A DNA stretch of 64,000 nt from Candidatus Bathyarchaeota archaeon (GCA_026014585.1 JAOZIA010000002.1:105677-169676); one strand, 5' to 3'; shown: positions 1 through 64,000, numbered from the stretch's first letter. The notes: a model not told the origin generated them from the sequence alone. Program-made: numbers and translations.

Positions 1-419
1 TCACCTATTGCAGAAATTCCACCTGTTGAAGAAATTGTGAACCCGGATAGTTCCACGTTGCTAGACTCAATTTTTATTCCTAAGTCGGGCACAACTTCAG
101 GAATATACAGATTATATACAGTGACCATGGGGGTGGTTATAATTACCTGCACAGTTGCACCCTCTTCACTTATCAATGTTAGAGGTTTATCGAGTATAAA
201 CTGGGTTTCTGAATAAGTTCCAGCCCTTACAAGTACGGTATCTCCAATGGTTGCGTTGCCTATTGCCTCAGTGATTGTTGAATAATCATCTGGAACAGCA
301 ATATCATACACCTGATTTTTAGGAGTCGGGGAAGAAGTGAATGTTGAAAACACTACAGAAGCCCCAAATACAGAAGAAACCAATAAAATAACAACGAAAA
401 CAACAACTACAAATTTCAT
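1..419 (-). CDS. Secreted or membrane-anchored beta-helix (NosD/pectin-lyase-fold-like) protein, N-terminal part; gene continues beyond the left edge
   Basis: Own minus-strand translation from ATG 417-419: MKFVVVVFVVILLVSSVFGAS (signal/anchor), then YDIAVPDDYSTITEAIGNATIGDTVLVRAGTYSE, the usual N-terminal signature of NosD-like beta-helix proteins. Not in the ORF track because there is no stop inside the window. Confidence 0.45.
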   Translation of the reverse strand, partial: MKFVVVVFVVILLVSSVFGASVVFSTFTSSPTPKNQVYDIAVPDDYSTITEAIGNATIGDTVLVRAGTYSETQFILDKPLTLISEEGATVQVIITTPMVTVYNLYIPEVVPDLGIKIESSNVELSGFTISSTGGISAIG

Positions 420-552
420 TTTTTATCCCCAATCATCACATTTTCAATTAAAGCTGAAAAAATATAATATTAAAGATTTTTTGTCAAGATTTCTTGACTA
501 AGCTAAGTCAAATTTTCCTGACTAAAAAGAAAACAAAAATGAGAATAGGGGG

Positions 553-1278
553 TTAGTGGCTGTAGAGTTTTGCGTATGGACGCTTTGAGATTGGCAGAAT
601 CTTTAGGAAGGGCTTGTTTAGGATTTCCTTTGAATCCATTCCGAAGTGTGCCGCGTACTCTTTGACTAGGGCTTCGATGACTTGCATGTCACGTTTACCC
701 GCAGGTAAAGTCTTAGTGCCCAACTCGGGGGTTAAGATGTCTCCGCGCTCGTAGATGACGCCGCCGTGCATACCTGTCGCAACGAACCGTGCATTGCTCT
801 TCTCGCCATCTTTTAGGTCTAAGCCCAAAATAACGATGATGCCGCCTGCCATGTACTCCGCCAAAAAGTCGCCGGCTGTTTGTCCAACAACAATTTTGGG
901 GGTTTTCTTTTGGTACTGCTTCATGTGGATGCCAACGCGGAAGCCCACGTTGTCGCGGACAAAGATTTTGCCGCCTCGCATGGAGTGCCCTGTTAAGTCA
1001 CCTGCGTGACCTTCAACAACTATTTCGCCTTCATCCATAGTGTTACCGCTTGCATCCTGTGCACTGCCGTGAACTATTACTTTGGGTCCACTCATGAAAG
1101 CGCCCAAGTCGTTGCCTGGTGTGCCGTGGATTTCGATTTGCAGGTTTTTGTTGAGGTCGGTTCCGATATAGCGTTGTCCGCAAACATTGTTGATTACAAG
1201 TTTTTCTACGTTAGAGTTGCTTACGATTTGTCGTAGTATGCAGTTTAGGTCTTTGTAGTATAAGTCTTCAGAGTCCAC
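553..1278 (-). CDS. Glutamate synthase domain 3 protein (GXGXG beta-helix domain; archaeal split GOGAT)
   Basis: 241 aa. Glycine-rich repeats HGTPGNDLGAFMSGPKVIVHGSAQDASGNTMDEGEIVVEGHAGDLTGHSMRGGKIFVRDNVG typical of the GltB C-terminal domain. Last gene of a five-gene same-strand string. Confidence 0.8.
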   Translation of the reverse strand: MDSEDLYYKDLNCILRQIVSNSNVEKLVINNVCGQRYIGTDLNKNLQIEIHGTPGNDLGAFMSGPKVIVHGSAQDASGNTMDEGEIVVEGHAGDLTGHSMRGGKIFVRDNVGFRVGIHMKQYQKKTPKIVVGQTAGDFLAEYMAGGIIVILGLDLKDGEKSNARFVATGMHGGVIYERGDILTPELGTKTLPAGKRDMQVIEALVKEYAAHFGMDSKEILNKPFLKILPISKRPYAKLYSH

Positions 1279-1363
1279 TGTTGCGGTTTTGCCTTCAATT
1301 TTTACTCTTCAACTGTACTCTTCAGGTAATTCTAACTTTGTTTTTTGTTGGTCACTCATTGTT

Positions 1364-2875
1364 TTATTCTCCTGCCATTTTAACGCCTAAAATCTTCAGC
1401 TCAGTATCAGTTAAGCCGACAGCACGAAGCGCTAAGCGGTTACCGCGTAAGCTTTCAATAGCGTTGATGTCCATGCCGCCCATCATGTCTTTGATTTCGT
1501 GGCTCCAACCGTGAAGCATGTTCACTAATCGTCGGGTTGCAATATCGGGGTTGACACGTTTGCTAATCCACGGATCACTTGTCGCAATACCCCATGGACA
1601 CTTTCCAGTGTAGCACCGTTGACAGACACTGCAGCCGATGGCAACTAACGCGGCAGTACCAAGGTACACTGCATCAGCGCCCAACGCAATTGCCTTAAAC
1701 ACATCCGAGGAACTACGGAAGCCACCTGCTACAACAACTGAGGCATGGTTGCGTATGCCTTCATCACGTAGCCGCTGGTCAACCTGTGCCAGTGCCAACT
1801 CGATGGGTATGCCCACGTTGTCACGGATAGCTTTAGGAGCCGCACCTGTTGAACCTCGAACACCATCCATAGCAATAATGTCTGCGCCTGCCCGTACCAT
1901 ACCGCTTGCAATTGCTGCGATGTTGTGGACGGCGGAAACTTTCACTATGATTGGTTTGGTGTAATTGGTTGCTTCTTTTAGTGCATAGATTAATTGTCGC
2001 AGGTCTTCGATTGAGTAGATGTCGTGTTGTGGGTAAGGTGAGAGCGCGTCTGCACCAGTAGGTATCATGCGGGTTTTTGCCACAAGCTCAGTGACTTTTT
2101 CTCCAGGTAAGTGTCCGCCGATGCCTGGTTTTGCACCTTGTCCAATTTTGATTTCCACAGCTGCACCTGCGTTTAGATATTTGGAGTGCACACCAAAGCG
2201 TCCTGAAGCAACCTGAACAATGGAGTGCAAACCATACTTGTAGAGGGACTGGTCTAAGCCGCCCTCGCCCGTGTTAAAGTATGTACCACATTCAGTTGCT
2301 GCCCGTGCTAAGGCTTGGTGAACGTTTAGGCTGATTGCGCCATAAGACATTGCCGAGAACATTATCGGAGTGTCTATGCAAAGTTGAGGTGTTAGTTTGG
2401 TTTTGAGTACTGGTGCATCATTTTCGTATGCAATGTCTAGTTTGTCTGGTTTTGTGCCAAGGTATGTGCGGATTTCCATTGGTTCTCGTAGGGGGTCAAT
2501 GGATGGGTTTGTGACTTGGCTGGCGTTTAGTAGTAGTCGGTCCCAATAGGTGTAGTTGGGTTTGTCACAGCCCATGCCAGTTAGGATGACTGCACCGCTT
2601 TCAGCTTGGCGTTTGAGGTCGCGGATGGCTTCCATGTTCCAGTTGGCGTTTTCGCGGTTTGCGGTGGGGTTTTTGCGGATGGTTATGGCGTGTGTTGGGC
2701 AGAAGGTGACGCATCGTTGGCAGTTAACGCAGTTTTCGTCTTTGCTGCAGATGCGGTCTGTTTCTTCGTCGTAGTAGTGTGTGTCGTATGTGCACTGGTT
2801 AATGCATACTTTGCATTTTATGCATCGTTTTTCGTCGCGTTCAACTAAGTATTCGGGTTGAACATAGCTTTTCAT
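1364..2875 (-). CDS. Glutamate synthase FMN-binding domain protein (GltB domain 2) with N-terminal 2x[4Fe-4S] ferredoxin module
   Basis: 503 aa. CIKCKVCINQC and CVNCQRCVTFCP cluster motifs, followed by the GOGAT FMN-barrel signature (NTGEGG, KIGQGAKPGIGGHLPG, GADIIAMDG). Confidence 0.85.
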   Translation of the reverse strand: MKSYVQPEYLVERDEKRCIKCKVCINQCTYDTHYYDEETDRICSKDENCVNCQRCVTFCPTHAITIRKNPTANRENANWNMEAIRDLKRQAESGAVILTGMGCDKPNYTYWDRLLLNASQVTNPSIDPLREPMEIRTYLGTKPDKLDIAYENDAPVLKTKLTPQLCIDTPIMFSAMSYGAISLNVHQALARAATECGTYFNTGEGGLDQSLYKYGLHSIVQVASGRFGVHSKYLNAGAAVEIKIGQGAKPGIGGHLPGEKVTELVAKTRMIPTGADALSPYPQHDIYSIEDLRQLIYALKEATNYTKPIIVKVSAVHNIAAIASGMVRAGADIIAMDGVRGSTGAAPKAIRDNVGIPIELALAQVDQRLRDEGIRNHASVVVAGGFRSSSDVFKAIALGADAVYLGTAALVAIGCSVCQRCYTGKCPWGIATSDPWISKRVNPDIATRRLVNMLHGWSHEIKDMMGGMDINAIESLRGNRLALRAVGLTDTELKILGVKMAGE

Positions 2876-4002
2876 TGAGTTACGCCTCCAAGGGTTTTGG
2901 TTTTTAGGGTTTTTAGTCTGCCAATCACGGGTTCGCCGCCTCTTGGAGTCCAGAACTTGTCTAGTTGTGGAGAAACCAAGCGAATAGCCGCTTCTTCAGA
3001 TGACATAAACAGTACATCACCTTTGGTTGCAGCAACCATGGGTCGAAGCTTGATGCGGTCAGTTAAACCTATCATTTCGCCCTGATGAGCAATCACTATA
3101 CTAAATGGACCATTCATGAGTAGGCTACCATAAGTTTGTCGCAGACCACGCAGCAGTTCTGCCTGTTTTGGCTCCATGCTGTCGATTTCGCTCCACAGTG
3201 GAGAAGCAAACACTTTGGTTACTAATTCAATGGGCAGTTTTTGTCTGCGCATCAACAGGTCTACCGCGTAGGCTAAGACTTCAGTGTCGGTTTGCAGGGT
3301 GCATTTATAACCGTACATTTCTAGGTAGCGACGGTTTATGCCGTAGCTGGAAAGTTCACCGTTGTGAACCACTGACCAGTCCAAAATGTTAAATGGGTGT
3401 GCTCCGCCCCACCATCCGGGTGTGTTTGTTGGGAAACGGCTGTGGCATGTCCAGAGGTAGCCTTTGTAATCTTCAAGACAGAAGAAGTCTGCTACGTCCT
3501 CAGGGAAGCCGACGCCTTTGAAGACGCCCATGTCTTTGCCGCTGCTAAACACGAAGGCTTTGCCTGTTTCAGTGTTTATGCGCATTACGGCATCGATGAT
3601 GTAGTCTTCTTCGGATTGGCCTTCGGGTCGGTGTTTTTTGGGTTGTACAAAGTAGCGCCACATTTTGGGGGGGTTGTGTACGTTTGCGTGTCGAGTTTGC
3701 ATTTCTTCGTCATAGGTTATGTCAAATCGTGATGCAAGGGTGCGGTCAGTTTTTTCTTTAGCGTCACGACTAAGGTACATGATGTGCATTGCATAGTAAT
3801 CTTTGAATTGGGGATATAGTCCGTAAACTGCAAAGCCTCCGCCTAAGCCGTTGCCGCGGTCATGCATGTTGGCTATTGCGCGTACGGGGTCTTTTGAGCT
3901 GATCTGTTTGCCACTTGTATCCATCATTGCAAAGATGGCGCAGCCTGAAATGTCTTTTTCTTGCCCGAACGGGTACATTATTTTGAAGTCATTACTGTCC
4001 AT
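2872..4002 (-). CDS. Class-II (Ntn) glutamine amidotransferase, glutamate synthase domain 1
   Basis: 376 aa. Has DISGCAIFAMM, HSRFPTNT and HNGELSSY motifs. 4-nt overlap with the downstream FMN-domain gene suggests translational coupling. Confidence 0.8.
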   Translation of the reverse strand: MDSNDFKIMYPFGQEKDISGCAIFAMMDTSGKQISSKDPVRAIANMHDRGNGLGGGFAVYGLYPQFKDYYAMHIMYLSRDAKEKTDRTLASRFDITYDEEMQTRHANVHNPPKMWRYFVQPKKHRPEGQSEEDYIIDAVMRINTETGKAFVFSSGKDMGVFKGVGFPEDVADFFCLEDYKGYLWTCHSRFPTNTPGWWGGAHPFNILDWSVVHNGELSSYGINRRYLEMYGYKCTLQTDTEVLAYAVDLLMRRQKLPIELVTKVFASPLWSEIDSMEPKQAELLRGLRQTYGSLLMNGPFSIVIAHQGEMIGLTDRIKLRPMVAATKGDVLFMSSEEAAIRLVSPQLDKFWTPRGGEPVIGRLKTLKTKTLGGVTQ

Positions 4003-5282
4003 TATATGGTCACACCTATTTTCTTTTGTAAACTTGCAGGCAACGCTGCCAGTGAGAAATCATCGGCCAACAGTCTTGGCTTATACTTTTTCACGTTCAC
4101 CGCTTCCTTCATTAATTTATAGAGCAAACCTGCCTTACTGATGTTACCAAGCAAAGTTAATCCTACGATAAAGTTGTCTTTTAGCACGATTTTCTGGTAG
4201 ACACCTTTTTGGGGTTCATGTTTTGTGAGGATTTCAAGGGTTGGGTCATCTTTGGGGTTTGCCATGCCAATTGACACGATTGGAACACCAAAATACTTCA
4301 GACTGCTCATGTTGGTTCCACCACAGTACATGGTTTTAGAGCCTGCCATGTTGTAACCTGCAGTTTGACCTTCCAACACTGCAAGAGGCCAGAGCGGTAA
4401 AAGCCGATTCTGCTTTAGCACAAAATCGTACGCTTCCGCCACGTCCCCGCTTGCGTATATGTCGGGTATGTTGGTTTGCATGTAATTGTCCACGATTATG
4501 CCTCGGTTGGTTTTAAGGTCGGTTCCTGTGGCTAGCTCGGTTCGGGGGATAACACCGATTGCTGCAATCACGATATCACAGGGTATAGTGACGCCTTTGG
4601 TTGTGATTACTCCACCAACTACACCTTCGTTACCGTCTTTGCCAATGATTTTTGTGACGGATTGTCCAGTTGCAAAGTTTACGCCTGATGCTCGGATTTG
4701 GGCTTCAACTATGTCAGATGCTGTGGCGTCAAGAAGCAAACTTAGGATTTTATCCTGCAACTCAACCACAGTAACTTTTAATCCACGCTTGGTTAACGCG
4801 TCGGTTACGCTGATGCCGATTAAGCCTGCACCGATAACAACGGCGGTTTTGGCTTGTATGGCATCGATTTTTTCAGCTAAACTTATCGCGTCCGCGATTG
4901 TTGTGAATGTGAATACGCCGTCTTTTTCTTGACCTTCCATCTTTGGAACAAAGGGCTTGCCGCCTGTTGCAATCAAAAGTTTCTCATAGCTTATTTTTTC
5001 GCCATCAGCTAAGCTAACGGTTTTTTCGGCTGTGTTTAGGCTGACGGCTTTTTTGCCAAGACATGCTTGGGCATTGTTTGTTGTCCAGAAACTGTCGTCT
5101 TTGCATTTCATTTTGTTAACGTCTGCTTTTCCGCTGACGTAATCGCTAATCATTGGGCGACTGTAATCTGCACATTGTTCTTCTGTGATAATGGCTATGC
5201 TGCCTTTGGGGTCGATTTTTCGTATGGCTTCAACAGCGCCTACACCGGCGGCTGAAGCTCCAATAATAACGTACTTTGGCAT
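4002..5282 (-). CDS. FAD/NAD(P)-dependent pyridine nucleotide-disulfide-family oxidoreductase, probable electron-input subunit of the GOGAT cluster
   Basis: 426 aa. N-terminal Rossmann motif YVIIGASAAGVGA, second dinucleotide motif AVVIGAGLIGIS, and GDVA near the C-terminus. Start and stop abut the flanking genes. Confidence 0.75.
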   Translation of the reverse strand: MPKYVIIGASAAGVGAVEAIRKIDPKGSIAIITEEQCADYSRPMISDYVSGKADVNKMKCKDDSFWTTNNAQACLGKKAVSLNTAEKTVSLADGEKISYEKLLIATGGKPFVPKMEGQEKDGVFTFTTIADAISLAEKIDAIQAKTAVVIGAGLIGISVTDALTKRGLKVTVVELQDKILSLLLDATASDIVEAQIRASGVNFATGQSVTKIIGKDGNEGVVGGVITTKGVTIPCDIVIAAIGVIPRTELATGTDLKTNRGIIVDNYMQTNIPDIYASGDVAEAYDFVLKQNRLLPLWPLAVLEGQTAGYNMAGSKTMYCGGTNMSSLKYFGVPIVSIGMANPKDDPTLEILTKHEPQKGVYQKIVLKDNFIVGLTLLGNISKAGLLYKLMKEAVNVKKYKPRLLADDFSLAALPASLQKKIGVTI

Positions 5283-5725
5283 TAGGGTTTCACCTCTTTG
5301 AAGACCAATGCCTCATTTGGGCAGTTGGCAACACAAGCTGGTTCGGTTAATCCTTGGCATAGGTCGCATTTTGCTACTACATGGCCTTCTTTGTCCATTT
5401 TTATGGCGCCATAGGGGCAAACCATTATGCAGGTCCAGCAGCCTATGCATTTGTCTTTGTTGTGTTTTACTTCGCCTGTTTTGGGGTCTTTAGTCATTGC
5501 TCCTGCTAGGCAGGCGGTTACGCATGGGGCGTCTTGGCAGTGGCGGCACTGAATTGCGAAGCTAACGGGTTTGTCGCGTTGGACGGTTACGCGGCTGATG
5601 GGTTTGGGTTGTTCGCTGGTGTAGGCTTTGATTATGTCTTTTGATTTTGAGTGGGCTACTGTGCAGTATACTTCACAGAGTCCGCAGCCGATACAGACCT
5701 CTTGTTTTGCGAATATTTTTTTCAT
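5282..5725 (-). CDS. 4Fe-4S dicluster/polyferredoxin (CooF/HycB-like)
   Basis: 147 aa with four Cys clusters: CIGCGLCEVYC, CRHCQDAPC, CIGCWTCIMVCP, CDLC...CVANCP. First gene of the GOGAT string. Confidence 0.8.
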   Translation of the reverse strand: MKKIFAKQEVCIGCGLCEVYCTVAHSKSKDIIKAYTSEQPKPISRVTVQRDKPVSFAIQCRHCQDAPCVTACLAGAMTKDPKTGEVKHNKDKCIGCWTCIMVCPYGAIKMDKEGHVVAKCDLCQGLTEPACVANCPNEALVFKEVKP

Positions 5726-6001
5726 GATTAAACCTCGGGTTTTTTATTTGTTTAGCGTGAGCGGGTGAGCATAAAAACATGTAATTCGGCGTCTTTTGTG
5801 CATAGTACGCCTTTGCTTGTTGTTGTTTGCTCACCTTTTTTGATTATTGCTTTACATGTGTTAACTGACATTTTATCCACTACTACGGGGCATTTTCGCC
5901 ATCAAGTATCATGTATTCTATATAACCTTACTGAAAATCATTTATATGTAAGTTAATGAGACATGTAATATACATGAAATATATACCAAAGGGAACATAA
6001 A

Positions 6002-7108
6002 ATGGCAGAAAAAGACCTAGGCTACAGACGAGTCCAATGTACAGGAAGAGGCAGCTACATCATCAGCCTACCCAAAGAATGGGTAGAAGACATAGGCCTA
6101 AAACGAGGAAGCGAAATAGCCTTCAGCCTACAACCCAACTCCACACTCAACCTCATCCCCAGAAAAATAATGGAAAAAAACGGACAAGACGACAGCTTAA
6201 AACCCAAAGAATACTACGTCAACGTAGACCCCAAAGAAACCCTAGAAGCAACAATACGTATGATACGGGCATTATACGCTATCGGAGCTGACATAATCCG
6301 AGTACACTTCAAAAACCCACCCGAAGGAATCACCAAATACAAAAACGAAATAAAAACCCTAGCCCGAGACAACTTCTTAGGCTCAGAAATAATCGAAGAA
6401 ACAGCAGACGAAATAACCCTGCAAATCCTAATCAAACACAGCGAATTCCCCATCGAAAAAGCCGTCCGCAGAATGGCAATCGTGGCACTCTCCGCAAACC
6501 GCGACGCCATCTCAGCCCTAAAAGACCAAAACACCAGCCTACGCGACAGCGTAAACAATGCCCACAACGACGTTAACCGCCTTGGCTTATACATTATCAG
6601 GCAACTAAAATACGGCATAGAGCGTAATTTGTATCGTGAATTGGGTTTCCGTAACCCCAAAGAGTTCCTGCTCTACCGCATCGCAGTAAATGACATAGAA
6701 AGCATCGGCGATAACGCCATGAACATAATCACAAACCTATTCACGCTTCAAAAACTCATCAATGAAGAAACCCTCTACATCAAAGAACCCATAGACGAAG
6801 AAATCTATAACCAACTCGTAAACTTTAGCACACAAGCCCATCAACTCTACGATGACTCAATCAGAGCACTCTTCAAACGCGACTACAAAGACGCAGAAAA
6901 ACTAATCAGCAAACGTGAATCCATGATACCCCTAGAAAACGCGCTTATACTACTCATGTCCAGCAAAAAACTTGACCCCAACGTGCTCAGTGTACTCAGG
7001 CTGATTTTTGACAGCGAACGTCGCATAATGGACTACAGCAAAAACATGGCAGAACTCACGCTAAACCGAACCGTGGAGGAACTCTGCTCAACATTAACAT
7101 ACAAATAA
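6002..7108 (+). CDS. AbrB/SpoVT-domain plus PhoU-domain regulator (archaeal PhoU-like)
   Basis: 368 aa. N-terminal swapped-hairpin signature RRVQCTGRGSYIISLPKEWVEDIGLKRGSEI, followed by a long helical duplicated PhoU-like region. Confidence 0.65.
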   Translation: MAEKDLGYRRVQCTGRGSYIISLPKEWVEDIGLKRGSEIAFSLQPNSTLNLIPRKIMEKNGQDDSLKPKEYYVNVDPKETLEATIRMIRALYAIGADIIRVHFKNPPEGITKYKNEIKTLARDNFLGSEIIEETADEITLQILIKHSEFPIEKAVRRMAIVALSANRDAISALKDQNTSLRDSVNNAHNDVNRLGLYIIRQLKYGIERNLYRELGFRNPKEFLLYRIAVNDIESIGDNAMNIITNLFTLQKLINEETLYIKEPIDEEIYNQLVNFSTQAHQLYDDSIRALFKRDYKDAEKLISKRESMIPLENALILLMSSKKLDPNVLSVLRLIFDSERRIMDYSKNMAELTLNRTVEELCSTLTYK

Positions 7109-7116
7109 TCCACCAA

Positions 7117-7168
7117 CCTATTTGGAGCCTATTAGAAAGTCTATGCAGAAACCATAGAGGGGTCTACC
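7117..7168 (+). repeat. Interspersed intergenic repeat, copy 1 (core only)
   Basis: CCTATTTGGAGCCTATTAGAAAGTCTATGCAGAAACCATAGAGGGGTCTACC. Same core as the copies at 19853, 27138, 40103, 53080 and 59679. Confidence 0.85.
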
Positions 7169-7186
7169 TGAAAGCAAAGGGCAAGG

Positions 7187-7498
7187 TTAGATGACGTATG
7201 TTTCTTGTATAGTCACTAATCCGTCATCGCCGATTACTTGTTTGAGTTCGGGCAGTATAGGTTCCAGTTTTTCTTGCAGGTCGATGACTTCGATGATTAG
7301 GGGCATGTTGATTTGGACTCCTTCAAGGTGCATTGTGGATTTTCCGCGTTTACCGAACCCGTTCACGCCAGTCCACACTGTTGCACCCTCGATTTTGTTT
7401 TTGACAAGCAGTTCCATAATCAGGGTTTGTAATCGTTTACCGCCTAACTCATCGTTCTTTTTGATACGAATCGTTAAGTCCCACATTTTTTGCCTCAA
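7187..7498 (-). CDS. DUF190 (PII-like) protein, typical crcB partner
   Basis: 103 aa. GATVWTGVNGFGKRG...MPLIIEVIDLQEKLEPILPEL matches the DUF190 pattern. 4-nt overlap with crcB. Confidence 0.7.
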   Translation of the reverse strand: MRQKMWDLTIRIKKNDELGGKRLQTLIMELLVKNKIEGATVWTGVNGFGKRGKSTMHLEGVQINMPLIIEVIDLQEKLEPILPELKQVIGDDGLVTIQETYVI

Positions 7499-7884
7499 CG
7501 AACCAACCTCTCCATTATAACGTCGCCTAAGGCTCTGCCACCCATGACCGCAGCTAAAGATAAGCTAACGTTTGCTAGTATGTTTAGTGCAAGAAGGCTA
7601 AATCTGTTCGCATCCAAGAGATTGCTGGTTTCCAGTGCAAAGGAACTCATTGTTGTAAAAGAGCCACAGAAACCCACGGCGGTTAGTAGGGTGTATTTTG
7701 AGTCCAAATTCAAAGTCAACGCCAACACTGAGAATAGACCTAAAACGAAGCTGCCTGCAATGTTTACGGCTAAAACGTTTAGGGGTAAGCCGTAGAAGGT
7801 TTTGGGTGATTCTACAATTATGTATCTTAGGTATGCGCCTGCTACTGCGCCAGCTGCCAAGAGGAGGAATTCTATCATTTTCAT
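7495..7884 (-). CDS. crcB: Fluoride ion channel CrcB/FluC
   Basis: 129 aa, four hydrophobic segments. CrcB motifs GAYLRY, NIAGSFVLG and GFCGSFTTMSSF. Confidence 0.85.
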   Translation of the reverse strand: MKMIEFLLLAAGAVAGAYLRYIIVESPKTFYGLPLNVLAVNIAGSFVLGLFSVLALTLNLDSKYTLLTAVGFCGSFTTMSSFALETSNLLDANRFSLLALNILANVSLSLAAVMGGRALGDVIMERLVR

Positions 7885-7902
7885 GTCTTAACCTCATCGT
7901 TT

Positions 7903-7965
7903 GGTAGGCATTATCAGCAGCTTATTGGCGCGGTTTAGGCTTCTGCCTTGGCTAATGCCATAGCC
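7903..7965 (-). promoter_or_regulatory. Candidate fluoride (crcB-motif) riboswitch in the crcB leader
   Basis: Minus-strand RNA GGCUAUGGCAUUAGCCAAGGCAGAAGCCUAAACCGCGCCAAUAAGCUGCUGAUAAUGCCUACC. P1 is GGCU/AGCC with loop AUGGCAUU. Loop GGCAUU pairs with the downstream AAUGCC (pseudoknot). Conserved AAAC, UGAU and CCUACC are present. Ends 18 nt before the crcB AUG, with a GAGGU Shine-Dalgarno between. Confidence 0.5.
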
Positions 7966-8114
7966 ACCTCAATTTCTCTTTTGCAAGATTTTAAGTTTAT
8001 CGCAGCCAAACAGTGGATTGCACCATTTTGTACCTAAAAATAGCTGATTCATCTACTTTGCTTTAAGCTAATTCCTATATATCACCATTCCATAATCAAC
8101 ACTTGACATAAAAG

Positions 8115-9035
8115 ATGACGCTTGAAACCTTTGACGTAGCAGTAGTTGGGCACCTCTGCATAGACACCATAATGCTTCCAAGCAGAACACAGCCCTTCAG
8201 GGTTTTAGGCGGCGCAACCACGTATACTTCATTTGCTGTCAAGCATCTTTGCGCTTTACCCGCAGTCATCTCTAAAATCGGAGAAGATTTTCCCCAAGCA
8301 TACCTTTGGTGGCTACAGCAAGAAGGCATAAACACTTCTGCAGTCAAAATATCCCCAAATGAGCAATCAACCAGTTTTCAGCTTCAATACAGCAGTGACC
8401 TCAGCGAGCGCACCCTGACACTTAAAGGGCAAACATCCCCAATCACCATAGAAGATTTACCCAGCAATTTCCACTCAAAAGCGATTCACATAGCACCTAT
8501 AGCAGGCGAAGTCAGCTACGAAGTTGCAGAACAACTAAAAAGCTGCGCGGACATGCTCTCACTTGACCCTCAGGGGATACTGCGAAGTTTTGATGACAAG
8601 GGAAAAGTTGGAATAAAAGAGCAAGTTGACAAGAAAATTTTGGAGCTCATCAACGTTTACAAGTCCTCAATAGATGAGATTACCCTGTTAACTGGGCAAA
8701 CTGAACTGGGCAGGGCAATCAAAGAAGTGCATGATTTAGGCGTCGAAACAGTGATTATCACCATGGGAACCAAAGGCGCACTGCTGTCAACTCAAGGAGC
8801 CCAACATAATATACCCGCCTGCCAATCCGAAGTGCTTGTTGACCCAACAGGTGCAGGAGATGTCTTCATAGGAGGTTTCATAACTGAATACATCCAGAAA
8901 AAAGAGCCGCTTTGGTGCGCGTGTGTGGGTTCCGCGGCGGCATCATTGGTTGTTGAAGGGTTAGGTCCCACCTATTTTGGAAACCCGCAGGATATTTACT
9001 GGCGGGCAAATAAAATCTTCAAAAAAGAAAACTAG
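8115..9035 (+). CDS. PfkB-family carbohydrate/nucleoside kinase
   Basis: 306 aa. N-terminal VVGHLCIDT and C-terminal DPTGAGDVFIGGF, the PfkB signature 2. Confidence 0.8.
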   Translation: MTLETFDVAVVGHLCIDTIMLPSRTQPFRVLGGATTYTSFAVKHLCALPAVISKIGEDFPQAYLWWLQQEGINTSAVKISPNEQSTSFQLQYSSDLSERTLTLKGQTSPITIEDLPSNFHSKAIHIAPIAGEVSYEVAEQLKSCADMLSLDPQGILRSFDDKGKVGIKEQVDKKILELINVYKSSIDEITLLTGQTELGRAIKEVHDLGVETVIITMGTKGALLSTQGAQHNIPACQSEVLVDPTGAGDVFIGGFITEYIQKKEPLWCACVGSAAASLVVEGLGPTYFGNPQDIYWRANKIFKKEN

Positions 9036-9052
9036 TTTTGCTTTTGCATTTC

Positions 9053-9949
9053 CTACAAAATCTTGGGTAACTCTCCGTATTTTGCTTTATCATACGGGAC
9101 AGTGTCTTTGCGGTAAATCTCCATTGCTTTCTTTTGCCCTTCCTCAAATGTCATATTCCAATCCTGCTTTACATGAAAACGAGTGTACTCTTCTAGACTA
9201 TTGAAGCGGGGGTCACGGTTTACTTGGAAGTTCCAGAACATGCGCATAAGCATACGTTTGGGGGTTTTGATGTTGCAGTGGAAAATGTAGGGTTCATGCC
9301 ACCGCAGAATCTTATACCATGGTGGAAAACGGTGCCCCCAAATGCTGTCACCTGTAACTTGTTCCCACGAGTTGTCTTTGAGTTGCCAACGCAGTTCAGG
9401 ACTAAAAGTAAAAATGCGGGCCTCATAGATGCCAAAGGGGCAACTTTTGGGTTGACTGTTCAGGTCAACTTCCAAATTTATACGGGGCACATCAATCACG
9501 TAGTAACGGTTCTTATCCAACCTGTTTAGGCGTCCAATCCATTCCTGCAGTGCCTCTTTGCTTTTTATAACGTAGTCGCTGTCCCATTTGAAAACCCATC
9601 GATAACTTGTGCATGTTAAGCCGATGTGGCATGAAAGCGCGAAAGCGTTGGCACCTTGCCAGTAGAAGCGTATGTGTTTAATTTTGCTGTATTGTGCGGC
9701 GAGGTCTTGGATGATTTTTGTGGTGTTATCTTCTGCGCTGCTGTCTACAACGATGATTTCGTCAGCGACATCAACAATTGAGAGAAGGCTGGCTTTAATC
9801 CATTGTTCCTCATCTTTAACGGGAACAACAAAGCTTACGCCATCTTTGTGGTAGCGGGGTTTTTTGACCAGCCCAAGTTTTGGTAAAAATGAGGCAACAT
9901 TTCTGATACCTAATATCACTTTGTCTTTTGAGGTGATCGTGTCGTCCAA
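9053..9949 (-). CDS. Family-2 glycosyltransferase
   Basis: 298 aa. VSFVVPVKDEEQWIKASLLSIVDVADEIIVVDSSAEDNT is a GT-A fold N-terminus with a DxS/DxD-like motif. Confidence 0.7.
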   Translation of the reverse strand: MDDTITSKDKVILGIRNVASFLPKLGLVKKPRYHKDGVSFVVPVKDEEQWIKASLLSIVDVADEIIVVDSSAEDNTTKIIQDLAAQYSKIKHIRFYWQGANAFALSCHIGLTCTSYRWVFKWDSDYVIKSKEALQEWIGRLNRLDKNRYYVIDVPRINLEVDLNSQPKSCPFGIYEARIFTFSPELRWQLKDNSWEQVTGDSIWGHRFPPWYKILRWHEPYIFHCNIKTPKRMLMRMFWNFQVNRDPRFNSLEEYTRFHVKQDWNMTFEEGQKKAMEIYRKDTVPYDKAKYGELPKIL

Positions 9950-10129
9950 CGTTTTCCATCCAAGAGAGATTTATTATAGGATTAAGTACATTTGTGTTTA
10001 ACTTAATTTTTAACTTTACCACAAAAACAAAAAATCAACCCAAAGAAACAAGATTGAAAATTGCAAAACATATATCTCTAAACGCAATACACAATAACCC
10101 ATCAATAAGACAAGCACAGGCGAAACGAT

Positions 10130-10336
10130 TTGGGCAAAATAGAAAAAGGCATTAACTGTAACGTTTCAGGATGCGACAGTGAAGCTGCACGCTCAATATC
10201 AGCAGACAAAGTCAAGGCTGCTGGCTTAAGGGTTAGCGGCGCAGAAAAACGTGCTTACCTATGCAAAGAACACTACAAAGAATACAAAAAGAAAAGCAAA
10301 AAAGACAAGCAACTTGACAAGTGGCGCTTTGGCTAA
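10130..10336 (+). CDS. Small basic putative zinc-binding protein (hypothetical)
   Basis: 68 aa, TTG start. CNVSGC...CKEH is a possible CCCH ligand set, with a lysine-rich tail. Ends just inside the thrS upstream region. Confidence 0.35.
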   Translation: MGKIEKGINCNVSGCDSEAARSISADKVKAAGLRVSGAEKRAYLCKEHYKEYKKKSKKDKQLDKWRFG

Positions 10337-10350
10337 AGGATGAATTGCAC

Positions 10351-12249
10351 ATGAGGATTCTACAGTTACACTCAAACTCCATAGTTTTTGTTCCCGTTGA
10401 AAAAGAAATCAGCATCGCAGAGGAAGCTGAGAAAAAAGAAACCCGCGTTGAAGAAGTCGTGGTTTTATTCACCGCCGTTGAAGAAGGCGACAACACTGAA
10501 ATGGCACAGAAAGCCATCAATGACGTCCGCGCTTTTCTTGGCAAACTCAAAGTCAACAAAATCCTCATCTACCCCTTTGCACACCTAAGCAGCAAGCTTT
10601 CCCAACCAAACGAAGCCCTCAAAATCATCAAAGCAATGGAAACCTACGCTAAAGAAAAGGGTATAGAAACATATCGTGCACCGTTTGGATGGAATAAGCA
10701 ATTCACCATCTCCATTAAGGGGCACCCGTTGGCTGAGCAGGCACGCTCCTACGCACCCACACCGGCACCCCAAGCGGAAGCTGCTACGGGTGAAGCTAAA
10801 AAAGAGGAAGAACCAGTTTCCGCAGCACTCAAAGCCGAAGACACCCTAAAATCCTTCTGGCATGTTCTCCAGACTGATGGCTCGCTTGTGCCAATTGGAG
10901 AATACAAGTTCAAAGGGAAAAGTAACCTGCAAAAATTTGCGCAATACGAAATCAAAAAGGCACGCGCAGTCACAGTTATGCCGCCACATGTGCAACTCAT
11001 GAAAAGGCTGGAAATTGCGGATTATGAGCCAGGCAGCGACCCAGGCAACATCCGCTGGTACCCCAAAGGACGCCTAATAAAATCCTTGCTGGAGCAGTAT
11101 GTTTCGGCTAGGATTTCCGCGTATGGTGGCATGGAAGTAGAAACCCCATTAATGTATGACTTCAACCATCCAAGCCTATCCAGCTACCTAAACAGGTTCC
11201 CAGCGCGGCAGTACGTGCTCAAATCCGAAGATAAAGAACTCTTCTTGCGGTTTGCTGCATGCTTTGGGCAGTTCCTTATGGCTCATGATGCCCAGTTTAG
11301 TTACAAGCAGATGCCCGTTAAACTCTACGAGCTTACAAGGTACAGTTTCCGCCGAGAAAAGAGCGGTGAAGTTGTCGGGTTAAAGAGGCTTCGCGCATTC
11401 ACCATGCCTGACTGTCACGCTTTTTGCACTGACCTTGAGCAGGCAAAATCCGAGTTTATGATTCGCTTTGACCTATGCATCGATGTGCTAGACAATATTG
11501 GCTTGGTAAAGGATGATTATGAGATTGCCATGCGCTTCACCAAAGACTTCTACGCAGAACACAAAGACTTCATCACTGGCTTAGTGCAAAAGTTCGGTAA
11601 GCCCATTCTTGCCGAAGTTTGGAATGAACGTTTCTTCTACTTCGCCTTAAAATGGGACCTTAACTTTGTGGATAACCAAGACAAAGCCGCAGCTCTGAGC
11701 ACTGACCAAATCGACGTCGAAAATGCCAAACGCTACGGCATCACATACGTAGACGAAAAAGGTGAAAAACAGCACCCACTGATATTGCACTGCAGCCCAA
11801 GCGGCGCCATTGAACGAGACATCTATGCGCTACTGGAAAAAGCATACCGTGAACAAATGACAGGCAAATCCCCAATGCTTCCGTTGTGGCTCTCGCCGAC
11901 GCAGGTACGGTTGATTCCGATTTCAGACAAGTTCATGGATAAAGTAGAGCAGTTAGCCGAACAAATCTGCGCTCACAGCATTCGTGTGGACATTGACGAT
12001 TCAGCCTCGACGCTGCAGAAGAAGATTCGTGAAGCTGAGCAGGAATGGGTACCCTATATCATCGTGGTGGGCGAGAAAGAAATAGAGTCGGGCATGCTTT
12101 CAGTTCGTGACCGCGAGCAGAAGGGCAAACAGGAAAAACTGACCACAGAACAGCTAATCAGCAAAGTCACCGAGAAAATCGCGTGTAAACCTTTCAAGCC
12201 ATTACCGCTGCCGATGTATCTGTCCAAGCGTCCACAGTTTCACGGTTGA
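10351..12249 (+). CDS. thrS: Threonyl-tRNA synthetase, archaeal type with N-terminal editing domain
   Basis: N-terminus MRILQLHSNSIVFVPVEKE resembles the archaeal ThrRS editing domain. Class II core and anticodon-binding domain follow. I prefer ATG 10351 over the ORF-track start 10321. Confidence 0.9.
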   Translation: MRILQLHSNSIVFVPVEKEISIAEEAEKKETRVEEVVVLFTAVEEGDNTEMAQKAINDVRAFLGKLKVNKILIYPFAHLSSKLSQPNEALKIIKAMETYAKEKGIETYRAPFGWNKQFTISIKGHPLAEQARSYAPTPAPQAEAATGEAKKEEEPVSAALKAEDTLKSFWHVLQTDGSLVPIGEYKFKGKSNLQKFAQYEIKKARAVTVMPPHVQLMKRLEIADYEPGSDPGNIRWYPKGRLIKSLLEQYVSARISAYGGMEVETPLMYDFNHPSLSSYLNRFPARQYVLKSEDKELFLRFAACFGQFLMAHDAQFSYKQMPVKLYELTRYSFRREKSGEVVGLKRLRAFTMPDCHAFCTDLEQAKSEFMIRFDLCIDVLDNIGLVKDDYEIAMRFTKDFYAEHKDFITGLVQKFGKPILAEVWNERFFYFALKWDLNFVDNQDKAAALSTDQIDVENAKRYGITYVDEKGEKQHPLILHCSPSGAIERDIYALLEKAYREQMTGKSPMLPLWLSPTQVRLIPISDKFMDKVEQLAEQICAHSIRVDIDDSASTLQKKIREAEQEWVPYIIVVGEKEIESGMLSVRDREQKGKQEKLTTEQLISKVTEKIACKPFKPLPLPMYLSKRPQFHG

Positions 12250-12332
12250 CAAATGAAATATATGGTTCATTGAGGCAATCCTTATCAAATAATCGAACAA
12301 TATTGAAGCAGTTATCGTGAAGTGAAAGACAA

Positions 12333-13217
12333 ATGAGCAATGAACTACAAGTTTACATAGACGGCAAATACTATCCCAAAAGTGAAGCAAAAATTTCCGT
12401 CTATGACCATGGTTTTCTCTATGGAGATGGCGTGTTTGAAGGCATCCGAGCATACAAAGGCGTAGTCTTCAAGCTTAAAGAGCACATTGACCGCCTCTAC
12501 CGCTCCGCACATGCAATCACACTCAAAATCCCAATAACCAAAGAAGAAATGAACCAAGCCATAATTGAAACTCTGCGAAAAAACAACATGAAAGACTCCT
12601 ACATCCGCCTAATTGCAACACGAGGAATAGGCGATTTAGGACTTGACCCCCGAAAATGCCCTCAAGCATCCATCATAATCATTGCTGACACCATTAACAT
12701 CCGCTCAGGCAACGCTATAGAAGCAGGAATCACCACCATGTTCAGTTGGGTTAGAAGAAACCCGGTGGATGCAACCACGCATGAAATCAAATCCCTCAAC
12801 TACCTAAACAGTGTTATGGGAAAAATTGAAGCCAATGCTGCAGGAGTTGACGAAGCTATCTGCTTAGAAAGCAACGGTTACATCGCTGAGGGCGTAGGCG
12901 AAAACGTGTTCATCGTCACCAACGGCGAAGTCATGACTCCACCATCCTCAACAGGCGCACTCGCTGGAATCACTGCTGAAGTCGTCACGCAACTATGCCA
13001 AAAATTGGGCATAAAACTGACAATAACCAACCTGACGCCATTTATGATATTCACTGCTGACGAAGCATTCTTCACAGGAACCGCCATGGAAGTTATCCCA
13101 ATCCGCGAAGTCAACAAACGCCCAGTCGGCGAAGGCAAACCGGGACCAGTTACCAAACGGTTGATGGCGGAGTTCCAAAAAGTCATAGCTGACCCAGCCA
13201 ACGGCACAGAAATCTAA
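12333..13217 (+). CDS. ilvE: Branched-chain amino acid aminotransferase (fold type IV)
   Basis: 294 aa. GFLYGDGVFEGIRAY, the KSLNYLN lysine region and EGVGENVF motifs. Confidence 0.85.
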   Translation: MSNELQVYIDGKYYPKSEAKISVYDHGFLYGDGVFEGIRAYKGVVFKLKEHIDRLYRSAHAITLKIPITKEEMNQAIIETLRKNNMKDSYIRLIATRGIGDLGLDPRKCPQASIIIIADTINIRSGNAIEAGITTMFSWVRRNPVDATTHEIKSLNYLNSVMGKIEANAAGVDEAICLESNGYIAEGVGENVFIVTNGEVMTPPSSTGALAGITAEVVTQLCQKLGIKLTITNLTPFMIFTADEAFFTGTAMEVIPIREVNKRPVGEGKPGPVTKRLMAEFQKVIADPANGTEI

Positions 13218-13336
13218 CTAAAAGATTGTTTGTAAATTTAGTAGGTGGCTACAAAATATAGAAGTCGGCAAGGGCATACTTTGCCGCTCTCTTCCTTTCT
13301 GTTGTATTGTTTTAAGGAGGTGGCGATAGTTTAACT

Positions 13337-13524
13337 GGGAGGTCTTCAGCTGGTTCTACCCTCAAGGGAATCTAAAAGTTAGCGTGCAGGTGCCTAAATT
13401 ATGTTGCTACAGGTAGAACCAACCTTAGACCGAAAAAAGTTTTTTGAGTATGCCTTCACCTTTCTTTCTCCAGAGAACCTTTTGTGCGGTGAAAACTAAT
13501 TAGACTTGTCTAGGTAGAATATGA
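13337..13524. repeat. Intergenic ~190-bp module A (paralog of 13727-13917) with internal long hairpin
   Basis: Aligns end to end with module B. Arms TGGTTCTACC (13351-13360) and GGTAGAACCA (13412-13421). Shared right end GAAAACTAATTAG...TAGAATAT. Confidence 0.7.
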
Positions 13525-13726
13525 ACCCCCTGTAGAACTACAGTGTTACGGTAAAATCTAATTTTTTTGACTTACCTATTTTTTAACGTGATAAAAAGAA
13601 AGATTGGAACCCTTCAAAGGGGCTTATTTAACTGAAATGGGCAGTTTTGAGATTACAATAGCACAAAAACCCTGATACTACGTATAACCTGTATTTTAAA
13701 CTCAACAGTGACCTGTACATCCACCA

Positions 13727-13917
13727 AGGGGTCTGGCAGTTGGTCCTAGCATTCAAGGAGTAAAAACACGGATTTAGACAGGGGGCCGCCTAAAACAAAG
13801 CTACTACGGATAGGACCAACCTCAGACCAAAAAAGCTTCGAATGTGTTCTCACGTCTGTCTCTCCAAAACCTTTCAGTGACGAAAACTAATTAGCATATC
13901 TTATATAGAATATAAAA
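13727..13917. repeat. Intergenic ~190-bp module B (paralog of 13337-13524)
   Basis: Arms GTTGGTCCTA (13739-13748) and TAGGACCAAC (13811-13820). One arm change relative to module A is compensated on the other arm. Confidence 0.7.
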
Positions 13918-13952
13918 AAACTATAGAGCCTAAAGGGAATTAGAAGAAAAAT

Positions 13953-15188
13953 TTAGCCCTTGCCCACGTGCTCTGGCACCGACTTTTGGGGTTTCTTTTT
14001 CATAAACTGCTCCAACGCATTGTAGGCTTCCTCAAGCACATCAATAGGCGGCAAAAACACTATTCTTGCATGCCCATTACCATAGATTGGGTCAAACCCT
14101 GAACCGTTCACAATAAGCACGCCTGTTTCCTTAAGCAGTTCCGCAACGAAATCCATGTCTGTTTTCCATCTTGTGCCGACCTCATGGATTTTAGGGAAAA
14201 TGTAAAACGCTCCCTCGGGTTTGCTGGTGCTTATGCCCTCAATTTCGTTTAGCCGTTTATATGAGAAGTCTCGGCGTTGACGTAACCTGTCCACGATGTC
14301 TTTGACAAAATCTTGCGGACCATTGAGTGCAGCGGTTGCGGCGATTTGCACGGGTGTATTGGCACATATTCGACTCCTGCATTGTTTTTCTACACCGTCC
14401 TTGAGCTGTTCAAGCTGTTTTCCCTCACCTTTAAAGTACATGTAGCCCAATCGCCAACCCGTCATCTGGTAAACTTTGCTAAACCCGTTCAAACCAACCA
14501 CGGGCACATCTTTAGAAATGTTTGCGGCACTGGCGAACTCGCCCTCATAGGTTAACTGGTCATAAATTTCGTCACTAAACACTGGCAAGTTATGCTCACC
14601 TGCGAGGTCTATTATTTCTTTAAGTGTTTTTTTGTCATAGACTGCGCCTGTAGGGTTGTTTGGGTTTATGATTACGATGGCGCGTGTTTTGGGAGTGATT
14701 TTTTTGCGTAAATCATCAATGTTTGGGTGCCAGTTTTCCGCTTCGATGGTTTCGTATGAAATGGGTGTTCCGTCAAAGAATTGCGTATAGGAAATATAGG
14801 GTGGATATGTTGGTCCTGGAACGAGTATTTCGTCACCCTTCTCCACAATCGCGCCCAAAAGCATCTGGATACCTTCAGATATGCCATCGGTAACCAGCAC
14901 GTCATCAGCTGTTATGTCAACGTTATTGATTTTTTTCTCCTTATGTGCGACTGCTTGCCTTAGCTCGGGCATGCCCTCGGAGGGAGAGTAGAAATTGTCC
15001 TCGTTGGCTATGGCGTTGCATGCGGCTTCTTTAAAGCTGGCAGGTGTCTTGAAATCGAATGCGGCGGGGTCGCCGATGTTTAGGTAATAAATTTTTTTCC
15101 CATCTTTAATGAGTTGTTTAGTGTAAACCATAACGTCACGTATGGCATACTCAATGTTTTTTGCGCGGTTAGTGACTTTGATTGCCAA
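13953..15188 (-). CDS. Class I/II PLP aminotransferase (aspartate/alanine aminotransferase-like)
   Basis: 411 aa. NPNNPTGAVY and GFSKVYQMTGWRLGY (PLP-lysine motif). Confidence 0.85.
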   Translation of the reverse strand: MAIKVTNRAKNIEYAIRDVMVYTKQLIKDGKKIYYLNIGDPAAFDFKTPASFKEAACNAIANEDNFYSPSEGMPELRQAVAHKEKKINNVDITADDVLVTDGISEGIQMLLGAIVEKGDEILVPGPTYPPYISYTQFFDGTPISYETIEAENWHPNIDDLRKKITPKTRAIVIINPNNPTGAVYDKKTLKEIIDLAGEHNLPVFSDEIYDQLTYEGEFASAANISKDVPVVGLNGFSKVYQMTGWRLGYMYFKGEGKQLEQLKDGVEKQCRSRICANTPVQIAATAALNGPQDFVKDIVDRLRQRRDFSYKRLNEIEGISTSKPEGAFYIFPKIHEVGTRWKTDMDFVAELLKETGVLIVNGSGFDPIYGNGHARIVFLPPIDVLEEAYNALEQFMKKKPQKSVPEHVGKG

Positions 15189-15301
15189 GTAGGGTTACCT
15201 GTAACCCGAACCTTAGAACAACCAAAAAAATAAAGCTTACCCACTACAGCACGTATAGTTAAGCGATTAAACCGAAAAAAAATGAAAAAAGAAAACAGGA
15301 C

Positions 15302-16744
15302 CTAATAGGACCTTGCGAAAAACACGTTTTCCTCTGCCTTTCTTCCACAATAAACACAGCCGCACGAGGGAACTTCTTTCTGGAATGGACGGACTCGGAT
15401 GGTTGCACCAGTTTCCTCTTTAACCTTAGCTTCACACTCTGCGCTGCCGCACCATGCTGCTTTGACAAAGCCACCTTTGGAGACAATCACGTTTTTGAGT
15501 TCATCATAGGTTTGCACGGATGTGGTTAAATCCTGCATGACTTGGCGGGCTTTGGTTAGCATGTCAGCTTGAATATTGGTCATTAACTGGTCAATGGTTG
15601 CGGGGATGTCGGCGTCTTTAACGAAGAGTTTTTGCTTGTTATCGCGCCTTACCATTACAACTTGCCCATTTTTGACGTCTCGGGGACCAACTTCGATGCG
15701 TACTGGGACGCCTTTGAGTTCCCACTGGTTAAACTTCCAGCCAGGCGTGTACTCGTTACGGTCATCCAAAACCACACTGTAGCCTTTGGCTTGCAGGATT
15801 GTCTGGATTTCTTTGGTTTTAGCAGCGATTGCGTCGGCTTCTTGACCCTTGAATGGAATAGGCACAATAACAACATGAACAGGTGCAACTTTTGGCGGCA
15901 AAACCAAGCCTTTGTCGTCGCCATGAATCATCGTGAGTGCACCGATGGTGCGTGTGGTGATGCCCCAGCTGGTCTGCCAAACAAGATGGTCTTGCTTGTC
16001 CTCGCCGATGTATTTTATGTCAAACATTTTTGCGAAGTGCTGCCCCAGATTGTGGCTGGTTCCCATTTGAAGTGCTTTTCCGTCTGGCATCATGGCTTCC
16101 AGTGCGGTGGTGTATTCTGCGCCTGGGAATTTTTCGCTCTCCGTTTTTATGCCTATGATTACTGGGATTGCAAGATAGTTCTCCATTATGCCCTGATACA
16201 TGTGCAGGGCATACATGACCTCTTCTTCGGCTTCTTCTTTGGTGGCATGTGCGGTGTGGCCTTCCTGCCACAAAAACTCGCGGGTACGCAAAAACAACTT
16301 CGTCGCTTTAGTTTCCCAGCGGACAATGTTGCACCATTGATTGATTTTCAGCGGCAAATCCCGCCAACTCCGAATCCACTTGCCAAATGTGGAGTACATG
16401 ATGGTTTCGCTGGTGGGACGCACTGCGAGTTTTTCCTCTAAGGGAGTTTCTCCGCCCTGTGTAATCCATGCAACTTCGGGGGTGAATCCTGCGAAGTGTT
16501 CGGCTTCTTTTTTAAGAAAGCCTTCGGGTATGAACATTGGGAAGTACACGTTTTTGTGTCCTGTGGCTTTGATTTTTTTGTTGAGGATTTCTTGGATTTT
16601 TTCCCACATGGCGATGGCGTCTTCGCGGATAATCATGCAGCCCTTCACAGGCGCATAATCAGCAAGCCCTGCCTTTAGGATGACTTCAACGTACCATTCG
16701 CTAAAATTCTCGCTTTTCTTAACGGTAACCCCAATATCAGACAT
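15302..16744 (-). CDS. proS: Prolyl-tRNA synthetase, archaeal/eukaryotic type
   Basis: 480 aa. Class II motifs (FRxE-like REFLWQEGHT, GTSHNLG) and a C-terminal zinc-binding domain with CGSAECE...CVYCG. Confidence 0.9.
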   Translation of the reverse strand: MSDIGVTVKKSENFSEWYVEVILKAGLADYAPVKGCMIIREDAIAMWEKIQEILNKKIKATGHKNVYFPMFIPEGFLKKEAEHFAGFTPEVAWITQGGETPLEEKLAVRPTSETIMYSTFGKWIRSWRDLPLKINQWCNIVRWETKATKLFLRTREFLWQEGHTAHATKEEAEEEVMYALHMYQGIMENYLAIPVIIGIKTESEKFPGAEYTTALEAMMPDGKALQMGTSHNLGQHFAKMFDIKYIGEDKQDHLVWQTSWGITTRTIGALTMIHGDDKGLVLPPKVAPVHVVIVPIPFKGQEADAIAAKTKEIQTILQAKGYSVVLDDRNEYTPGWKFNQWELKGVPVRIEVGPRDVKNGQVVMVRRDNKQKLFVKDADIPATIDQLMTNIQADMLTKARQVMQDLTTSVQTYDELKNVIVSKGGFVKAAWCGSAECEAKVKEETGATIRVRPFQKEVPSCGCVYCGRKAEENVFFARSY

Positions 16745-16829
16745 AACGATTCCCTTTGCCTTGTCTTATGTGGGTTGTGTATAAAACCATAACGGGCACT
16801 TTTAAGAAAAAAAGGTACATTACAAAAAT

Positions 16830-18176
16830 TTAGAAGCCTGCAGCTATTGGGTTTTCTGGTTTAATGATTTCCCGTAAAAGCACCGTTGCATAGCAGCCCC
16901 GATGTAGCGTGAAACTCAAAGTGGCTTTTTCCTCTGAAACCTCGGCTTTGAAGTCCTTCACAGGTGTTAATGCTGCCCTTACGCCGCCTTTGCCACCCAA
17001 GTAAGAGAACTCGTTAACCGCCCGCACCTTGACGCCTTCCTCGTCGAGCACGCGCTGCTCAATTTCCCCCATCACGCCACCCGACAGTTTGCCTTTGGCA
17101 CCAAACATGGGCAACGCCACACGCATCCGCCCCGCTGCCATTGCCTCATTGACTTTTGATAATCGCGCCTCTGTTGCAATTTCCGCCGTGTTCGCCATTG
17201 GCAGCCCGTTGCGTTCAACTCCAACAACAAAATCCCCCAGCAACGCCTCATTGAGGGGCAAGTCTGCTTTGATGCGTTCGCTAAGGAAACGGTTAAACAA
17301 AAACGACTGCTGCGCCTGAACAAACAGCGAAAGCAACTTTTGGGGTAACCTGCGGAATGCACCTGCAAAATCTGTTGGATTTTCGGATAGGTGCATTAGC
17401 ATGTAGCGTTCATAACGAAGTGGCACGGGGAATTCTTGGAGGGCAGCTTTGAAGTCACGGGTTTCTTGCAGGTTAGTGCGTGCCTGCCTTGACGTTTCGC
17501 GCTCATACTTGCTGGGTTGAGCCAGAAAAGCCATCGCTGCGCCTTCGTAGTCGTCTTGGATTAGGTGTTTGCCAACAACATGGGTGATTGGGCGTGCAGT
17601 GCCGAAGCGTTGGTGCCCATAAAAGTTGGGTATGCCGCCTGCCGCATTGATTTGCTGCATGGTTTGACTGATTTGTGCTTCTATGGTTTCTTTGGGGACT
17701 TGTAGTTCGGTGATGTTTATGGTGAAGCTGTTTCCCAGTAGGTAATATGCTGTGAGGGCTTCACGGATATAGCCGATGGGAGTTAATTTGATGTCTTTAA
17801 TGTCAACTTTGGCTGCTTCTTCTGCGGACACGTTCTCAAGCGTTAAATGCTGAGCAGTTACGGCTTTAGCATCTTTGATTCCCGCAGCCTGCACACGCAC
17901 AGTCTCAACCCCCAACGCTTTTGCAAGGTTTTTCACTGCAAGTAACGTGTCCCAGTCCCGCTTCACCAAGCTGCAAAGCAAAAACCTCTGCCGGTTCTGC
18001 GAGGAACACAAGGCGCGGCTGGGAACCGTGCCATCAATTTGGGCTTTTGTGCCGTCCACAAGAACTTCTTGCACGACAAAATCGTCAATGCTTTTTCGGA
18101 TTGCGCCGCCAGTACCCTCGGTGGTTGAAGCATAAATTTCCATTCCAAGAATTTTGTCGATTTCTGGAGCCTGCAA
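16830..18176 (-). CDS. truD: tRNA pseudouridine synthase TruD/Pus7 family
   Basis: 448 aa. N-terminal GTGGAIRKSIDDFVVQEV, catalytic AAGIKDAKAVT (GxKD) and NFYGHQRFG motifs. Confidence 0.85.
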   Translation of the reverse strand: MQAPEIDKILGMEIYASTTEGTGGAIRKSIDDFVVQEVLVDGTKAQIDGTVPSRALCSSQNRQRFLLCSLVKRDWDTLLAVKNLAKALGVETVRVQAAGIKDAKAVTAQHLTLENVSAEEAAKVDIKDIKLTPIGYIREALTAYYLLGNSFTINITELQVPKETIEAQISQTMQQINAAGGIPNFYGHQRFGTARPITHVVGKHLIQDDYEGAAMAFLAQPSKYERETSRQARTNLQETRDFKAALQEFPVPLRYERYMLMHLSENPTDFAGAFRRLPQKLLSLFVQAQQSFLFNRFLSERIKADLPLNEALLGDFVVGVERNGLPMANTAEIATEARLSKVNEAMAAGRMRVALPMFGAKGKLSGGVMGEIEQRVLDEEGVKVRAVNEFSYLGGKGGVRAALTPVKDFKAEVSEEKATLSFTLHRGCYATVLLREIIKPENPIAAGF

Positions 18177-18185
18177 GGCATTCGC

Positions 18186-18548
18186 CTATAGAAGTGGAAG
18201 CTTCCCAGTTAAACGGTCAATTTTATCAGATGGGGCTGGACCAATCCCAAGACAGGTCACTGTACCCTCTGGAATCTCGGTCAATCCACGGTCAATAATT
18301 AGGGCATGTGGCAAACCTAAATCATCTGCGGCTTCTTCCAATTCGCTGAGTTCTTTTTCGCTGGGAACCTTCACCGCAATTTTTCGTTGCCCCTCGTAGA
18401 GCCACTCTTCCCACCACTTCTTATGATGCACATAAGCGTCCTGCGCGCTGGAAACAGCTGCGTGTCCTGCCTGAGCCGCGATTTTGCCTTTACTCATTTG
18501 TAGGTCTTTGCGGAACACCAGCACCTGCTTGTAGTCAAATTCGCTCAT
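18186..18548 (-). CDS. pth2: Peptidyl-tRNA hydrolase, archaeal Pth2 type
   Basis: 120 aa. KMSKGKIAAQAGHAAV and GLPHALIIDRGLTEIPEGTVT signatures. Confidence 0.85.
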   Translation of the reverse strand: MSEFDYKQVLVFRKDLQMSKGKIAAQAGHAAVSSAQDAYVHHKKWWEEWLYEGQRKIAVKVPSEKELSELEEAADDLGLPHALIIDRGLTEIPEGTVTCLGIGPAPSDKIDRLTGKLPLL

Positions 18549-18582
18549 TGTTCTTCCCGACGATAATTTGGTGTGGAAGATT

Positions 18583-19803
18583 TTAAGGCTTTGCAGTCAA
18601 ATAAGTCCAAACAAAATACGCCAACGCCGCAGCCATCGCAGGCTTCTTTGCAACCTGCAGTATCATTTGACCCTGAAAATCAATCTCCTCCACACTTGCC
18701 AATGCCCCATCAACGCCCAACCTTTTGCAGACACGCAAAACCTCATCCAACTTCGTATCCGAGAGCGAGTTGAGGAATTTTCGTAGACGAAGCATAACTG
18801 CAACGTCAAAATGTAGAGTTTCATTGCAGCGTTTCTGGTACTGAGCAAGCGCAGTTTGGGAGACATCGCCAGCTTTGAGGGCTGTTGCGGCTTCTTCCGC
18901 GGCGATTTTGGCGCAGGTTAACCCGAAAATGACGCCGCCGCCTGTGGTTGGCTTCACCTGTGAGGCGCAGTCGCCTACTGCTAAGAACCCGTCAGTGTAT
19001 GCTTTGCTGATTGGTCCACCCAAGGTGAGGGCGTGATAGTTGATTTTGACTATTTTTGAACCCGCAAGTTGGGTTTTGGCGATGGGATGCTTTGTCATTA
19101 ACCGTTCAAGCAGTGCCTTGGGGTTGCCAGTGGCGGTTGCTAAGCCCACTTTTGCTGTGCCGTCTGGTCGCGGGACCACCCAACCATAAAACCCATCCGC
19201 CACGCTCTGCCCGAGATAAACCTCAACCGCATGCGCCTCAACATTCTGCACCCTGTCAACTTCAGCTTCAACTCCGTACACGAGCCCTGAAGGTTTGAAC
19301 GATTTTAGTCCTGATTGATGTAGAAGCCGTGAGGAGATGCCTTCGCAGTCAAGCACGATTTTTGAGGAGACAGAGGTGCCGTCTTTTAGGTTCACACCTT
19401 TAACTGCCCCATTTTTCAGGATTAGGGATTGCACAGGCGTGTCAAGGTGGTAGGTTGCGCCTGCGGTTTGGGCTTGAGAGGCGATGTGTTGGTCGAATTT
19501 TGCCCGATTCAAAGCACACGTAACGGGCGTTTTGAGTTTGAGGGCAAATTTGGTGCCTTGGGGCGAGTAAAAGTTGGCTACGTTAAACGTGTTCTCCACA
19601 ATGCCGTTTGGCAATGGATAGTATCCTGCGGCTCGCAGACTTTTGATGCTTATGTGTCCTGTGCAGTGCGAAGGCAACCCAATAGTGGCGTGCTCTTCAA
19701 ACACTTCCGCATTAACGCCCAACTTAGCTAACTGAAGCGCAGCGTAGGAACCAACTGGGCCACCGCCGATTATTAGAGCGTCTGTCTGCATTGGGCATCT
19801 CAC
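18583..19803 (-). CDS. Geranylgeranyl reductase-family FAD-dependent oxidoreductase
   Basis: 406 aa. DALIIGGGPVGS FAD motif, the central GWVVP motif typical of GGR, and LAVGDCA. Confidence 0.8.
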   Translation of the reverse strand: MRCPMQTDALIIGGGPVGSYAALQLAKLGVNAEVFEEHATIGLPSHCTGHISIKSLRAAGYYPLPNGIVENTFNVANFYSPQGTKFALKLKTPVTCALNRAKFDQHIASQAQTAGATYHLDTPVQSLILKNGAVKGVNLKDGTSVSSKIVLDCEGISSRLLHQSGLKSFKPSGLVYGVEAEVDRVQNVEAHAVEVYLGQSVADGFYGWVVPRPDGTAKVGLATATGNPKALLERLMTKHPIAKTQLAGSKIVKINYHALTLGGPISKAYTDGFLAVGDCASQVKPTTGGGVIFGLTCAKIAAEEAATALKAGDVSQTALAQYQKRCNETLHFDVAVMLRLRKFLNSLSDTKLDEVLRVCKRLGVDGALASVEEIDFQGQMILQVAKKPAMAAALAYFVWTYLTAKP

Positions 19804-19852
19804 GTATGGGTTATCTGTTGACTGTGCTATATAAGAAACAACTATTTGCTGT

Positions 19853-19921
19853 CTATTTGGAGCCTATTAGAAATTCATTGCAGAAACCTATAGAGGGAGG
19901 CGGTCCCTAATGGCAATTTTC
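19853..19921 (+). repeat. Interspersed intergenic repeat, copy 2 (core plus 3' extension and T-run)
   Basis: CTATTTGGAGCCTATTAGAAATTCATTGCAGAAACCTATAGAGGGAGGCGGTCCCTAATGGCAATTTTC. Confidence 0.85.
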
Positions 19922-19995
19922 AGGTCAAAACAGTCACTGCTCAAAGGGATGGAACAGAAAAACAACAAAAAATGTTTTAAAAATGGAAAAGGGAT

Positions 19996-20226
19996 TTAGT
20001 GGACGAGTTCGATGCGTCGTTTGCCTCGTGACATGGAGGATAGACGGATTTTTTGGCTGACTTCAAGTTTGAGCAGTAAATCGTTGAAGTCTTTAAAGCC
20101 CATGTCTTCAAACTCGTCTTTTAACTGGTTAAATAGGTCATCATCGGTCATGTCGCCTTTTTTCCTGAGGATTTCTAACGCGACATAATGGGAGGGGCGG
20201 GTTTTCCAAGTTTTTATCTGTGGCAT
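19996..20226 (-). CDS. Small conserved-looking hypothetical protein, 17 nt downstream of cdc48
   Basis: 76 aa, clean ORF, same strand as cdc48 and probably cotranscribed with it. No motif recognised. Confidence 0.4.
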   Translation of the reverse strand: MPQIKTWKTRPSHYVALEILRKKGDMTDDDLFNQLKDEFEDMGFKDFNDLLLKLEVSQKIRLSSMSRGKRRIELVH

Positions 20227-20242
20227 GTTTGTTTCGCTTCTC

Positions 20243-22414
20243 TTATGTTACTGGTGTTGCTGGTTTTTGTACTTGACGGATTTGCGCCATGAAACTCTTG
20301 TACCATTTCTCCATATCCGGCGTAATTGATGGACCCATCTCTTTCATTGCATCTTGGAAATCAGCCATGAAAACCTCAGTGGTCTTCACGTCTCGACGCA
20401 ATGCATGCATAGCAGCTTCACGGCATAATGATTCAATATCTGCGCCAGAATAATACTTAGTCACCAACGCAAGCTGGTTTAGGTCCACGTCTTTTCCGAG
20501 AGGCATTCCCTTTGTGTAGAGCTTAAAGATTTGCGCTCGGCTCTTTTCGTCAGGTTCAGGTACGTAGATTAGGCGGTCAAATCTGCCGGGTCGAATCACA
20601 GCGGAATCCACCATGTCAGGTCGGTTAGTCGCTGCGATAACTACGATATCGTGAAGGGTAGTGATGCCGTCCATTTCGGTTAGGAGTTGGCTGATAACAC
20701 GTTCTGAAACGCCGCTGTCGCTCATGCCCATGCCACGTCGTGGTGTTAGAGAATCGATTTCGTCAAGGAATATGACTGCTGGGGCTGCCATGCGGGCTTT
20801 GCGGAAGACTTCACGGATGGCTTTTTCGGATTCGCCTACCCATTTGCTGAAAACTTCAGGACCCTTAATGGATATGAAGTTGGCTTCGGATTCAGTAGCT
20901 ACTGCTCGTGCCAGCAGGGTTTTGCCACAGCCAGGTGGACCATACAGTAGTATACCTTTTGGTGCGCGAATACCCAGACGAGTGAACAGTTCAGGGGTTT
21001 TAATTGGCCATTCCACTGCTTCTTTTAGGTGCTGTTTAACATCATCTAATCCACCTGCGTCTTCCCAATGCACAGATGAAACTTCAATGTAAACTTCACG
21101 CATAGCGGTTGGTGTAACTTCTTTGTAGGCACCCATGAAATCATCCATGTTAACCTCCATTTTCTCTAGCACTTCAGGAGGAATCCGTTCCTCTTCAAGG
21201 TTGATTTGGGGCAAGTAGCGTCTTAGGGCTTTCATGGCGGTTTCCCGTCCCAGCGAGGACAGGTCAGCGCCTGTGTAGCCATGGGTCATATCTGCGAGTT
21301 TTTTGAGGTCAACTCCCTCTGCAAGAGGCATCCCGCGGGGGTGGATCTGCAGAACTTCGTAGCGTCCTTTCTTGTCGGGGACGGCAATTTCGATTTCACG
21401 GTCAAACCTTCCTGGTCTGCGAAGTGCAGGGTCAAGTGCGCCTGGACGGTTTGTGGCTCCAATAACTATGACGTTACCTCTTCCACCTAACCCATCCATC
21501 AAAGCTAAGAGTTGCGCAACAACACGGCGTTCCACTTCGCCTGTGACTTCTTCACGTTTAGGCGCAATTGCATCAAGCTCATCAACAAAGATTATGCTGG
21601 GTGCGTTTTGTTGGGCTTGCTGGAAAATCTCGCGTAATCGGGCTTCGGATTCGCCGTAGAATTTGCTCATGATTTCGGGACCGTTTATGCTGTAGAAGTT
21701 GGCTTCGGACTCGTTAGCGACTGCTCGGGCAAGCAGGGTTTTGCCGCATCCTGGTGGTCCGTGTAGGAGTACACCTTTGGGTGGTTCGATTCCGAGGCGC
21801 TGGAAAAGTTCAGGGTGGCGTAGGGGCAACTCTACCATTTCTCTGACGCGTTGGATTTCTTCGTGGAGTCCGCCGATGTCTTCGTAGGTTGTGCGGGGTA
21901 AGCCTTTGCCTTCGGGTGCGGGTTCGTTTAGGATTGTTAGGCGGGTTTCCGCGGTTACTTTGATTATGCCATGGGGTCGGGTTTTGGATACTGTAAAGGG
22001 GATTGCGTGACCAAGCATCATAACCAGCGTGGTGTCGCCTTCAACTAAGGTGCGCTCCATCAAGCGGTTTTTGACAAAATTGGTGAAGTCATCATCAACG
22101 TTTAAACGCATATCCACAGGCGCAAGCGTGAGGCTCAGCGCGGTTTTGACTTTGGCGGGTCGGATAACGACGTATTCGTTTATGGCTACGCCGCAGTTTT
22201 TGCGTGTGAACCCATCAATTCTGATTATGTCACGGTTCTGGTCTTCACTGTACGCGGGCCATGCAATCGCGCTGGTTGTGCGTTTGTTAACGATTTCGAT
22301 AACGTCTCCTGCGCTTATTTCCAGTTTCTGCATGGTTCGCTGGTCAATGCGTGCAATACCTCTACCAACATCACGCTGCCTTGCGTCTCCAACACGTAAT
22401 TGAACTTCACTCAT
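20243..22414 (-). CDS. cdc48: AAA+ ATPase Cdc48/VCP/p97 (VAT-like), two AAA domains
   Basis: 723 aa. N-domain [18 protein letters not shown], two Walker A motifs GPPGCGKT, two Walker B motifs (IIFVDELD and IFLDEID). Confidence 0.9.
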
Positions 22415-22531
22415 CGCTAAATATGTCTCCTGATAAATTGATGCACTGTTTCTTTTGGTTTATACCTATATAAACTTAAAGGAAGCTAAAAGAAAAGGGT
22501 TTAGGTGTAGGTTTAGGTGCAGATGGCAGCT

Positions 22532-22807
22532 TTAACGGCTGGTTCTGCGAATGTTGAAAGATTCTGCTTGGCTAACACCTGGGATTTTTCCGAGTGCAAC
22601 CTCGAATTCTTCAACTATGCCCATCTTGTCTTCGGGAAAACGAATCTGAACAAGCAGAGCTTTGAGACCAAAAGCAACATCCTCGGTTCCCCAGCCTTCA
22701 ATAGCGGCGGACTCGGGAAGGATTGCTTTGACTTTTTCTTTCATAGGTTCAAAGTCTTCGACGATGTCTTCAGGAAAAACCTTGTAAACAACAAGAATTG
22801 CGCCCAT
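22532..22807 (-). CDS. Translation elongation factor aEF-1 beta
   Basis: About 91 aa. MGAILVVYKVFPEDI...VAFGLKALLVQIRFPED fits the aEF-1beta pattern. Start could also be the adjacent ATG at 22810. Confidence 0.75.
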   Translation of the reverse strand: MGAILVVYKVFPEDIVEDFEPMKEKVKAILPESAAIEGWGTEDVAFGLKALLVQIRFPEDKMGIVEEFEVALGKIPGVSQAESFNIRRTSR

Positions 22808-22818
22808 CACTATTCACC

Positions 22819-23013
22819 TTATGGTCCTTGGAACCCGCATTTGGGGCACCTATAGGTTCTGCCGAATTTGCGGCATTTTCCGTCGCGTTTAATCTGGATT
22901 TCTCCGCAGTTTGGGCACAGGAATTTTGTAGCTTCGCTTCCTGGCGCAATTGGTTTACCGCAGCTGGTGCAGGTAACCATGGATAATGCTTGTCTTTCAG
23001 TCATAAACGACAC
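22819..23013 (-). CDS. Zn-ribbon protein commonly linked to aEF-1beta
   Basis: 64 aa with four CxxC pairs: CTSCG, CPNCG, CRKFG-context and CPKCG. Sits immediately upstream of aEF-1beta. Confidence 0.6.
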   Translation of the reverse strand: MSFMTERQALSMVTCTSCGKPIAPGSEATKFLCPNCGEIQIKRDGKCRKFGRTYRCPKCGFQGP

Positions 23014-23091
23014 TTCTGTGCCGTGAATATTGTTGGGCTTCCTTATATCTGCTATGCTAAAAAAACAAAAATCAAAAGAGAAAAGAAGAAG

Positions 23092-23478
23092 CTACTGAAT
23101 TGAGACAGTTTCTTTTTCAATAACGACTTTGTTACCTGTTTTGATTTTGCTTATGTCGATTTTGTCTACGAAGGGAATTTCACTGATGATTGCTCCGACT
23201 GCTACGATGGTTTCGGTTTCTTTGTTTATCATTCCTGCTGGGGCTACTCCGTTCTTTTTGAGGCGGTATAGTGTGTAGCTGCCTACTGTTGAGCCTTTGC
23301 CCTGCGGGAACACTAAGATTTTGTCTTTGATGCTTATGCCTTGGAGTTCGTGTCCTTTCTCAAGGATTACACCTGTATTGGGGTCAACGCCACCGTAGAA
23401 GCTAATTGGCATTGATGTGACAAGTGCTTCTGCTTCGGCTTTGCCCTTGTAAATTATTCTTCCGTTTAATTGTTCCAT
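23092..23478 (-). CDS. Aconitase X swivel-domain protein (DUF126); phosphomevalonate dehydratase small subunit
   Basis: GKAEAEALVTSMPISFYGGVDPNTGVI...VFPQGKGSTVGSYTLY is the AcnX small-subunit pattern. I prefer the MEQLNG start over the ORF-track start 23505. Confidence 0.75.
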   Translation of the reverse strand: MEQLNGRIIYKGKAEAEALVTSMPISFYGGVDPNTGVILEKGHELQGISIKDKILVFPQGKGSTVGSYTLYRLKKNGVAPAGMINKETETIVAVGAIISEIPFVDKIDISKIKTGNKVVIEKETVSIQ

Positions 23479-24665
23479 TTTCCAGTCACCGCTGCATTTA
23501 CGCATTCGCGCATGCTGCCCATTTTTGTTTTCATAAGATTATGTCTTGAATAGAAACAACCCTTCGCCGACGTAGTTGCCAACGCCTTAAACCTACCCTT
23601 CAATGGCGCAACTGCCATGCAGGTGTCACAGGCGAATTTGTCGCCCGCTTGCTCGATGATTGCTGTGTAGCCGCGTTTGTCCGAAAGCTGTTTGGCGGTT
23701 CGAGACGTTGCAACCCAAAGTTCCGTGCCCGCTGCAACTTTTTTGCCTTTGATTAAGTCAGCGATTTCTTCGATTTCTTTGATTGAACAGTGGGGGCATC
23801 CGACGCAGACAAAGTCAATGTCTTCTACTTCATCGTTTATGTGGTCGTAGGCTGCTTTGATATCGGCTGCCTCAATCGTGACAGATTCTTGGGGTTTGGG
23901 CTGCAATTCTGCGGCTGGCGTAACACCATCAATGTAAAACAGGGGCTTAGCTCCATACGTGACTAAACTTGCGCCAAATGATTTCAACTCATCCAACGAT
24001 GCAGTTTTGATACCTGTGATGTAGGGGATTTTGTTTTCCGCCTTCTTACCAATCGCGTACCCAAGCGCGCCCCAATCGGAGAGTTTACCTATTTCAGCGT
24101 CAACTTGAACACGCACATCTGGCACACGGTTCTCGTCCAAATGCAAGCCGTAGCATGGGGTTTTACCCACAAAGGCTGCCGCGAGTGCTGAGGGTCCGCC
24201 TTCTCGGTTGGTTCTTGCGCCAATCACCGAGTTCGCAAAGGTTACGGCGCTGCTTTCTGACCATGCAAGGTGCTCACCAAACAGGGGCAGGTTTCCGATG
24301 AGATAGGGTGTACATGTGCAGCTTACGAGGATACCCATTTTTTCAAAGGCTTGGATTACGAGTTTTTGTTTTTCTGCGAAATCAGGGCTGATTCCGAGTT
24401 GCTGCCAATTGTCTAAGTCCATACCTGCAGGGTTGAGCGTTGTTAGGACTTTGACTCTGCCATCTTTTGCCAGCGAATCCAAAAATTCCAGTCCAGCATC
24501 ACCCAGATTGTGGTAGCTGACGCCTGCGACTTGGACGCTGCCAACGTCAATTAGGCTTTTTGCACCAAAAATATCTCCCAACGCAACCAGAATTTCCATG
24601 CTTTTCCGCACGGCATATCCCTGTTCGCCTTTGAGCATTGCTTCTTCTTGCCTTGTTAACTCCAT
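23466..24665 (-). CDS. Aconitase X catalytic-domain protein (DUF521); phosphomevalonate dehydratase large subunit
   Basis: About 399 aa. LTRQEEAMLKGEQG N-terminus and Cys-containing motifs typical of AcnX. ATG at 24665 lies 6 nt after the ubiD-like stop. Confidence 0.75.
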   Translation of the reverse strand: MELTRQEEAMLKGEQGYAVRKSMEILVALGDIFGAKSLIDVGSVQVAGVSYHNLGDAGLEFLDSLAKDGRVKVLTTLNPAGMDLDNWQQLGISPDFAEKQKLVIQAFEKMGILVSCTCTPYLIGNLPLFGEHLAWSESSAVTFANSVIGARTNREGGPSALAAAFVGKTPCYGLHLDENRVPDVRVQVDAEIGKLSDWGALGYAIGKKAENKIPYITGIKTASLDELKSFGASLVTYGAKPLFYIDGVTPAAELQPKPQESVTIEAADIKAAYDHINDEVEDIDFVCVGCPHCSIKEIEEIADLIKGKKVAAGTELWVATSRTAKQLSDKRGYTAIIEQAGDKFACDTCMAVAPLKGRFKALATTSAKGCFYSRHNLMKTKMGSMRECVNAAVTGKWNN

Positions 24666-24670
24666 AATTA

Positions 24671-25978
24671 TCACAGGTACTTGTTTAAGTCAACTTTAAT
24701 GTAATCCAGTTTCTTAAAGCCCTTGCCCGTTGAGACCAATGGCGCTGTTGCGTCTAAGCCTGCCTTGGCAGTGGTGGCTTTTTTGCCCTCTGATAGGTCA
24801 CCTGAGGGGTCAAGACTGCTGCCGGGCTGGTTGGAGAGGATTACCGCGTTTTTGTCTGCTTGGAATCTTGTGGCTATTGCCCATTCTACGTCGTGTGGGT
24901 CATAAATGTTAATGTCTTCATCCACGATGACGCAGTGTTTGAGGGAACCGTGTCCTTTGAAGGTGGCTGCAATCGCCTTTTTACCATCATCTGGGTCTTG
25001 TTTTTTGATTTGCACAACCGCGTGTAGCCAGCTGCATCCGCCGGGTGTAATGTAGACGTCTTTGCAGTTGCAGACTTTGCTGACTTCTTTGTAGATGGTG
25101 GGTTCTTTTGGCATGCCCATTAGGAATTTGTGCTCGTTTTTGCCTGCAAGGATTGTTTGGTATATTGGGTTTTTTCGGCGGGTTACTTTTTTGATTTCTA
25201 TTACGTGCTGCTGTCTGACACGGTCTTCAATACCTGTCAAATCCAAGAAGGGACCCTCAGAAGCCATCTCTTTAGTTATTTTGCCTTCAAGCACAAACTC
25301 GCAGTCTGCAGGAACGTTAAGGTCAAGGGTTTTGCATTTAACCACATCCGTCTGCTCCAACGCGTTAGCCATACCCAACTCATCCACGCCCATAGGCATC
25401 GTTGTCGCTGCTGAGAGCAGTGTTGCTGTTGAGTTGCCTATGCAAATGGCGATGTCAAGTTCACCACCAGCCTTTGCCAGTGCAGAGTCGGTGCCTCGGC
25501 GTTCCACGATTCGGGCTACGAAGTGGTTTTTGTCTTTTAGCATGAGGCGATGGAAGCAGATGTTTTGGGTTTTAAACTCTGGGTCTTTAATTATTGAAAC
25601 TGCTGAGGCGATGTATTTGCCGCCGTCTTTCTCAGTATAACGCATAATGGGCAATGCGGTTAGGTCAACGTTGGTTTCTACGACTTCTTGGCATGCACCC
25701 TGCTCCACCACGGTGGGGGCTTTGGGGTTTTCGATTGCGTTTAGAAGTTTAGGCAGCAAATTGTTACCTGTGCCTAATGCGCGGGAAATCAGTTGTTTAC
25801 TGGAGACCAATCCGGCAACGACTGGGATGCTGGATTCTTTGACGTTTTCAAAATACACGGGGCGCTCGCCCAGTGCGTTGATTATGCCCGCCATCTCGTA
25901 CTCGGTTGAGACGGGCTTTGTGATTTTGGTTAATTCGCCCTTACTTTGTAATTCTTCGATGAAGGTTCGTAAGCCCAT
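24671..25978 (-). CDS. UbiD-family decarboxylase (candidate anhydromevalonate phosphate decarboxylase)
   Basis: N-terminal MGLRTFIEELQSKGELTKITKPV is typical of UbiD. Operon context is mvk and AcnX. ATG 25978 preferred over GTG 25999. Confidence 0.75.
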   Translation of the reverse strand: MGLRTFIEELQSKGELTKITKPVSTEYEMAGIINALGERPVYFENVKESSIPVVAGLVSSKQLISRALGTGNNLLPKLLNAIENPKAPTVVEQGACQEVVETNVDLTALPIMRYTEKDGGKYIASAVSIIKDPEFKTQNICFHRLMLKDKNHFVARIVERRGTDSALAKAGGELDIAICIGNSTATLLSAATTMPMGVDELGMANALEQTDVVKCKTLDLNVPADCEFVLEGKITKEMASEGPFLDLTGIEDRVRQQHVIEIKKVTRRKNPIYQTILAGKNEHKFLMGMPKEPTIYKEVSKVCNCKDVYITPGGCSWLHAVVQIKKQDPDDGKKAIAATFKGHGSLKHCVIVDEDINIYDPHDVEWAIATRFQADKNAVILSNQPGSSLDPSGDLSEGKKATTAKAGLDATAPLVSTGKGFKKLDYIKVDLNKYL

Positions 25979-26093
25979 TTTGGTTCGCCTTGATTTCACT
26001 ATTCAAAAGTGCACGTTTATAGGTTTTGGAAAACCATCCAGAAAAAAATAACAACAAAAAAACAAAAAAGGAAGCTAAAAAGCCCATTCACAA

Positions 26094-27035
26094 CTAATAG
26101 GTTACTACACCGATTTTGGTGGCTAAAAACTCATAACCCGCAGTCTTAAACGCAGACGCAACTTTGCCCTGCAAGTCCTTGCCCGGTGTGAGCGCAACCA
26201 TGCAGCCTCCGCCTCCGCCGCCTGTAAGTTTTGCCCCAAAAGCGCCTTGTTTGCGTGCCATGTCCACCAGTAGGTCGAGTTCTTTGCTGGATACACCAAT
26301 TTCTTGGAGTATGCGGTGGTTTTCGTTCATTAAGTCGCCGACTTTTTTGAGGTCTCCTGCTTCGAGCGCTTTGCGTCCTGCTACGGCGAGGTTTTCAGCT
26401 TGTTTAAAGAGCGGGTCATATTTTGCGGGGTCTTTCTTTTTGCGTTCGGCGACGCCTTCAACCATTGCTTTGGTGTTGGCGACTTTGCCTGTGCTGCCAA
26501 TCACGATTTCCACTGGCCGATGAATATGAAGCCGCTCAACAAGGTCTTGTCCACCCGCGGGGTTTTTCTTAAACCACATCAAGCCGCCATATGTCGCTGC
26601 GGTGTTGTCTATGCCGCTGGGGTTGCCTGCGTATGCTTTTTCGGCTTCGTATGCGATGGCGTTGATTTTGTCGTTTGGTATGTTGAGGTTGAGTTCTTCG
26701 CTGATGGCTCGTGCGATTGCGACGCTGCTGGCTGCTGAAGCGCCCAAACCGCTAAAACCAGGCAGTGAACCGCCTATCCAGATGTCCAAGGCTGTTTTGG
26801 GGTCAAGCTCCATTGCTTTTAGCATGCGTTCGATGGATTCGATTTGCTGTAGGCGTTTTTCTTCGCTGTAGCCTTTGGCGGTTTTGCGTTCATCACGCAC
26901 GTTAAGGCCCTTTTGGGCTTTTGTTACTTCTGCATCTGTTGATGAATCAATAGCGGATACGATGCCGGGCACGTCGTGAACTACGAAGTGCTCGCCAAAT
27001 AGTATGACTTTTCCATAACCTGAACCTTTACCCAT
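26094..27035 (-). CDS. mvk: Mevalonate kinase (GHMP kinase)
   Basis: 313 aa. KVILFGEHFVVHD N-terminus, the GHMP motif GSLPGFSGLGASAASSVA, and KLTGGGGGGC. Confidence 0.85.
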   Translation of the reverse strand: MGKGSGYGKVILFGEHFVVHDVPGIVSAIDSSTDAEVTKAQKGLNVRDERKTAKGYSEEKRLQQIESIERMLKAMELDPKTALDIWIGGSLPGFSGLGASAASSVAIARAISEELNLNIPNDKINAIAYEAEKAYAGNPSGIDNTAATYGGLMWFKKNPAGGQDLVERLHIHRPVEIVIGSTGKVANTKAMVEGVAERKKKDPAKYDPLFKQAENLAVAGRKALEAGDLKKVGDLMNENHRILQEIGVSSKELDLLVDMARKQGAFGAKLTGGGGGGCMVALTPGKDLQGKVASAFKTAGYEFLATKIGVVTY

Positions 27036-27137
27036 TTATGTTCACCTTTAAGTGTGGATAAGCTGATACCCCACTTACAGATAAAAACATTCTTTTCAGG
27101 CAACGGTGGAGGGCTGTTTTCTTCATACTTTTGGATT

Positions 27138-27208
27138 GGAAAACACGCTATTTTTGGACCCTCCCCTCTATGGTTTCTGCATTGAATTTCTAATAGGCTC
27201 CAAATAGG
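27138..27208 (-). repeat. Interspersed intergenic repeat, copy 3
   Basis: Reverse complement reads CCTATTTGGAGCCTATTAGAAATTCAATGCAGAAACCATAGAGGGGAGGGTCCAAAAATAGCGTGTTTTCC. Confidence 0.85.
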
Positions 27209-27240
27209 CGGCAAATAGAATGGAAATTAGCAGGGTATGT

Positions 27241-27271
27241 TTGACTAATCTTTGACAAGACGGTTAGTCAA
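27241..27271. promoter_or_regulatory. Inverted repeat TTGACTAA-N15-TTAGTCAA abutting a TATA-like box upstream of the wHTH-membrane gene (candidate operator)
   Basis: Perfect 8-bp arms at 27241-27248 and 27264-27271. A related TTGACTAAGCTAAGTCAA occurs at 494-511. Confidence 0.3.
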
Positions 27272-27318
27272 ATATTCTTAAATTGCTCCGGACCATTTCT
27301 CAGTCGGCAGTGTTACAG

Positions 27319-28068
27319 ATGAGCGTGGATTTTGATTCCTTCCGAGATGTGCTAAAACATCCGATTAGACGCAAGATAGTATTGGCGTTAAACGAACGCA
27401 AAAACCTCACCTACACTGACCTGATGAGTTATGCTGAGTCAGAAAGCACAGGAAAAATCAACTACCACCTCAAAGCTCTTGGCGACCTCATCACCAAAAA
27501 CTCAAACGGGCAGTACGCTCTCACAGAAAAAGGAGTGCTGGCAGCGCAGTTTTTGTTAACTTTTCCTGAAAAGAAAAAAGAACCCAGCAGCCTACGGATG
27601 GTGGATGCCACACTTATCGGGTTATTTGGTGTTGTTCTCACTGTAGCGAATCCACTGTTTTGGTGGGCAAGTTTTGTTTCCCTTCAAAACCTCACTGTCG
27701 CACCCAGTGTATTGCCTGTTTTTGGCTATTCCAACTTTTTGTACGGCTTGTTTGTGCCAAGCTTAGCAATGTGGATACTAACGATTCGGCGTGCCCGTTC
27801 ACATGACATGTATGATTTGTTTAAGCCTGCGTTGGTGGTGTTTGTGTTGCTTTCAGCTTTTTTAGCTTTAATGTTTCTTGCTAACATAAACATAACCGGT
27901 GAACTTTACACTGAATCCGTTCCAATCAGTAAGTATGGTTACAGCCACAGTATGATACCTCTTAATTTAGCAGGTCAACTCATAAGCGGCATCATTTATG
28001 CGTTTTTGGGAATAGCATTAATTGAGGGCATCGCAAGGATAAGAAAGAAACTGGCGCTAAAACAATAA
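27319..28068 (+). CDS. Winged-helix (ArsR/PadR-like) domain fused to a multi-pass membrane domain
   Basis: N-terminus FRDVLKHPIRRKIVLALNERKNLTYTDLM...INYHLKAL is wHTH-like, followed by about 5 hydrophobic segments. ATG 27319 preferred over TTG 27283. Confidence 0.55.
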   Translation: MSVDFDSFRDVLKHPIRRKIVLALNERKNLTYTDLMSYAESESTGKINYHLKALGDLITKNSNGQYALTEKGVLAAQFLLTFPEKKKEPSSLRMVDATLIGLFGVVLTVANPLFWWASFVSLQNLTVAPSVLPVFGYSNFLYGLFVPSLAMWILTIRRARSHDMYDLFKPALVVFVLLSAFLALMFLANINITGELYTESVPISKYGYSHSMIPLNLAGQLISGIIYAFLGIALIEGIARIRKKLALKQ

Positions 28069-28112
28069 CAGAAGTTGAAAAATAAAGAAAAAATTGCCTA
28101 AAAATAGGCGAA

Positions 28113-29525
28113 CTATTTTTTGTTCATCAGGTATTCGTGCATGGCTTTGGCTGCGCGGTTGCCTGCTCCCATGGCGCTAATTACGGTTGCTGCTCCTGTG
28201 GCAACGTCTCCGCCTGCATAGACGCCTTCAAGACTGGTTTTGCCGTCTTCGTCAACGCAGATTGTTCCATGGCGTTGGTCGCTTTGTAAGCCCTCGGTCG
28301 TGCGTTGGATAATGGGGTTTGGTGTTTGTCCAATCGCGATGATTACGGTGTCAACATCCATTACGAATTCGCTACCTGGAACCTTTCTTACGCCTCGTCT
28401 GCCACGCTCGTCTGGCTCGGTTAGTTCCATGGCGATGCATTTCATGGCTTTTACCCAGCCTTTCTCGTCACCATAAAACTCTAAAGGTGCTGCGAGGAAT
28501 TTGCAGACTAAGCCTTCTTCTTCTGCGTTCTCGATTTCTTCGTTACGTGCGGGCAGTTCTGCTCGTGAACGCCTGTACAGTAGACACACATCAGAGCCCA
28601 GTCGCATGCTACATCGAGCGCAGTCCATGGCTACGTTTCCGCCGCCGATGACTACTACGTGTTTGCCAATGCGGATTGGAGTATCGTATTCGGGGAATGC
28701 AAAGGCTTTCATAAGGTTAACGCGGATTAGGAATTCGTTTGCGCTGTAGATGCCGCCGAGGTTTTCACCAGAGCAACCAGTGAATGAGGGTAGTCCTGCG
28801 CCGCTGCCGATGAAGACTGCATCATAGCCGCCTTCTTTCATTAGTTCGGGTATGGTGTGGATTCTGCCGATGAGGTTGCCTAATCGGAGGTCAACACCGA
28901 GTTTTTGTACATAGTTTACTTCGTTTTGCACTATTTTTTTGGGTAATCTGAATTCGGGGATACCGTACATGAGCACTCCGCCGCCCACATGTAGGGCTTC
29001 AAACATGGTGATTTCGTGTCCAAGCTTGACAAGGTCTGCTGCGACTGTTAATCCTGCGGGTCCTGCACCGACAATTGCAACTTTTTTGCCTGTAGATGGT
29101 GCTTTTGGAGGAAGTTGGAAGCCGTTGTCTCGTTCCCAGTCAGCAAGGAAGCGTTCTAATCGTCCGATGCTTACGGGTTCACCCATTCTGCCGATGACGC
29201 ATTTCTTTTGGCATTGTTCTTCCTGTGGGCAAACACGTCCGCAGACGGCGGGTAGGGCGTTTTTGGTTTTGATGATTCGGATGCCTTCGGCGTAGTTCTT
29301 TTCTTTGATGGCTTTGATGAATTGTGGAATTGGAACTTCTACGGGGCAGCCTGTTCTGCAGAGGGGGTTGGGGCATTGTAGGCAGCGGCTTGCTTCTTCT
29401 TGTGCTTCTTCTTCAGTGTAGCCCAATGCGACTTCGCTAAAGTTTTTAGCACGCACTTTGGGGTCTTGCTTTGCCATTTCAACTGCTTTCTTGTTTAGTT
29501 TGGGTTTTGGTTTAGTGTCCACCAC
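28113..29525 (-). CDS. NfnB/SudA/GltD-like NAD(P)H-dependent FAD oxidoreductase with 2x[4Fe-4S]
   Basis: 470 aa. CLQCPNPLCRTGCP and CGRVCPQEEQC motifs, then VAIVGAGPAGL and GGGNVAMD dinucleotide motifs. Confidence 0.8.
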   Translation of the reverse strand: MVDTKPKPKLNKKAVEMAKQDPKVRAKNFSEVALGYTEEEAQEEASRCLQCPNPLCRTGCPVEVPIPQFIKAIKEKNYAEGIRIIKTKNALPAVCGRVCPQEEQCQKKCVIGRMGEPVSIGRLERFLADWERDNGFQLPPKAPSTGKKVAIVGAGPAGLTVAADLVKLGHEITMFEALHVGGGVLMYGIPEFRLPKKIVQNEVNYVQKLGVDLRLGNLIGRIHTIPELMKEGGYDAVFIGSGAGLPSFTGCSGENLGGIYSANEFLIRVNLMKAFAFPEYDTPIRIGKHVVVIGGGNVAMDCARCSMRLGSDVCLLYRRSRAELPARNEEIENAEEEGLVCKFLAAPLEFYGDEKGWVKAMKCIAMELTEPDERGRRGVRKVPGSEFVMDVDTVIIAIGQTPNPIIQRTTEGLQSDQRHGTICVDEDGKTSLEGVYAGGDVATGAATVISAMGAGNRAAKAMHEYLMNKK

Positions 29526-30357
29526 ACTTGCATCCTCCTCTTGCTTTTAACTCCGCCAAAACACTGCTCAGCCTCTCTTCAGGCAACATTGTTCGTTGGC
29601 GAAGAATCAACTCGTCAAAATCAACTTTGTGACCATCAAATTCTGGACCATCCACGCATCCAAACTTCATTTTACCATCCACTGTGACACGGCAGACGCC
29701 GCACATGCCCATGCCGTCAATCATTATTGGGGTGGTTGTCACGATTGTTGGGATGCTGTAGGGCTTGGTGATTTCACTTACGTCCTTCATGAGAATTACT
29801 GGTCCCATAACCACGCAGTAATCGAACTTTTCTGTTTTTAGCAGTTCAGCAAGAAAATCTAAGCCCTTGTAGCCTGCTGAGCCATCATCGGTTGCGATGT
29901 AGACTTTGTCACTGTATTGTTTAGCTAAGTCTTCCATCATGATGAACTCTTTGGTTCGTGCACCCAACACAGTGGTTACGTGGTTACCAGCTTCCTTCAT
30001 AGCCTTAGACTGCAAAAGTAGCGGTGCTATCATGACGCTTCCACCCACACAGAGAACCTTGCCATATTTTTTGATTTCAGAGGGGTTTCCAAGTGGACCA
30101 GTTACAGTGTCGATTGATTCACCCTGCTTTAGGGTGCCAAGGTCTTTGGTGGTTTTGCCTACTTCATGAAAAGCAAATGATACCGTGCCTTTTTGGCGGT
30201 CATACCCGCTGATGGTGAGGGGTATGCGTTCGCCTTTTTGCCCGTTGATTACGATTAAGAATTGTCCCGGCTGTGCCTTGGCAGCAATGTCTGGGGCGTC
30301 AACTTCAAAGACCTTAATTTTTGGAACAGGCTCAGATTTAGTCACTATCGTGTACAT
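29512..30357 (-). CDS. NfnA/SudB-like ferredoxin-NADP reductase-type subunit (FAD plus [2Fe-2S])
   Basis: 281 aa. PGQFLIV...RIPLTIS FAD-binding barrel, CVGGSVMIAP NAD motif, and C-terminal GMCGVCRV...FGCVDGP cluster motif. 14-nt overlap with the nfnB-like gene. Confidence 0.8.
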   Translation of the reverse strand: MYTIVTKSEPVPKIKVFEVDAPDIAAKAQPGQFLIVINGQKGERIPLTISGYDRQKGTVSFAFHEVGKTTKDLGTLKQGESIDTVTGPLGNPSEIKKYGKVLCVGGSVMIAPLLLQSKAMKEAGNHVTTVLGARTKEFIMMEDLAKQYSDKVYIATDDGSAGYKGLDFLAELLKTEKFDYCVVMGPVILMKDVSEITKPYSIPTIVTTTPIMIDGMGMCGVCRVTVDGKMKFGCVDGPEFDGHKVDFDELILRQRTMLPEERLSSVLAELKARGGCKCGGH

Positions 30358-31565
30358 TATGCATCCTCCAATTTTACTTCCTGTTTAGGTAAGGCAGAGA
30401 TTTTTTGGTAGAACTCATCCAGTTTTGCTTGGAAGTCACCTTGGCATCTTGGGGATTCCTCATAGAGAGCGAAACGGTCAAGCAATCCAAGCTTTTTGAG
30501 GGCAACTTTGAGTGCAGCAACGTTGCGTTCGGCAGTGTCGCGTCCTTCTTGCAGTTTGCAGTCTTTTTCGGGGCAAACCACGCCCATGACGCCGTCAAAG
30601 CCGCATTGTAGTGCGTTTACGATGTGTACGGGGTCAAGGGATTTGAAGCATGGAACTTCAAGGGTTAGCACGTTTTTGCCCTCAAACACTTTGTTAGGAT
30701 TATCCAACGCTGAGAACTCAGACCACTGACAAACAAACGCCAAAACCGCTGGACCACCATTTTTAGCCTTCAACGCTTCAGCAGCACTGCCGTAGCGGTT
30801 GAGCACATTTTCGAACTCAAAGCCCTTCACTTGGATTGCGTGGTGTGGACAAACCAGTTGGCATGCACCGCAACCAACACATTTATCCAAATTTACTTTG
30901 GGTGTTGCGAACGGTTCAAACTCGATGGCGCCGTAGGGGCAGATGAAGATGCATTTGTCGCATCCGACACATTCTTGTACGTCGTAGACTGCTTTGCGTG
31001 AGAACTTTATTACTTTAACAGCATCATCGTCAAAGCCCAGTTGTTTTAGGACATCTTTGGCAAGAACAAGCCTGCGGGTGTTGATTTTTGTGCCTTCTTT
31101 ATAGCGGCAGAATTGGTCCTCGCACTGGATTGAGATGATATGTTTTATGCCAGAGTTTAAGGATTCGAAAATAAAGTCTGTTGGTACTCGTCCCGCGCAT
31201 GGTAATCGTAGTGCGATAAAGTTGTCCACGTTTATGTTTTGAGCGTGGAGTATATCTTGAACTTCACCTGTTGAAGGCGAGTTTCCTCGACACATCAAAA
31301 CCAGCGTTTCCACGTCAGGAGCGTGTTCGCGGGCTTTTTTAACATATTCTGAAAGATTGTCATAATTGTAATACTGCATTTTTATTGCAGCAGATGGGCA
31401 GGCACTGTAGCAGATTCCACAGACTTGGCAGTCTTTGCTTTGGATTTCCACTTTGCCCGTTTCGTCAGCTTTTATGGCGTCATACGGACAGATGGATTTG
31501 CAAACATAACATCTACTGCACAAATCCTGATTAATTTCTACAACAGCAAGACATTCTTCACTCAT
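30357..31565 (-). CDS. Polyferredoxin with two MvhD/FlpD-like domains (Fer4x2-MvhD-Fer4x2-MvhD)
   Basis: 402 aa. Four CxxCxxCxxxCP motifs. Two segments match the MvhD pattern: LVLMCRGN...LRLPCAGRV...SIQCEDQFCRYKEG and LAFVCQWSE...LEVPCFKSL...GFDGVMGVVCPEKDCKLQEG. 1-nt overlap with the nfnA-like gene. Confidence 0.7.
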   Translation of the reverse strand: MSEECLAVVEINQDLCSRCYVCKSICPYDAIKADETGKVEIQSKDCQVCGICYSACPSAAIKMQYYNYDNLSEYVKKAREHAPDVETLVLMCRGNSPSTGEVQDILHAQNINVDNFIALRLPCAGRVPTDFIFESLNSGIKHIISIQCEDQFCRYKEGTKINTRRLVLAKDVLKQLGFDDDAVKVIKFSRKAVYDVQECVGCDKCIFICPYGAIEFEPFATPKVNLDKCVGCGACQLVCPHHAIQVKGFEFENVLNRYGSAAEALKAKNGGPAVLAFVCQWSEFSALDNPNKVFEGKNVLTLEVPCFKSLDPVHIVNALQCGFDGVMGVVCPEKDCKLQEGRDTAERNVAALKVALKKLGLLDRFALYEESPRCQGDFQAKLDEFYQKISALPKQEVKLEDA

Positions 31566-31822
31566 TCCAAATCCTCACTTTATTTTCTGCTGTATTTTTG
31601 ATTCTAAGCTGTCAGCTTGAGTAATTGAAAGAGTGAGAAGGACTCTTGAATGATAAATACCTTATCCACGATTTTCTGAAAATACGTATATACTTTTGCC
31701 ATCTTAAGAGCAGTGCTCAGCTTAAGGTTGTTTTAAAGGGCAGGCGTTCAAAAACTAACTAAAATAATCAACATTAAAATAGGAAAACAAAAATAAACTG
31801 CACACTAGAACAAAAGCCGCAA

Positions 31823-32755
31823 TTATTTCTTGTAATAAGGCCTCTTAATGAAGGCATAAGCTTCCAGCGCCGCAGTGATGCCCTGTCCAACTGCCGTGCC
31901 CACCTGCTTAACAGGATGACTGGTTACATCTCCTGCCGCGAAAACCCCAGGCAAATTGGTTTTTTGATTGATGTCAATTTTTATGTAGCCGTGCTCGTTG
32001 ACTTCCACGCCTGAATCTTGGGCGATTTGACTGTTTGGTACCTCACCCACCTGCACAAACACGGCAGCTACATCCTGCTGGGTTAATTGGCTGGTTTGGT
32101 TGTTTTTGAGGGTTACAGTGGTTACTTTTTTGTCGCCTTTTATTTCTTCAATTTCCGTGTTCCACATGATGTTAACGTTGGCTTTTGAGGCTACATCATT
32201 GGCTATGGATTCTTCGGCGCGGAAGCGGTCTCGTCTGTGAACAACTGTGACCTGCTCGGCGATTGCGGACAGGTAAAGCGTGGTTATGCATGCAGAGTTT
32301 CCACCGCCGACAACCATGACTTTTTTGCCTTTAAAAAAGGGACCATCACAAACGCCACAGTAACTTACGCCTCTGCCTTTGAACTCTTTTTCACCTTTTG
32401 CACCCAGTTCCTTGTAGTGGGAGCCCTGTGAAATGATTACCGCTTTGGCTTGATATGTCGCCGTGGGGGTGGTTACGGTTTTGGTTTCCCCCTTCAAGTC
32501 CATGCTAACAACAGGTTCAATGTCATGGATTACTACACCAAGTTTTCGGGCATGCGTAGTCATTTTTTCTGCCAGTTCACCACCGCTGATTTCGGCAAAT
32601 CCAGGATAATTAACAACCATTGGCGCGTCAGATATGGTTCCGCCCGCAAATTTTTCATCCAAAATCAAAGTTTTCAGCCCACTGCGAACCGCATATATGC
32701 CTGCGGATAAGCCTGCGGAGCCAACACCAACTATTATGACATCCCAATTTTCCAT
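31823..32755 (-). CDS. trxB: Thioredoxin reductase (low-molecular-weight TrxR type)
   Basis: DVIIVGVGSAGLSAG FAD motif, redox CGVCDG, VVGGGNSA NADPH motif, and GDV near the C-terminus. Confidence 0.85.
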   Translation of the reverse strand: MENWDVIIVGVGSAGLSAGIYAVRSGLKTLILDEKFAGGTISDAPMVVNYPGFAEISGGELAEKMTTHARKLGVVIHDIEPVVSMDLKGETKTVTTPTATYQAKAVIISQGSHYKELGAKGEKEFKGRGVSYCGVCDGPFFKGKKVMVVGGGNSACITTLYLSAIAEQVTVVHRRDRFRAEESIANDVASKANVNIMWNTEIEEIKGDKKVTTVTLKNNQTSQLTQQDVAAVFVQVGEVPNSQIAQDSGVEVNEHGYIKIDINQKTNLPGVFAAGDVTSHPVKQVGTAVGQGITAALEAYAFIKRPYYKK

Positions 32756-32879
32756 AAACTGCACAACTCTACAATTTTATGTATGATGGGGTGTTTATGA
32801 ATTGTTCGTTTTACTAATCCAATAAACTGATTAAGCAGAACGGGCTAACTTTAGGTATTCACCTTTTAGGGGCACTCTT

Positions 32880-34631
32880 ATGGCTAAGTACCGATGTATA
32901 ATCTGCAACTACGTTTATGATGAAGAAAAAGAAGACAAAAAGTTTTCTGAATTACCCAACGAATGGGTTTGCCCAGTCTGTGGCGCACCAAAAACAGAAT
33001 TTGCACTCTTAGCAGAAAAAACTCAGCCTGAAATGCAGGAACGCACAGTTTCCGAAGTGCTCATTGACCAAATCGCTGAGTGGGGCGTGCAGTATGTTTT
33101 TGGCATCCCAGGCACCTCAACCTTGGGCATTGTGGATGTAATACGCAAAAACAACAAAGTCAAGTACCTGCAGGTTAGACATGAACAGACCGCGGCGTTT
33201 ATGGCTTCTGCGTATGGAAAACTCACGGGGCATGTGGCTGCTTGCCTAGGGATTTCTGGTCCTGGAACCACCAATTTGGCTACGGGTCTGTATGATGCCA
33301 GTTTAGACCGCTCACCTGTTTTGGCGCTTACGGGGCTGGTTGCTCGGCAACTAATTGGTCCGGGCAGCTTGCAGGAGATTGACCAGTACGAATTTTTTGA
33401 GCCCATCTGTGTCTTTAACAAAATCATCATGAGCCCCGACCAAACCACCATGCTTGCAACCTTAGCAATCAAACACGCACTATTAGACAGGGGCGTAGCT
33501 CACATCGGCGTTCCCAATGACGTACAGAAATTGCCTTACAAAACCGAGATTTTGCCGTTGGAGGGGCGCATGCCGAATTTAGCATATGGTCAGGAGGAGT
33601 TTTTGATTAAAAAAGCCGCAGAAATAATTGACAATGCTGAACGTCCCGTGATTGTGGCGGGTTTTGGCTGCCGTGGACAAGGCAAAAAACTGCTGGCTTT
33701 AGCAGAGAAGATTTCAGCGCCTGTTATCACCACGTTTAGGGCTAAAGGTGTAGTTAACGAATTGGAGGGCTTGAGTGTAGGTTGCCATGGCGGAATCGGC
33801 TCAACCGCAGCGGCATCATTGATGGCTAAAGCTGATTTGATGATTGCCATTGGCGTGTCGTTTGCGGATTTGTCACAGTTGCCCAAGAAGCGCATGGTGC
33901 AGATTGAGATTAATCCGTTAATGATGGCTAAAAAATACCCTGTTGAGGCTGGATTGCTGGGTAACAGCGCAGTGCTCATACCCAAATTAACCGCAAAAGT
34001 CAGAGAGAAGAAAAATCAAGGCTACAGAGAGGAGATTGAAGGACTAAAACAAAACTGGATAAACCAACTCCAGCGTGAAGCAGACGCTCAGCAAAGACCC
34101 ATCAGACCACCCTACATCATCAAAGTTTTAAACCAAAAAATCGCATCCGACGCCGTGATTTCACTAGATGCGGGAGAGAACAGTTGGTGGTTTGGCAGAA
34201 ACTTCCAAATGAAAAAGACCCAGAAAATGGTGATGACGGGGATTTTGGCGACTATGGGTTTTGGTTTCCCAGGCGCGTTAGCGGCGGCGTTGGCGTATCC
34301 AGAGCGACAAATTGTTTGCGTGACAGGTGATGGCGGCTTCACGATGGTTATGGGTGACTTCGTAACGGCACTCAAGTATGATTTGCCCGTGAAAGTGTTT
34401 GTTTTAAACAATGGTAAGTTTGGGATGATTATGCAGGAACAAAAAGTTGAAGGCTATCAGAACTGGCAAACGGATTTGTACAATTATGATTTTGCAGAAT
34501 TTGCCAAAAGCGCGGGCGGGGAAGGCATCAAGGTGACTGAGCCAAGCATGCTTGAGGATGCTGTGGATAGAGCACTAAAGACTGAGCGGGCAACGATTGT
34601 GGATATTGAAACGGATCCTAAACGATTCTAA
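32880..34631 (+). CDS. Rubredoxin domain fused to a thiamine-diphosphate enzyme (pyruvate oxidase / acetolactate synthase family)
   Basis: 583 aa. N-terminus [13 protein letters not shown]...[13 protein letters not shown] is a rubredoxin. The TPP motif is [12 protein letters not shown]...[10 protein letters not shown], with the three-domain POX/ALS layout. Confidence 0.75.
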
Positions 34632-34792
34632 TCAATTAAGTAAATTAGTAGTCTTTGGCAGGTACATCAGTGGCTTACAAGAAATGGTGTTTTTGAATGC
34701 TTTTTTGGGTTTTAAACTTAAAAGCGATGGCTACCTCTTTATATTAATTTATATATATTGCGTATGCAATCAGAGTACAGAGGATAGCATGC

Positions 34793-35554
34793 ATGGCATG
34801 GTATGATGACCCATTAGGCGTTATTGGCGTAGCTTTAGTGATTATTATCGCTATAACCGCCTGTGTGTTAATTATTTATGCCATGAGACGGCGCGAGAAA
34901 AAACCCAAGCAGCCTGAACAGAAACCGGCAAACTTGGAGACAGCAGCCACAAATATTCCGTACAGACTATCCCGAACCATCCAAGCAACAACTGCTTCAA
35001 GCGCCAAAAACGAATTGCGCATTTTGGATTTAGAACGAGAAATTCTAAGCGATGCAATACGCCGCTTGTATGAGGCACAAGTTGAAGGAAAAATCACTGA
35101 AACCGAAAGAGAAAGACTTGCAGGCAGCTACAAATCCCGCATGAACTCAATCAAAGAATCCATCGCCAAAGACGAAAGCATAATCGCTCTGCATGAGTTG
35201 GAAAGCATGCAAGCAGACTTGATGACGCTGTTTAGTGAACGGTTTGGCGAGTTAACTACTAAAGTGGATGAGTTACGCACACGAATTGATGTTAAACCAA
35301 TCAGAGAAATCCCTGTTAAGGTGCCAGGATTAACTAAGGCGCCAGTGCAGATGGAAGAGGAAACTGACGAAGAAGAGGAAGAAGAAGTTGAGGAAACTTC
35401 GGAAGTAACGGAGCAGAAACCCAAACGCAAGCCTAAACCACGCACTGAAAAACAGGAAACACCAAAAACCGAAGCAGAAAAACGCATCGAAAACATTAGA
35501 AGTGAAGTAGAGAAAGTTTTAGACCGACTAGGACAGATGGAAATTGAAAGCTAA
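34793..35554 (+). CDS. N-terminally membrane-anchored coiled-coil protein with an acidic-then-basic tail (hypothetical)
   Basis: 253 aa. One TM segment (GVIGVALVIIIAITACVLIIYAM), long heptad-like region, then EEETDEEEEEEVEE followed by KPKRKPKPR. Confidence 0.45.
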   Translation: MAWYDDPLGVIGVALVIIIAITACVLIIYAMRRREKKPKQPEQKPANLETAATNIPYRLSRTIQATTASSAKNELRILDLEREILSDAIRRLYEAQVEGKITETERERLAGSYKSRMNSIKESIAKDESIIALHELESMQADLMTLFSERFGELTTKVDELRTRIDVKPIREIPVKVPGLTKAPVQMEEETDEEEEEEVEETSEVTEQKPKRKPKPRTEKQETPKTEAEKRIENIRSEVEKVLDRLGQMEIES

Positions 35555-36251
35555 CCCTGAATTAATTGCGGAACAAAAAAAGAAAGCCGCACTAGAAGCA
35601 GTCAAACATGTCCAAGACAATTCTATTGTAGGTTTAGGCAGCGGAACCACAGTAGCGTTTGCCATTGAAGCGTTAGGACAACGCATCAAAAACGAGAACC
35701 TACACATTTTCGGCATACCCTCATCCGCACAAGCCTTCCAACTGGCAGTACAACATTGCGTTCCAGTAACCACGCTGGATGAGCACCCCATAATCAACGT
35801 AACTATTGACGGCGCAGACCAAGTCACACCCGAACTTGCCTTGATTAAGGGCATGGGCGCAGCACTTCTGCGAGAAAAAATCGTGGCTGCCGCAAGCAAA
35901 CAAAACATCATCATTGTGGATGAAACAAAAAAAGTCAAAGTTTTAGGCGAAAACAACCAAGGCGTACCCGTTGAGGTTTTGCCGTTTGCTCTTGCATTGG
36001 TGAAACGCAAAATTATGGACTGGGGCGGTGTCCCCGTAGTCCGAGAGGGCAAAGGCAAACTGGGACCGATCATCACTGATAACGGCAATATCATAATTGA
36101 TGCTGTATTTGGGGAAATCAAGGATTCAGCATTGCTGGAACGGGAATTGAACATGATTCCAGGCGTAATTGAGAACGGCTTGTTTAACGGCTTAACCGAT
36201 ATTGTCTATGTCGCAAGCAGTAGCTGTGTTGATAAAATCACCAAAAAATAA
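35544..36251 (+). CDS. rpiA: Ribose-5-phosphate isomerase A
   Basis: 235 aa. VGLGSGTTV, DGADQV and KGMGAALLREK motifs. TTG start overlaps the preceding gene by 11 nt. Confidence 0.85.
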   Translation: MKANPELIAEQKKKAALEAVKHVQDNSIVGLGSGTTVAFAIEALGQRIKNENLHIFGIPSSAQAFQLAVQHCVPVTTLDEHPIINVTIDGADQVTPELALIKGMGAALLREKIVAAASKQNIIIVDETKKVKVLGENNQGVPVEVLPFALALVKRKIMDWGGVPVVREGKGKLGPIITDNGNIIIDAVFGEIKDSALLERELNMIPGVIENGLFNGLTDIVYVASSSCVDKITKK

Positions 36252-36301
36252 TTTGTTAAATGAGTTTCTAATTCCCAAGTTAAGGGTGCTTCTTGCAGCA
36301 G

Positions 36302-37540
36302 TTACATAATAAACGGGAGCACAACCACTGAGATGACAAGAATTACGCAGACAGCAGTTACACCCAAGGTTATTGAACGGATTGTTTTTTCACTTATTTT
36401 GCCGCCAAGGAACCTTTTGAGGGTTATGTCAAAAATTCTGCCGCCATCCAACGGATAGATTGGCAACGCGTTAAATACTGCAAGATTAAAGTTTACAAAC
36501 CAAACCCAAAACAGCGTGTTAGCAACTATCGACCATGAAGACCCAAGAGGGCTTGAGTAAAACTGTGCCAGAAAATCAGAATATGGAACCACACCCTCCG
36601 CAAGCGTTGGAGGAACAATATACAAGGCAAGCCGGTCTATGGAAAACGTGCGGTAGTTGTCCAGTCGTGCCTCAGTTTGCAAGTCAAAACCAGTGATTCC
36701 CATAACTGTGCGGTTTTCTGACATGGTTAAATTAACTGTGGTTGAGTAATTGTACTGCCAAGTGTCGCCTCTTGCCACAGTAACATTGATTGTGTCCCCA
36801 GCGGTTTTGCTGTCTAAAACCTCTCTTAAGTGTGTAATGTCACCGATTGTCATGTTATCGATTGAAATAATCACGTCCTCTGGCATCAACCCAGCAGTTT
36901 GAGCAGGCATCCCCTCGGTGACGCTGTTAATGTAGACACCATCGACTACAGGCGCCAAACTTCCAACAAGTAACAGCAAAGCTGCAAGGCAAACCGCACC
37001 CAAAATGACATTTGCCCCGACGCCTCCCGCCATAACTTTTAGCGAAGGCCGTGCCTTGGCTTTCTTTATTTGTTCTTCATCAACATCCACAAAGGCACCT
37101 ATAGGTATTACAAAAAAGAATAGCAGTCCACTTGACTTAACATCGAGCCCTACGTTTCGGGCAATTATCCCATGCGCGCCTTCATGGATTACTATCGCAA
37201 CAACAATAGCAATCCATCCGTAAACAATGGGCAACATCGGATTAATACCCGGCAACAAAAGAATCGAGCCAGGACCCATGTCACGCGCAACTTGCCCAAC
37301 AGCGGGATTACTGAGAAGATTGATGAGGCTAATGATGAACAGGTAAATCGCAGTTCCTGCAACAAAGGGAACAGATGCAAGAAACAGCCACGAAATGTAA
37401 CGTGAAGCACGAAGCGAACCAAGTTTGTCAAAGACCACGCCGAACCGTTTGGTTCGCACTATTAGAAACGGGAACTTGAATTCGATTCTGCGTTGTTCTG
37501 TTTCCTCCGTTTGAGGGGAGTTTTCTGTTGGGGTTGCCAT
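36302..37540 (-). CDS. Site-2 protease (M50 metalloprotease) with PDZ domain
   Basis: 412 aa. HEGAHG (HExxH) within a TM segment, FNALPIYPLDGG second motif, and a PDZ-like insert (GMPAQTAGLMPEDVIISID). Confidence 0.8.
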   Translation of the reverse strand: MATPTENSPQTEETEQRRIEFKFPFLIVRTKRFGVVFDKLGSLRASRYISWLFLASVPFVAGTAIYLFIISLINLLSNPAVGQVARDMGPGSILLLPGINPMLPIVYGWIAIVVAIVIHEGAHGIIARNVGLDVKSSGLLFFFVIPIGAFVDVDEEQIKKAKARPSLKVMAGGVGANVILGAVCLAALLLLVGSLAPVVDGVYINSVTEGMPAQTAGLMPEDVIISIDNMTIGDITHLREVLDSKTAGDTINVTVARGDTWQYNYSTTVNLTMSENRTVMGITGFDLQTEARLDNYRTFSIDRLALYIVPPTLAEGVVPYSDFLAQFYSSPLGSSWSIVANTLFWVWFVNFNLAVFNALPIYPLDGGRIFDITLKRFLGGKISEKTIRSITLGVTAVCVILVISVVVLPFIM

Positions 37541-37758
37541 GCATTATCTAATCGTTTTAATATTCAAGATATTTATGAAAGTTTCCCAACAACACCGAAA
37601 AGGCACATACAAAAAATAGGCAAATGGGCGGAAACCCAGAATCCAAAACCTGCTTTAGTTGGAACAATTATGAAGGCTATATTTTCTTGTTGCCTGTTAA
37701 AGGTTTAAATGAATGAAAATAAACTACAAGGACATCAGCACAAAAAACCAGGCACAGT

Positions 37759-37866
37759 GCCGGGGTAGCCTAGCCTGGCTAGGGCGCCAGACTCATAATC
37801 TGGAGAGTCACAGGGCCAAGCGCCCCTACCCAGAAGTCGCGGGCTCGAATCCCGCTCCCGGCACCA
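37759..37866 (+). tRNA. tRNA-Met/Ile2 (anticodon CAT) with a 30-nt insertion (intron) in the variable region; CCA encoded
   Basis: Hand fold:
- Acceptor GCCGGGG/TCCCGGC.
- D arm GCCT-AGCCTGGCTA-GGGC.
- Anticodon arm CCAGA-CTCATAA-TCTGG, intact.
- T arm GCGGG-CTCGAAT-CCCGC.
- 30 extra nt at 37804-37833, between position 43 and variable loop AAGTC. Confidence 0.75.
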
Positions 37867-37870
37867 AAGT

Positions 37871-38329
37871 TCACCTCAGTAATTTCTGGGCAAATTCCTC
37901 AGCATATTTGAGGTCTTTATCGTTAGGTCTGCCCTTGTTCATTCCGCCAAACAATTTGAGGAAACTGTTAGTGTCCAGACCTGCACAGTTAAACTCGTCG
38001 ATTATTGTATAGCCTTTGGCTTGCAGTTTTTCTCGCAGTGCAGCGTGACATTTTAGCATGTACTCTTTTGTTGCCCAACCGCTTGTTGAAAAGATGAATG
38101 CTTTCTTGCCTGCGGCGTTGGGCAGGGCATCGGCGAGGTCAAGAAGTGGCTTGTAGTGTTTTCCGCTGTCTATTCCCGCGCCAAAACCCACTAAATCATA
38201 ATCCTGAAGTGCAGCAGGGTTTGTGTTCTGAGGCGTTTTAATTTCGGCTTCAAGAATTTTGGCGAAAACCTCAGCTATTTTTTGGGTATTAAAATGATGA
38301 TAGGAATACACAACAATTAACGATTTCAT
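37871..38329 (-). CDS. Flavodoxin-like fold protein
   Basis: MKSLIVVYSYHHFNTQKIAEVFA is a flavodoxin-like beta1-loop-helix. GFGAGIDSGKHY. About 152 aa from ATG 38329. Confidence 0.5.
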   Translation of the reverse strand: MKSLIVVYSYHHFNTQKIAEVFAKILEAEIKTPQNTNPAALQDYDLVGFGAGIDSGKHYKPLLDLADALPNAAGKKAFIFSTSGWATKEYMLKCHAALREKLQAKGYTIIDEFNCAGLDTNSFLKLFGGMNKGRPNDKDLKYAEEFAQKLLR

Positions 38330-38483
38330 GGGATACAACACGACTTTCGTTTATGATAAAGAAAGAGCAGGATATCGAATTAAGGCTTACCTAAATAGTT
38401 CTTATGCTGGATTTTTTAAATGAAAAGGAAGTTCTATGCAAAGGGTTATTTAGGCTGAAAACCTTGAGCTTGTTGGGGTTTAG

Positions 38484-38948
38484 ATGCAGTTCTTTCACAT
38501 CCGAAACGACGACTCAAAAAACTGGTACAACTACCTCGTAGTCCAACTGGGCAAAGAAGAATTTAGTGCCCTAAAAGCCAAACAGAACATGCAGGCTGCG
38601 GATTTTGCAAGTTGCGCGGTTATCCGTGATGGGGCGCCGTTTGTGGTTTTTGGGTATGGTGGTGGTATTTGTTTGAGTGAGGCTTTTGAGAGTGGGCAGA
38701 CTTTGGCGGATAAGTTGATGGCGGGGGATGTTGTTACGGTGATTTTAACGGATAAGCCTCAGGAGGAACTGTTTGTTTTTTCAGGTCACAGCCTATCACT
38801 AAACTTTAACTTGGAAGAGGTAGTGGTGCATTCTTTTACTTACAGCAAGGAAATGGAGCAAATCTACGAATTCTACAAACACTACACAAAAGTCAAAGGC
38901 ATAGACAACAAAATACCAGTAAAAACCAAACGCGGCTTATTCAAATAA
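38484..38948 (+). CDS. Hypothetical protein
   Basis: 154-aa ORF with no competing ORF. No motif recognised. Confidence 0.35.
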   Translation: MQFFHIRNDDSKNWYNYLVVQLGKEEFSALKAKQNMQAADFASCAVIRDGAPFVVFGYGGGICLSEAFESGQTLADKLMAGDVVTVILTDKPQEELFVFSGHSLSLNFNLEEVVVHSFTYSKEMEQIYEFYKHYTKVKGIDNKIPVKTKRGLFK

Positions 38949-38960
38949 ACCCAAAGATGG

Positions 38961-39977
38961 CTAAAGATACCATCTTTTCAGCGCTTTTAATGCGTTAAAT
39001 GTTATCCACTTACTAGGGGCACCTTTACGTTCAATATCCACATTAAACCGCCCATTGTAGGTGTTCTCCAAAAGCCAGGTCCCATTAGGCTGCATCTTTG
39101 AATGAACTAAATCCACTGCCTCCTGCATCCGTGAATCCTTGTAGCCCAGTTTGGTAAGGAGTCCCAACACCTCAAGCACATCAGTTTGGTACATTAATGG
39201 AAAACCAAAAAGTAGCCAGCCGGGTTTGGAGATGCGGTTTAGGTCGTGACTGCGTTTGAAAATGTGGTGTTTGAGCAGGTATTCGACGCCGTTTCGGATG
39301 GTTGCTTGCACTTCTGGGGTTTGGCGCTCAAGGGGAATTTCCGAGAGGGCTTTTAGGGCTTTGACTGCGCCCATGTGGCAGGTATGTTTGCCAAAACACA
39401 TTTCGAACTCATCATAAGGCCACCCAGCGGGAGGTTCAGCTTCAGCATCATCGAAGCGTTGATACGCGGTTATCCAGTTAATTGCGGCTTGCACACGCTC
39501 ATCATGCAGATACCCCAGACGGATTAGGCTCCAAACCATGTTACCAGTTAGGCATGGGATTACTGCACTGTGTCTACCGCCGCCTGTACGCATAGAAGCA
39601 TACATGGAGGATCCGCTGCTTTCGGGATCTTGACTGTTTTTGAGGATGAATTCGCAGGCGCTTTTTATTCTGTCGTCGGCTCGTTCGGCGCCGAGTTCGG
39701 CTAGGATTAGGAGTTGCCATGAGGTTCCTTGGTATTTGCTGGTGTAAAATGATTGAGGGATTGTCCAGTAGCCCTGAATGTGCTGTTTGGACAATATCTG
39801 CGGCACCACGCCCAGTTTCATTATGGCACGTTTTGCTTCCATAACCTCATAATTATCAAGGGGATAGTCCAAGAGCTCGGTTAGTGTGAAGTATTTCACT
39901 GATGGATTGTCAATTTCCAAAAGCCAATCTATTGGGGCTTGCTGCAGCATTTTTCTCCAAACATCTACGCCTTTCAA
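38961..39977 (-). CDS. Alpha/alpha-toroid protein with prenyltransferase / squalene-cyclase-like (QW-type) repeats
   Basis: 338 aa. Recurrent aromatic-Gly-Trp motifs (QGYWTIP, TSWQLLILAELG, GNMVWSLIRLG, QPNGTWLLEN) resemble QW repeats. The assignment is tentative. Confidence 0.35.
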   Translation of the reverse strand: MKGVDVWRKMLQQAPIDWLLEIDNPSVKYFTLTELLDYPLDNYEVMEAKRAIMKLGVVPQILSKQHIQGYWTIPQSFYTSKYQGTSWQLLILAELGAERADDRIKSACEFILKNSQDPESSGSSMYASMRTGGGRHSAVIPCLTGNMVWSLIRLGYLHDERVQAAINWITAYQRFDDAEAEPPAGWPYDEFEMCFGKHTCHMGAVKALKALSEIPLERQTPEVQATIRNGVEYLLKHHIFKRSHDLNRISKPGWLLFGFPLMYQTDVLEVLGLLTKLGYKDSRMQEAVDLVHSKMQPNGTWLLENTYNGRFNVDIERKGAPSKWITFNALKALKRWYL

Positions 39978-40102
39978 CTATCATACACCATGTCTAACAA
40001 TAATGTTTGTTGAAGAGGCTTATTGTTTTTTCGTAAACAAAGAACAGCCAAAACAAGCACCCAACAAAGAACTATCAACAAAAGAAAGCACAGCCTTTTG
40101 AA

Positions 40103-40171
40103 GTGAAAAGTAGCCATTATTGACCTCCCCTATACAGCTTCTGCAATGAATTACTAATAGGCACCAAATAG
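40103..40171 (-). repeat. Interspersed intergenic repeat, copy 4 (most diverged)
   Basis: Reverse complement reads CTATTTGGTGCCTATTAGTAATTCATTGCAGAAGCTGTATAGGGGAGGTCAATAATGGCTACTTTTCAC. Confidence 0.8.
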
Positions 40172-40193
40172 ACGAGAAATGGAAATGTTGACA

Positions 40194-40973
40194 TTAAAAT
40201 CTGATTTCTGATTTTATTTTATGGGCTTCCTGTAGACATTTATGAAGGCTAACTATTTTATCCCATGTTACTATCCTTGCAATGTCTCTCATTTCATGAA
40301 AAGATCCTTCAAGAAGTATTGTTGCTTGTGCCGCATATTTTTCTGTGGTAACTAAAAAGGGCGTGCTATTCCATTTATCCCAAGCATGCTTAAGTTTTGT
40401 TAAAGCTTCATAAAAGTTTCCAGCGAGCTGAACCTCAAAAGCCCACTTTGGGTTACCTGTAGGAATAGTTTTCCAGACAGCATCCAATCGCCAATTATCT
40501 ATAGTGTATTCAACTTCGGCGATTTTTCCTTCAATCTTACCTATTTCATAAATCATATCGCGTAGTTCATTATGTTTTGGAATTTTCTCAATAGGTTTTT
40601 CTTTTGTGATAACATGTTTTTGTATATCTTTGGCTGGATTCAAGAAATAAGCGAATTCAGAAAAACGTTTTAGAGAAGTATCAGTTATTTCTGAAGGATT
40701 TTCCTTTAGAAGGTCAAGACCTCTTTGTGTTATTTTAAAGTAACCTCTTTTGGTGCCCTCTAAAAGTTTTGCTTTTCCAAGGTATGTCCTAGCCCATGCA
40801 ACGCGGTTATTAACTAATAAACCCCCTGTTGCCTTCTTGGCAATTCTTTCTTCATCAGTTAATGAAAATATGCTACAGATATGTTCAATAGTTTCTGATA
40901 ATGAATGCTCTTTTTTATCACATATAAATTTCAGAAAAGGAAGGAGCATTCGTTCATAACTTGGAATAGCCAT
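40194..40973 (-). CDS. Mrr_N winged-helix domain fused to a putative PD-(D/E)xK-like nuclease domain (solitary restriction-like protein)
   Basis: N-terminus MAIPSYERMLLPFLKFICDKKEHSLSETIEHI...NNRVAWARTYLGKAKLLEGTKRGYFKITQRGLDLL is a close match to the Mrr N-terminal domain pattern. The C-terminus has E...RLDAVW...FEVQL, a possible nuclease core. The gene is visibly more AT-rich than its neighbours. Confidence 0.6.
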   Translation of the reverse strand: MAIPSYERMLLPFLKFICDKKEHSLSETIEHICSIFSLTDEERIAKKATGGLLVNNRVAWARTYLGKAKLLEGTKRGYFKITQRGLDLLKENPSEITDTSLKRFSEFAYFLNPAKDIQKHVITKEKPIEKIPKHNELRDMIYEIGKIEGKIAEVEYTIDNWRLDAVWKTIPTGNPKWAFEVQLAGNFYEALTKLKHAWDKWNSTPFLVTTEKYAAQATILLEGSFHEMRDIARIVTWDKIVSLHKCLQEAHKIKSEIRF

Positions 40974-41137
40974 GGCTTGAATGTATGCTTAATGTACTTA
41001 AAACATTTGGGTTCTTATTGATTCTCTATAACTGTTTTTAGAATAACTATGAATGAAGAAAAATGTGGTTTTTCTAAAGAGTAACTTTTATTTGGGTATG
41101 TTTTAATGTGTTGTGATAATCTGGGTAGTTGTTGGGT

Positions 41138-41211
41138 GCCTCGATAGCTCAGCCCAGTGGAGCGGCTGCCTTGTAAGCAGCAGGCCGCGGGAGCAAAGCC
41201 CGCTCGAGGCT
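41138..41211 (+). tRNA. tRNA-Thr (anticodon TGT) with an atypical T-loop
   Basis: Hand fold:
- Acceptor GCCTCGA/TCGAGGC.
- D arm GCTC-AGCCCAGTG-GAGC.
- Anticodon arm GCTGC-CTTGTAA-GCAGC.
- Variable loop AGGCC.
- T arm GCGGG-AGCAAAG-CCCGC, so the T-loop lacks the usual T54/T55. Confidence 0.6.
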
Positions 41212-41226
41212 CTCAAAATAAAAAAA

Positions 41227-41463
41227 TTATTCTTCGTCGGTTTCGGTTGCTTCTTCACCTTTTCCGTCTGATGGCTTCTCCTTAAGCAACTTGTATTTTC
41301 GAGCCTTAGTATCAACCATTTCATGTTCGAAAAGTTTTTTTAGTGAACGGAAAATCTTTTTTGGTGGCAGGGCTGTTTTGTCAGCGAGTTCCTGCATGGT
41401 TAATTCTTTACCTTCAGCTTTGAGGGTTTTAACAATTGCTTCATCAACCTTGTTGAGTTTCAC
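41227..41463 (-). CDS. Small winged-helix-like protein with an acidic tail (hypothetical)
   Basis: 78 aa, GTG start. VDEAIVKTLKAEGKELTMQELADKT is HTH-like. Confidence 0.4.
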   Translation of the reverse strand: MKLNKVDEAIVKTLKAEGKELTMQELADKTALPPKKIFRSLKKLFEHEMVDTKARKYKLLKEKPSDGKGEEATETDEE

Positions 41464-41595
41464 CTAAGTCAACCTCTGGTTCTGTTATGCAGAGTTGGCT
41501 TATTTTATTTTTGCGGTAAAAAACAAGCAAACAACAGACCCATATACGGGATGGATTTTACAGGAAAAAGAAAACAAAAGGAAAAGAAAAGAGGT

Positions 41596-42459
41596 TTAAG
41601 CTTTGGGCTTAACTTTTTCGACCGCGCTGTTTACGCTGGTCATTTGCATGTTGGCTTTGCGGATTAAGTCGCCGATGGTTTCCTTTGTTGGAATATCTGC
41701 GCTAATCGAAAGAGCCAATGCTTTTTGGTGAGCAGTTTGCAGTAGTGGCTCGATGGTTTCTTTGGTTGGGTAAGATATGCCCATTGCTAATGCGAATGCT
41801 TCTGCGTTTAGGTCTTCGATGCTTTTGCGTGTAGCTGCAAGGTCAATGCTGAGTTTGTCTGCGCTGATAATCATGCCTTCATCGAGCACGACACGCATGG
41901 ATAAACCCAACTCAACGGCTTTTATGCCAAGTTTTGAGAGGACACCAGCAAGACGCTCATTAATTGGTTCGCCTTTACGGACAACCAATGTGTCTTTGGA
42001 CACCCAAACACTACCTGATTCAATGCGAGTTGGTAAGCCAGCTGCGTTTAGTTGGCTGATAACTGGACCTGGTGGTTGACCAGTGTTTCCTGCTGGAACA
42101 ACCACGTCTTCTGCGGCTATGTCGCCTGATTTAGCGGTGGTTTTCACTTTACCCTGATCAAGCATTAGGGCAAGCTTGAATGGGTTTAGATTTGTGAACA
42201 GGTAAACGTTTGAGCCTTCAAGGTATGCTTCAAGCTCTTTAAGCTCGCTTATTTGTAGTTCGTCAATAGCAATTTTTATGAGCGTATTCTTTAGAACACG
42301 CAGGTAAACTTTGTCACCCATGGTTTTTTTGAGTTCTTGAAGCTGTGACGCGCGAACCTTTTTCAGGTCAGCTATGCCGATGCTTTTGTACTCTTTAAGT
42401 ATACCTTTTATTGCTTCGATTTCAACGCTTTTTTGCTCTAACACTTGTTGAGACGGCAT
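41596..42459 (-). CDS. rplP0: Ribosomal protein uL10 (acidic P0 homolog)
   Basis: 287 aa. Position downstream of uL1 and uL11. The N-terminal L10 domain pattern is present. Confidence 0.85.
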   Translation of the reverse strand: MPSQQVLEQKSVEIEAIKGILKEYKSIGIADLKKVRASQLQELKKTMGDKVYLRVLKNTLIKIAIDELQISELKELEAYLEGSNVYLFTNLNPFKLALMLDQGKVKTTAKSGDIAAEDVVVPAGNTGQPPGPVISQLNAAGLPTRIESGSVWVSKDTLVVRKGEPINERLAGVLSKLGIKAVELGLSMRVVLDEGMIISADKLSIDLAATRKSIEDLNAEAFALAMGISYPTKETIEPLLQTAHQKALALSISADIPTKETIGDLIRKANMQMTSVNSAVEKVKPKA

Positions 42460-42471
42460 TCTGTGTTTCCT

Positions 42472-43158
42472 CTAAGGTTTAATTTTAACAGGCTCACCCA
42501 TTGATGTCTTGATGAAAGCAAACTTTACGTTTTTAAGACCACGCTTAAGTTTTCCATCTAAGACACGTAGAACAGCCAACATGTTATCAACCACTTCATC
42601 CTCATTCATCTGCATACCACCAACAGGCACCTGAATTATAGGTTGAGCACGCATGCGAACAAGAACGGTTTTGCGGTGTTTAGCGGTTATTGCTGCAAGG
42701 TCAGCGTTTGGTGGAACAGGAATGGGCATTTTGCCTCTGGGACCAAGCACTGGACCTAAAACTCTACCGACAAGCGGCATCAAAGGTGCTTCCGCAATGA
42801 AAACGTCATATTGGGTCGCGAGTTTACGCAGGTCCTTCTTTTTGCCGATTAAATCTTCAAGGTCAGCGCGTTCAACAACATGGTCAACGGCTGAGTTTTT
42901 GGCTTTAACGGCGAATTCGCCTTGGGCGATAACGCATATTTTGTTTGGTTTGCTGGTTTCGTGTGGCAATTCCACCATTTCTTGGATTTTGCCTTCTGGC
43001 GCTTTCATGTCGATTTCTTGAATGTCTAGTATCATGTCTATGGTCTGGTTGAATTTGTGTTCGCCAGATTGCGCCTTTGCCTGCTTTAATGCTTCTGATA
43101 GAGTCTTCTTATCTAAGGGCAATTTTTTAGCCTCGTGCAATGAGGGATTGGAACCCAC
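42472..43158 (-). CDS. rpl1: Ribosomal protein uL1
   Basis: 228 aa, GTG start. FNQTIDMILDIQEIDMK and PRGKMP motifs are typical of L1. Confidence 0.9.
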   Translation of the reverse strand: MGSNPSLHEAKKLPLDKKTLSEALKQAKAQSGEHKFNQTIDMILDIQEIDMKAPEGKIQEMVELPHETSKPNKICVIAQGEFAVKAKNSAVDHVVERADLEDLIGKKKDLRKLATQYDVFIAEAPLMPLVGRVLGPVLGPRGKMPIPVPPNADLAAITAKHRKTVLVRMRAQPIIQVPVGGMQMNEDEVVDNMLAVLRVLDGKLKRGLKNVKFAFIKTSMGEPVKIKP

Positions 43159-43178
43159 TTATAAAAATATTCGCCTAA

Positions 43179-43670
43179 TTATTTCTCGTTGCTAAATAGT
43201 TCTGCGTAACTACCAGCATCGATTTCTTTTTGTACTTCACGGGGGTCTTTGCCTTCAGCGGTCACGCCGACGCTCACGCAGGTTCCTAAAATCTCCTTTG
43301 CCGCAGCTTTAAGAGTTGGCGCCAACAGTTCTGGACGCTTAATCTTTGCAATGCGCACGATCTGCTCCATTGAGAGGTCGCCGACTTTTACGGAGTTGGG
43401 TGTTCCTGAGCCTTTTTCAACGTGTAATTCAGCAACGAGCAATGCGGATGTTGTCGGTGTGCCAATGGATACCTCGAAGGTTTTGTCTTCGGTGTTAACA
43501 CTGATTTTCACTGGAACTCTCATGCCAGAGTAATCCTTGGTTAACTCGTTAATCTTGTTGACAATGGCCACAATGTTCACACCAAGTGGACCAAGTGCTG
43601 GACCAAGTGGTGGACCCGCGTTTGCTTGTCCGCCGCTGACGAGTAGTTCTACAACTTTAGTTTCTGCCAT
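43179..43670 (-). CDS. rpl11: Ribosomal protein uL11
   Basis: 163 aa. GGQANAGPPLGPALGPLGVN is the L11 signature. Confidence 0.9.
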   Translation of the reverse strand: MAETKVVELLVSGGQANAGPPLGPALGPLGVNIVAIVNKINELTKDYSGMRVPVKISVNTEDKTFEVSIGTPTTSALLVAELHVEKGSGTPNSVKVGDLSMEQIVRIAKIKRPELLAPTLKAAAKEILGTCVSVGVTAEGKDPREVQKEIDAGSYAELFSNEK

Positions 43671-43679
43671 ATTTCTTCA

Positions 43680-44153
43680 CTATGCTTTTGCTTTTTCAAC
43701 CAGTTTTACATAATCTGAGTGAACTGTGATGGGTAAAGTAAAGGTTGCCTCAAGAAGTTCGAGGGTTACTTCGCCTTTAGATTTGTCAAGTCTTGTGATT
43801 TTTGCACGCATACCCTTGAATGGTCCACCAGTGATTTCGACTACATCATCCTCGTTTAGGTCTTCCATTACTGGTTTACGCACGATATAGCGTTCTATTT
43901 CGTTAAAGCTGACTAGACCAGGGATTCTTGAGCGCACATGTCTTAATCCCGCTATTGCTTCTTCGACAAGGTGGGGCCCGTCTGCTTCTATGAAAACGTA
44001 TCCTTTTAGGGTGTCTGGAACCAGAAGTGCTTTTATGGGGATTTTTGTCATTTCAACCTTTGCAGTAATTAATCGTGCAACGTTTCGTTCCTGCCCGGTG
44101 GTTGTTTTAACCACGAAAATTTTTGCTTGTTCCTGGGCTTCTTTCTTTTCCAT
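43680..44153 (-). CDS. spt5: Transcription elongation factor Spt5/NusG
   Basis: NGN domain (IFVVKTTTGQERNVA) and KOW domain (DVVEITGGPFKGMRAKITRLD). Start trimmed to MEKKEA at 44153 because the longer ORF overlaps secE. Confidence 0.85.
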   Translation of the reverse strand: MEKKEAQEQAKIFVVKTTTGQERNVARLITAKVEMTKIPIKALLVPDTLKGYVFIEADGPHLVEEAIAGLRHVRSRIPGLVSFNEIERYIVRKPVMEDLNEDDVVEITGGPFKGMRAKITRLDKSKGEVTLELLEATFTLPITVHSDYVKLVEKAKA

Positions 44154-44166
44154 GATGTTTTCCCTT

Positions 44167-44337
44167 TTATGCTCTACCAACTGCAAACGATATGAGTTTA
44201 ATTACGTAACCTATTAGACCAATTGCACCTATACCAAGGAAGCTTATTTTGACTGAGAGCCAAAGTTCTTCTCGTCCGGGTTTAATTGAAAGCTTCAGTG
44301 TTCTAGCGCATTGCTCTATGAATGATCGTACGCCCAT
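44167..44337 (-). CDS. secE: Preprotein translocase subunit SecE/Sec61-gamma
   Basis: Own translation, 56 aa and so below the ORF-track cutoff: MGVRSFIEQCARTLKLSIKPGREELWLSVKISFLGIGAIGLIGYVIKLISFAVGRA. Amphipathic N-terminus plus one TM segment. Canonical position upstream of spt5. Confidence 0.7.
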   Translation of the reverse strand: MGVRSFIEQCARTLKLSIKPGREELWLSVKISFLGIGAIGLIGYVIKLISFAVGRA

Positions 44338-44464
44338 TGTTTACCGCACACTCATGTTTCACTTAATAATAATAAACATTACTGTGAACCAAGGTTAAAG
44401 CTGTTTTGCAAGTTTTAATTTTCCAAGCATTGAAAGTTACATAAAAAGGGTCACTCAAAATCCA

Positions 44465-45016
44465 GTGTCAACATTTTTATGTTTGAGTAACTTTGAATTA
44501 TTCATCTGTTTTGAGGTTTTTATTGTGAATAAGCTTACTTTTGTTTTATGGCTAATTATTTTATCAATAATTATCATCGAAGCAATAGTTTTCTTACAAA
44601 TAGCAAGGTTACCCTTTGTCCAAGTCACCATTCTGGGCGCAACACATTCCTTGACACATTGGATCGGCTGGGCTGGCGCACTATACATTGCTTTTACCAC
44701 ACCACTTCTCCCAATAATTAAACACAAAAAAATAGAACACCTAAAAACAATTTTAAACCTGCACATGATTGGAAATTTGCTTGCGGTTCTACTTGTATCG
44801 ATTCATTTTGTACATCAAATAACAAGACCAGTAGCTTTTTACCCTGATTTAGGCACAGGAATAGTATTGTATTCGACGATGGTTTTGCTGGTTGCAACAG
44901 GTATGCTTTTGAATTTGGGCGTAGTGAAACTCTACAAGCAATGGCGTTTTCTGCATCCTGCTTTTGCCGTAACATTTTACATAGTCATAGTAATGCACAT
45001 AATCCAAAACGCTTAA
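44465..45016 (+). CDS. Multi-pass membrane protein with conserved-looking histidines (hypothetical)
   Basis: 183 aa, about 5 TM segments, His in TM segments (THSLTHW, SIHFVHQ, VMHIIQ). AT-rich. Start codon uncertain. Confidence 0.4.
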   Translation: MSTFLCLSNFELFICFEVFIVNKLTFVLWLIILSIIIIEAIVFLQIARLPFVQVTILGATHSLTHWIGWAGALYIAFTTPLLPIIKHKKIEHLKTILNLHMIGNLLAVLLVSIHFVHQITRPVAFYPDLGTGIVLYSTMVLLVATGMLLNLGVVKLYKQWRFLHPAFAVTFYIVIVMHIIQNA

Positions 45017-45019
45017 AGA

Positions 45020-45847
45020 CTATATTTTTTCGATTCTTAATTGTGTAGATTCAAGCGCTGACAGCACTGCGGGTTTTTCTTGGCTTTTTATGCCCTTCCA
45101 ATCCAACAACACCAAAGAAGGCTTTTCAAGGGTTTTTTGAATACACTGCAACAAAAGCGCCTTGTCCAAGTTTTGAATAGCGTACTTTGGAACCATGTGC
45201 CCAAAAATGGCTTTATCTTCAAGCGCAAGCTGGGTGAATTTTTGGTTATAATGGGTTCCGCCTATACCAATAGCAACAGGACAACCGCTATGAAATAGGG
45301 TCTTTGTGATTGCCTGAATCGCCGCAAACGCCACTGCCCCCGCTGCAGTCGGGTCACTCCACTGCAACTCGGAACTGCCCAATTCCACAAACATGGCGGG
45401 TACATCCAGCGAAGGTCCATGATGAGTAACCTCGTATGAGACCTCGTAGGCGAGATTGAGTTTCTGCTTCATCTGAGCAAGCGCTTTAAGCGCCGTCTGC
45501 ATCGCAACGGCTGGTGCCACAGACACGGTTTTGTGTAAGCCTCCAAATTCTGCAACGCTAAAGTTTCCCGGAACATGCACCGTCAAGGTTGGTTTGCCGC
45601 TTTGGCTGCTGTGGCGCGAAATAAAAACAATCAAGTTTGCATCAGGAAAATCCGTTGGGAGATACTGGGCGTTGATGGATTCCTCATTGAGAGTTGCCAA
45701 GGTGATGTTTTTTCCATTGATGTTTGCTGTGTAGGTGGGGTTTTGTTGGTAGGTGTTGGTGGTTTTTTGGAAGGGGTAGGTTTTGAGGATTTGTTCTTTG
45801 ATGTTTAGGCTTGCAGGGTCCTTGTTTGATGCGACCAGTAGGTTCAT
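45020..45847 (-). CDS. dtdA: D-aminoacyl-tRNA deacylase, archaeal DtdA type
   Basis: MNLLVASNKDPASLNIKEQIL N-terminus and SRHSS...HVPGN, THHGP motifs fit DtdA. Start taken at ATG 45847. Confidence 0.7.
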   Translation of the reverse strand: MNLLVASNKDPASLNIKEQILKTYPFQKTTNTYQQNPTYTANINGKNITLATLNEESINAQYLPTDFPDANLIVFISRHSSQSGKPTLTVHVPGNFSVAEFGGLHKTVSVAPAVAMQTALKALAQMKQKLNLAYEVSYEVTHHGPSLDVPAMFVELGSSELQWSDPTAAGAVAFAAIQAITKTLFHSGCPVAIGIGGTHYNQKFTQLALEDKAIFGHMVPKYAIQNLDKALLLQCIQKTLEKPSLVLLDWKGIKSQEKPAVLSALESTQLRIEKI

Positions 45848-45951
45848 GGCGGGGTTCCTTTGGGTATGTTGTAGCTGATAACGGGGTAAAAGGTTTTGCA
45901 TAAAGCTTATAATTGCTAGGTTTGTTGTGCAGTAATTGTAGGCGCAGAATT

Positions 45952-46860
45952 ATGCATCTGATTAACTTCAAAGAACTCACAAGCCAGCAACTCAACAACC
46001 TCGTCGACTTAGCAATAGAGGTAAAGCAGAACCCCAAAAAGTACGCTAAAGCTTTAGAGGGCAAATCCACAGCCTTGGTTTTCCAGAAAACCAGCACGCG
46101 CACACGGGTTTCTTTTGAGGTTGCCATGACTCAGCTGGGCGGTCACGGCTTGTATATGGATTGGCGAAGCAGCAACTTCACCTTATCAGACATAGCCGAC
46201 GAAATCAAGTATTTGTCCCGTAACGTGGACTGCATAATGGCGCGTCTATTGCACAATTCTGACCTGCTAAAAATGGCAGATGCCTCTCGTGTACCAGTCA
46301 TTAACGGATGCGACGACATGTACCATCCCAGCCAAGCGCTTGCAGACCTAATCACCATTAAAGAAAAACTTGGCAAACTCAGCGGTGCAAAACTTGTCTA
46401 CATTGGCGTGCACAACAACGTTACCAACAGCCTAATTGAAGCCGCCACAAAAACAGGCATCAAACTAACAACGGTTACGCCGATTTTTAATGAAGCCGCC
46501 CGAGATGAGGAAATCTTGGAGGAAGCTAAGCAATCGGGGCTTTGGGAGTCCACATTGGATGTGAAGTCGGCTGTGTCTGATGCGGATTTTGTGTACACGG
46601 ACACTTGGGTGGATATGGAGTTTTTCACTGACCCCAAGTTTGAGCAGGAAAAAGCCAAACGCGTCAAACTCATGATGCCCTATCAAATCAACTTGCAACT
46701 GCTAGCGGGCAGCAACGCTTATGTTATGTATGACATGCCCATTCACCGCGGATACGAAATAGATGCAGAAGCCATCAACAGCGCCAAATCGGTGATTTTT
46801 GAGCAGGCAGAAAATAGGCTCTACTCAGCCAAAGCAATCTTTCTAACTCTGATGAAGTAA
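45952..46860 (+). CDS. Ornithine-carbamoyltransferase-family transcarbamylase with divergent second-substrate motifs
   Basis: STRTR and HPSQALAD carbamoyl-phosphate motifs are present. The OTC motifs DxxxSMG and HCLP are replaced by TDTWVDME and YDMP. Confidence 0.7.
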   Translation: MHLINFKELTSQQLNNLVDLAIEVKQNPKKYAKALEGKSTALVFQKTSTRTRVSFEVAMTQLGGHGLYMDWRSSNFTLSDIADEIKYLSRNVDCIMARLLHNSDLLKMADASRVPVINGCDDMYHPSQALADLITIKEKLGKLSGAKLVYIGVHNNVTNSLIEAATKTGIKLTTVTPIFNEAARDEEILEEAKQSGLWESTLDVKSAVSDADFVYTDTWVDMEFFTDPKFEQEKAKRVKLMMPYQINLQLLAGSNAYVMYDMPIHRGYEIDAEAINSAKSVIFEQAENRLYSAKAIFLTLMK

Positions 46861-46877
46861 GGCAACAACAAAGAGAG

Positions 46878-47351
46878 CTATTTTTTGTTGGGCACCCAAC
46901 GGTACTTTGGGTTTGAAGTTTTGGGTTTTTCTCCTTGAAAGCCGCATTTGTAGCATTTGCCATCATGCACTGAAACCACGTCTCCACAGTTGGGGCAAAG
47001 ATACCGTTCAGCTTGACTTTTGAGGAATTTCTCCATACCATTTTCTTTGATGAACTTTTGGTTTTCAACCATGCTCATGCCGTAGCGTGTGCGGTAGAGT
47101 TCATCTATTTTGGCTAACCTCATGCAGGGCATGTCGGGGCATTCGTGGCAGAAGCGGATTTGTTTTTTTCTGATTTTTTCGCAGTCTCGTTTGATAAAGG
47201 CGCAGTTTTTGTCTCTTGCAATGCAGCCTGTGCAGTGGGTTACTTGACCTTTTTTGCGCGGAACGCCTCGTGAGTAGGCAAGGTATGCTTTGCAGATGCC
47301 GCAGTTCATTCCACATGGTGCGATTAAATCAGCGGTGAATTTTTGACTCAT
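46878..47351 (-). CDS. Cys-rich DUF3795-like protein with C-terminal zinc ribbon
   Basis: 157 aa. IAPCGMNCGICKAYL...CTGC...FCHECPDMPC fits the DUF3795 pattern. C-terminal CPNCG...CYKCG. Confidence 0.5.
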   Translation of the reverse strand: MSQKFTADLIAPCGMNCGICKAYLAYSRGVPRKKGQVTHCTGCIARDKNCAFIKRDCEKIRKKQIRFCHECPDMPCMRLAKIDELYRTRYGMSMVENQKFIKENGMEKFLKSQAERYLCPNCGDVVSVHDGKCYKCGFQGEKPKTSNPKYRWVPNKK

Positions 47352-47395
47352 ACTTGTGCAATATTTATTGATTTACTTAAGGGTTTTCACTAAAA

Positions 47396-47935
47396 ATGCA
47401 AAGTTTTAAAAACAATAACAACGCAAATGTATTTAGGGGGACTAAAGACTTGAGTAATGCCTTAATTTTATTGGAACGCCTAAAACCTATGAAAGCCATA
47501 CATGCCTATTCCTTAAGCAATACACCTGAAGAAGAAGCATATAGGAAAATCTTGGAATTAGCAAAACAAAACGACATACCCAAGGAAAACGCTCGATTAT
47601 TTGGAAGAAACATCTACATATCAAACAAAACAGAACCTCACGGCTATGAATACTACCTAACAATCAACCAAGACATAAACAGACCAAAAAAAGCAGAAAT
47701 CAAAACGCTCCCCGGAGGATTATTCGCTGTTTTAAAAGGCAACAACTTATCCGACATAACTCAAAGCTGGAAGAACCTAATTGAACTTGTTGAATCTTCA
47801 GGTTACACTCAGGCAAGTGTTTCAAAAGAAGAATACGGCTGGGTCACAGGTGACCTTGAAGAGCACACCAACTGGCATATAGAAAACCCCAAAGAATGGC
47901 TTTTTGACTTATGGCTTAAAATAAGAGATTACTAA
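47396..47935 (+). CDS. GyrI-like / effector-binding-domain protein
   Basis: 179 aa. MKAIHAY...FGRN...EYYLTI...LPGGLFAVLKG resembles the GyrI-like small-molecule-binding fold. Start uncertain. Confidence 0.45.
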   Translation: MQSFKNNNNANVFRGTKDLSNALILLERLKPMKAIHAYSLSNTPEEEAYRKILELAKQNDIPKENARLFGRNIYISNKTEPHGYEYYLTINQDINRPKKAEIKTLPGGLFAVLKGNNLSDITQSWKNLIELVESSGYTQASVSKEEYGWVTGDLEEHTNWHIENPKEWLFDLWLKIRDY

Positions 47936-47996
47936 ATCGGGAAACGGCGATTTTTGTTAGAGCCGTACCCCATTTGCTTCAAAGGTGTTTTTTTGG

Positions 47997-48359
47997 TTAG
48001 ATGCCGATAAATGTTACATCATAGGTTTTCCTAAAAGCTTCTTCACCACACTTAATGAATTGTTCACTCATTATGGTATCAATTGTGAATTGTCCATGAT
48101 TGGTTAAACGGTACACTTTCTTTTTTTCGCTTAGGAAACTGTCAATTAAACCGTCCCGTTCCAGCTTGTAGAGGAGCGAGTACACGGTTCCTGCGCTTAG
48201 GAGGAAGCGGTATCTACGGAAAACAACTGATATTATATCGTAGCCGCTTAAAGAACCTGTTTTGAGTTCACTGAGAACGATTAGGTCTAGGAAGTCTTTG
48301 ATTATGCGTTCTTTTAGGCCTTTTAGTATTGTGTCAATTGCTTTTTTGTTTGTTAGCAA
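47997..48359 (-). CDS. PadR-family transcriptional regulator
   Basis: 120 aa. DLIVLSELKTGSLSGYDI...SAGTVYSLLYKLERDGLI is the PadR wHTH signature. Confidence 0.75.
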   Translation of the reverse strand: MLTNKKAIDTILKGLKERIIKDFLDLIVLSELKTGSLSGYDIISVVFRRYRFLLSAGTVYSLLYKLERDGLIDSFLSEKKKVYRLTNHGQFTIDTIMSEQFIKCGEEAFRKTYDVTFIGI

Positions 48360-48547
48360 GTTTATCCTTCCATTTTGCTTTATGCATCGGTGGATATATC
48401 GGATAAAGTTAATTTCAAGTCGGAGTTAGAGTCAGAAGCTAAAGCTAAAAGGCACCCAAAACCCCAAAAACCACGCCTTTTGCAACAAACAACGGGGACA
48501 ATTCTTAATTATCTCATCCACTAAACTCTTTGCTGAGGAAACCAAAA

Positions 48548-49609
48548 ATGGTAAAAATGGATTTCGGCGGCGTCCAAGAAGACGTCATAACCCGCAAAGA
48601 GTTTACAGTAGCACAAGCCCAAGAAATTCTAAAAGATGAAGTTGTTGTTTCGCTTGGCTATGGAATTCAAGGTCAAGCCCAATCACTAAACATGAGAGAC
48701 AACGGAGTTAATGTAATCATTGGGCAAGAAAAAGAAGGCATATTCAAAAAAGAATGGGACAAAGCAGTAGCTGACGGATGGAAACCAGGCGTAAACCTGT
48801 TCCCGCTCGAAGAAGCAGCCAAAAAAGGAACCATCAAAATGTTCCTACTCACAGATGCAGGACAAAAGGTGGTATGGCCAAAAATCAAAGCCCTCCTAAA
48901 GGCTGGTGATGCCCTCTACTTCAGCCACGGATTTAGCATCGTCTACAAAGAACAAACAGGTGTCATCCCACCAAACGATGTCGACGTGATTTTGGTCGCG
49001 CCAAAAGGCAGCGGCACCAGCGTCCGCAGAAACTTTGTTGACGGAAGCGGCATAAACAGCAGCTTTGCAGTTTTCCAAGACGCAACAGGCAAAGCAGAAA
49101 ACCGCGCAAAAGCACTCGGCATCGCCATAGGCAGCGGATACCTCTTCCCAACCACCTTTGAAAAAGAAGTCTACAGCGACCTAACAGGAGAACGCGGCAC
49201 ACTAATGGGCGCATTGGAAGGCATACTGGAAGCACAATACAACACCCTACGTGCACATGGTCACAGCCCAAGTGAAGCATTCAACGAAACTGTTGAAGAA
49301 CTCACACAGAGCCTTATTCGCCTTGTCGACGAGAACGGCATGGACTGGATGTACAACAACTGCAGTGAAACCGCACGCATCGGTGCTCTTCGCTGGAGAG
49401 AACGCTTCCGCAGCGCAACTCAACCCGTGTTTGACTCACTCTACGACCTTGTCGCGGCAGGAGAAGAAACACACATCGTTTTGGATAAAAGCAAGGCTCC
49501 AGATTACAGGCAGAAACTTGCTGACGAACTCAAAGCAATGGGCAGCAGCGAAATGTGGCGTGCAGGAGAAACTGTCCGCAGTCTGCGTCCAAACACACCA
49601 AAGAAATAA
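48548..49609 (+). CDS. ilvC: Ketol-acid reductoisomerase
   Basis: GYGIQGQAQSLNMRDNG Rossmann motif, SHGFSI, and a C-terminal knotted domain. ATG 48548 preferred. Confidence 0.85.
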   Translation: MVKMDFGGVQEDVITRKEFTVAQAQEILKDEVVVSLGYGIQGQAQSLNMRDNGVNVIIGQEKEGIFKKEWDKAVADGWKPGVNLFPLEEAAKKGTIKMFLLTDAGQKVVWPKIKALLKAGDALYFSHGFSIVYKEQTGVIPPNDVDVILVAPKGSGTSVRRNFVDGSGINSSFAVFQDATGKAENRAKALGIAIGSGYLFPTTFEKEVYSDLTGERGTLMGALEGILEAQYNTLRAHGHSPSEAFNETVEELTQSLIRLVDENGMDWMYNNCSETARIGALRWRERFRSATQPVFDSLYDLVAAGEETHIVLDKSKAPDYRQKLADELKAMGSSEMWRAGETVRSLRPNTPKK

Positions 49610-49652
49610 AATATAGTGGCTGAAAAGCCGCTTTTTCAACATTTTTATTTTT

Positions 49653-50450
49653 TTACATCAGGAAATAGTTTGAGCGATTTGTGGCTCCACCCGTGAAATC
49701 TGTTAATACTTGATTTTCAGAGGTTAAATCGGCAACGCCTAAAATGTAGGAGGGATGCTTTTCCAGTTCGACTTCTTTGGTGTAAGGGGTTTTGGTGAAG
49801 CGTAGCACTGTGTTTGCTTTTGCAGAGGTTATTTCTTGCAGAAAGCTGTTTCTTGTGGTGCCTTCATGTGGTAAGTAGGTTGCGATTATGATAATATGAT
49901 GTTTTTTTGCAAAGTTTGCGAGGTAACTCATGAGTTGGCCGTAGACTGCTTTGGCTTCTTGGTCATTGACGTTTTCTTGTAAGAAGGGGTTTGCTATATC
50001 AGAGAGCACCACGAGTTTAGCGTCGCAAGATTCTACGGTTTGTTGCAGTTTTTCCATTATAACAGAGGTTAAACGGTAAGCTGAGTAAACGCGGATATTG
50101 TGAATAGCTTCAAGTGCTGCTGTGGCGTTTAGTTGCTGGTTTTGTGCCATGTCACCTATTTTTGAAAGCGAGGAGCTGCTTGCGCAATCGATGAAAACAA
50201 CATCGCTTTCTAATCCACCCATCTGTGTTGGCAGTTGGGCACGAACGCAAAGCAGGGAAGCCAGTGAAGTTAATGTTTGGGGTCCATATAATACTGCGAA
50301 GTCTCCTGTTTTAAATCCTGGAAAAAGTTCGTCAATGTTTGATATATTAAAAGTGAACTGGGTGTTAGTGGTTTGCAGTGTCTTTGCTTTGCTTGGCAGG
50401 TTTTTTTGTATTGTGGATGGGTTGATTATTAGGCTCTGTTGCATTTGCAT
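49653..50450 (-). CDS. RecA-superfamily (RadB/KaiC-like) protein with a degenerate P-loop
   Basis: 265 aa. FPGFKTGDFAVLYGPQTLTSLAS stands where GxxGxGKT is expected. Walker-B-like KLVVLSD. RecA-fold layout. Confidence 0.5.
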   Translation of the reverse strand: MQMQQSLIINPSTIQKNLPSKAKTLQTTNTQFTFNISNIDELFPGFKTGDFAVLYGPQTLTSLASLLCVRAQLPTQMGGLESDVVFIDCASSSSLSKIGDMAQNQQLNATAALEAIHNIRVYSAYRLTSVIMEKLQQTVESCDAKLVVLSDIANPFLQENVNDQEAKAVYGQLMSYLANFAKKHHIIIIATYLPHEGTTRNSFLQEITSAKANTVLRFTKTPYTKEVELEKHPSYILGVADLTSENQVLTDFTGGATNRSNYFLM

Positions 50451-50621
50451 ACACTTCTGGAAACCCGTTACGTCTGTTTTGCCTATTTAAACTGCCTCTC
50501 AAACTACCTTTCTAGACGGGGGAGAGGTAAGTTAAAGTGAACTGCCTTTTGCAAACAAACAGGCCAAATAACAAACATTTTTCTTTTTAGATGTACATAT
50601 TTTCTTTTAGGATGACCTATA

Positions 50622-52178
50622 ATGGGTCAGGCTTCTGATTTTTTAAATAACCAACACGCCGTAGAAGGCACAAGAGTAAAGGTTTCTAAAAGAAAAACAC
50701 GGCGAGACAAGTATAAAATTGCATGGGACATCCTAGAAAGCATTGATGATTACATCAGCGCATTTGACAAAGATTGGAATTTTATTTACCTAAACAAAAA
50801 AACCGCTAACGATTTTGGTCTTGCCCCAAAAGATTTAATGGGTAAAAATTTTTGGGAAACCTTCCCAAATTTCCTTGGAACTGATATTTCAAAATACTAT
50901 TGTGAGGCAATGTACAAAAGGAAAGTGAAACGGTTTGAATGGAAAACCATCTATGCCAACACTGGATACAGAGAATTCACAGTTTTCCCCTCACACGAAG
51001 GCATCACAGTATATGGGGTAGACATTAACCAGCGTAAGGAACTTCAGAAAAAACTTGAAGAATACACCAAAAACCTCGAAAAACTCGTAGAAGAAAGAAC
51101 AAGAAAAATCCGTGAAAGCGAACAAAGCTACCGTGAACTATATGAAAGCTTTGGGGAAGCATTCATCGCCACCGACTGGGAACTAAACGTTATACACTGG
51201 AACAAAGCAGCAGAGGAAATCACGAAAGTCACAGCTAAAGAAGCACTGGGAAAAAAAATTTACGATATTCTACCTGAAATGGACACTGTTAATGTTACAC
51301 CCTACTTTGAGTCCTTGCAAGAAAAAAGTCCCGCACGTTTCATGATGAAAACCACAAGCAGACAAACTGGGCGCGCCGCAATTTTTGAAATCTCAACTTA
51401 TCCCTCAACATTAGGAGTCATAATTATTGTAGAAGACAAAACCGAGGAGGAGAAAATAAAACGGCTTTTAACAATTGGTCAAACAGCAGGCATGGTTGGG
51501 CATGACATCCGCAACCCTCTACAATCAATTATGTCCTCGATGTTTTTAATAAAAAATAACCTAAACAATTTGCCTAAAAGTGCTGATAGAAGTGAAGCAA
51601 TACAAGAAGCAGATTCCATTTTAGAGCAGATAAGCTATGTGGACAAAATTGTTTCGGATTTACAGGATTATGCACGTCCGTTGAAACTGGAAATTGTTGA
51701 AGTGAACCTAAAAACGCTAATCGCAAACACACTGTCCACCCTAAATATCCCATCCAATATTGAAGCGGCAGCATATTTTGACCCCAAACTGCCCAAAATA
51801 AAAACTGACCCAACCCTTCTAAAACGCGTACTACTAAATCTAGCAACCAACGCAATACAAGCTATGCCTGAAGGCGGCAAACTATCCATAAAAACCAGCC
51901 GAGACAAGGACCCAGACAAATTTGCAATAACCATCCAAGACACAGGCGTAGGTATCCCCAAAGAAATACAGGATAAACTGTTCACGCCGCTGTTTACAAC
52001 TAAGTCAAAGGGCCAGGGATTTGGCTTAGCAGTTGTTAAGCGTCTGGTTGAAGCTCAGGGAGGAACAATAAGTTTTGAAAGCCAAGAGGGCAAAGGAACC
52101 AAATTCACAGTCAACCTTCCCACTCAGAATAAACGCAAATCAGCCTACACTATAGAAAACGGAAGGCTACGGCTTTAG
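50622..52178 (+). CDS. Cytoplasmic sensor histidine kinase with two PAS domains
   Basis: 518 aa. Two PAS-like segments separated by a coiled coil, H-box GMVGHDIRNPL, and N/G1/G2 boxes (NLATNAIQA, DTGVGI, GQGFGL). Confidence 0.8.
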   Translation: MGQASDFLNNQHAVEGTRVKVSKRKTRRDKYKIAWDILESIDDYISAFDKDWNFIYLNKKTANDFGLAPKDLMGKNFWETFPNFLGTDISKYYCEAMYKRKVKRFEWKTIYANTGYREFTVFPSHEGITVYGVDINQRKELQKKLEEYTKNLEKLVEERTRKIRESEQSYRELYESFGEAFIATDWELNVIHWNKAAEEITKVTAKEALGKKIYDILPEMDTVNVTPYFESLQEKSPARFMMKTTSRQTGRAAIFEISTYPSTLGVIIIVEDKTEEEKIKRLLTIGQTAGMVGHDIRNPLQSIMSSMFLIKNNLNNLPKSADRSEAIQEADSILEQISYVDKIVSDLQDYARPLKLEIVEVNLKTLIANTLSTLNIPSNIEAAAYFDPKLPKIKTDPTLLKRVLLNLATNAIQAMPEGGKLSIKTSRDKDPDKFAITIQDTGVGIPKEIQDKLFTPLFTTKSKGQGFGLAVVKRLVEAQGGTISFESQEGKGTKFTVNLPTQNKRKSAYTIENGRLRL

Positions 52179-52228
52179 ACGGATTTAGGTTCTGGCATAA
52201 TTTCCCTGCAAACAGCCAAGCCAGCTGT

Positions 52229-53005
52229 TCATGTTGAGCAAGCAGTTTTTTTGTGGCAAACAGGGCAATTTTGGTTTTTTGCAATATCAATTCTGGTAAA
52301 GTCCATGTCAGTAAAATCACACACCAACACTTTACCCTTAAGAGTACTTCCAACACCTGAAAGGAGTTTTATGGTTTCCATCGCCTGCAAACTGCCAATA
52401 ATTCCGGGAGTTGCGCCAATCACACCTCGAGTATTGCAATTTATCAAGTCTGAGTCAGAAACGTTAGGCATTAAACATTCAAGACAACCTGTTTCAGGCG
52501 GCGAAAACACGGAAATGTTACCCTCAATACCTACTGCAGCAGCAAAAACGTAGGGAATCTTGTGCTTTACACAGACACGGTTTACCAAGTAGCGGGTTTG
52601 CATGTTATCCAACCCATCCACCACGCAGTCCATACCGTCGAGGAGTTTTTCAACGTTTTGGGCGTTCACGTTTTCGGGTACTGCCTCAATTTTGATTAGG
52701 GGGTTGTGTTTTTGGAGTTTTTGGGCTGCGACTGCCGCTTTTGGGTAGTGAAGCTCGTCTTTGGTGTAGAGAATTTGGCGATGAAGATTCTGGGTTTCAA
52801 CCGTATCATGGTCAATAAGACGCAGGTAACCTACACCGACAAGTGTAAGATACAGCGAGGAAACTGTTCCAAGACCACCAACGCCTACCACAGCAACTTT
52901 GGATTTTGAAAGCCGCTGCTGACCACTCTCACCAAGCTCTTTGAGTGTGATTTGACGCTTGTAAAACTGCTTTACAAATGTGTCTTGTTCGTCTAAATCC
53001 ATCAT
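52229..53005 (-). CDS. ThiF/MoeB/UbaA-type E1-like adenylyltransferase
   Basis: 258 aa. VAVVGVGGLGT nucleotide motif, CLECL and CPVCHKK zinc motifs. Confidence 0.8.
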   Translation of the reverse strand: MMDLDEQDTFVKQFYKRQITLKELGESGQQRLSKSKVAVVGVGGLGTVSSLYLTLVGVGYLRLIDHDTVETQNLHRQILYTKDELHYPKAAVAAQKLQKHNPLIKIEAVPENVNAQNVEKLLDGMDCVVDGLDNMQTRYLVNRVCVKHKIPYVFAAAVGIEGNISVFSPPETGCLECLMPNVSDSDLINCNTRGVIGATPGIIGSLQAMETIKLLSGVGSTLKGKVLVCDFTDMDFTRIDIAKNQNCPVCHKKTACST

Positions 53006-53079
53006 TCTTCACTCAAATGTTGGTGGGTGTGTTATATTTGCTTTTTACTTAATTACCGCATCACGACACCATAACCTAT

Positions 53080-53166
53080 CTATTTGGAGCCTATTAGAAA
53101 TACAATGCAGAAACCATAGAGGGGTCTAAGGGATTCCTAAGAGGAGGCTCATATTGGAGTGTTTTA
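53080..53166 (+). repeat. Interspersed intergenic repeat, copy 5 (core plus alternative 3' part); a degenerate fragment follows at 53224-53254
   Basis: CTATTTGGAGCCTATTAGAAATACAATGCAGAAACCATAGAGGGGTCTAAGGGATTCCTAAGAGGAGGCTCATATTGGAGTGTTTTA. Confidence 0.85.
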
Positions 53167-53421
53167 ATCCAAAAATGTGTTGCCCTTTCAGGGTTTTTAG
53201 TTGTGCTGGTGTGTTTACATGTGCCTAGTTTGCCATTAGTTGCAGAAACCTGTCAATTTCTGATGGTGTATCTCCTGGTTTTTCTTGTTTACAGCAACTT
53301 TCTCCATTACCACTTCAATTTGCCTTTTTTATCTATGGCATTTTTCTGGTTTATTTTAGAGTTAACTTAAAGAACCAGAACCAAATATAAATTAGCAAAA
53401 AAGGGAGAATTCACGGGGAAA

Positions 53422-55066
53422 GTGGTGTTCGGGTCTGGCAATAGCAACATTTGAAGAAATTAGTGCATCCGATTTTTTCTACAGAAACCGCGACATAGCA
53501 GGCTTAACCAACCCATCTAGAGCCATATTTGTTGCGCTCCGAGAAATCGTAGAAAACAGTCTTGACGCGGCGGAGAGCCAAAAAATCCCACCTGACATTT
53601 ACGTGCGTCTCTCTTTTGAATCGGAAGCCACCAAAGAAACGCAGATTTACAAGCTCCGAGTTGAAGACAACGGCTCAGGAATCCAGCCCAGATTCATACC
53701 CTCCGCATTTGGGCAAGTCCTCTACGGCTCCAAATACAAACTCAAACAGATGCGTGGAACTTTTGGCTTAGGCGGAAAAATGGCGGTTCTACACGGGCAA
53801 GTCACAACGCATCAACCCGTTATCGTAACCTCCTGCACGGGTGGGTCATCAAAAATTTACAGTTTCAAGCTGATGATTGACATTCAGCGAAACCGCCCAA
53901 TAATTCTGGAACGAAAAGTCCTTATGAACAAGGATAATTGGCGTGGCACCATTGTGGAGTTCACTTTAGAAGGCGATTATCTTAGGGCTATGCCGAAAAT
54001 TTTGGAGTACTTTAAGCAGACTGCCATGTTTAACCCATACGCCAACATCACCTTTGTTGACCCCAAAGGCAGACTCTACAAATTTAAACGCGCAACAACC
54101 GCCATGCCCGAGCCCCCCAAAGAAACAATGCCGCACCCCTACGGCGTAGACGTAGAACTCCTGCAACGAATAATCCAAGTAACACCCTACGATAACATGC
54201 TAGATTTTCTCAAAGGACATTTCCATCGAGTTGGAGATATCACCGCGCAGAAATTCTTGCTTTTCAGCGGCTTAACCACTGCGACCTGTACCCAGCATGG
54301 AAAACGCACATTTGAACAGCTGAACTGGGTTGATGGAAAACCCAAATGTGCTCAATGCGGTCAAAACATGCAACTCAGTAAGCAAAAAAATCCCAAAAAG
54401 CTCTCCCATGAAGAAATCGTAAGGCTCATGCAGAACCTCAAAAAATACAAAGAGTTTCTGCCGCCAGATGCCAATTGTCTCTCGCCAGTGGGGGAGGAGC
54501 TTTTGAAAGCTGGTGTTATGAAGGAGTTGAATCCTGAGCAGCTTGTGGTTTATCAACGCAAACCCTCAACGTATGCGGGGCACCCCTTCATTGTGGAGAT
54601 GGCTATAGCATACGGCGGAGACGTTCCAAAACGGAGCAATTTTGTAGTTTACCGCTTCGCAAACAAAATCCCGCTGCTCTATGATGAAGCCAGCGACGTG
54701 TCTTTCAAAGTTATTCAATCTATGAATTGGCGACGCTACAAAGTTACTTCAGACATGCCCATCGCAATTGTTGTGCATGTTTGCAGCACCAAAGTCCCAT
54801 ACAAAACCGTGGGCAAAGAATTCATATCTGACCGCCCCGAAGTGCGTAAAGAAGAAGCTAACGCGCTCAGGGAGGTTTCAAGGCAGCTTGGGCACTTTTT
54901 GGCTCGTCAAGAGCATGTTCACATGGAAAAGAAACGGTTGGGCATCTTTAGCAAATACTTGCCTAAAATCGCCCAGTTTTCAGCTATGCTTGCTGGGCAA
55001 GAAAAAATTCCTGACATAGATAAACTGTTAAAGAGTGTACAAAAGTATGGCAATGAAGAAAGCTAA
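53422..55066 (+). CDS. top6B: DNA topoisomerase VI subunit B; true start unresolved (the body frame is open from 53396, first canonical in-frame start is GTG 53603)
   Basis: Frame of 53603..55066 extended upstream reads TFEEISASDFFYRNRDIAGLTNPSRAIFVALREIVENSLDAAE (Bergerat N-box), then VEDNGSGI (G1 box). 53422 is an out-of-frame GTG behind a TATA-like box and is given only as the outer bound. Confidence 0.85.
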
Positions 55067-56150
55067 AATCAGCGAACGAAAGCAAGAGGTTCTCAAAGGA
55101 CTCAAAACCTTTGGAACATCCATCTATAATCAGCTTGACCAAGGTGTCTTTCCAACAGTAAACATGCCCAGCCGCAGCACAGAAAACATCACCTACGACG
55201 AAAACGTGCGCCAATACATTCTTGGCGAGAAAAGCGTGGGCAGAAGCGCCCGCAACATCCGCCACATACGACCCTTCACACAGCTCGCTTGGGTTGCAAT
55301 GTTTAGCAACGAACTAACCAGTCAACGCAAAACCAGCACCTTAAGAGATGTCTACTACTCAGCACAAGCCTACGAAATGACTTTTAACGACCAACAAGAA
55401 TCAAATAACATCATCACCGACCTTGAAACCCTCACAGGCTATGCAAGAGAAGACTTCAGCATCTTCCCCGAAGAACGCAGCGCAATTTTTGGTGATTTAG
55501 AAATCAGCTACACCGTCCCAGGTTATGAAGGAAAAACTGTGAACCTGACAAGTCATCCAGACGGCGTGCTTATTGGTCCAGCAGTAACCTCCTCTGAGTT
55601 CGTGGAAACCAGCGCTGATAAGGTCATAGCCATTGAGAAAGGTGCGCTCTTTACCCGATTCATTGAAGAAAATGTTCACAACAAACACAAATCCCTGCTA
55701 ATCTCCTGTGGTGGTCAAGCTCCAAGGCAAACCCGCAGTTTCATCCGCCGCCTCCACGACGAACTCAACTTGCCCGTTTACATTCTCACTGACGGTGACC
55801 CCTGGGGAATGCACATTGCCCAAGTCATCATCTCTGGCTCAGCCAACGCCGCACACTTAAGAGAGCTTAACACTCCTGACGCGATTTGGAGTGGGGTTTG
55901 GGCAAGCGATATTGTTGATTACAAGTTGCCAACTGATCCTCTGGATGATGTGGACATTAAACGTCTCTATGAACTGCAGCGAGACCCCAGATACCAAAAC
56001 GACCCAGTCTGGCAACGCGAAATCAAAATGTTCCTAAAAATTAAGCGCAAGACGGAGCTTGAAGCTTTCAGCAGATACGGCTTAACCTACATTGTGGATG
56101 AGTATTTGCCCGCAAAACTGGAGCAGAAACCCAAAACAAAAAAGAAATAA
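55047..56150 (+). CDS. top6A: DNA topoisomerase VI subunit A (Spo11 homolog)
   Basis: About 367 aa. Catalytic-Tyr region LRDVYYSAQ. Toprim region VIAIEKGALF...ILTDGDPWG. Overlaps the top6B end by 20 nt. Confidence 0.9.
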   Translation: MAMKKAKISERKQEVLKGLKTFGTSIYNQLDQGVFPTVNMPSRSTENITYDENVRQYILGEKSVGRSARNIRHIRPFTQLAWVAMFSNELTSQRKTSTLRDVYYSAQAYEMTFNDQQESNNIITDLETLTGYAREDFSIFPEERSAIFGDLEISYTVPGYEGKTVNLTSHPDGVLIGPAVTSSEFVETSADKVIAIEKGALFTRFIEENVHNKHKSLLISCGGQAPRQTRSFIRRLHDELNLPVYILTDGDPWGMHIAQVIISGSANAAHLRELNTPDAIWSGVWASDIVDYKLPTDPLDDVDIKRLYELQRDPRYQNDPVWQREIKMFLKIKRKTELEAFSRYGLTYIVDEYLPAKLEQKPKTKKK

Positions 56151-56155
56151 CCTTT

Positions 56156-56398
56156 TTATTTTTCCAGCATTTTAAGCGTTTTTTCTGCAGTTGAGACACA
56201 AAAAAGCAAATCATCAATGGTAGCCGTGAAAGTGGCAAGTTTTCCCTGACACACAATCTCAGTAACTACAGCGTTGCCTTCTCGGCAGGTTTTAACAGTT
56301 AAACCCGCGGGAGCTTTAAAATTGTCAGGCGAAACCGCATCTGCAACAGCCTGCGCCGCTTTTTCGTCAACGTAATTAAGCACTATTTTGGCTTCCAA
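56156..56398 (-). CDS. Pcc1-like KEOPS subunit (tentative)
   Basis: 80 aa. AAQAVADAVSPDN...VVTEIVCQGKLATFTATIDDLLFCVSTAEKTL follows the Pcc1/CTAG pattern as I recall it. Overlaps the upstream RecJ-like gene by 23 nt. Confidence 0.45.
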   Translation of the reverse strand: MEAKIVLNYVDEKAAQAVADAVSPDNFKAPAGLTVKTCREGNAVVTEIVCQGKLATFTATIDDLLFCVSTAEKTLKMLEK

Positions 56399-57851
56399 GT
56401 TTCTCGCCCTTTAATTGCCGCCCGATTAATTCATCAACAATTTTGACAAATCCATCAACTTTTTCTAAGGGGCACTGTGCGCCTGCTGCGATGTTGTGTC
56501 CTCCGCCTTTGCCTTCGCTTTGTTCGGATGCTAACCGCATGACTTCGCCGAGGTTGACGCCTTTGCGGACTGCTGTATCACTGGTTCGTGAGGAGAATTT
56601 GACTGCGTTTTCTCCTTCTACTTTTGAGTATGCGATGACGGGTTTTTCCGTGTTTGGCAGGCTGTTTACGATGATGGAGCTGACGGTGCCAATGATTTTT
56701 TCGTTGATAAAGTCCTCGCCGTTAATAACGTAGATGTTGCTGAGTTCTTTCATGCGTTCAGGCTTTTCCATAACCCAGCCAAGATACTTGTTGATGCTCT
56801 TGCGGTAATCCTCCAAAATCTTGTTAGCCTCTGATAATGCGGCGGTGCGGTCGCCCATGCAAATTGCAATGCCCAAGCTTGGACGGTCCATGCGTCCTGT
56901 CGAGTTCAAAATAACCGCAAATTCCCTGCCATCACGCAGTGCAGTGTTAGCTTCCTCATGTGTCAGCACGTAAATGTGGCCAATTAGGCTATCAACTTCT
57001 AAGTGCATCTTTTTAGATAGCAGATGGTCTGCAAGAGCTGAGCAGAGCTTTTTTCGTTCTTCATCGTTTAGGTCGCTAAGTGCACGGAATTTTTCGCCCT
57101 GCTTTATGGGAATGTTTAGGCTCACCATAAACGCTAAGGCTTTGTCTTCCTCACCGCTCAAGCCTGGAATGAACGGGTTAGTTGTGGTAGCAAGCATCTT
57201 GTGAATTGCCCGTGTTTCTCTGCCAAAAAACGTTAAGTCCTTAACCACCTTAACCAAACCCGCCGCAACCGCATCATCCACAATCAGCTCGTTTAAGCCA
57301 CCAAGGGCACGCTGGTCATAATGATCCTGCATATCACCCAATGCACCAATTAACGCGATTGGTGCTAAATCCACGTTTGAATGATTCATAGCCTTAGCAA
57401 CAAAATATGCAACACCCGAACCGCTAACTTCTGTGGCGCCATCAATTCCGTAAACGTGCGGGTTAACTTGTACATGGTTTGGATTGGTTAGTGTTCTTGC
57501 GATTTGGTGGTGGTCAAGTATTGTGATTTTGGTGTTGGGAATTTTTTGGTTAAGAAGGTCAAGATAGCCGCTGCCAAAATCAGTGAAAATAACCAGTTGA
57601 GGTTTGTCCGCTACGATTTCGCCGACAATTTTCTCATCTACCCACTGAGTGATGCGAATACGAAAACGCGCGCCCAGTCTAAAGAGTGCTTTACCGATTA
57701 CTCCTGCTGCTGCAATACCATCAGCATCCAAATGTGAAAACACGTGGATAAAGCCGTCTTTGGCAACGGTTTCGGTGATGACTTTTGCGGCTACTTGAGC
57801 GGATTTTTGGAATTGCTCGATTTGTTCTTGTTTAATTGGCATGCGGCTCAC
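56376..57851 (-). CDS. RecJ-like DHH-family phosphoesterase/exonuclease (archaeal RecJ/GAN/Cdc45 homolog)
   Basis: 491 aa. DHH motifs VFSHLDADGIAA, TDFG, LDHHQ. DHHA1-like GGGHNIAAG near the C-terminus. Adjacent to uS15, as in many archaea. Confidence 0.8.
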   Translation of the reverse strand: MSRMPIKQEQIEQFQKSAQVAAKVITETVAKDGFIHVFSHLDADGIAAAGVIGKALFRLGARFRIRITQWVDEKIVGEIVADKPQLVIFTDFGSGYLDLLNQKIPNTKITILDHHQIARTLTNPNHVQVNPHVYGIDGATEVSGSGVAYFVAKAMNHSNVDLAPIALIGALGDMQDHYDQRALGGLNELIVDDAVAAGLVKVVKDLTFFGRETRAIHKMLATTTNPFIPGLSGEEDKALAFMVSLNIPIKQGEKFRALSDLNDEERKKLCSALADHLLSKKMHLEVDSLIGHIYVLTHEEANTALRDGREFAVILNSTGRMDRPSLGIAICMGDRTAALSEANKILEDYRKSINKYLGWVMEKPERMKELSNIYVINGEDFINEKIIGTVSSIIVNSLPNTEKPVIAYSKVEGENAVKFSSRTSDTAVRKGVNLGEVMRLASEQSEGKGGGHNIAAGAQCPLEKVDGFVKIVDELIGRQLKGEKLGSQNSA

Positions 57852-57942
57852 TTTGGAACATAAAAGACGGTTTGTTTAGATTTAAAGCTCACGTATTAAG
57901 ACACAGAAAGCAAAAGGGATTAAACCGAAAGAAAAGGATGGT

Positions 57943-58383
57943 TTAGAAGATTGAAGCGATTTTTGCTTCGTACTTCCAGTTCTTTGCGACCACGCCTTCA
58001 CGTTTGTAGTAGCGTGAAAGTTTGTGGATTCTTGCCTCGATAACTTGCATGTTGCGTTTGTTGTGGAGGTCTTTTTTGTTTTTCTCCATGTGAACTGCAA
58101 GACCGTTGGCTTTTTTCACCAAGTTGGCAAGGTCTTCGGGCATTGATGGCTCAAGACCTGCTGCTTCAAGAATCTCACTTACGCTTTTGCCCACTATGGG
58201 TTTAACCAGTGGGATTGCGTATTGGTCTCGTAAGACTGTACCTATGCTACTCATTGAGTGCCCTTCTTTAGCAAGACGAATAACAAAAGCTTCAACCTCT
58301 TCAGGCTGGTACTTGCACCAGCTTGGGGGTCTGCGGCTTACTGGTCTTGTTGAATGTGATTTTCCTTTTTCCTGTTTTGGCAT
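57943..58383 (-). CDS. rps15: Ribosomal protein uS15 (S13e type)
   Basis: 146 aa. HSTRPVSRRPPSW N-terminus and C-terminal S15 helix HNKRNMQVIEARIHKLSRYY. Confidence 0.9.
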   Translation of the reverse strand: MPKQEKGKSHSTRPVSRRPPSWCKYQPEEVEAFVIRLAKEGHSMSSIGTVLRDQYAIPLVKPIVGKSVSEILEAAGLEPSMPEDLANLVKKANGLAVHMEKNKKDLHNKRNMQVIEARIHKLSRYYKREGVVAKNWKYEAKIASIF

Positions 58384-58608
58384 CTTTACACCTTAAACTC
58401 TGCAATAACCACTAAAGACAAATATTTTAATCTAGTGCTTACTTCAGCCAAAAACATGTTTGTAACATCACTTTAGCGTACAATTATCAGTGAAACAGCG
58501 TGTTGAATTGTTTAATTAATGCAATCGAGCAACCGCTTATTTGAAAAAATCTATAAATCATCCAGCCCCCATTTTTCGCTGGGTCTCTAGAAGAGAGAGG
58601 GAATAAAC

Positions 58609-59031
58609 GTGCAGAAGAGGGGGTTCCAACTTTTACTGCTAACCATAACCGCAGCCTTTATGGTTTGTACTTTGCTGATTAGCAGTTTATGTATGGGTGC
58701 CCCTGCAATTCAAGATGTAACCATAACAATAGACGGAGATAGCACCTTATACAGCAGTAGTGATTCTTCAATTCCGCTTCGCTGGGGCAACGTTGATTTT
58801 GGTTGCAACACCAAAACAGTCACAATAACCAACAATGCAGAATCAGACCTCCACATAAACATGGCTGTTTCAGAGTTGCCCTCTGGCTGGACGCTTAATT
58901 TTTCACTTGAAAACAAGGTGTTGCAGGCTGGATCCTCTGCTACTGGAACTTTAACGTTAACTGTGCCTGCAGATGCGTTAGCTGGCAGTTACCATTGGAA
59001 CACAAATATCGCCCTGTGCACCGTGTCGTAG
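58609..59031 (+). CDS. Small secreted/anchored beta-rich protein (hypothetical)
   Basis: 140 aa, GTG start. N-terminal hydrophobic segment LLLLTITAAFMVCTLLISSL. Ser/Thr/Asn-rich beta-sandwich-like remainder. Confidence 0.4.
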   Translation: MQKRGFQLLLLTITAAFMVCTLLISSLCMGAPAIQDVTITIDGDSTLYSSSDSSIPLRWGNVDFGCNTKTVTITNNAESDLHINMAVSELPSGWTLNFSLENKVLQAGSSATGTLTLTVPADALAGSYHWNTNIALCTVS

Positions 59032-59200
59032 CTCTTTGTTTAGCAAAAGATAGAAAAACAAAGCAACCCATAGTTACTGACAGTGAACATGTTTGGCGTT
59101 AAACTGTTACCTCTCCAACAAAACCATCTGGATTGACTCAGCAGGATGGAGCGACCTGCTCTTGGGCGTGGTAGTTTGTGTTCTAAAACCGCCAGACCCC

Positions 59201-59650
59201 ATGTTGCTGGAACGCCGCATTTCAGTGTCGTCTTTTCAATCGCCAAACTTTCAAAGCAAAAAATATCTTTCTGACGCTGTGCGAATCGCAAATGAAATCG
59301 TTTCAGTCATGCAACCCGACAGTGACACATGCATCAAAGTCTGCTCTGAGTATGTGCTCTCAGGCGTGATTGAGCACCTCAAAAACCAAGGTTTTAACGT
59401 GCAAAAAGTCGAATCCACTGGCGAGCTCGCAGTGCAAACTGATAAAGCCTACATTCGCTGGTGCATAGAAAAAGGTGTTCCCGAAGAAATACTGCGTGAC
59501 AAAAAACGCTTCTTTGCCTTTGTTGATTGGGTTGCGGAAGCGCCTCATCTGCGAGAAAGCCTTGTTAAGACAGGCTGGGACAGTTGGGAAGGCAAATGGA
59601 AAGCAGAAGTAGCTCGAATACACCAAGAAAAACGCAAACCCCAAAACTAA
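59201..59650 (+). CDS. Hypothetical cytoplasmic protein
   Basis: The ORF track gives 59093..59650. I prefer the internal ATG 59201 (MLLERR...) because the upstream 36 codons look non-coding. No motif recognised. Confidence 0.35.
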   Translation: MLLERRISVSSFQSPNFQSKKYLSDAVRIANEIVSVMQPDSDTCIKVCSEYVLSGVIEHLKNQGFNVQKVESTGELAVQTDKAYIRWCIEKGVPEEILRDKKRFFAFVDWVAEAPHLRESLVKTGWDSWEGKWKAEVARIHQEKRKPQN

Positions 59651-59678
59651 CCTCAAGGGCACACCCTATTTTTTGGTT

Positions 59679-59750
59679 GGGAAAACCGCTATTAGGGCTC
59701 TACCCCTCTATAGGTTTTCTGCATACTTTGGCTAATAGGCTCCAAATAGG
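59679..59750 (-). repeat. Interspersed intergenic repeat, copy 6
   Basis: Reverse complement reads CCTATTTGGAGCCTATTAGCCAAAGTATGCAGAAAACCTATAGAGGGGTAGAGCCCTAATAGCGGTTTTCCC. Confidence 0.85.
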
Positions 59751-59818
59751 TTTGCGAATTATTCAGAGCTTTAATCGTTTAAGTTTAAAAATAAACAAAT
59801 AAAAAATTGAAGGGATTT

Positions 59819-60994
59819 TTATCGTGTCATCATTTTTTTGAAGACAGGCAATGCGATTGCTATCATGACGATTCCGAAGGCTATGAGGACGACGAGTTCG
59901 GTTGTGATTTGTGGTATGCCTGCGCCCAGCACCATGACTTTGCGTAGTGCGTCTGCTGCGTAAGTTAGCGGTAGGAAGTGGGCGATGGTTTACATGAATG
60001 CGGGCATGTTCTGGATTGGGAAGAACACACCGCTGAGGAACATCATGGGGAACATCAGGGTCATCATGAGCATCTGCGCAGTTTCCTGGTCCTTAGTGAA
60101 GCTGGTTATGACTATACCTAAGCCGACAAAGCTAAACACGCCCAACAACAGCAGCCCGAACACGAGCAGAATGCTGCCGTGGATGGTGACTCCGAAGATG
60201 CCAATCGCTAAGCCCAAGATAATTGCGCCCTGAAGCAGCCCACGTGCGGTTTGTGCTAAGGTTTTGCCCAGCAGAATCGAGAGGCGATTAATTGGTGCGA
60301 CCATCATGCCGTCCATGGTTCCGATTTCTTTTTCCATGCTAATTGCTACGGGTAGACCTGTCATGACGCTCATCATTACGGTCATTGCCATGATGCCTGG
60401 GGCGATGAAGTCAAAGTAGTTGGTGCTGCCTTCGACTACACCTGCAGAGGCTATGTCGTAGGGTTCTACGATGGCGATGTTTGTCGTGTTGAGGTTTGCC
60501 AGTGCAGTTTGGGTACCCATTTCGCTAAAGACACCTGAAAGGACGCCTTGGATGGTTGCGGAAATCTGCGGATTTGACTGGTCAGTCATAATGATTATTG
60601 TACCCTGCTGTCCGCTTAGCATGCTAGCTGTGAAGTTTTCAGGAATTATTATGGCGCCACTTAGGGTGCCTCGCTGAATCTGCTCTTTTACGTCGATTAT
60701 GCTGGAGGCATTTTGCAGGTTCATCAAATCAGCCTGCTGGTTAATGCCTTGCAGCGCGGCTATGAAGGCTTGGCTGGGCAGCGTATTGCCGCCTACGCCT
60801 GAGTCATCATTTACCAGTCCGATGGCTGCATTGTTTAAACTCACGCCGCCTGAGGGATAAATGAATCCGACCATTACCATCATGAACAGGGGCATAACTA
60901 CCAGCAGCACTAAGCCGAGGCGGTTGCGGTAGAGTTCCACGGTGTCTTTCCAAGCGATTCTTAAACTGTGATTTATTACATCTTTTGCTGTCAT
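59819..60994 (-). pseudogene. ABC-2 type exporter permease interrupted by a single in-frame TAA (59990-59992)
   Basis: The ORF ends ...FFPIQNMPAFM-TAA. The next 56 codons in the same frame read TIAHFLPLTYAADALRKVMVLGAGIPQITTELVVLIAFGIVMIAIALPVFKKMMTR, the conserved ABC-2 C-terminus. Confidence 0.7.
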
Positions 60995-60999
60995 CTAAA

Positions 61000-62016
61000 T
61001 TACCTCACTCTTTTTGGCACCATGCCAAACCGTTTGGGGTCAGGGTCATGGATTTTCTGGTTTGCATTATCACGAACCTCATGCCCTGTAATATGCAAAA
61101 ACACGTCTTCCAATGTGGGTTGTAGGTTTTCCATGGAGATGATTTTGCCGCCTTTGCTTCTGACTATGTCAATTATTGAGTTGAAGGCTTCTTCACCATG
61201 CACGATGAGGTGTAGGCGGGTAGCGTTTTCTTGTGTGGCTGCATCCACGCAGGGTAGCGCCTTGATGGATTCTATCATGTCAGGGGAGAGGTTGGCAACT
61301 TCCAGCTTGATTATCATGGTGTCAGAGCCAGAAATGATTTTTTTAAGATTCGTGGATGTGTCTAGTGCGATGATTTTGCCGTGGTCCACAATTGCGATGC
61401 GGTCACAGAGCAAATCCGCGTCAACCATCATGTGCGTGGTTAAAACCACGGTGGTTCCGTTTTCCTGATTCAGCTTCTTTATGAAATCCCGTATCTCCAC
61501 AGATGTTTGAGGATCCAAACCCAGTGTAGGCTCATCAAGAAAGAGCACTTGGGGCATGTTTAGGAGTGCACGGACTACGTTCATGCGTTGGCGCATACCA
61601 GTTGAGAAGGTGTCAACCTGCGCATTTTTCCATTTGGTTAGTTGAACAAGTTCAAGTAAGTCATCTATGCGTTTGTTTAACGCATCTTTGGGAATGTTAA
61701 AGAGACTGCCAAAGAAGTACAGGTTTTCTTTGGCGGTTAGGCGGTTGTAGATTATCATTTTTTCGCTGACGATGCCTATGAGCCGGCGGACGGCGTTGTC
61801 GTTTTTGACGACATCATAGCCGCCGATGGTTGCTGTACCCTTGGTTGGGCGAGCGAGCGTGGCTAGAACACGCAGTGTGGTGCTTTTTCCTGCACCGTTG
61901 GGACCTAGTAAACCAAATATTTCGCCTTTTTTGACGTTAAAGCTTATGTCGTCTACTGCGGTGAATTTGCCGAAGGCTTTGGTTAGGTTGTTTACTTCGA
62001 TGATGTTTTGGTCCAA
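61000..62016 (-). CDS. ABC transporter ATP-binding protein (ABC-2/CcmA-like, with C-terminal extension domain)
   Basis: Walker A GPNGAGKST, signature STGMRQR, Walker B VLFLDEPT. The TTG start at 62016 (MDQNIIEVNNL) is preferred because the longer ORF would overlap the divergent PadR gene. Confidence 0.85.
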   Translation of the reverse strand: MDQNIIEVNNLTKAFGKFTAVDDISFNVKKGEIFGLLGPNGAGKSTTLRVLATLARPTKGTATIGGYDVVKNDNAVRRLIGIVSEKMIIYNRLTAKENLYFFGSLFNIPKDALNKRIDDLLELVQLTKWKNAQVDTFSTGMRQRMNVVRALLNMPQVLFLDEPTLGLDPQTSVEIRDFIKKLNQENGTTVVLTTHMMVDADLLCDRIAIVDHGKIIALDTSTNLKKIISGSDTMIIKLEVANLSPDMIESIKALPCVDAATQENATRLHLIVHGEEAFNSIIDIVRSKGGKIISMENLQPTLEDVFLHITGHEVRDNANQKIHDPDPKRFGMVPKRVR

Positions 62017-62105
62017 AACGTTGTCACCATTCTTGATATTATTGAACGCAATATATCGCGTTAAAATATAAATATTCCTGTGAACATTTAATTTGACAGA
62101 CCATA

Positions 62106-62675
62106 ATGCAACCAAACAAACAAGACAAAGTAACCGCCAACTGGATGAAAGAAGCCCAAAAAGGCTACATCCGAATCGGCGTCCTCATCCTTCTCAACCG
62201 AAAACCCGCCCACGGCTACGAACTAATGAAAGAAATTAAAGACCGTACCAAAGGATTTTGGAGCCCCACCCCCGGCGGAGTCTACCCCATCCTTGCCAAC
62301 CTTGAAAAAGCCCACTACATCAAAGGCGAATGGAGCACAAAAACGGGTAGAAAAATAAAAATTTACAAAATCACCCAATCAGGTAAACTAATCCTCAAAA
62401 ACGCCCTAGAGAAACAAAGCGAAATCACCAACAACATGTACTCTCTCTTTAAAGAGTTCGCTGTTGACGTTCTCAAGATTGAGCCTGAAGCGTTCACGAT
62501 GCCAACTCATTCCCCGTTTGCAGCGTTTCTTGAAGAAAAAGAAGAAAGAACCTTTCAACAACTGGAAGATGCAAAAAAGCATCTTTTGCAGTCAATAAAA
62601 ATGCAGCAGGAACAACTAAAAGATATTAACAAGAAATTAGCTGAGGCAAGAAAAAACCAGCCTGAAAAAACTTAG
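62106..62675 (+). CDS. PadR-family transcriptional regulator with C-terminal coiled-coil extension
   Basis: 189 aa. IRIGVLILLNRKPAHGYELMKEI...GGVYPILANLEKAHYIKGEW. Divergent from the ABC-2 operon. Confidence 0.75.
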   Translation: MQPNKQDKVTANWMKEAQKGYIRIGVLILLNRKPAHGYELMKEIKDRTKGFWSPTPGGVYPILANLEKAHYIKGEWSTKTGRKIKIYKITQSGKLILKNALEKQSEITNNMYSLFKEFAVDVLKIEPEAFTMPTHSPFAAFLEEKEERTFQQLEDAKKHLLQSIKMQQEQLKDINKKLAEARKNQPEKT

Positions 62676-64000
62676 CTGGATTGCTTGGGTACCAACAGTT
62701 CCGCGTATTCTTCATTAACGACTTTGTGCTTCTCCAGAACTGCCTTGTTCACTCTTATCCAGTCCTCACGTACCATCGGCCAGATTTCTTGGGTCATAAC
62801 AAACTGGGTCACGTAGGGCTTGAGGGTGCTTTCTCGTTTTATTGTGCGTTCGCGCCACTCGATATTGATCAAACCTGTACGGCGTAGATGATGCAGATTC
62901 TGAATTACCTCGTCAGTGTTTATGGGGTAGTTTAGGCTTCGAACCAAATCCTCGATGAGTGAATCAATAGAGATTTCATCTTCTTCGCGTAAACAAACAA
63001 CTGCTACCACATCCTGAACCAGTCGAGCTCGCTTGCTAAGATATAAGCCTCGTTTCTTTGGAACCAAAACCTGCTCTATACGGTAAGCATTATGCTTAAA
63101 GAACCAGTACTTCATGACCTCAGCAAGACCCAGATAAGACACAGTTATTATAATCAAAAACAAGAAGAATTCGAGGGGTGGCTGAACGAACAGGAAGTAT
63201 TGGTCACCTAAGATTGTAAAGGGAATGGCTATGGCTACGGCGATTACGGCTGCGCTGCTTAGAATAAGGTATTTGCTGGGTTTACTCTTCCAGAACGGTG
63301 ATATGCGGGTTCTAATTGCAAATATGACCACTGCCTGTGTTATTAGGGATTCTAAGAACCACGCGGTTTGGAATAGGCGACCGGGTAGGTCAGGGTCAGC
63401 CATCAGCATGACTGAGGGTATAAGCGGCAGGAAAGCAAATATCAAGACAAAAAATGTGATGAAGTCAAATAGTGAACTAACCGGTCCAAGAGTCATCATG
63501 AAGCGTTTTATGTAGCTGATGTCCCAGCGTTTGGGTTTTTCCACATACTCATCATCCACATTATCGGTGGTTATGGTGGATTGGGAAATGTCATAGAGAA
63601 GGTTGTTTAGCAGAATCTGAATTGGCAACATGGGAAAGAAGTTAAAACCCAACAGAGGCAAAATCAAAGAGGCACCTGCAACACTAAACATGTTGCCAAA
63701 GTTTGAGCTTACGCCCATCATAACATACTTCATGGTGTTGCCAAAGGTTTTGCGGCCTTCAAACACACCTTTAGCAAGCACGGTTAAGTCGTTCTTGAGT
63801 AGAATGATGTCAGCGGATTCTTTTGCAACATCCACCGCATTGTTCACGGAGATGCCGACATCGGCGGTTCGCAGTGAGGGTGCATCGTTGATGCCGTCGC
63901 CCATGAAGCCGACCACGTGACCGTTGTTTTTTAGAATTGTGATTATGCGGTCTTTTTGTATTGGGGTGACTCTTGCAAAAACGTTAGATTCTTCGGCAAC
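62672..64000 (-). CDS. MgtA-like (type IIIB) P-type ATPase, C-terminal part with an extra ~135-aa cytosolic tail; N-terminus lies beyond the right edge
   Basis: GDGINDAPSL hinge motif and PMLPIQILLNNLLYD (MgtA-type TM). The frame stays open upstream of the listed Met (VTPIQKDRIITILKNNGHVVGFMGDG) to the window end. Confidence 0.85.
   Translation of the reverse strand, partial: VAEESNVFARVTPIQKDRIITILKNNGHVVGFMGDGINDAPSLRTADVGISVNNAVDVAKESADIILLKNDLTVLAKGVFEGRKTFGNTMKYVMMGVSSNFGNMFSVAGASLILPLLGFNFFPMLPIQILLNNLLYDISQSTITTDNVDDEYVEKPKRWDISYIKRFMMTLGPVSSLFDFITFFVLIFAFLPLIPSVMLMADPDLPGRLFQTAWFLESLITQAVVIFAIRTRISPFWKSKPSKYLILSSAAVIAVAIAIPFTILGDQYFLFVQPPLEFFLFLIIITVSYLGLAEVMKYWFFKHNAYRIEQVLVPKKRGLYLSKRARLVQDVVAVVCLREEDEISIDSLIEDLVRSLNYPINTDEVIQNLHHLRRTGLINIEWRERTIKRESTLKPYVTQFVMTQEIWPMVREDWIRVNKAVLEKHKVVNEEYAELLVPKQSS

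Follow-up and report, generated by a model that had tools for sequence, protein, structure and literature searches.

Whether a short sequence that recurs between the housekeeping genes of an uncultured archaeon is a family of small structured RNA genes or a DNA repeat is the question raised by a 64-kb stretch of Candidatus Bathyarchaeota DNA (64,000 nt, hereafter the window), in which an earlier note had described an interspersed family of six intergenic copies, 50-80 nt long, plus a degenerate piece. Of the two, a DNA element that is copied or homogenised inside each genome is better supported than a small structured RNA gene. In fact, the reading to which we give slightly better than even odds (roughly 55%) is that of a lineage-restricted, modular (mosaic) interspersed DNA repeat and not an RNA gene, an archaeal counterpart in kind of the BIME/REP and BOX elements of bacteria; such a mosaic repeat is best read as new.

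The family is real, since shuffled sequences predict about 0.07 chance matches in 64 kb against the six copies present, and a profile built from 66 copies returns the same six only, with E-values from 1e-11 to 6e-18 and the rest of the window at noise level. The 18-mer CTATTTGGAGCCTATTAG is exact at 7118(+), 19853(+), 27207(-), 53080(+) and 59749(-) and has a single mismatch at 40171(-), so that the strands along the window run + + - - + -. On the ORF map every copy is intergenic, among genes that are all housekeeping, and convergent, divergent and tandem gaps are all represented, as had been claimed. The element opens with a 5-nt leader, C[CG]A[AG][CT], which is followed by an 18-bp near-palindrome, CTATTTGG-AG-CCTATTAG, by about 7 variable nucleotides and by ATGCAGAAACC(T)ATAGRGGGG, and a second near-palindromic module (module B), ending in CATGTTGAAAAC, often lies downstream. 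The conserved unit begins 5 nt earlier than first outlined and usually measures 90-105 nt through the second module, which corrects the original extent. The second motif is present in all six copies by direct reading, although the pattern as typed in the earlier note matched once only at ≤3 mismatches because its T is an indel.

Copy 1 (7113-7168, +) consists of module A only, with leader CCAAC, the 18-mer at 7118-7135, 7 variable nucleotides and then ATGCAGAAACCATAGAGGGGTCTACC, and it lies in a convergent gap of 78 nt between a PhoU-like gene and crcB. Copy 2 (19842-19931, +), antisense to both its neighbours (a geranylgeranyl-reductase-like gene and Cdc48), comprises an extra 11-nt unit, CTATTTGCTGT, at 19842-19852, the 18-mer at 19853-19870, the core, and module B at 19906-19931 (CCTAATGGC-AATTTTCAG-GTCAAAAC). 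Copy 3 (27115-27218, -), flanked by divergent GHMP-kinase and HTH genes, also carries an extra 11-nt unit, CTATTTGCCGC, at 27208-27218, with the 18-mer at 27190-27207, the core and a module B that ends in ATGAAGAAAAC; in both copies this unit, directly upstream, had been missed. Copy 4 (40091-40176, -), in a tandem gap, is the most diverged, with the mismatched 18-mer at 40154-40171, the core TTGCAGAAGCTGTATAGGGG and module B AATAATGGC...TTCAAAAGG. Copy 5 (53075-53182, +), some 260-360 nt upstream of the true TopoVI-B start, has the 18-mer at 53080-53097, the core, an inserted middle module, GGGGTCTAAGGGATTCCTAAGAGGAGGCTCA, and a B-like module, TATTGGAGTGTTTTAATCCAAAAATG. The degenerate module A fragment at 53224-53254 (+), GCCTAGTTTGCCATTAGTTGCAGAAACCTGT, is weak as a profile match (nhmmer E=4), although it has GCCATTAG-TTGCAGAAACC in common with the family, including an exact 10-mer (the TGCAGAAACC repeat). 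Finally, copy 6 (59662-59754, -), in the convergent gap that follows an ABC-2 permease gene, has leader CAAAC, the 18-mer at 59732-59749, the core ATGCAGAAAACCTATAGAGGGG and module B CTAATAGC-GGTTTTCC-CAACCAAAAAATAG.

The element is built from CTAT-phased sub-repeats of 11-12 nt (CTATTTGGAGC / CTATTAGnnnnn / CTATGCAGAAAC / CTATAGGGGG...). Both near-palindromes, the 18-mer and the CTATTGGC...GCCATTAG of module B, share the half-site CTAWT(T)GG as well as a T·T mismatch, and each is followed by an ATGYWGAAA(A)C tail. Between 18-mer and core there are 11-12 nt in 66 copies and 22-23 nt in another 14, while an extra upstream unit, CTATTTGGCGY, is found in seven; elements gain and lose whole 11-nt units and stack head-to-tail. 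Conservation is uneven, the 18-mer and ATGCAGAAACCTATAGGGGG being kept and the 7 nt between them varying; the apparently perfect conservation of the 18-mer is in part an effect of ascertainment, since loci were picked by the exact 18-mer and unselected copies vary there. On the 5' side conservation ends at the leader, with an information content of about 0 beyond -5, and on the 3' side the element extends about 12 nt beyond the second palindrome. The asymmetric 18-mer points the same way within nearly every element (about one exact flip in 90 copies).

As the earlier note anticipated, the family extends beyond the window: the exact 18-mer occurs in 92 stretches of a species-representative genome collection, nearly all of them from about 27 Bathyarchaeia MAGs with 1-17 copies each, and no viral contig carries it. 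The repeat is restricted to some uncultured Bathyarchaeia lineages. Copies that share a locus are almost always on the same strand, head-to-tail, and tandem copies stand about 6 nt apart. In some MAGs the element is found between arrays of the palindrome GTCAAGATTTCTTGAC and a TATA-like module, TTTATATAAGGGGGCTATAG, which can point at the 3' end of a convergent gene. Some element positions persist between species. Among relatives, occurrence is patchy and linked to rearranged gaps. Of 80 TopoVI-B loci (424 kb) five carry any copy; copies are absent from all 56 loci with the ancestral ABCE1-TopoVIB adjacency and present in 4 of 19 that are rearranged or expanded. The elements mark variable or rearranged intergenic DNA.

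Within a genome the copies are homogenised or re-copied, by gene conversion or copy-and-paste. Over the 60 nt past the 18-mer, the similarity score is 17.2 within genomes versus 3.0 between them (permutation p<0.0005), and for 47 of 90 copies the nearest neighbour is another copy from the same genome (6.2 expected). Moreover, an element can keep its site, between near-identical flanks, and yet have a new interior: in one orthologous pair of loci (L056/L069), with about 98% identity in flanks that include a tRNA-Pro gene, the interior has been swapped by module, with sharp edges at CTATTTGG and GTTGAAAACC.

A possible, though doubtful, alternative is a non-autonomous element of the IS200/IS605 type (PATE/REP-like). 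A Y1 HUH transposase whose gene lies elsewhere in the genome would mobilise it in single-stranded form; the near-palindromes would form the hairpins of the left and right ends, and C[CG]A[AG][CT] would be the target preceding the insertion. MITEs are recognised by terminal inverted repeats (TIRs) and target-site duplications (TSDs), and a MITE was rejected since, as had been noted, neither inverted nor flanking direct repeats are consistent at the six copies; the same lack suits an IS200/IS605 derivative. PATEs, the MITE-like derivatives of this family known for instance from Haloquadratum and Geobacillus, whose non-autonomous copies are scattered in archaeal genomes, resemble the repeat in having palindromes near both ends and a short conserved motif at the left junction, here a degenerate 5-nt motif exactly at the boundary. 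The right boundary just beyond the second palindrome, the half-site and mismatch shared by both near-palindromes and the likeness of copies within a genome fit as well. Nevertheless, PATEs are usually several hundred bp long, and identifiable tnpA/tnpB elements have the same ends, while for the Bathyarchaeia repeat no parent was found: about 1.2 Mb examined held neither a tnpA/tnpB-bearing copy with these ends nor a module A and module B pair spaced by a 1-2-kb ORF-bearing segment. No transposase gene lies in the window, and no RAYT (Y1 HUH) gene is among 138 flanking ORFs in 8-kb genome pieces. The hairpins are not maintained either. The 18-bp near-palindrome and a palindrome with 8-bp arms are present at consensus level, but many single copies do not fold, and the two arms of one copy pair no better than arms taken from different copies (arm-swap test, p=0.86). 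Furthermore, the copies in the window show no strand bias in what is probably one replichore, and module A can stand without the putative right end (copy 1). Although Archaea carry IS200-type Y1 transposases, no RAYT-type enzymes have been reported from them (PMC6006769).

The structured RNA gene of about 70 nt, with which the original description had been compatible, is not supported. The proposed helix between the 5' segment GCCTATTAG and the 3' segment CTAATGGC shows no compensatory changes, and at one position 17 of 23 members lack the pair. The module-B hairpin has no compensatory change either, and it is 61.5% paired versus 62.5% in shuffles. RNAalifold gives no consensus structure (-1.29 kcal/mol, 3 pairs), and single copies, each folding differently, have z-scores of -1.2 to +0.8 against shuffled sequence. 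Many copies have an A-run in place of the T-run that had been likened to an archaeal oligo-T terminator, and the strand of the T-run is unrelated to the direction of the upstream gene (25 vs 16). As for an archaeal promoter of its own, a TATA-like motif at -40..-13 is found in 4 of 92 copies only. In agreement with the claim that no known RNA family is involved, Rfam, including C/D-box sRNAs and CRISPR-DR, has no match overlapping any copy in a search of the whole window at E≤10. A different RNA-level proposal is that the copies are small non-coding RNAs, or motifs inside longer transcripts, which act by primary sequence and not by fold and might bind protein or RNA. The uneven conservation, the almost fixed polarity of the 18-mer, the T-run of some copies and the persistence of positions between species speak for this rather improbable proposal; the same lack of fold, covariation, promoter and Rfam match, the A-runs and the random gene orientation, with some copies antisense to both neighbours, speak against it, as do the exact 11-nt indels and head-to-tail arrays, which are untypical of RNA genes. 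The near-fixed orientation of the 18-mer is needless for a simple symmetric dimer site, and a strand-specific or RNA-level role is therefore possible.

That the element is a cis-regulatory cassette for its neighbours, either operator plus promoter or bidirectional terminator, appears very unlikely. Its position between palindrome arrays and a TATA-like module in some MAGs would suit such a role, as would copies upstream of TopoVI-B, in the same orientation, in four lineages, and a tRNA gene within 85-260 nt at five independent loci. Nevertheless, gap type and orientation with respect to neighbouring genes are random (35/29/24/20 over four classes, by heuristic ORF calls), copy 1 is enclosed by the 3' ends of two genes, the TATA-like module can be directed at the 3' end of a convergent gene, and the 138 flanking ORFs match 129 different Pfam families with no common function. 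Moreover, the TopoVI-B promoter is kept without the element in all 56 relatives, and no terminator signal was detected; the earlier judgement that a simple promoter or terminator role does not fit is borne out.

Archaeal CRISPR repeats have a 3' handle, ATTGAAAC/G, and form arrays in which identical repeats alternate at regular intervals with unique spacers of 25-50 nt, usually in the vicinity of cas genes; ORBs contain a G-string. Orphan CRISPR-repeat-like units or replication-origin ORB-like boxes scattered over the chromosome, which the tail after each palindrome and CAGAAAC-N5-GGGGG, respectively, loosely recall, are hardly credible and largely refuted, since there are no regularly spaced repeats with unique spacers (TRF finds no array, and tandem copies are too close together), no cas genes in the window and no Rfam CRISPR-DR match, and the element, dispersed among housekeeping genes, has no TTCC, while ORB and mini-ORB require TTCC...GAA as an invariant core and are grouped at oriC beside orc1/cdc6 (PMC1904270).

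The mosaic DNA repeat, in turn, has recognisable relatives in kind. As in the BIMEs of enterobacteria and pseudomonads, short imperfect palindromes (20-40 bp in the basic REP unit) are combined with other short motifs into mosaic intergenic elements, with many copies per genome scattered among core genes, homogenised within a genome and differing in site composition between close relatives. In bacteria, BIME/REP elements serve as protein-binding sites (PMC2817692). However, the Bathyarchaeia units run head-to-tail on one strand, whereas REPs alternate in orientation within a BIME. Their AT-rich stems are often broken, a clear GTAG/CGTC tag is missing, and the flanking ORFs include no RAYT gene. 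The sequences are not similar, and REPs do not have the 11-nt phased sub-repeats. BOX elements of Streptococcus pneumoniae (boxA-boxB(n)-boxC) are likewise about 100-200 nt long, intergenic, in either orientation and without a transposase of their own, and they too have an optional, repeatable middle module, since here A is followed by a middle module with ...CTAAGGGGGTAGGT at its end, then by B and, in some MAGs, by C; in contrast to BOX, which forms stable hairpins and is confined to streptococci, the Bathyarchaeia element has no stable fold and no sequence relation to it. Direct sub-repeats one helical turn apart in variable number are also found in iteron- and centromere-type arrays, such as the 11-bp repeats of plasmid R1 parC, and this spacing is typical of cooperative protein binding along one DNA face, but those arrays occur once per replicon beside their cognate gene, whereas in Bathyarchaeia they are scattered at about one per 10 kb and no gene is linked to them.

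Under the mosaic-repeat reading, the phased half-sites would most likely constitute an array of sites, all facing the same side of the double helix, to which a sequence-specific protein binds. This protein could be a recombinase or transposase that copies the element or, alternatively, a host nucleoid or regulatory protein that came to use it. The copying mechanism is one that we infer, since the locus DNA covered, about 1.2 Mb, yielded neither a protein partner or transposase nor TIRs, TSDs or an autonomous copy. A more specific and quite tentative proposal is that the elements are dispersed binding arrays of a dedicated single-copy protein, either a domesticated HUH or other recombinase or a ribbon-helix-helix or winged-helix protein. 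If this were true, Archaea would have their first described REP-RAYT-like (REPIN-type) or chromosome-organising repeat system, with repeat and protein co-inherited in one Bathyarchaeia lineage and driving the rearrangements of its genome.

The family is best supported as a lineage-restricted mosaic interspersed DNA repeat, of which six related copies lie in the window, at 7113..7168 (+), 19842..19931 (+), 27115..27218 (-), 40091..40176 (-), 53075..53182 (+) and 59662..59754 (-). Five of them match the 18-mer CTATTTGGAGCCTATTAG perfectly and the sixth has a single mismatch to it, while 0.07 matches would be expected from dinucleotide-preserving shuffles. A profile HMM trained on 66 copies of the family recovered exactly these six copies (E 1e-11 to 6e-18), with only noise below them; the 'degenerate piece' which the earlier note had placed at 53224-53254 was found by the profile, but among this noise (E=4). 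The shared core described in that note was evident when the copies were read with their flanks. Its second motif could also be recognised by direct reading, but the pattern as typed gave a single match, because its T is an indel. All the copies are intergenic, as claimed, each being located between long ORFs in convergent, divergent or tandem gaps, on strands + + - - + -. Their density is about one per 10 kb, in DNA of about 45% G+C, and the surrounding genes are of housekeeping type only (glutamate synthase subunits, PhoU-like, CrcB behind a fluoride riboswitch, ThrRS, ProRS, TruD, Cdc48, aconitase X, UbiD, GHMP kinase, ribosomal proteins, Spt5, TopoVI A/B, ThiF and ABC transporters), no transposase, integrase or cas gene being present in the 64 kb.

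Several other features of the window were recorded. The fluoride riboswitch (Rfam RF01734, 39.8 bits; 7898-7974, -) lies directly 5' of crcB (7495-7884, -), an ordinary association of riboswitch and gene, in the same short gap region as the first repeat copy. A 105-nt Rfam tRNA (54.4 bits) at 37759-37863 (+), overlooked by ARAGORN, is probably an intron-containing archaeal tRNA. For TopoVI-B (~53436-53603, +), the mechanical ORF start at 53603 is too far 3'; the N-terminus of its relatives (ATFEEISASDFFYRNRDIAGF...) aligns from ~53444, and a conserved promoter-like GTTAACTTAAAGAA is found at ~53372. Finally, the 21-mer ACATTTTTCTTTTAAGATGT is present as two tandem copies (50575-50614) that immediately precede the gene for a PAS-domain histidine kinase (50622-52178), a possible regulatory site.

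Comparison of ninety-odd distinct copies revealed that the element is longer than the core first described, and modular. Module A consists of a 5-nt leader, C[CG]A[AG][CT], the 18-mer, about 7 variable nt which take the form of a few recurrent 'alleles', (A/T)TGYWGAAACC(T)ATAGRGGGG, and then TAGGTC or TCTACC. Module B is composed of CTATTGGC, a 7-10-nt loop, GCCA(A/T)(A/T)AG and CATGTTGAAAAC, and an optional middle module with CTAAGGGGGTAGGT at its 3' end can be placed between both. The boundaries are sharp: conservation 5' of the 18-mer ends abruptly at -5, and the right edge, seen in one orthologous pair, falls after GTTGAAAACC. The 18-mer is a near-palindrome, CTATTTGG-AG-CCTATTAG, which shares the half-site CTAWT(T)GG with module B, and CTAT recurs every 11-12 nt throughout module A. 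Moreover, whole 11-nt units are gained or lost between copies, such that 66 copies have 11-12 nt from 18-mer to core and another 14 have 22-23 nt; an additional CTATTTGGCGY unit lies upstream in seven copies, of which two belong to the window. Flip-flop of the 18-mer was considered as a sign of a symmetric site, and was discarded as too rare to carry weight (one exact inversion, at locus L060, and a few variants).

Two further sequences accompany the element at some of the 8-kb loci surrounding family members. The conserved, TATA-like module C, TTTAWATAAGGGGGCTATAGnCTnnnCCGAGCA, lies 3' of the element in some MAGs (L007, L011, L022, L023, L034, L053, L083, L084, L115 and L140); it may be a portable promoter, and in some cases points towards a convergent gene from the latter's 3' side. 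A second repeat family, the unrelated palindrome GTCAAGATTTCTTGAC(T/A)AAC, forms arrays just 5' of the element in L011, L023, L036, L115 and L140, with weak relatives in the window at 27236-27270 and ~40190-40200. In L115, L140 and L023 this palindrome is located in the promoter of a divergently oriented gene for a secreted or membrane protein. It resembles a transcription-factor operator.

The earlier note had raised the possibility of a structured RNA gene of about 70 nt, ending in a T-run that resembles an oligo-T terminator. Like that note, which recognised no described RNA family, Rfam returned nothing on any element even at E≤10, but a structured RNA of this length with its own transcription was not supported. 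RNAalifold found no consensus fold on 23 A+B copies (-1.29 kcal/mol, three pairs). The proposed helix owes its 80% pairing solely to the conservation of its two arms, with zero compensatory change and one position unpaired in 17 of the 23 copies. The module-B hairpin is 61.5% paired, compared with 62.5% in column shuffles, and many module-B copies fold to 0 kcal/mol. A first impression of covariation in this hairpin, gained from few copies, fell when the arms of 54 distinct B modules were swapped: own arms paired no better than swapped ones (-3.7 vs -4.0 kcal/mol, p=0.86). For the six copies of the window, folding is no more stable than that of shuffled sequence (z -1.23 to +0.78), and differs from copy to copy. 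As regards signals, a TATA-like motif at -40..-13 was found in just 4 of 92 copies, the strand of the T-run bore no significant relation to the direction of the upstream gene (25:16), and many family copies carry an A-run in its place. The copies are randomly oriented with respect to their neighbouring genes (opposite/opposite 35, same/opposite 29, opposite/same 24, same/same 20, using heuristic ORF calls). An unstructured RNA role is possible; annotators are cautioned not to label these loci as sRNA genes.

The family extends well beyond the window, as anticipated. The exact 18-mer was found in 92 stretches of a species-representative genome collection, almost all from MAGs of Bathyarchaeia (some 27 genomes, each having between 1 and 17 exact copies, including Bathy-6 genomes F86/F90/F112, ADS1 and SRBZ_5). 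Since the loci were selected by the exact 18-mer, its apparent conservation is inflated, and copies not so chosen do vary there. The few bacterial matches are due to chance or to apparently mis-binned contigs. L033 (CAILAO010000329.1) and L067 (DATKLC010000021.1), filed under 'uncultured proteobacterium' and Krumholzibacteriaceae MAGs, respectively, are probably mis-binned Bathyarchaeia contigs; the former holds a bona fide element, and the latter holds the 18-mer and shows 66-67% nt identity to window 10.9-15.2 kb. A viral origin was rejected, with zero 18-mer matches in IMG/VR viral contigs. Within Bathyarchaeia the distribution is patchy, with copies in only 5 of 80 metagenomic loci (424 kb) encoding a TopoVI-B 77-83% identical to that of the window. 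Literature searches gave no description of repeats, MITEs or small RNAs for Bathyarchaeia.

Several observations concern the behaviour of the family as DNA. Where a locus has several copies, they nearly always follow one another head-to-tail on the same strand, frequently in direct succession at a spacing of 6 nt. Aligned over the 60 nt 3' of the 18-mer, copies from the same genome score 17.2 on average and copies from different genomes 3.0 (p<0.0005), and 47 of 90 copies have their nearest neighbour in their own genome, against 6.2 expected. In the orthologous loci L056 (ADS1) and L069 (Bathy6-F112), the flanks, including a tRNA-Pro gene, are about 98% identical, whereas the element differs module by module inside sharp boundaries. 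The swapped segments are 'alleles' known elsewhere in the family, and this comparison therefore indicates that the interior was replaced by gene conversion or re-insertion, not by point mutation. L083 and L024/L070 were too rearranged to provide clean filled/empty junctions. A tRNA gene lies on the opposite strand, 85-260 nt from the element, in five independent loci (L021, L022, L056/L069, L081 and L001), divergently in four of them; position alone within 8-kb loci would give roughly one case.

The earlier note's finding that TIRs and TSDs are absent holds for the six window copies, where they were sought. This absence, two related palindromes and a 5-nt junction motif fit the main rival, a non-autonomous IS200/IS605-type element; yet no parent element was found in the 8-kb loci or the window, the hairpins are unmaintained, strand bias is absent in the window, and A-only copies exist. 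ORF clustering across the 92 loci revealed no recurrent neighbour gene, and when 138 flanking ORFs were scanned against Pfam, 129 families were hit, each at most twice, with no transposase among them; a linked gene was rejected for these loci. The cis-regulatory and CRISPR-like readings fail their defining tests, and likeness to ORB fails against the published ORB core.

Turnover of the family seems to be more rapid than that of its flanks, and its copies seem to be located at gene-order breaks. Upstream of TopoVI-B, the element is absent from all 56 loci showing the common ABCE1-TopoVIB adjacency and present in 4 of 19 with a different or expanded upstream region (window, SRBZ_5, L115 and L140; Fisher p ~0.003, hand calculation); in L115 and L140 a Kelch-repeat surface-protein gene is inserted there. 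When the window and its relatives are compared at protein level, gene order is kept across 0 of ~5 element-bearing gaps and ~5 of 9 others; the examinable gaps are few, and no more than suggestive of elements at synteny breaks. The nearest relatives of the window's PhoU-like protein show 86-88% aa identity. In the nearest relative found (the contig of P0003, JGI sample 3300075153; 87% for this protein), the GGR-Cdc48-EF1β genes adjoin the glutamate-synthase/PhoU cluster. In the window these groups (18583-22855 and 553-7108, respectively) are ~11 kb apart, and the block between them has copies 1 and 2 of the repeat at its edges or within these.

The mosaic-repeat interpretation thus covers a family with a modular grammar, 11-nt unit-number polymorphism, head-to-tail stacking, patchy distribution, within-genome homogenisation and replacement at fixed sites, in which RNA structure and promoter and terminator signals are lacking. 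The CTAT units, in phase with the DNA helix, would together with the shared half-sites be bound as an array by a sequence-specific DNA-binding protein, and copying may proceed by gene conversion, or by a recombinase or transposase acting in trans.

Small dispersed repeats such as REP/BIME, BOX, Correia and REPIN shape chromosome structure, transcript stability and genome rearrangement in bacteria; to our knowledge, archaeal equivalents have barely been described. Closest in kind are bacterial BIME/REP and pneumococcal BOX, also mosaic, intergenic, homogenised and without a transposase of their own, together with archaeal or bacterial PATEs. Nevertheless, the element is a member of none of these, because its units are direct, not alternating, and it has no clear GTAG tag, no RAYT gene among the 138 flanking ORFs, no stable fold and no sequence relation to them. 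RAYT-type enzymes are unreported in Archaea (PMC6006769). The element can be used as a lineage marker, and the 18-mer with its 11-nt array as bait for a new DNA-binding or recombination protein. Furthermore, it is a likely recombination substrate within an uncultured archaeal group that ranks among the most abundant, and offers a handle on genome plasticity in this lineage.
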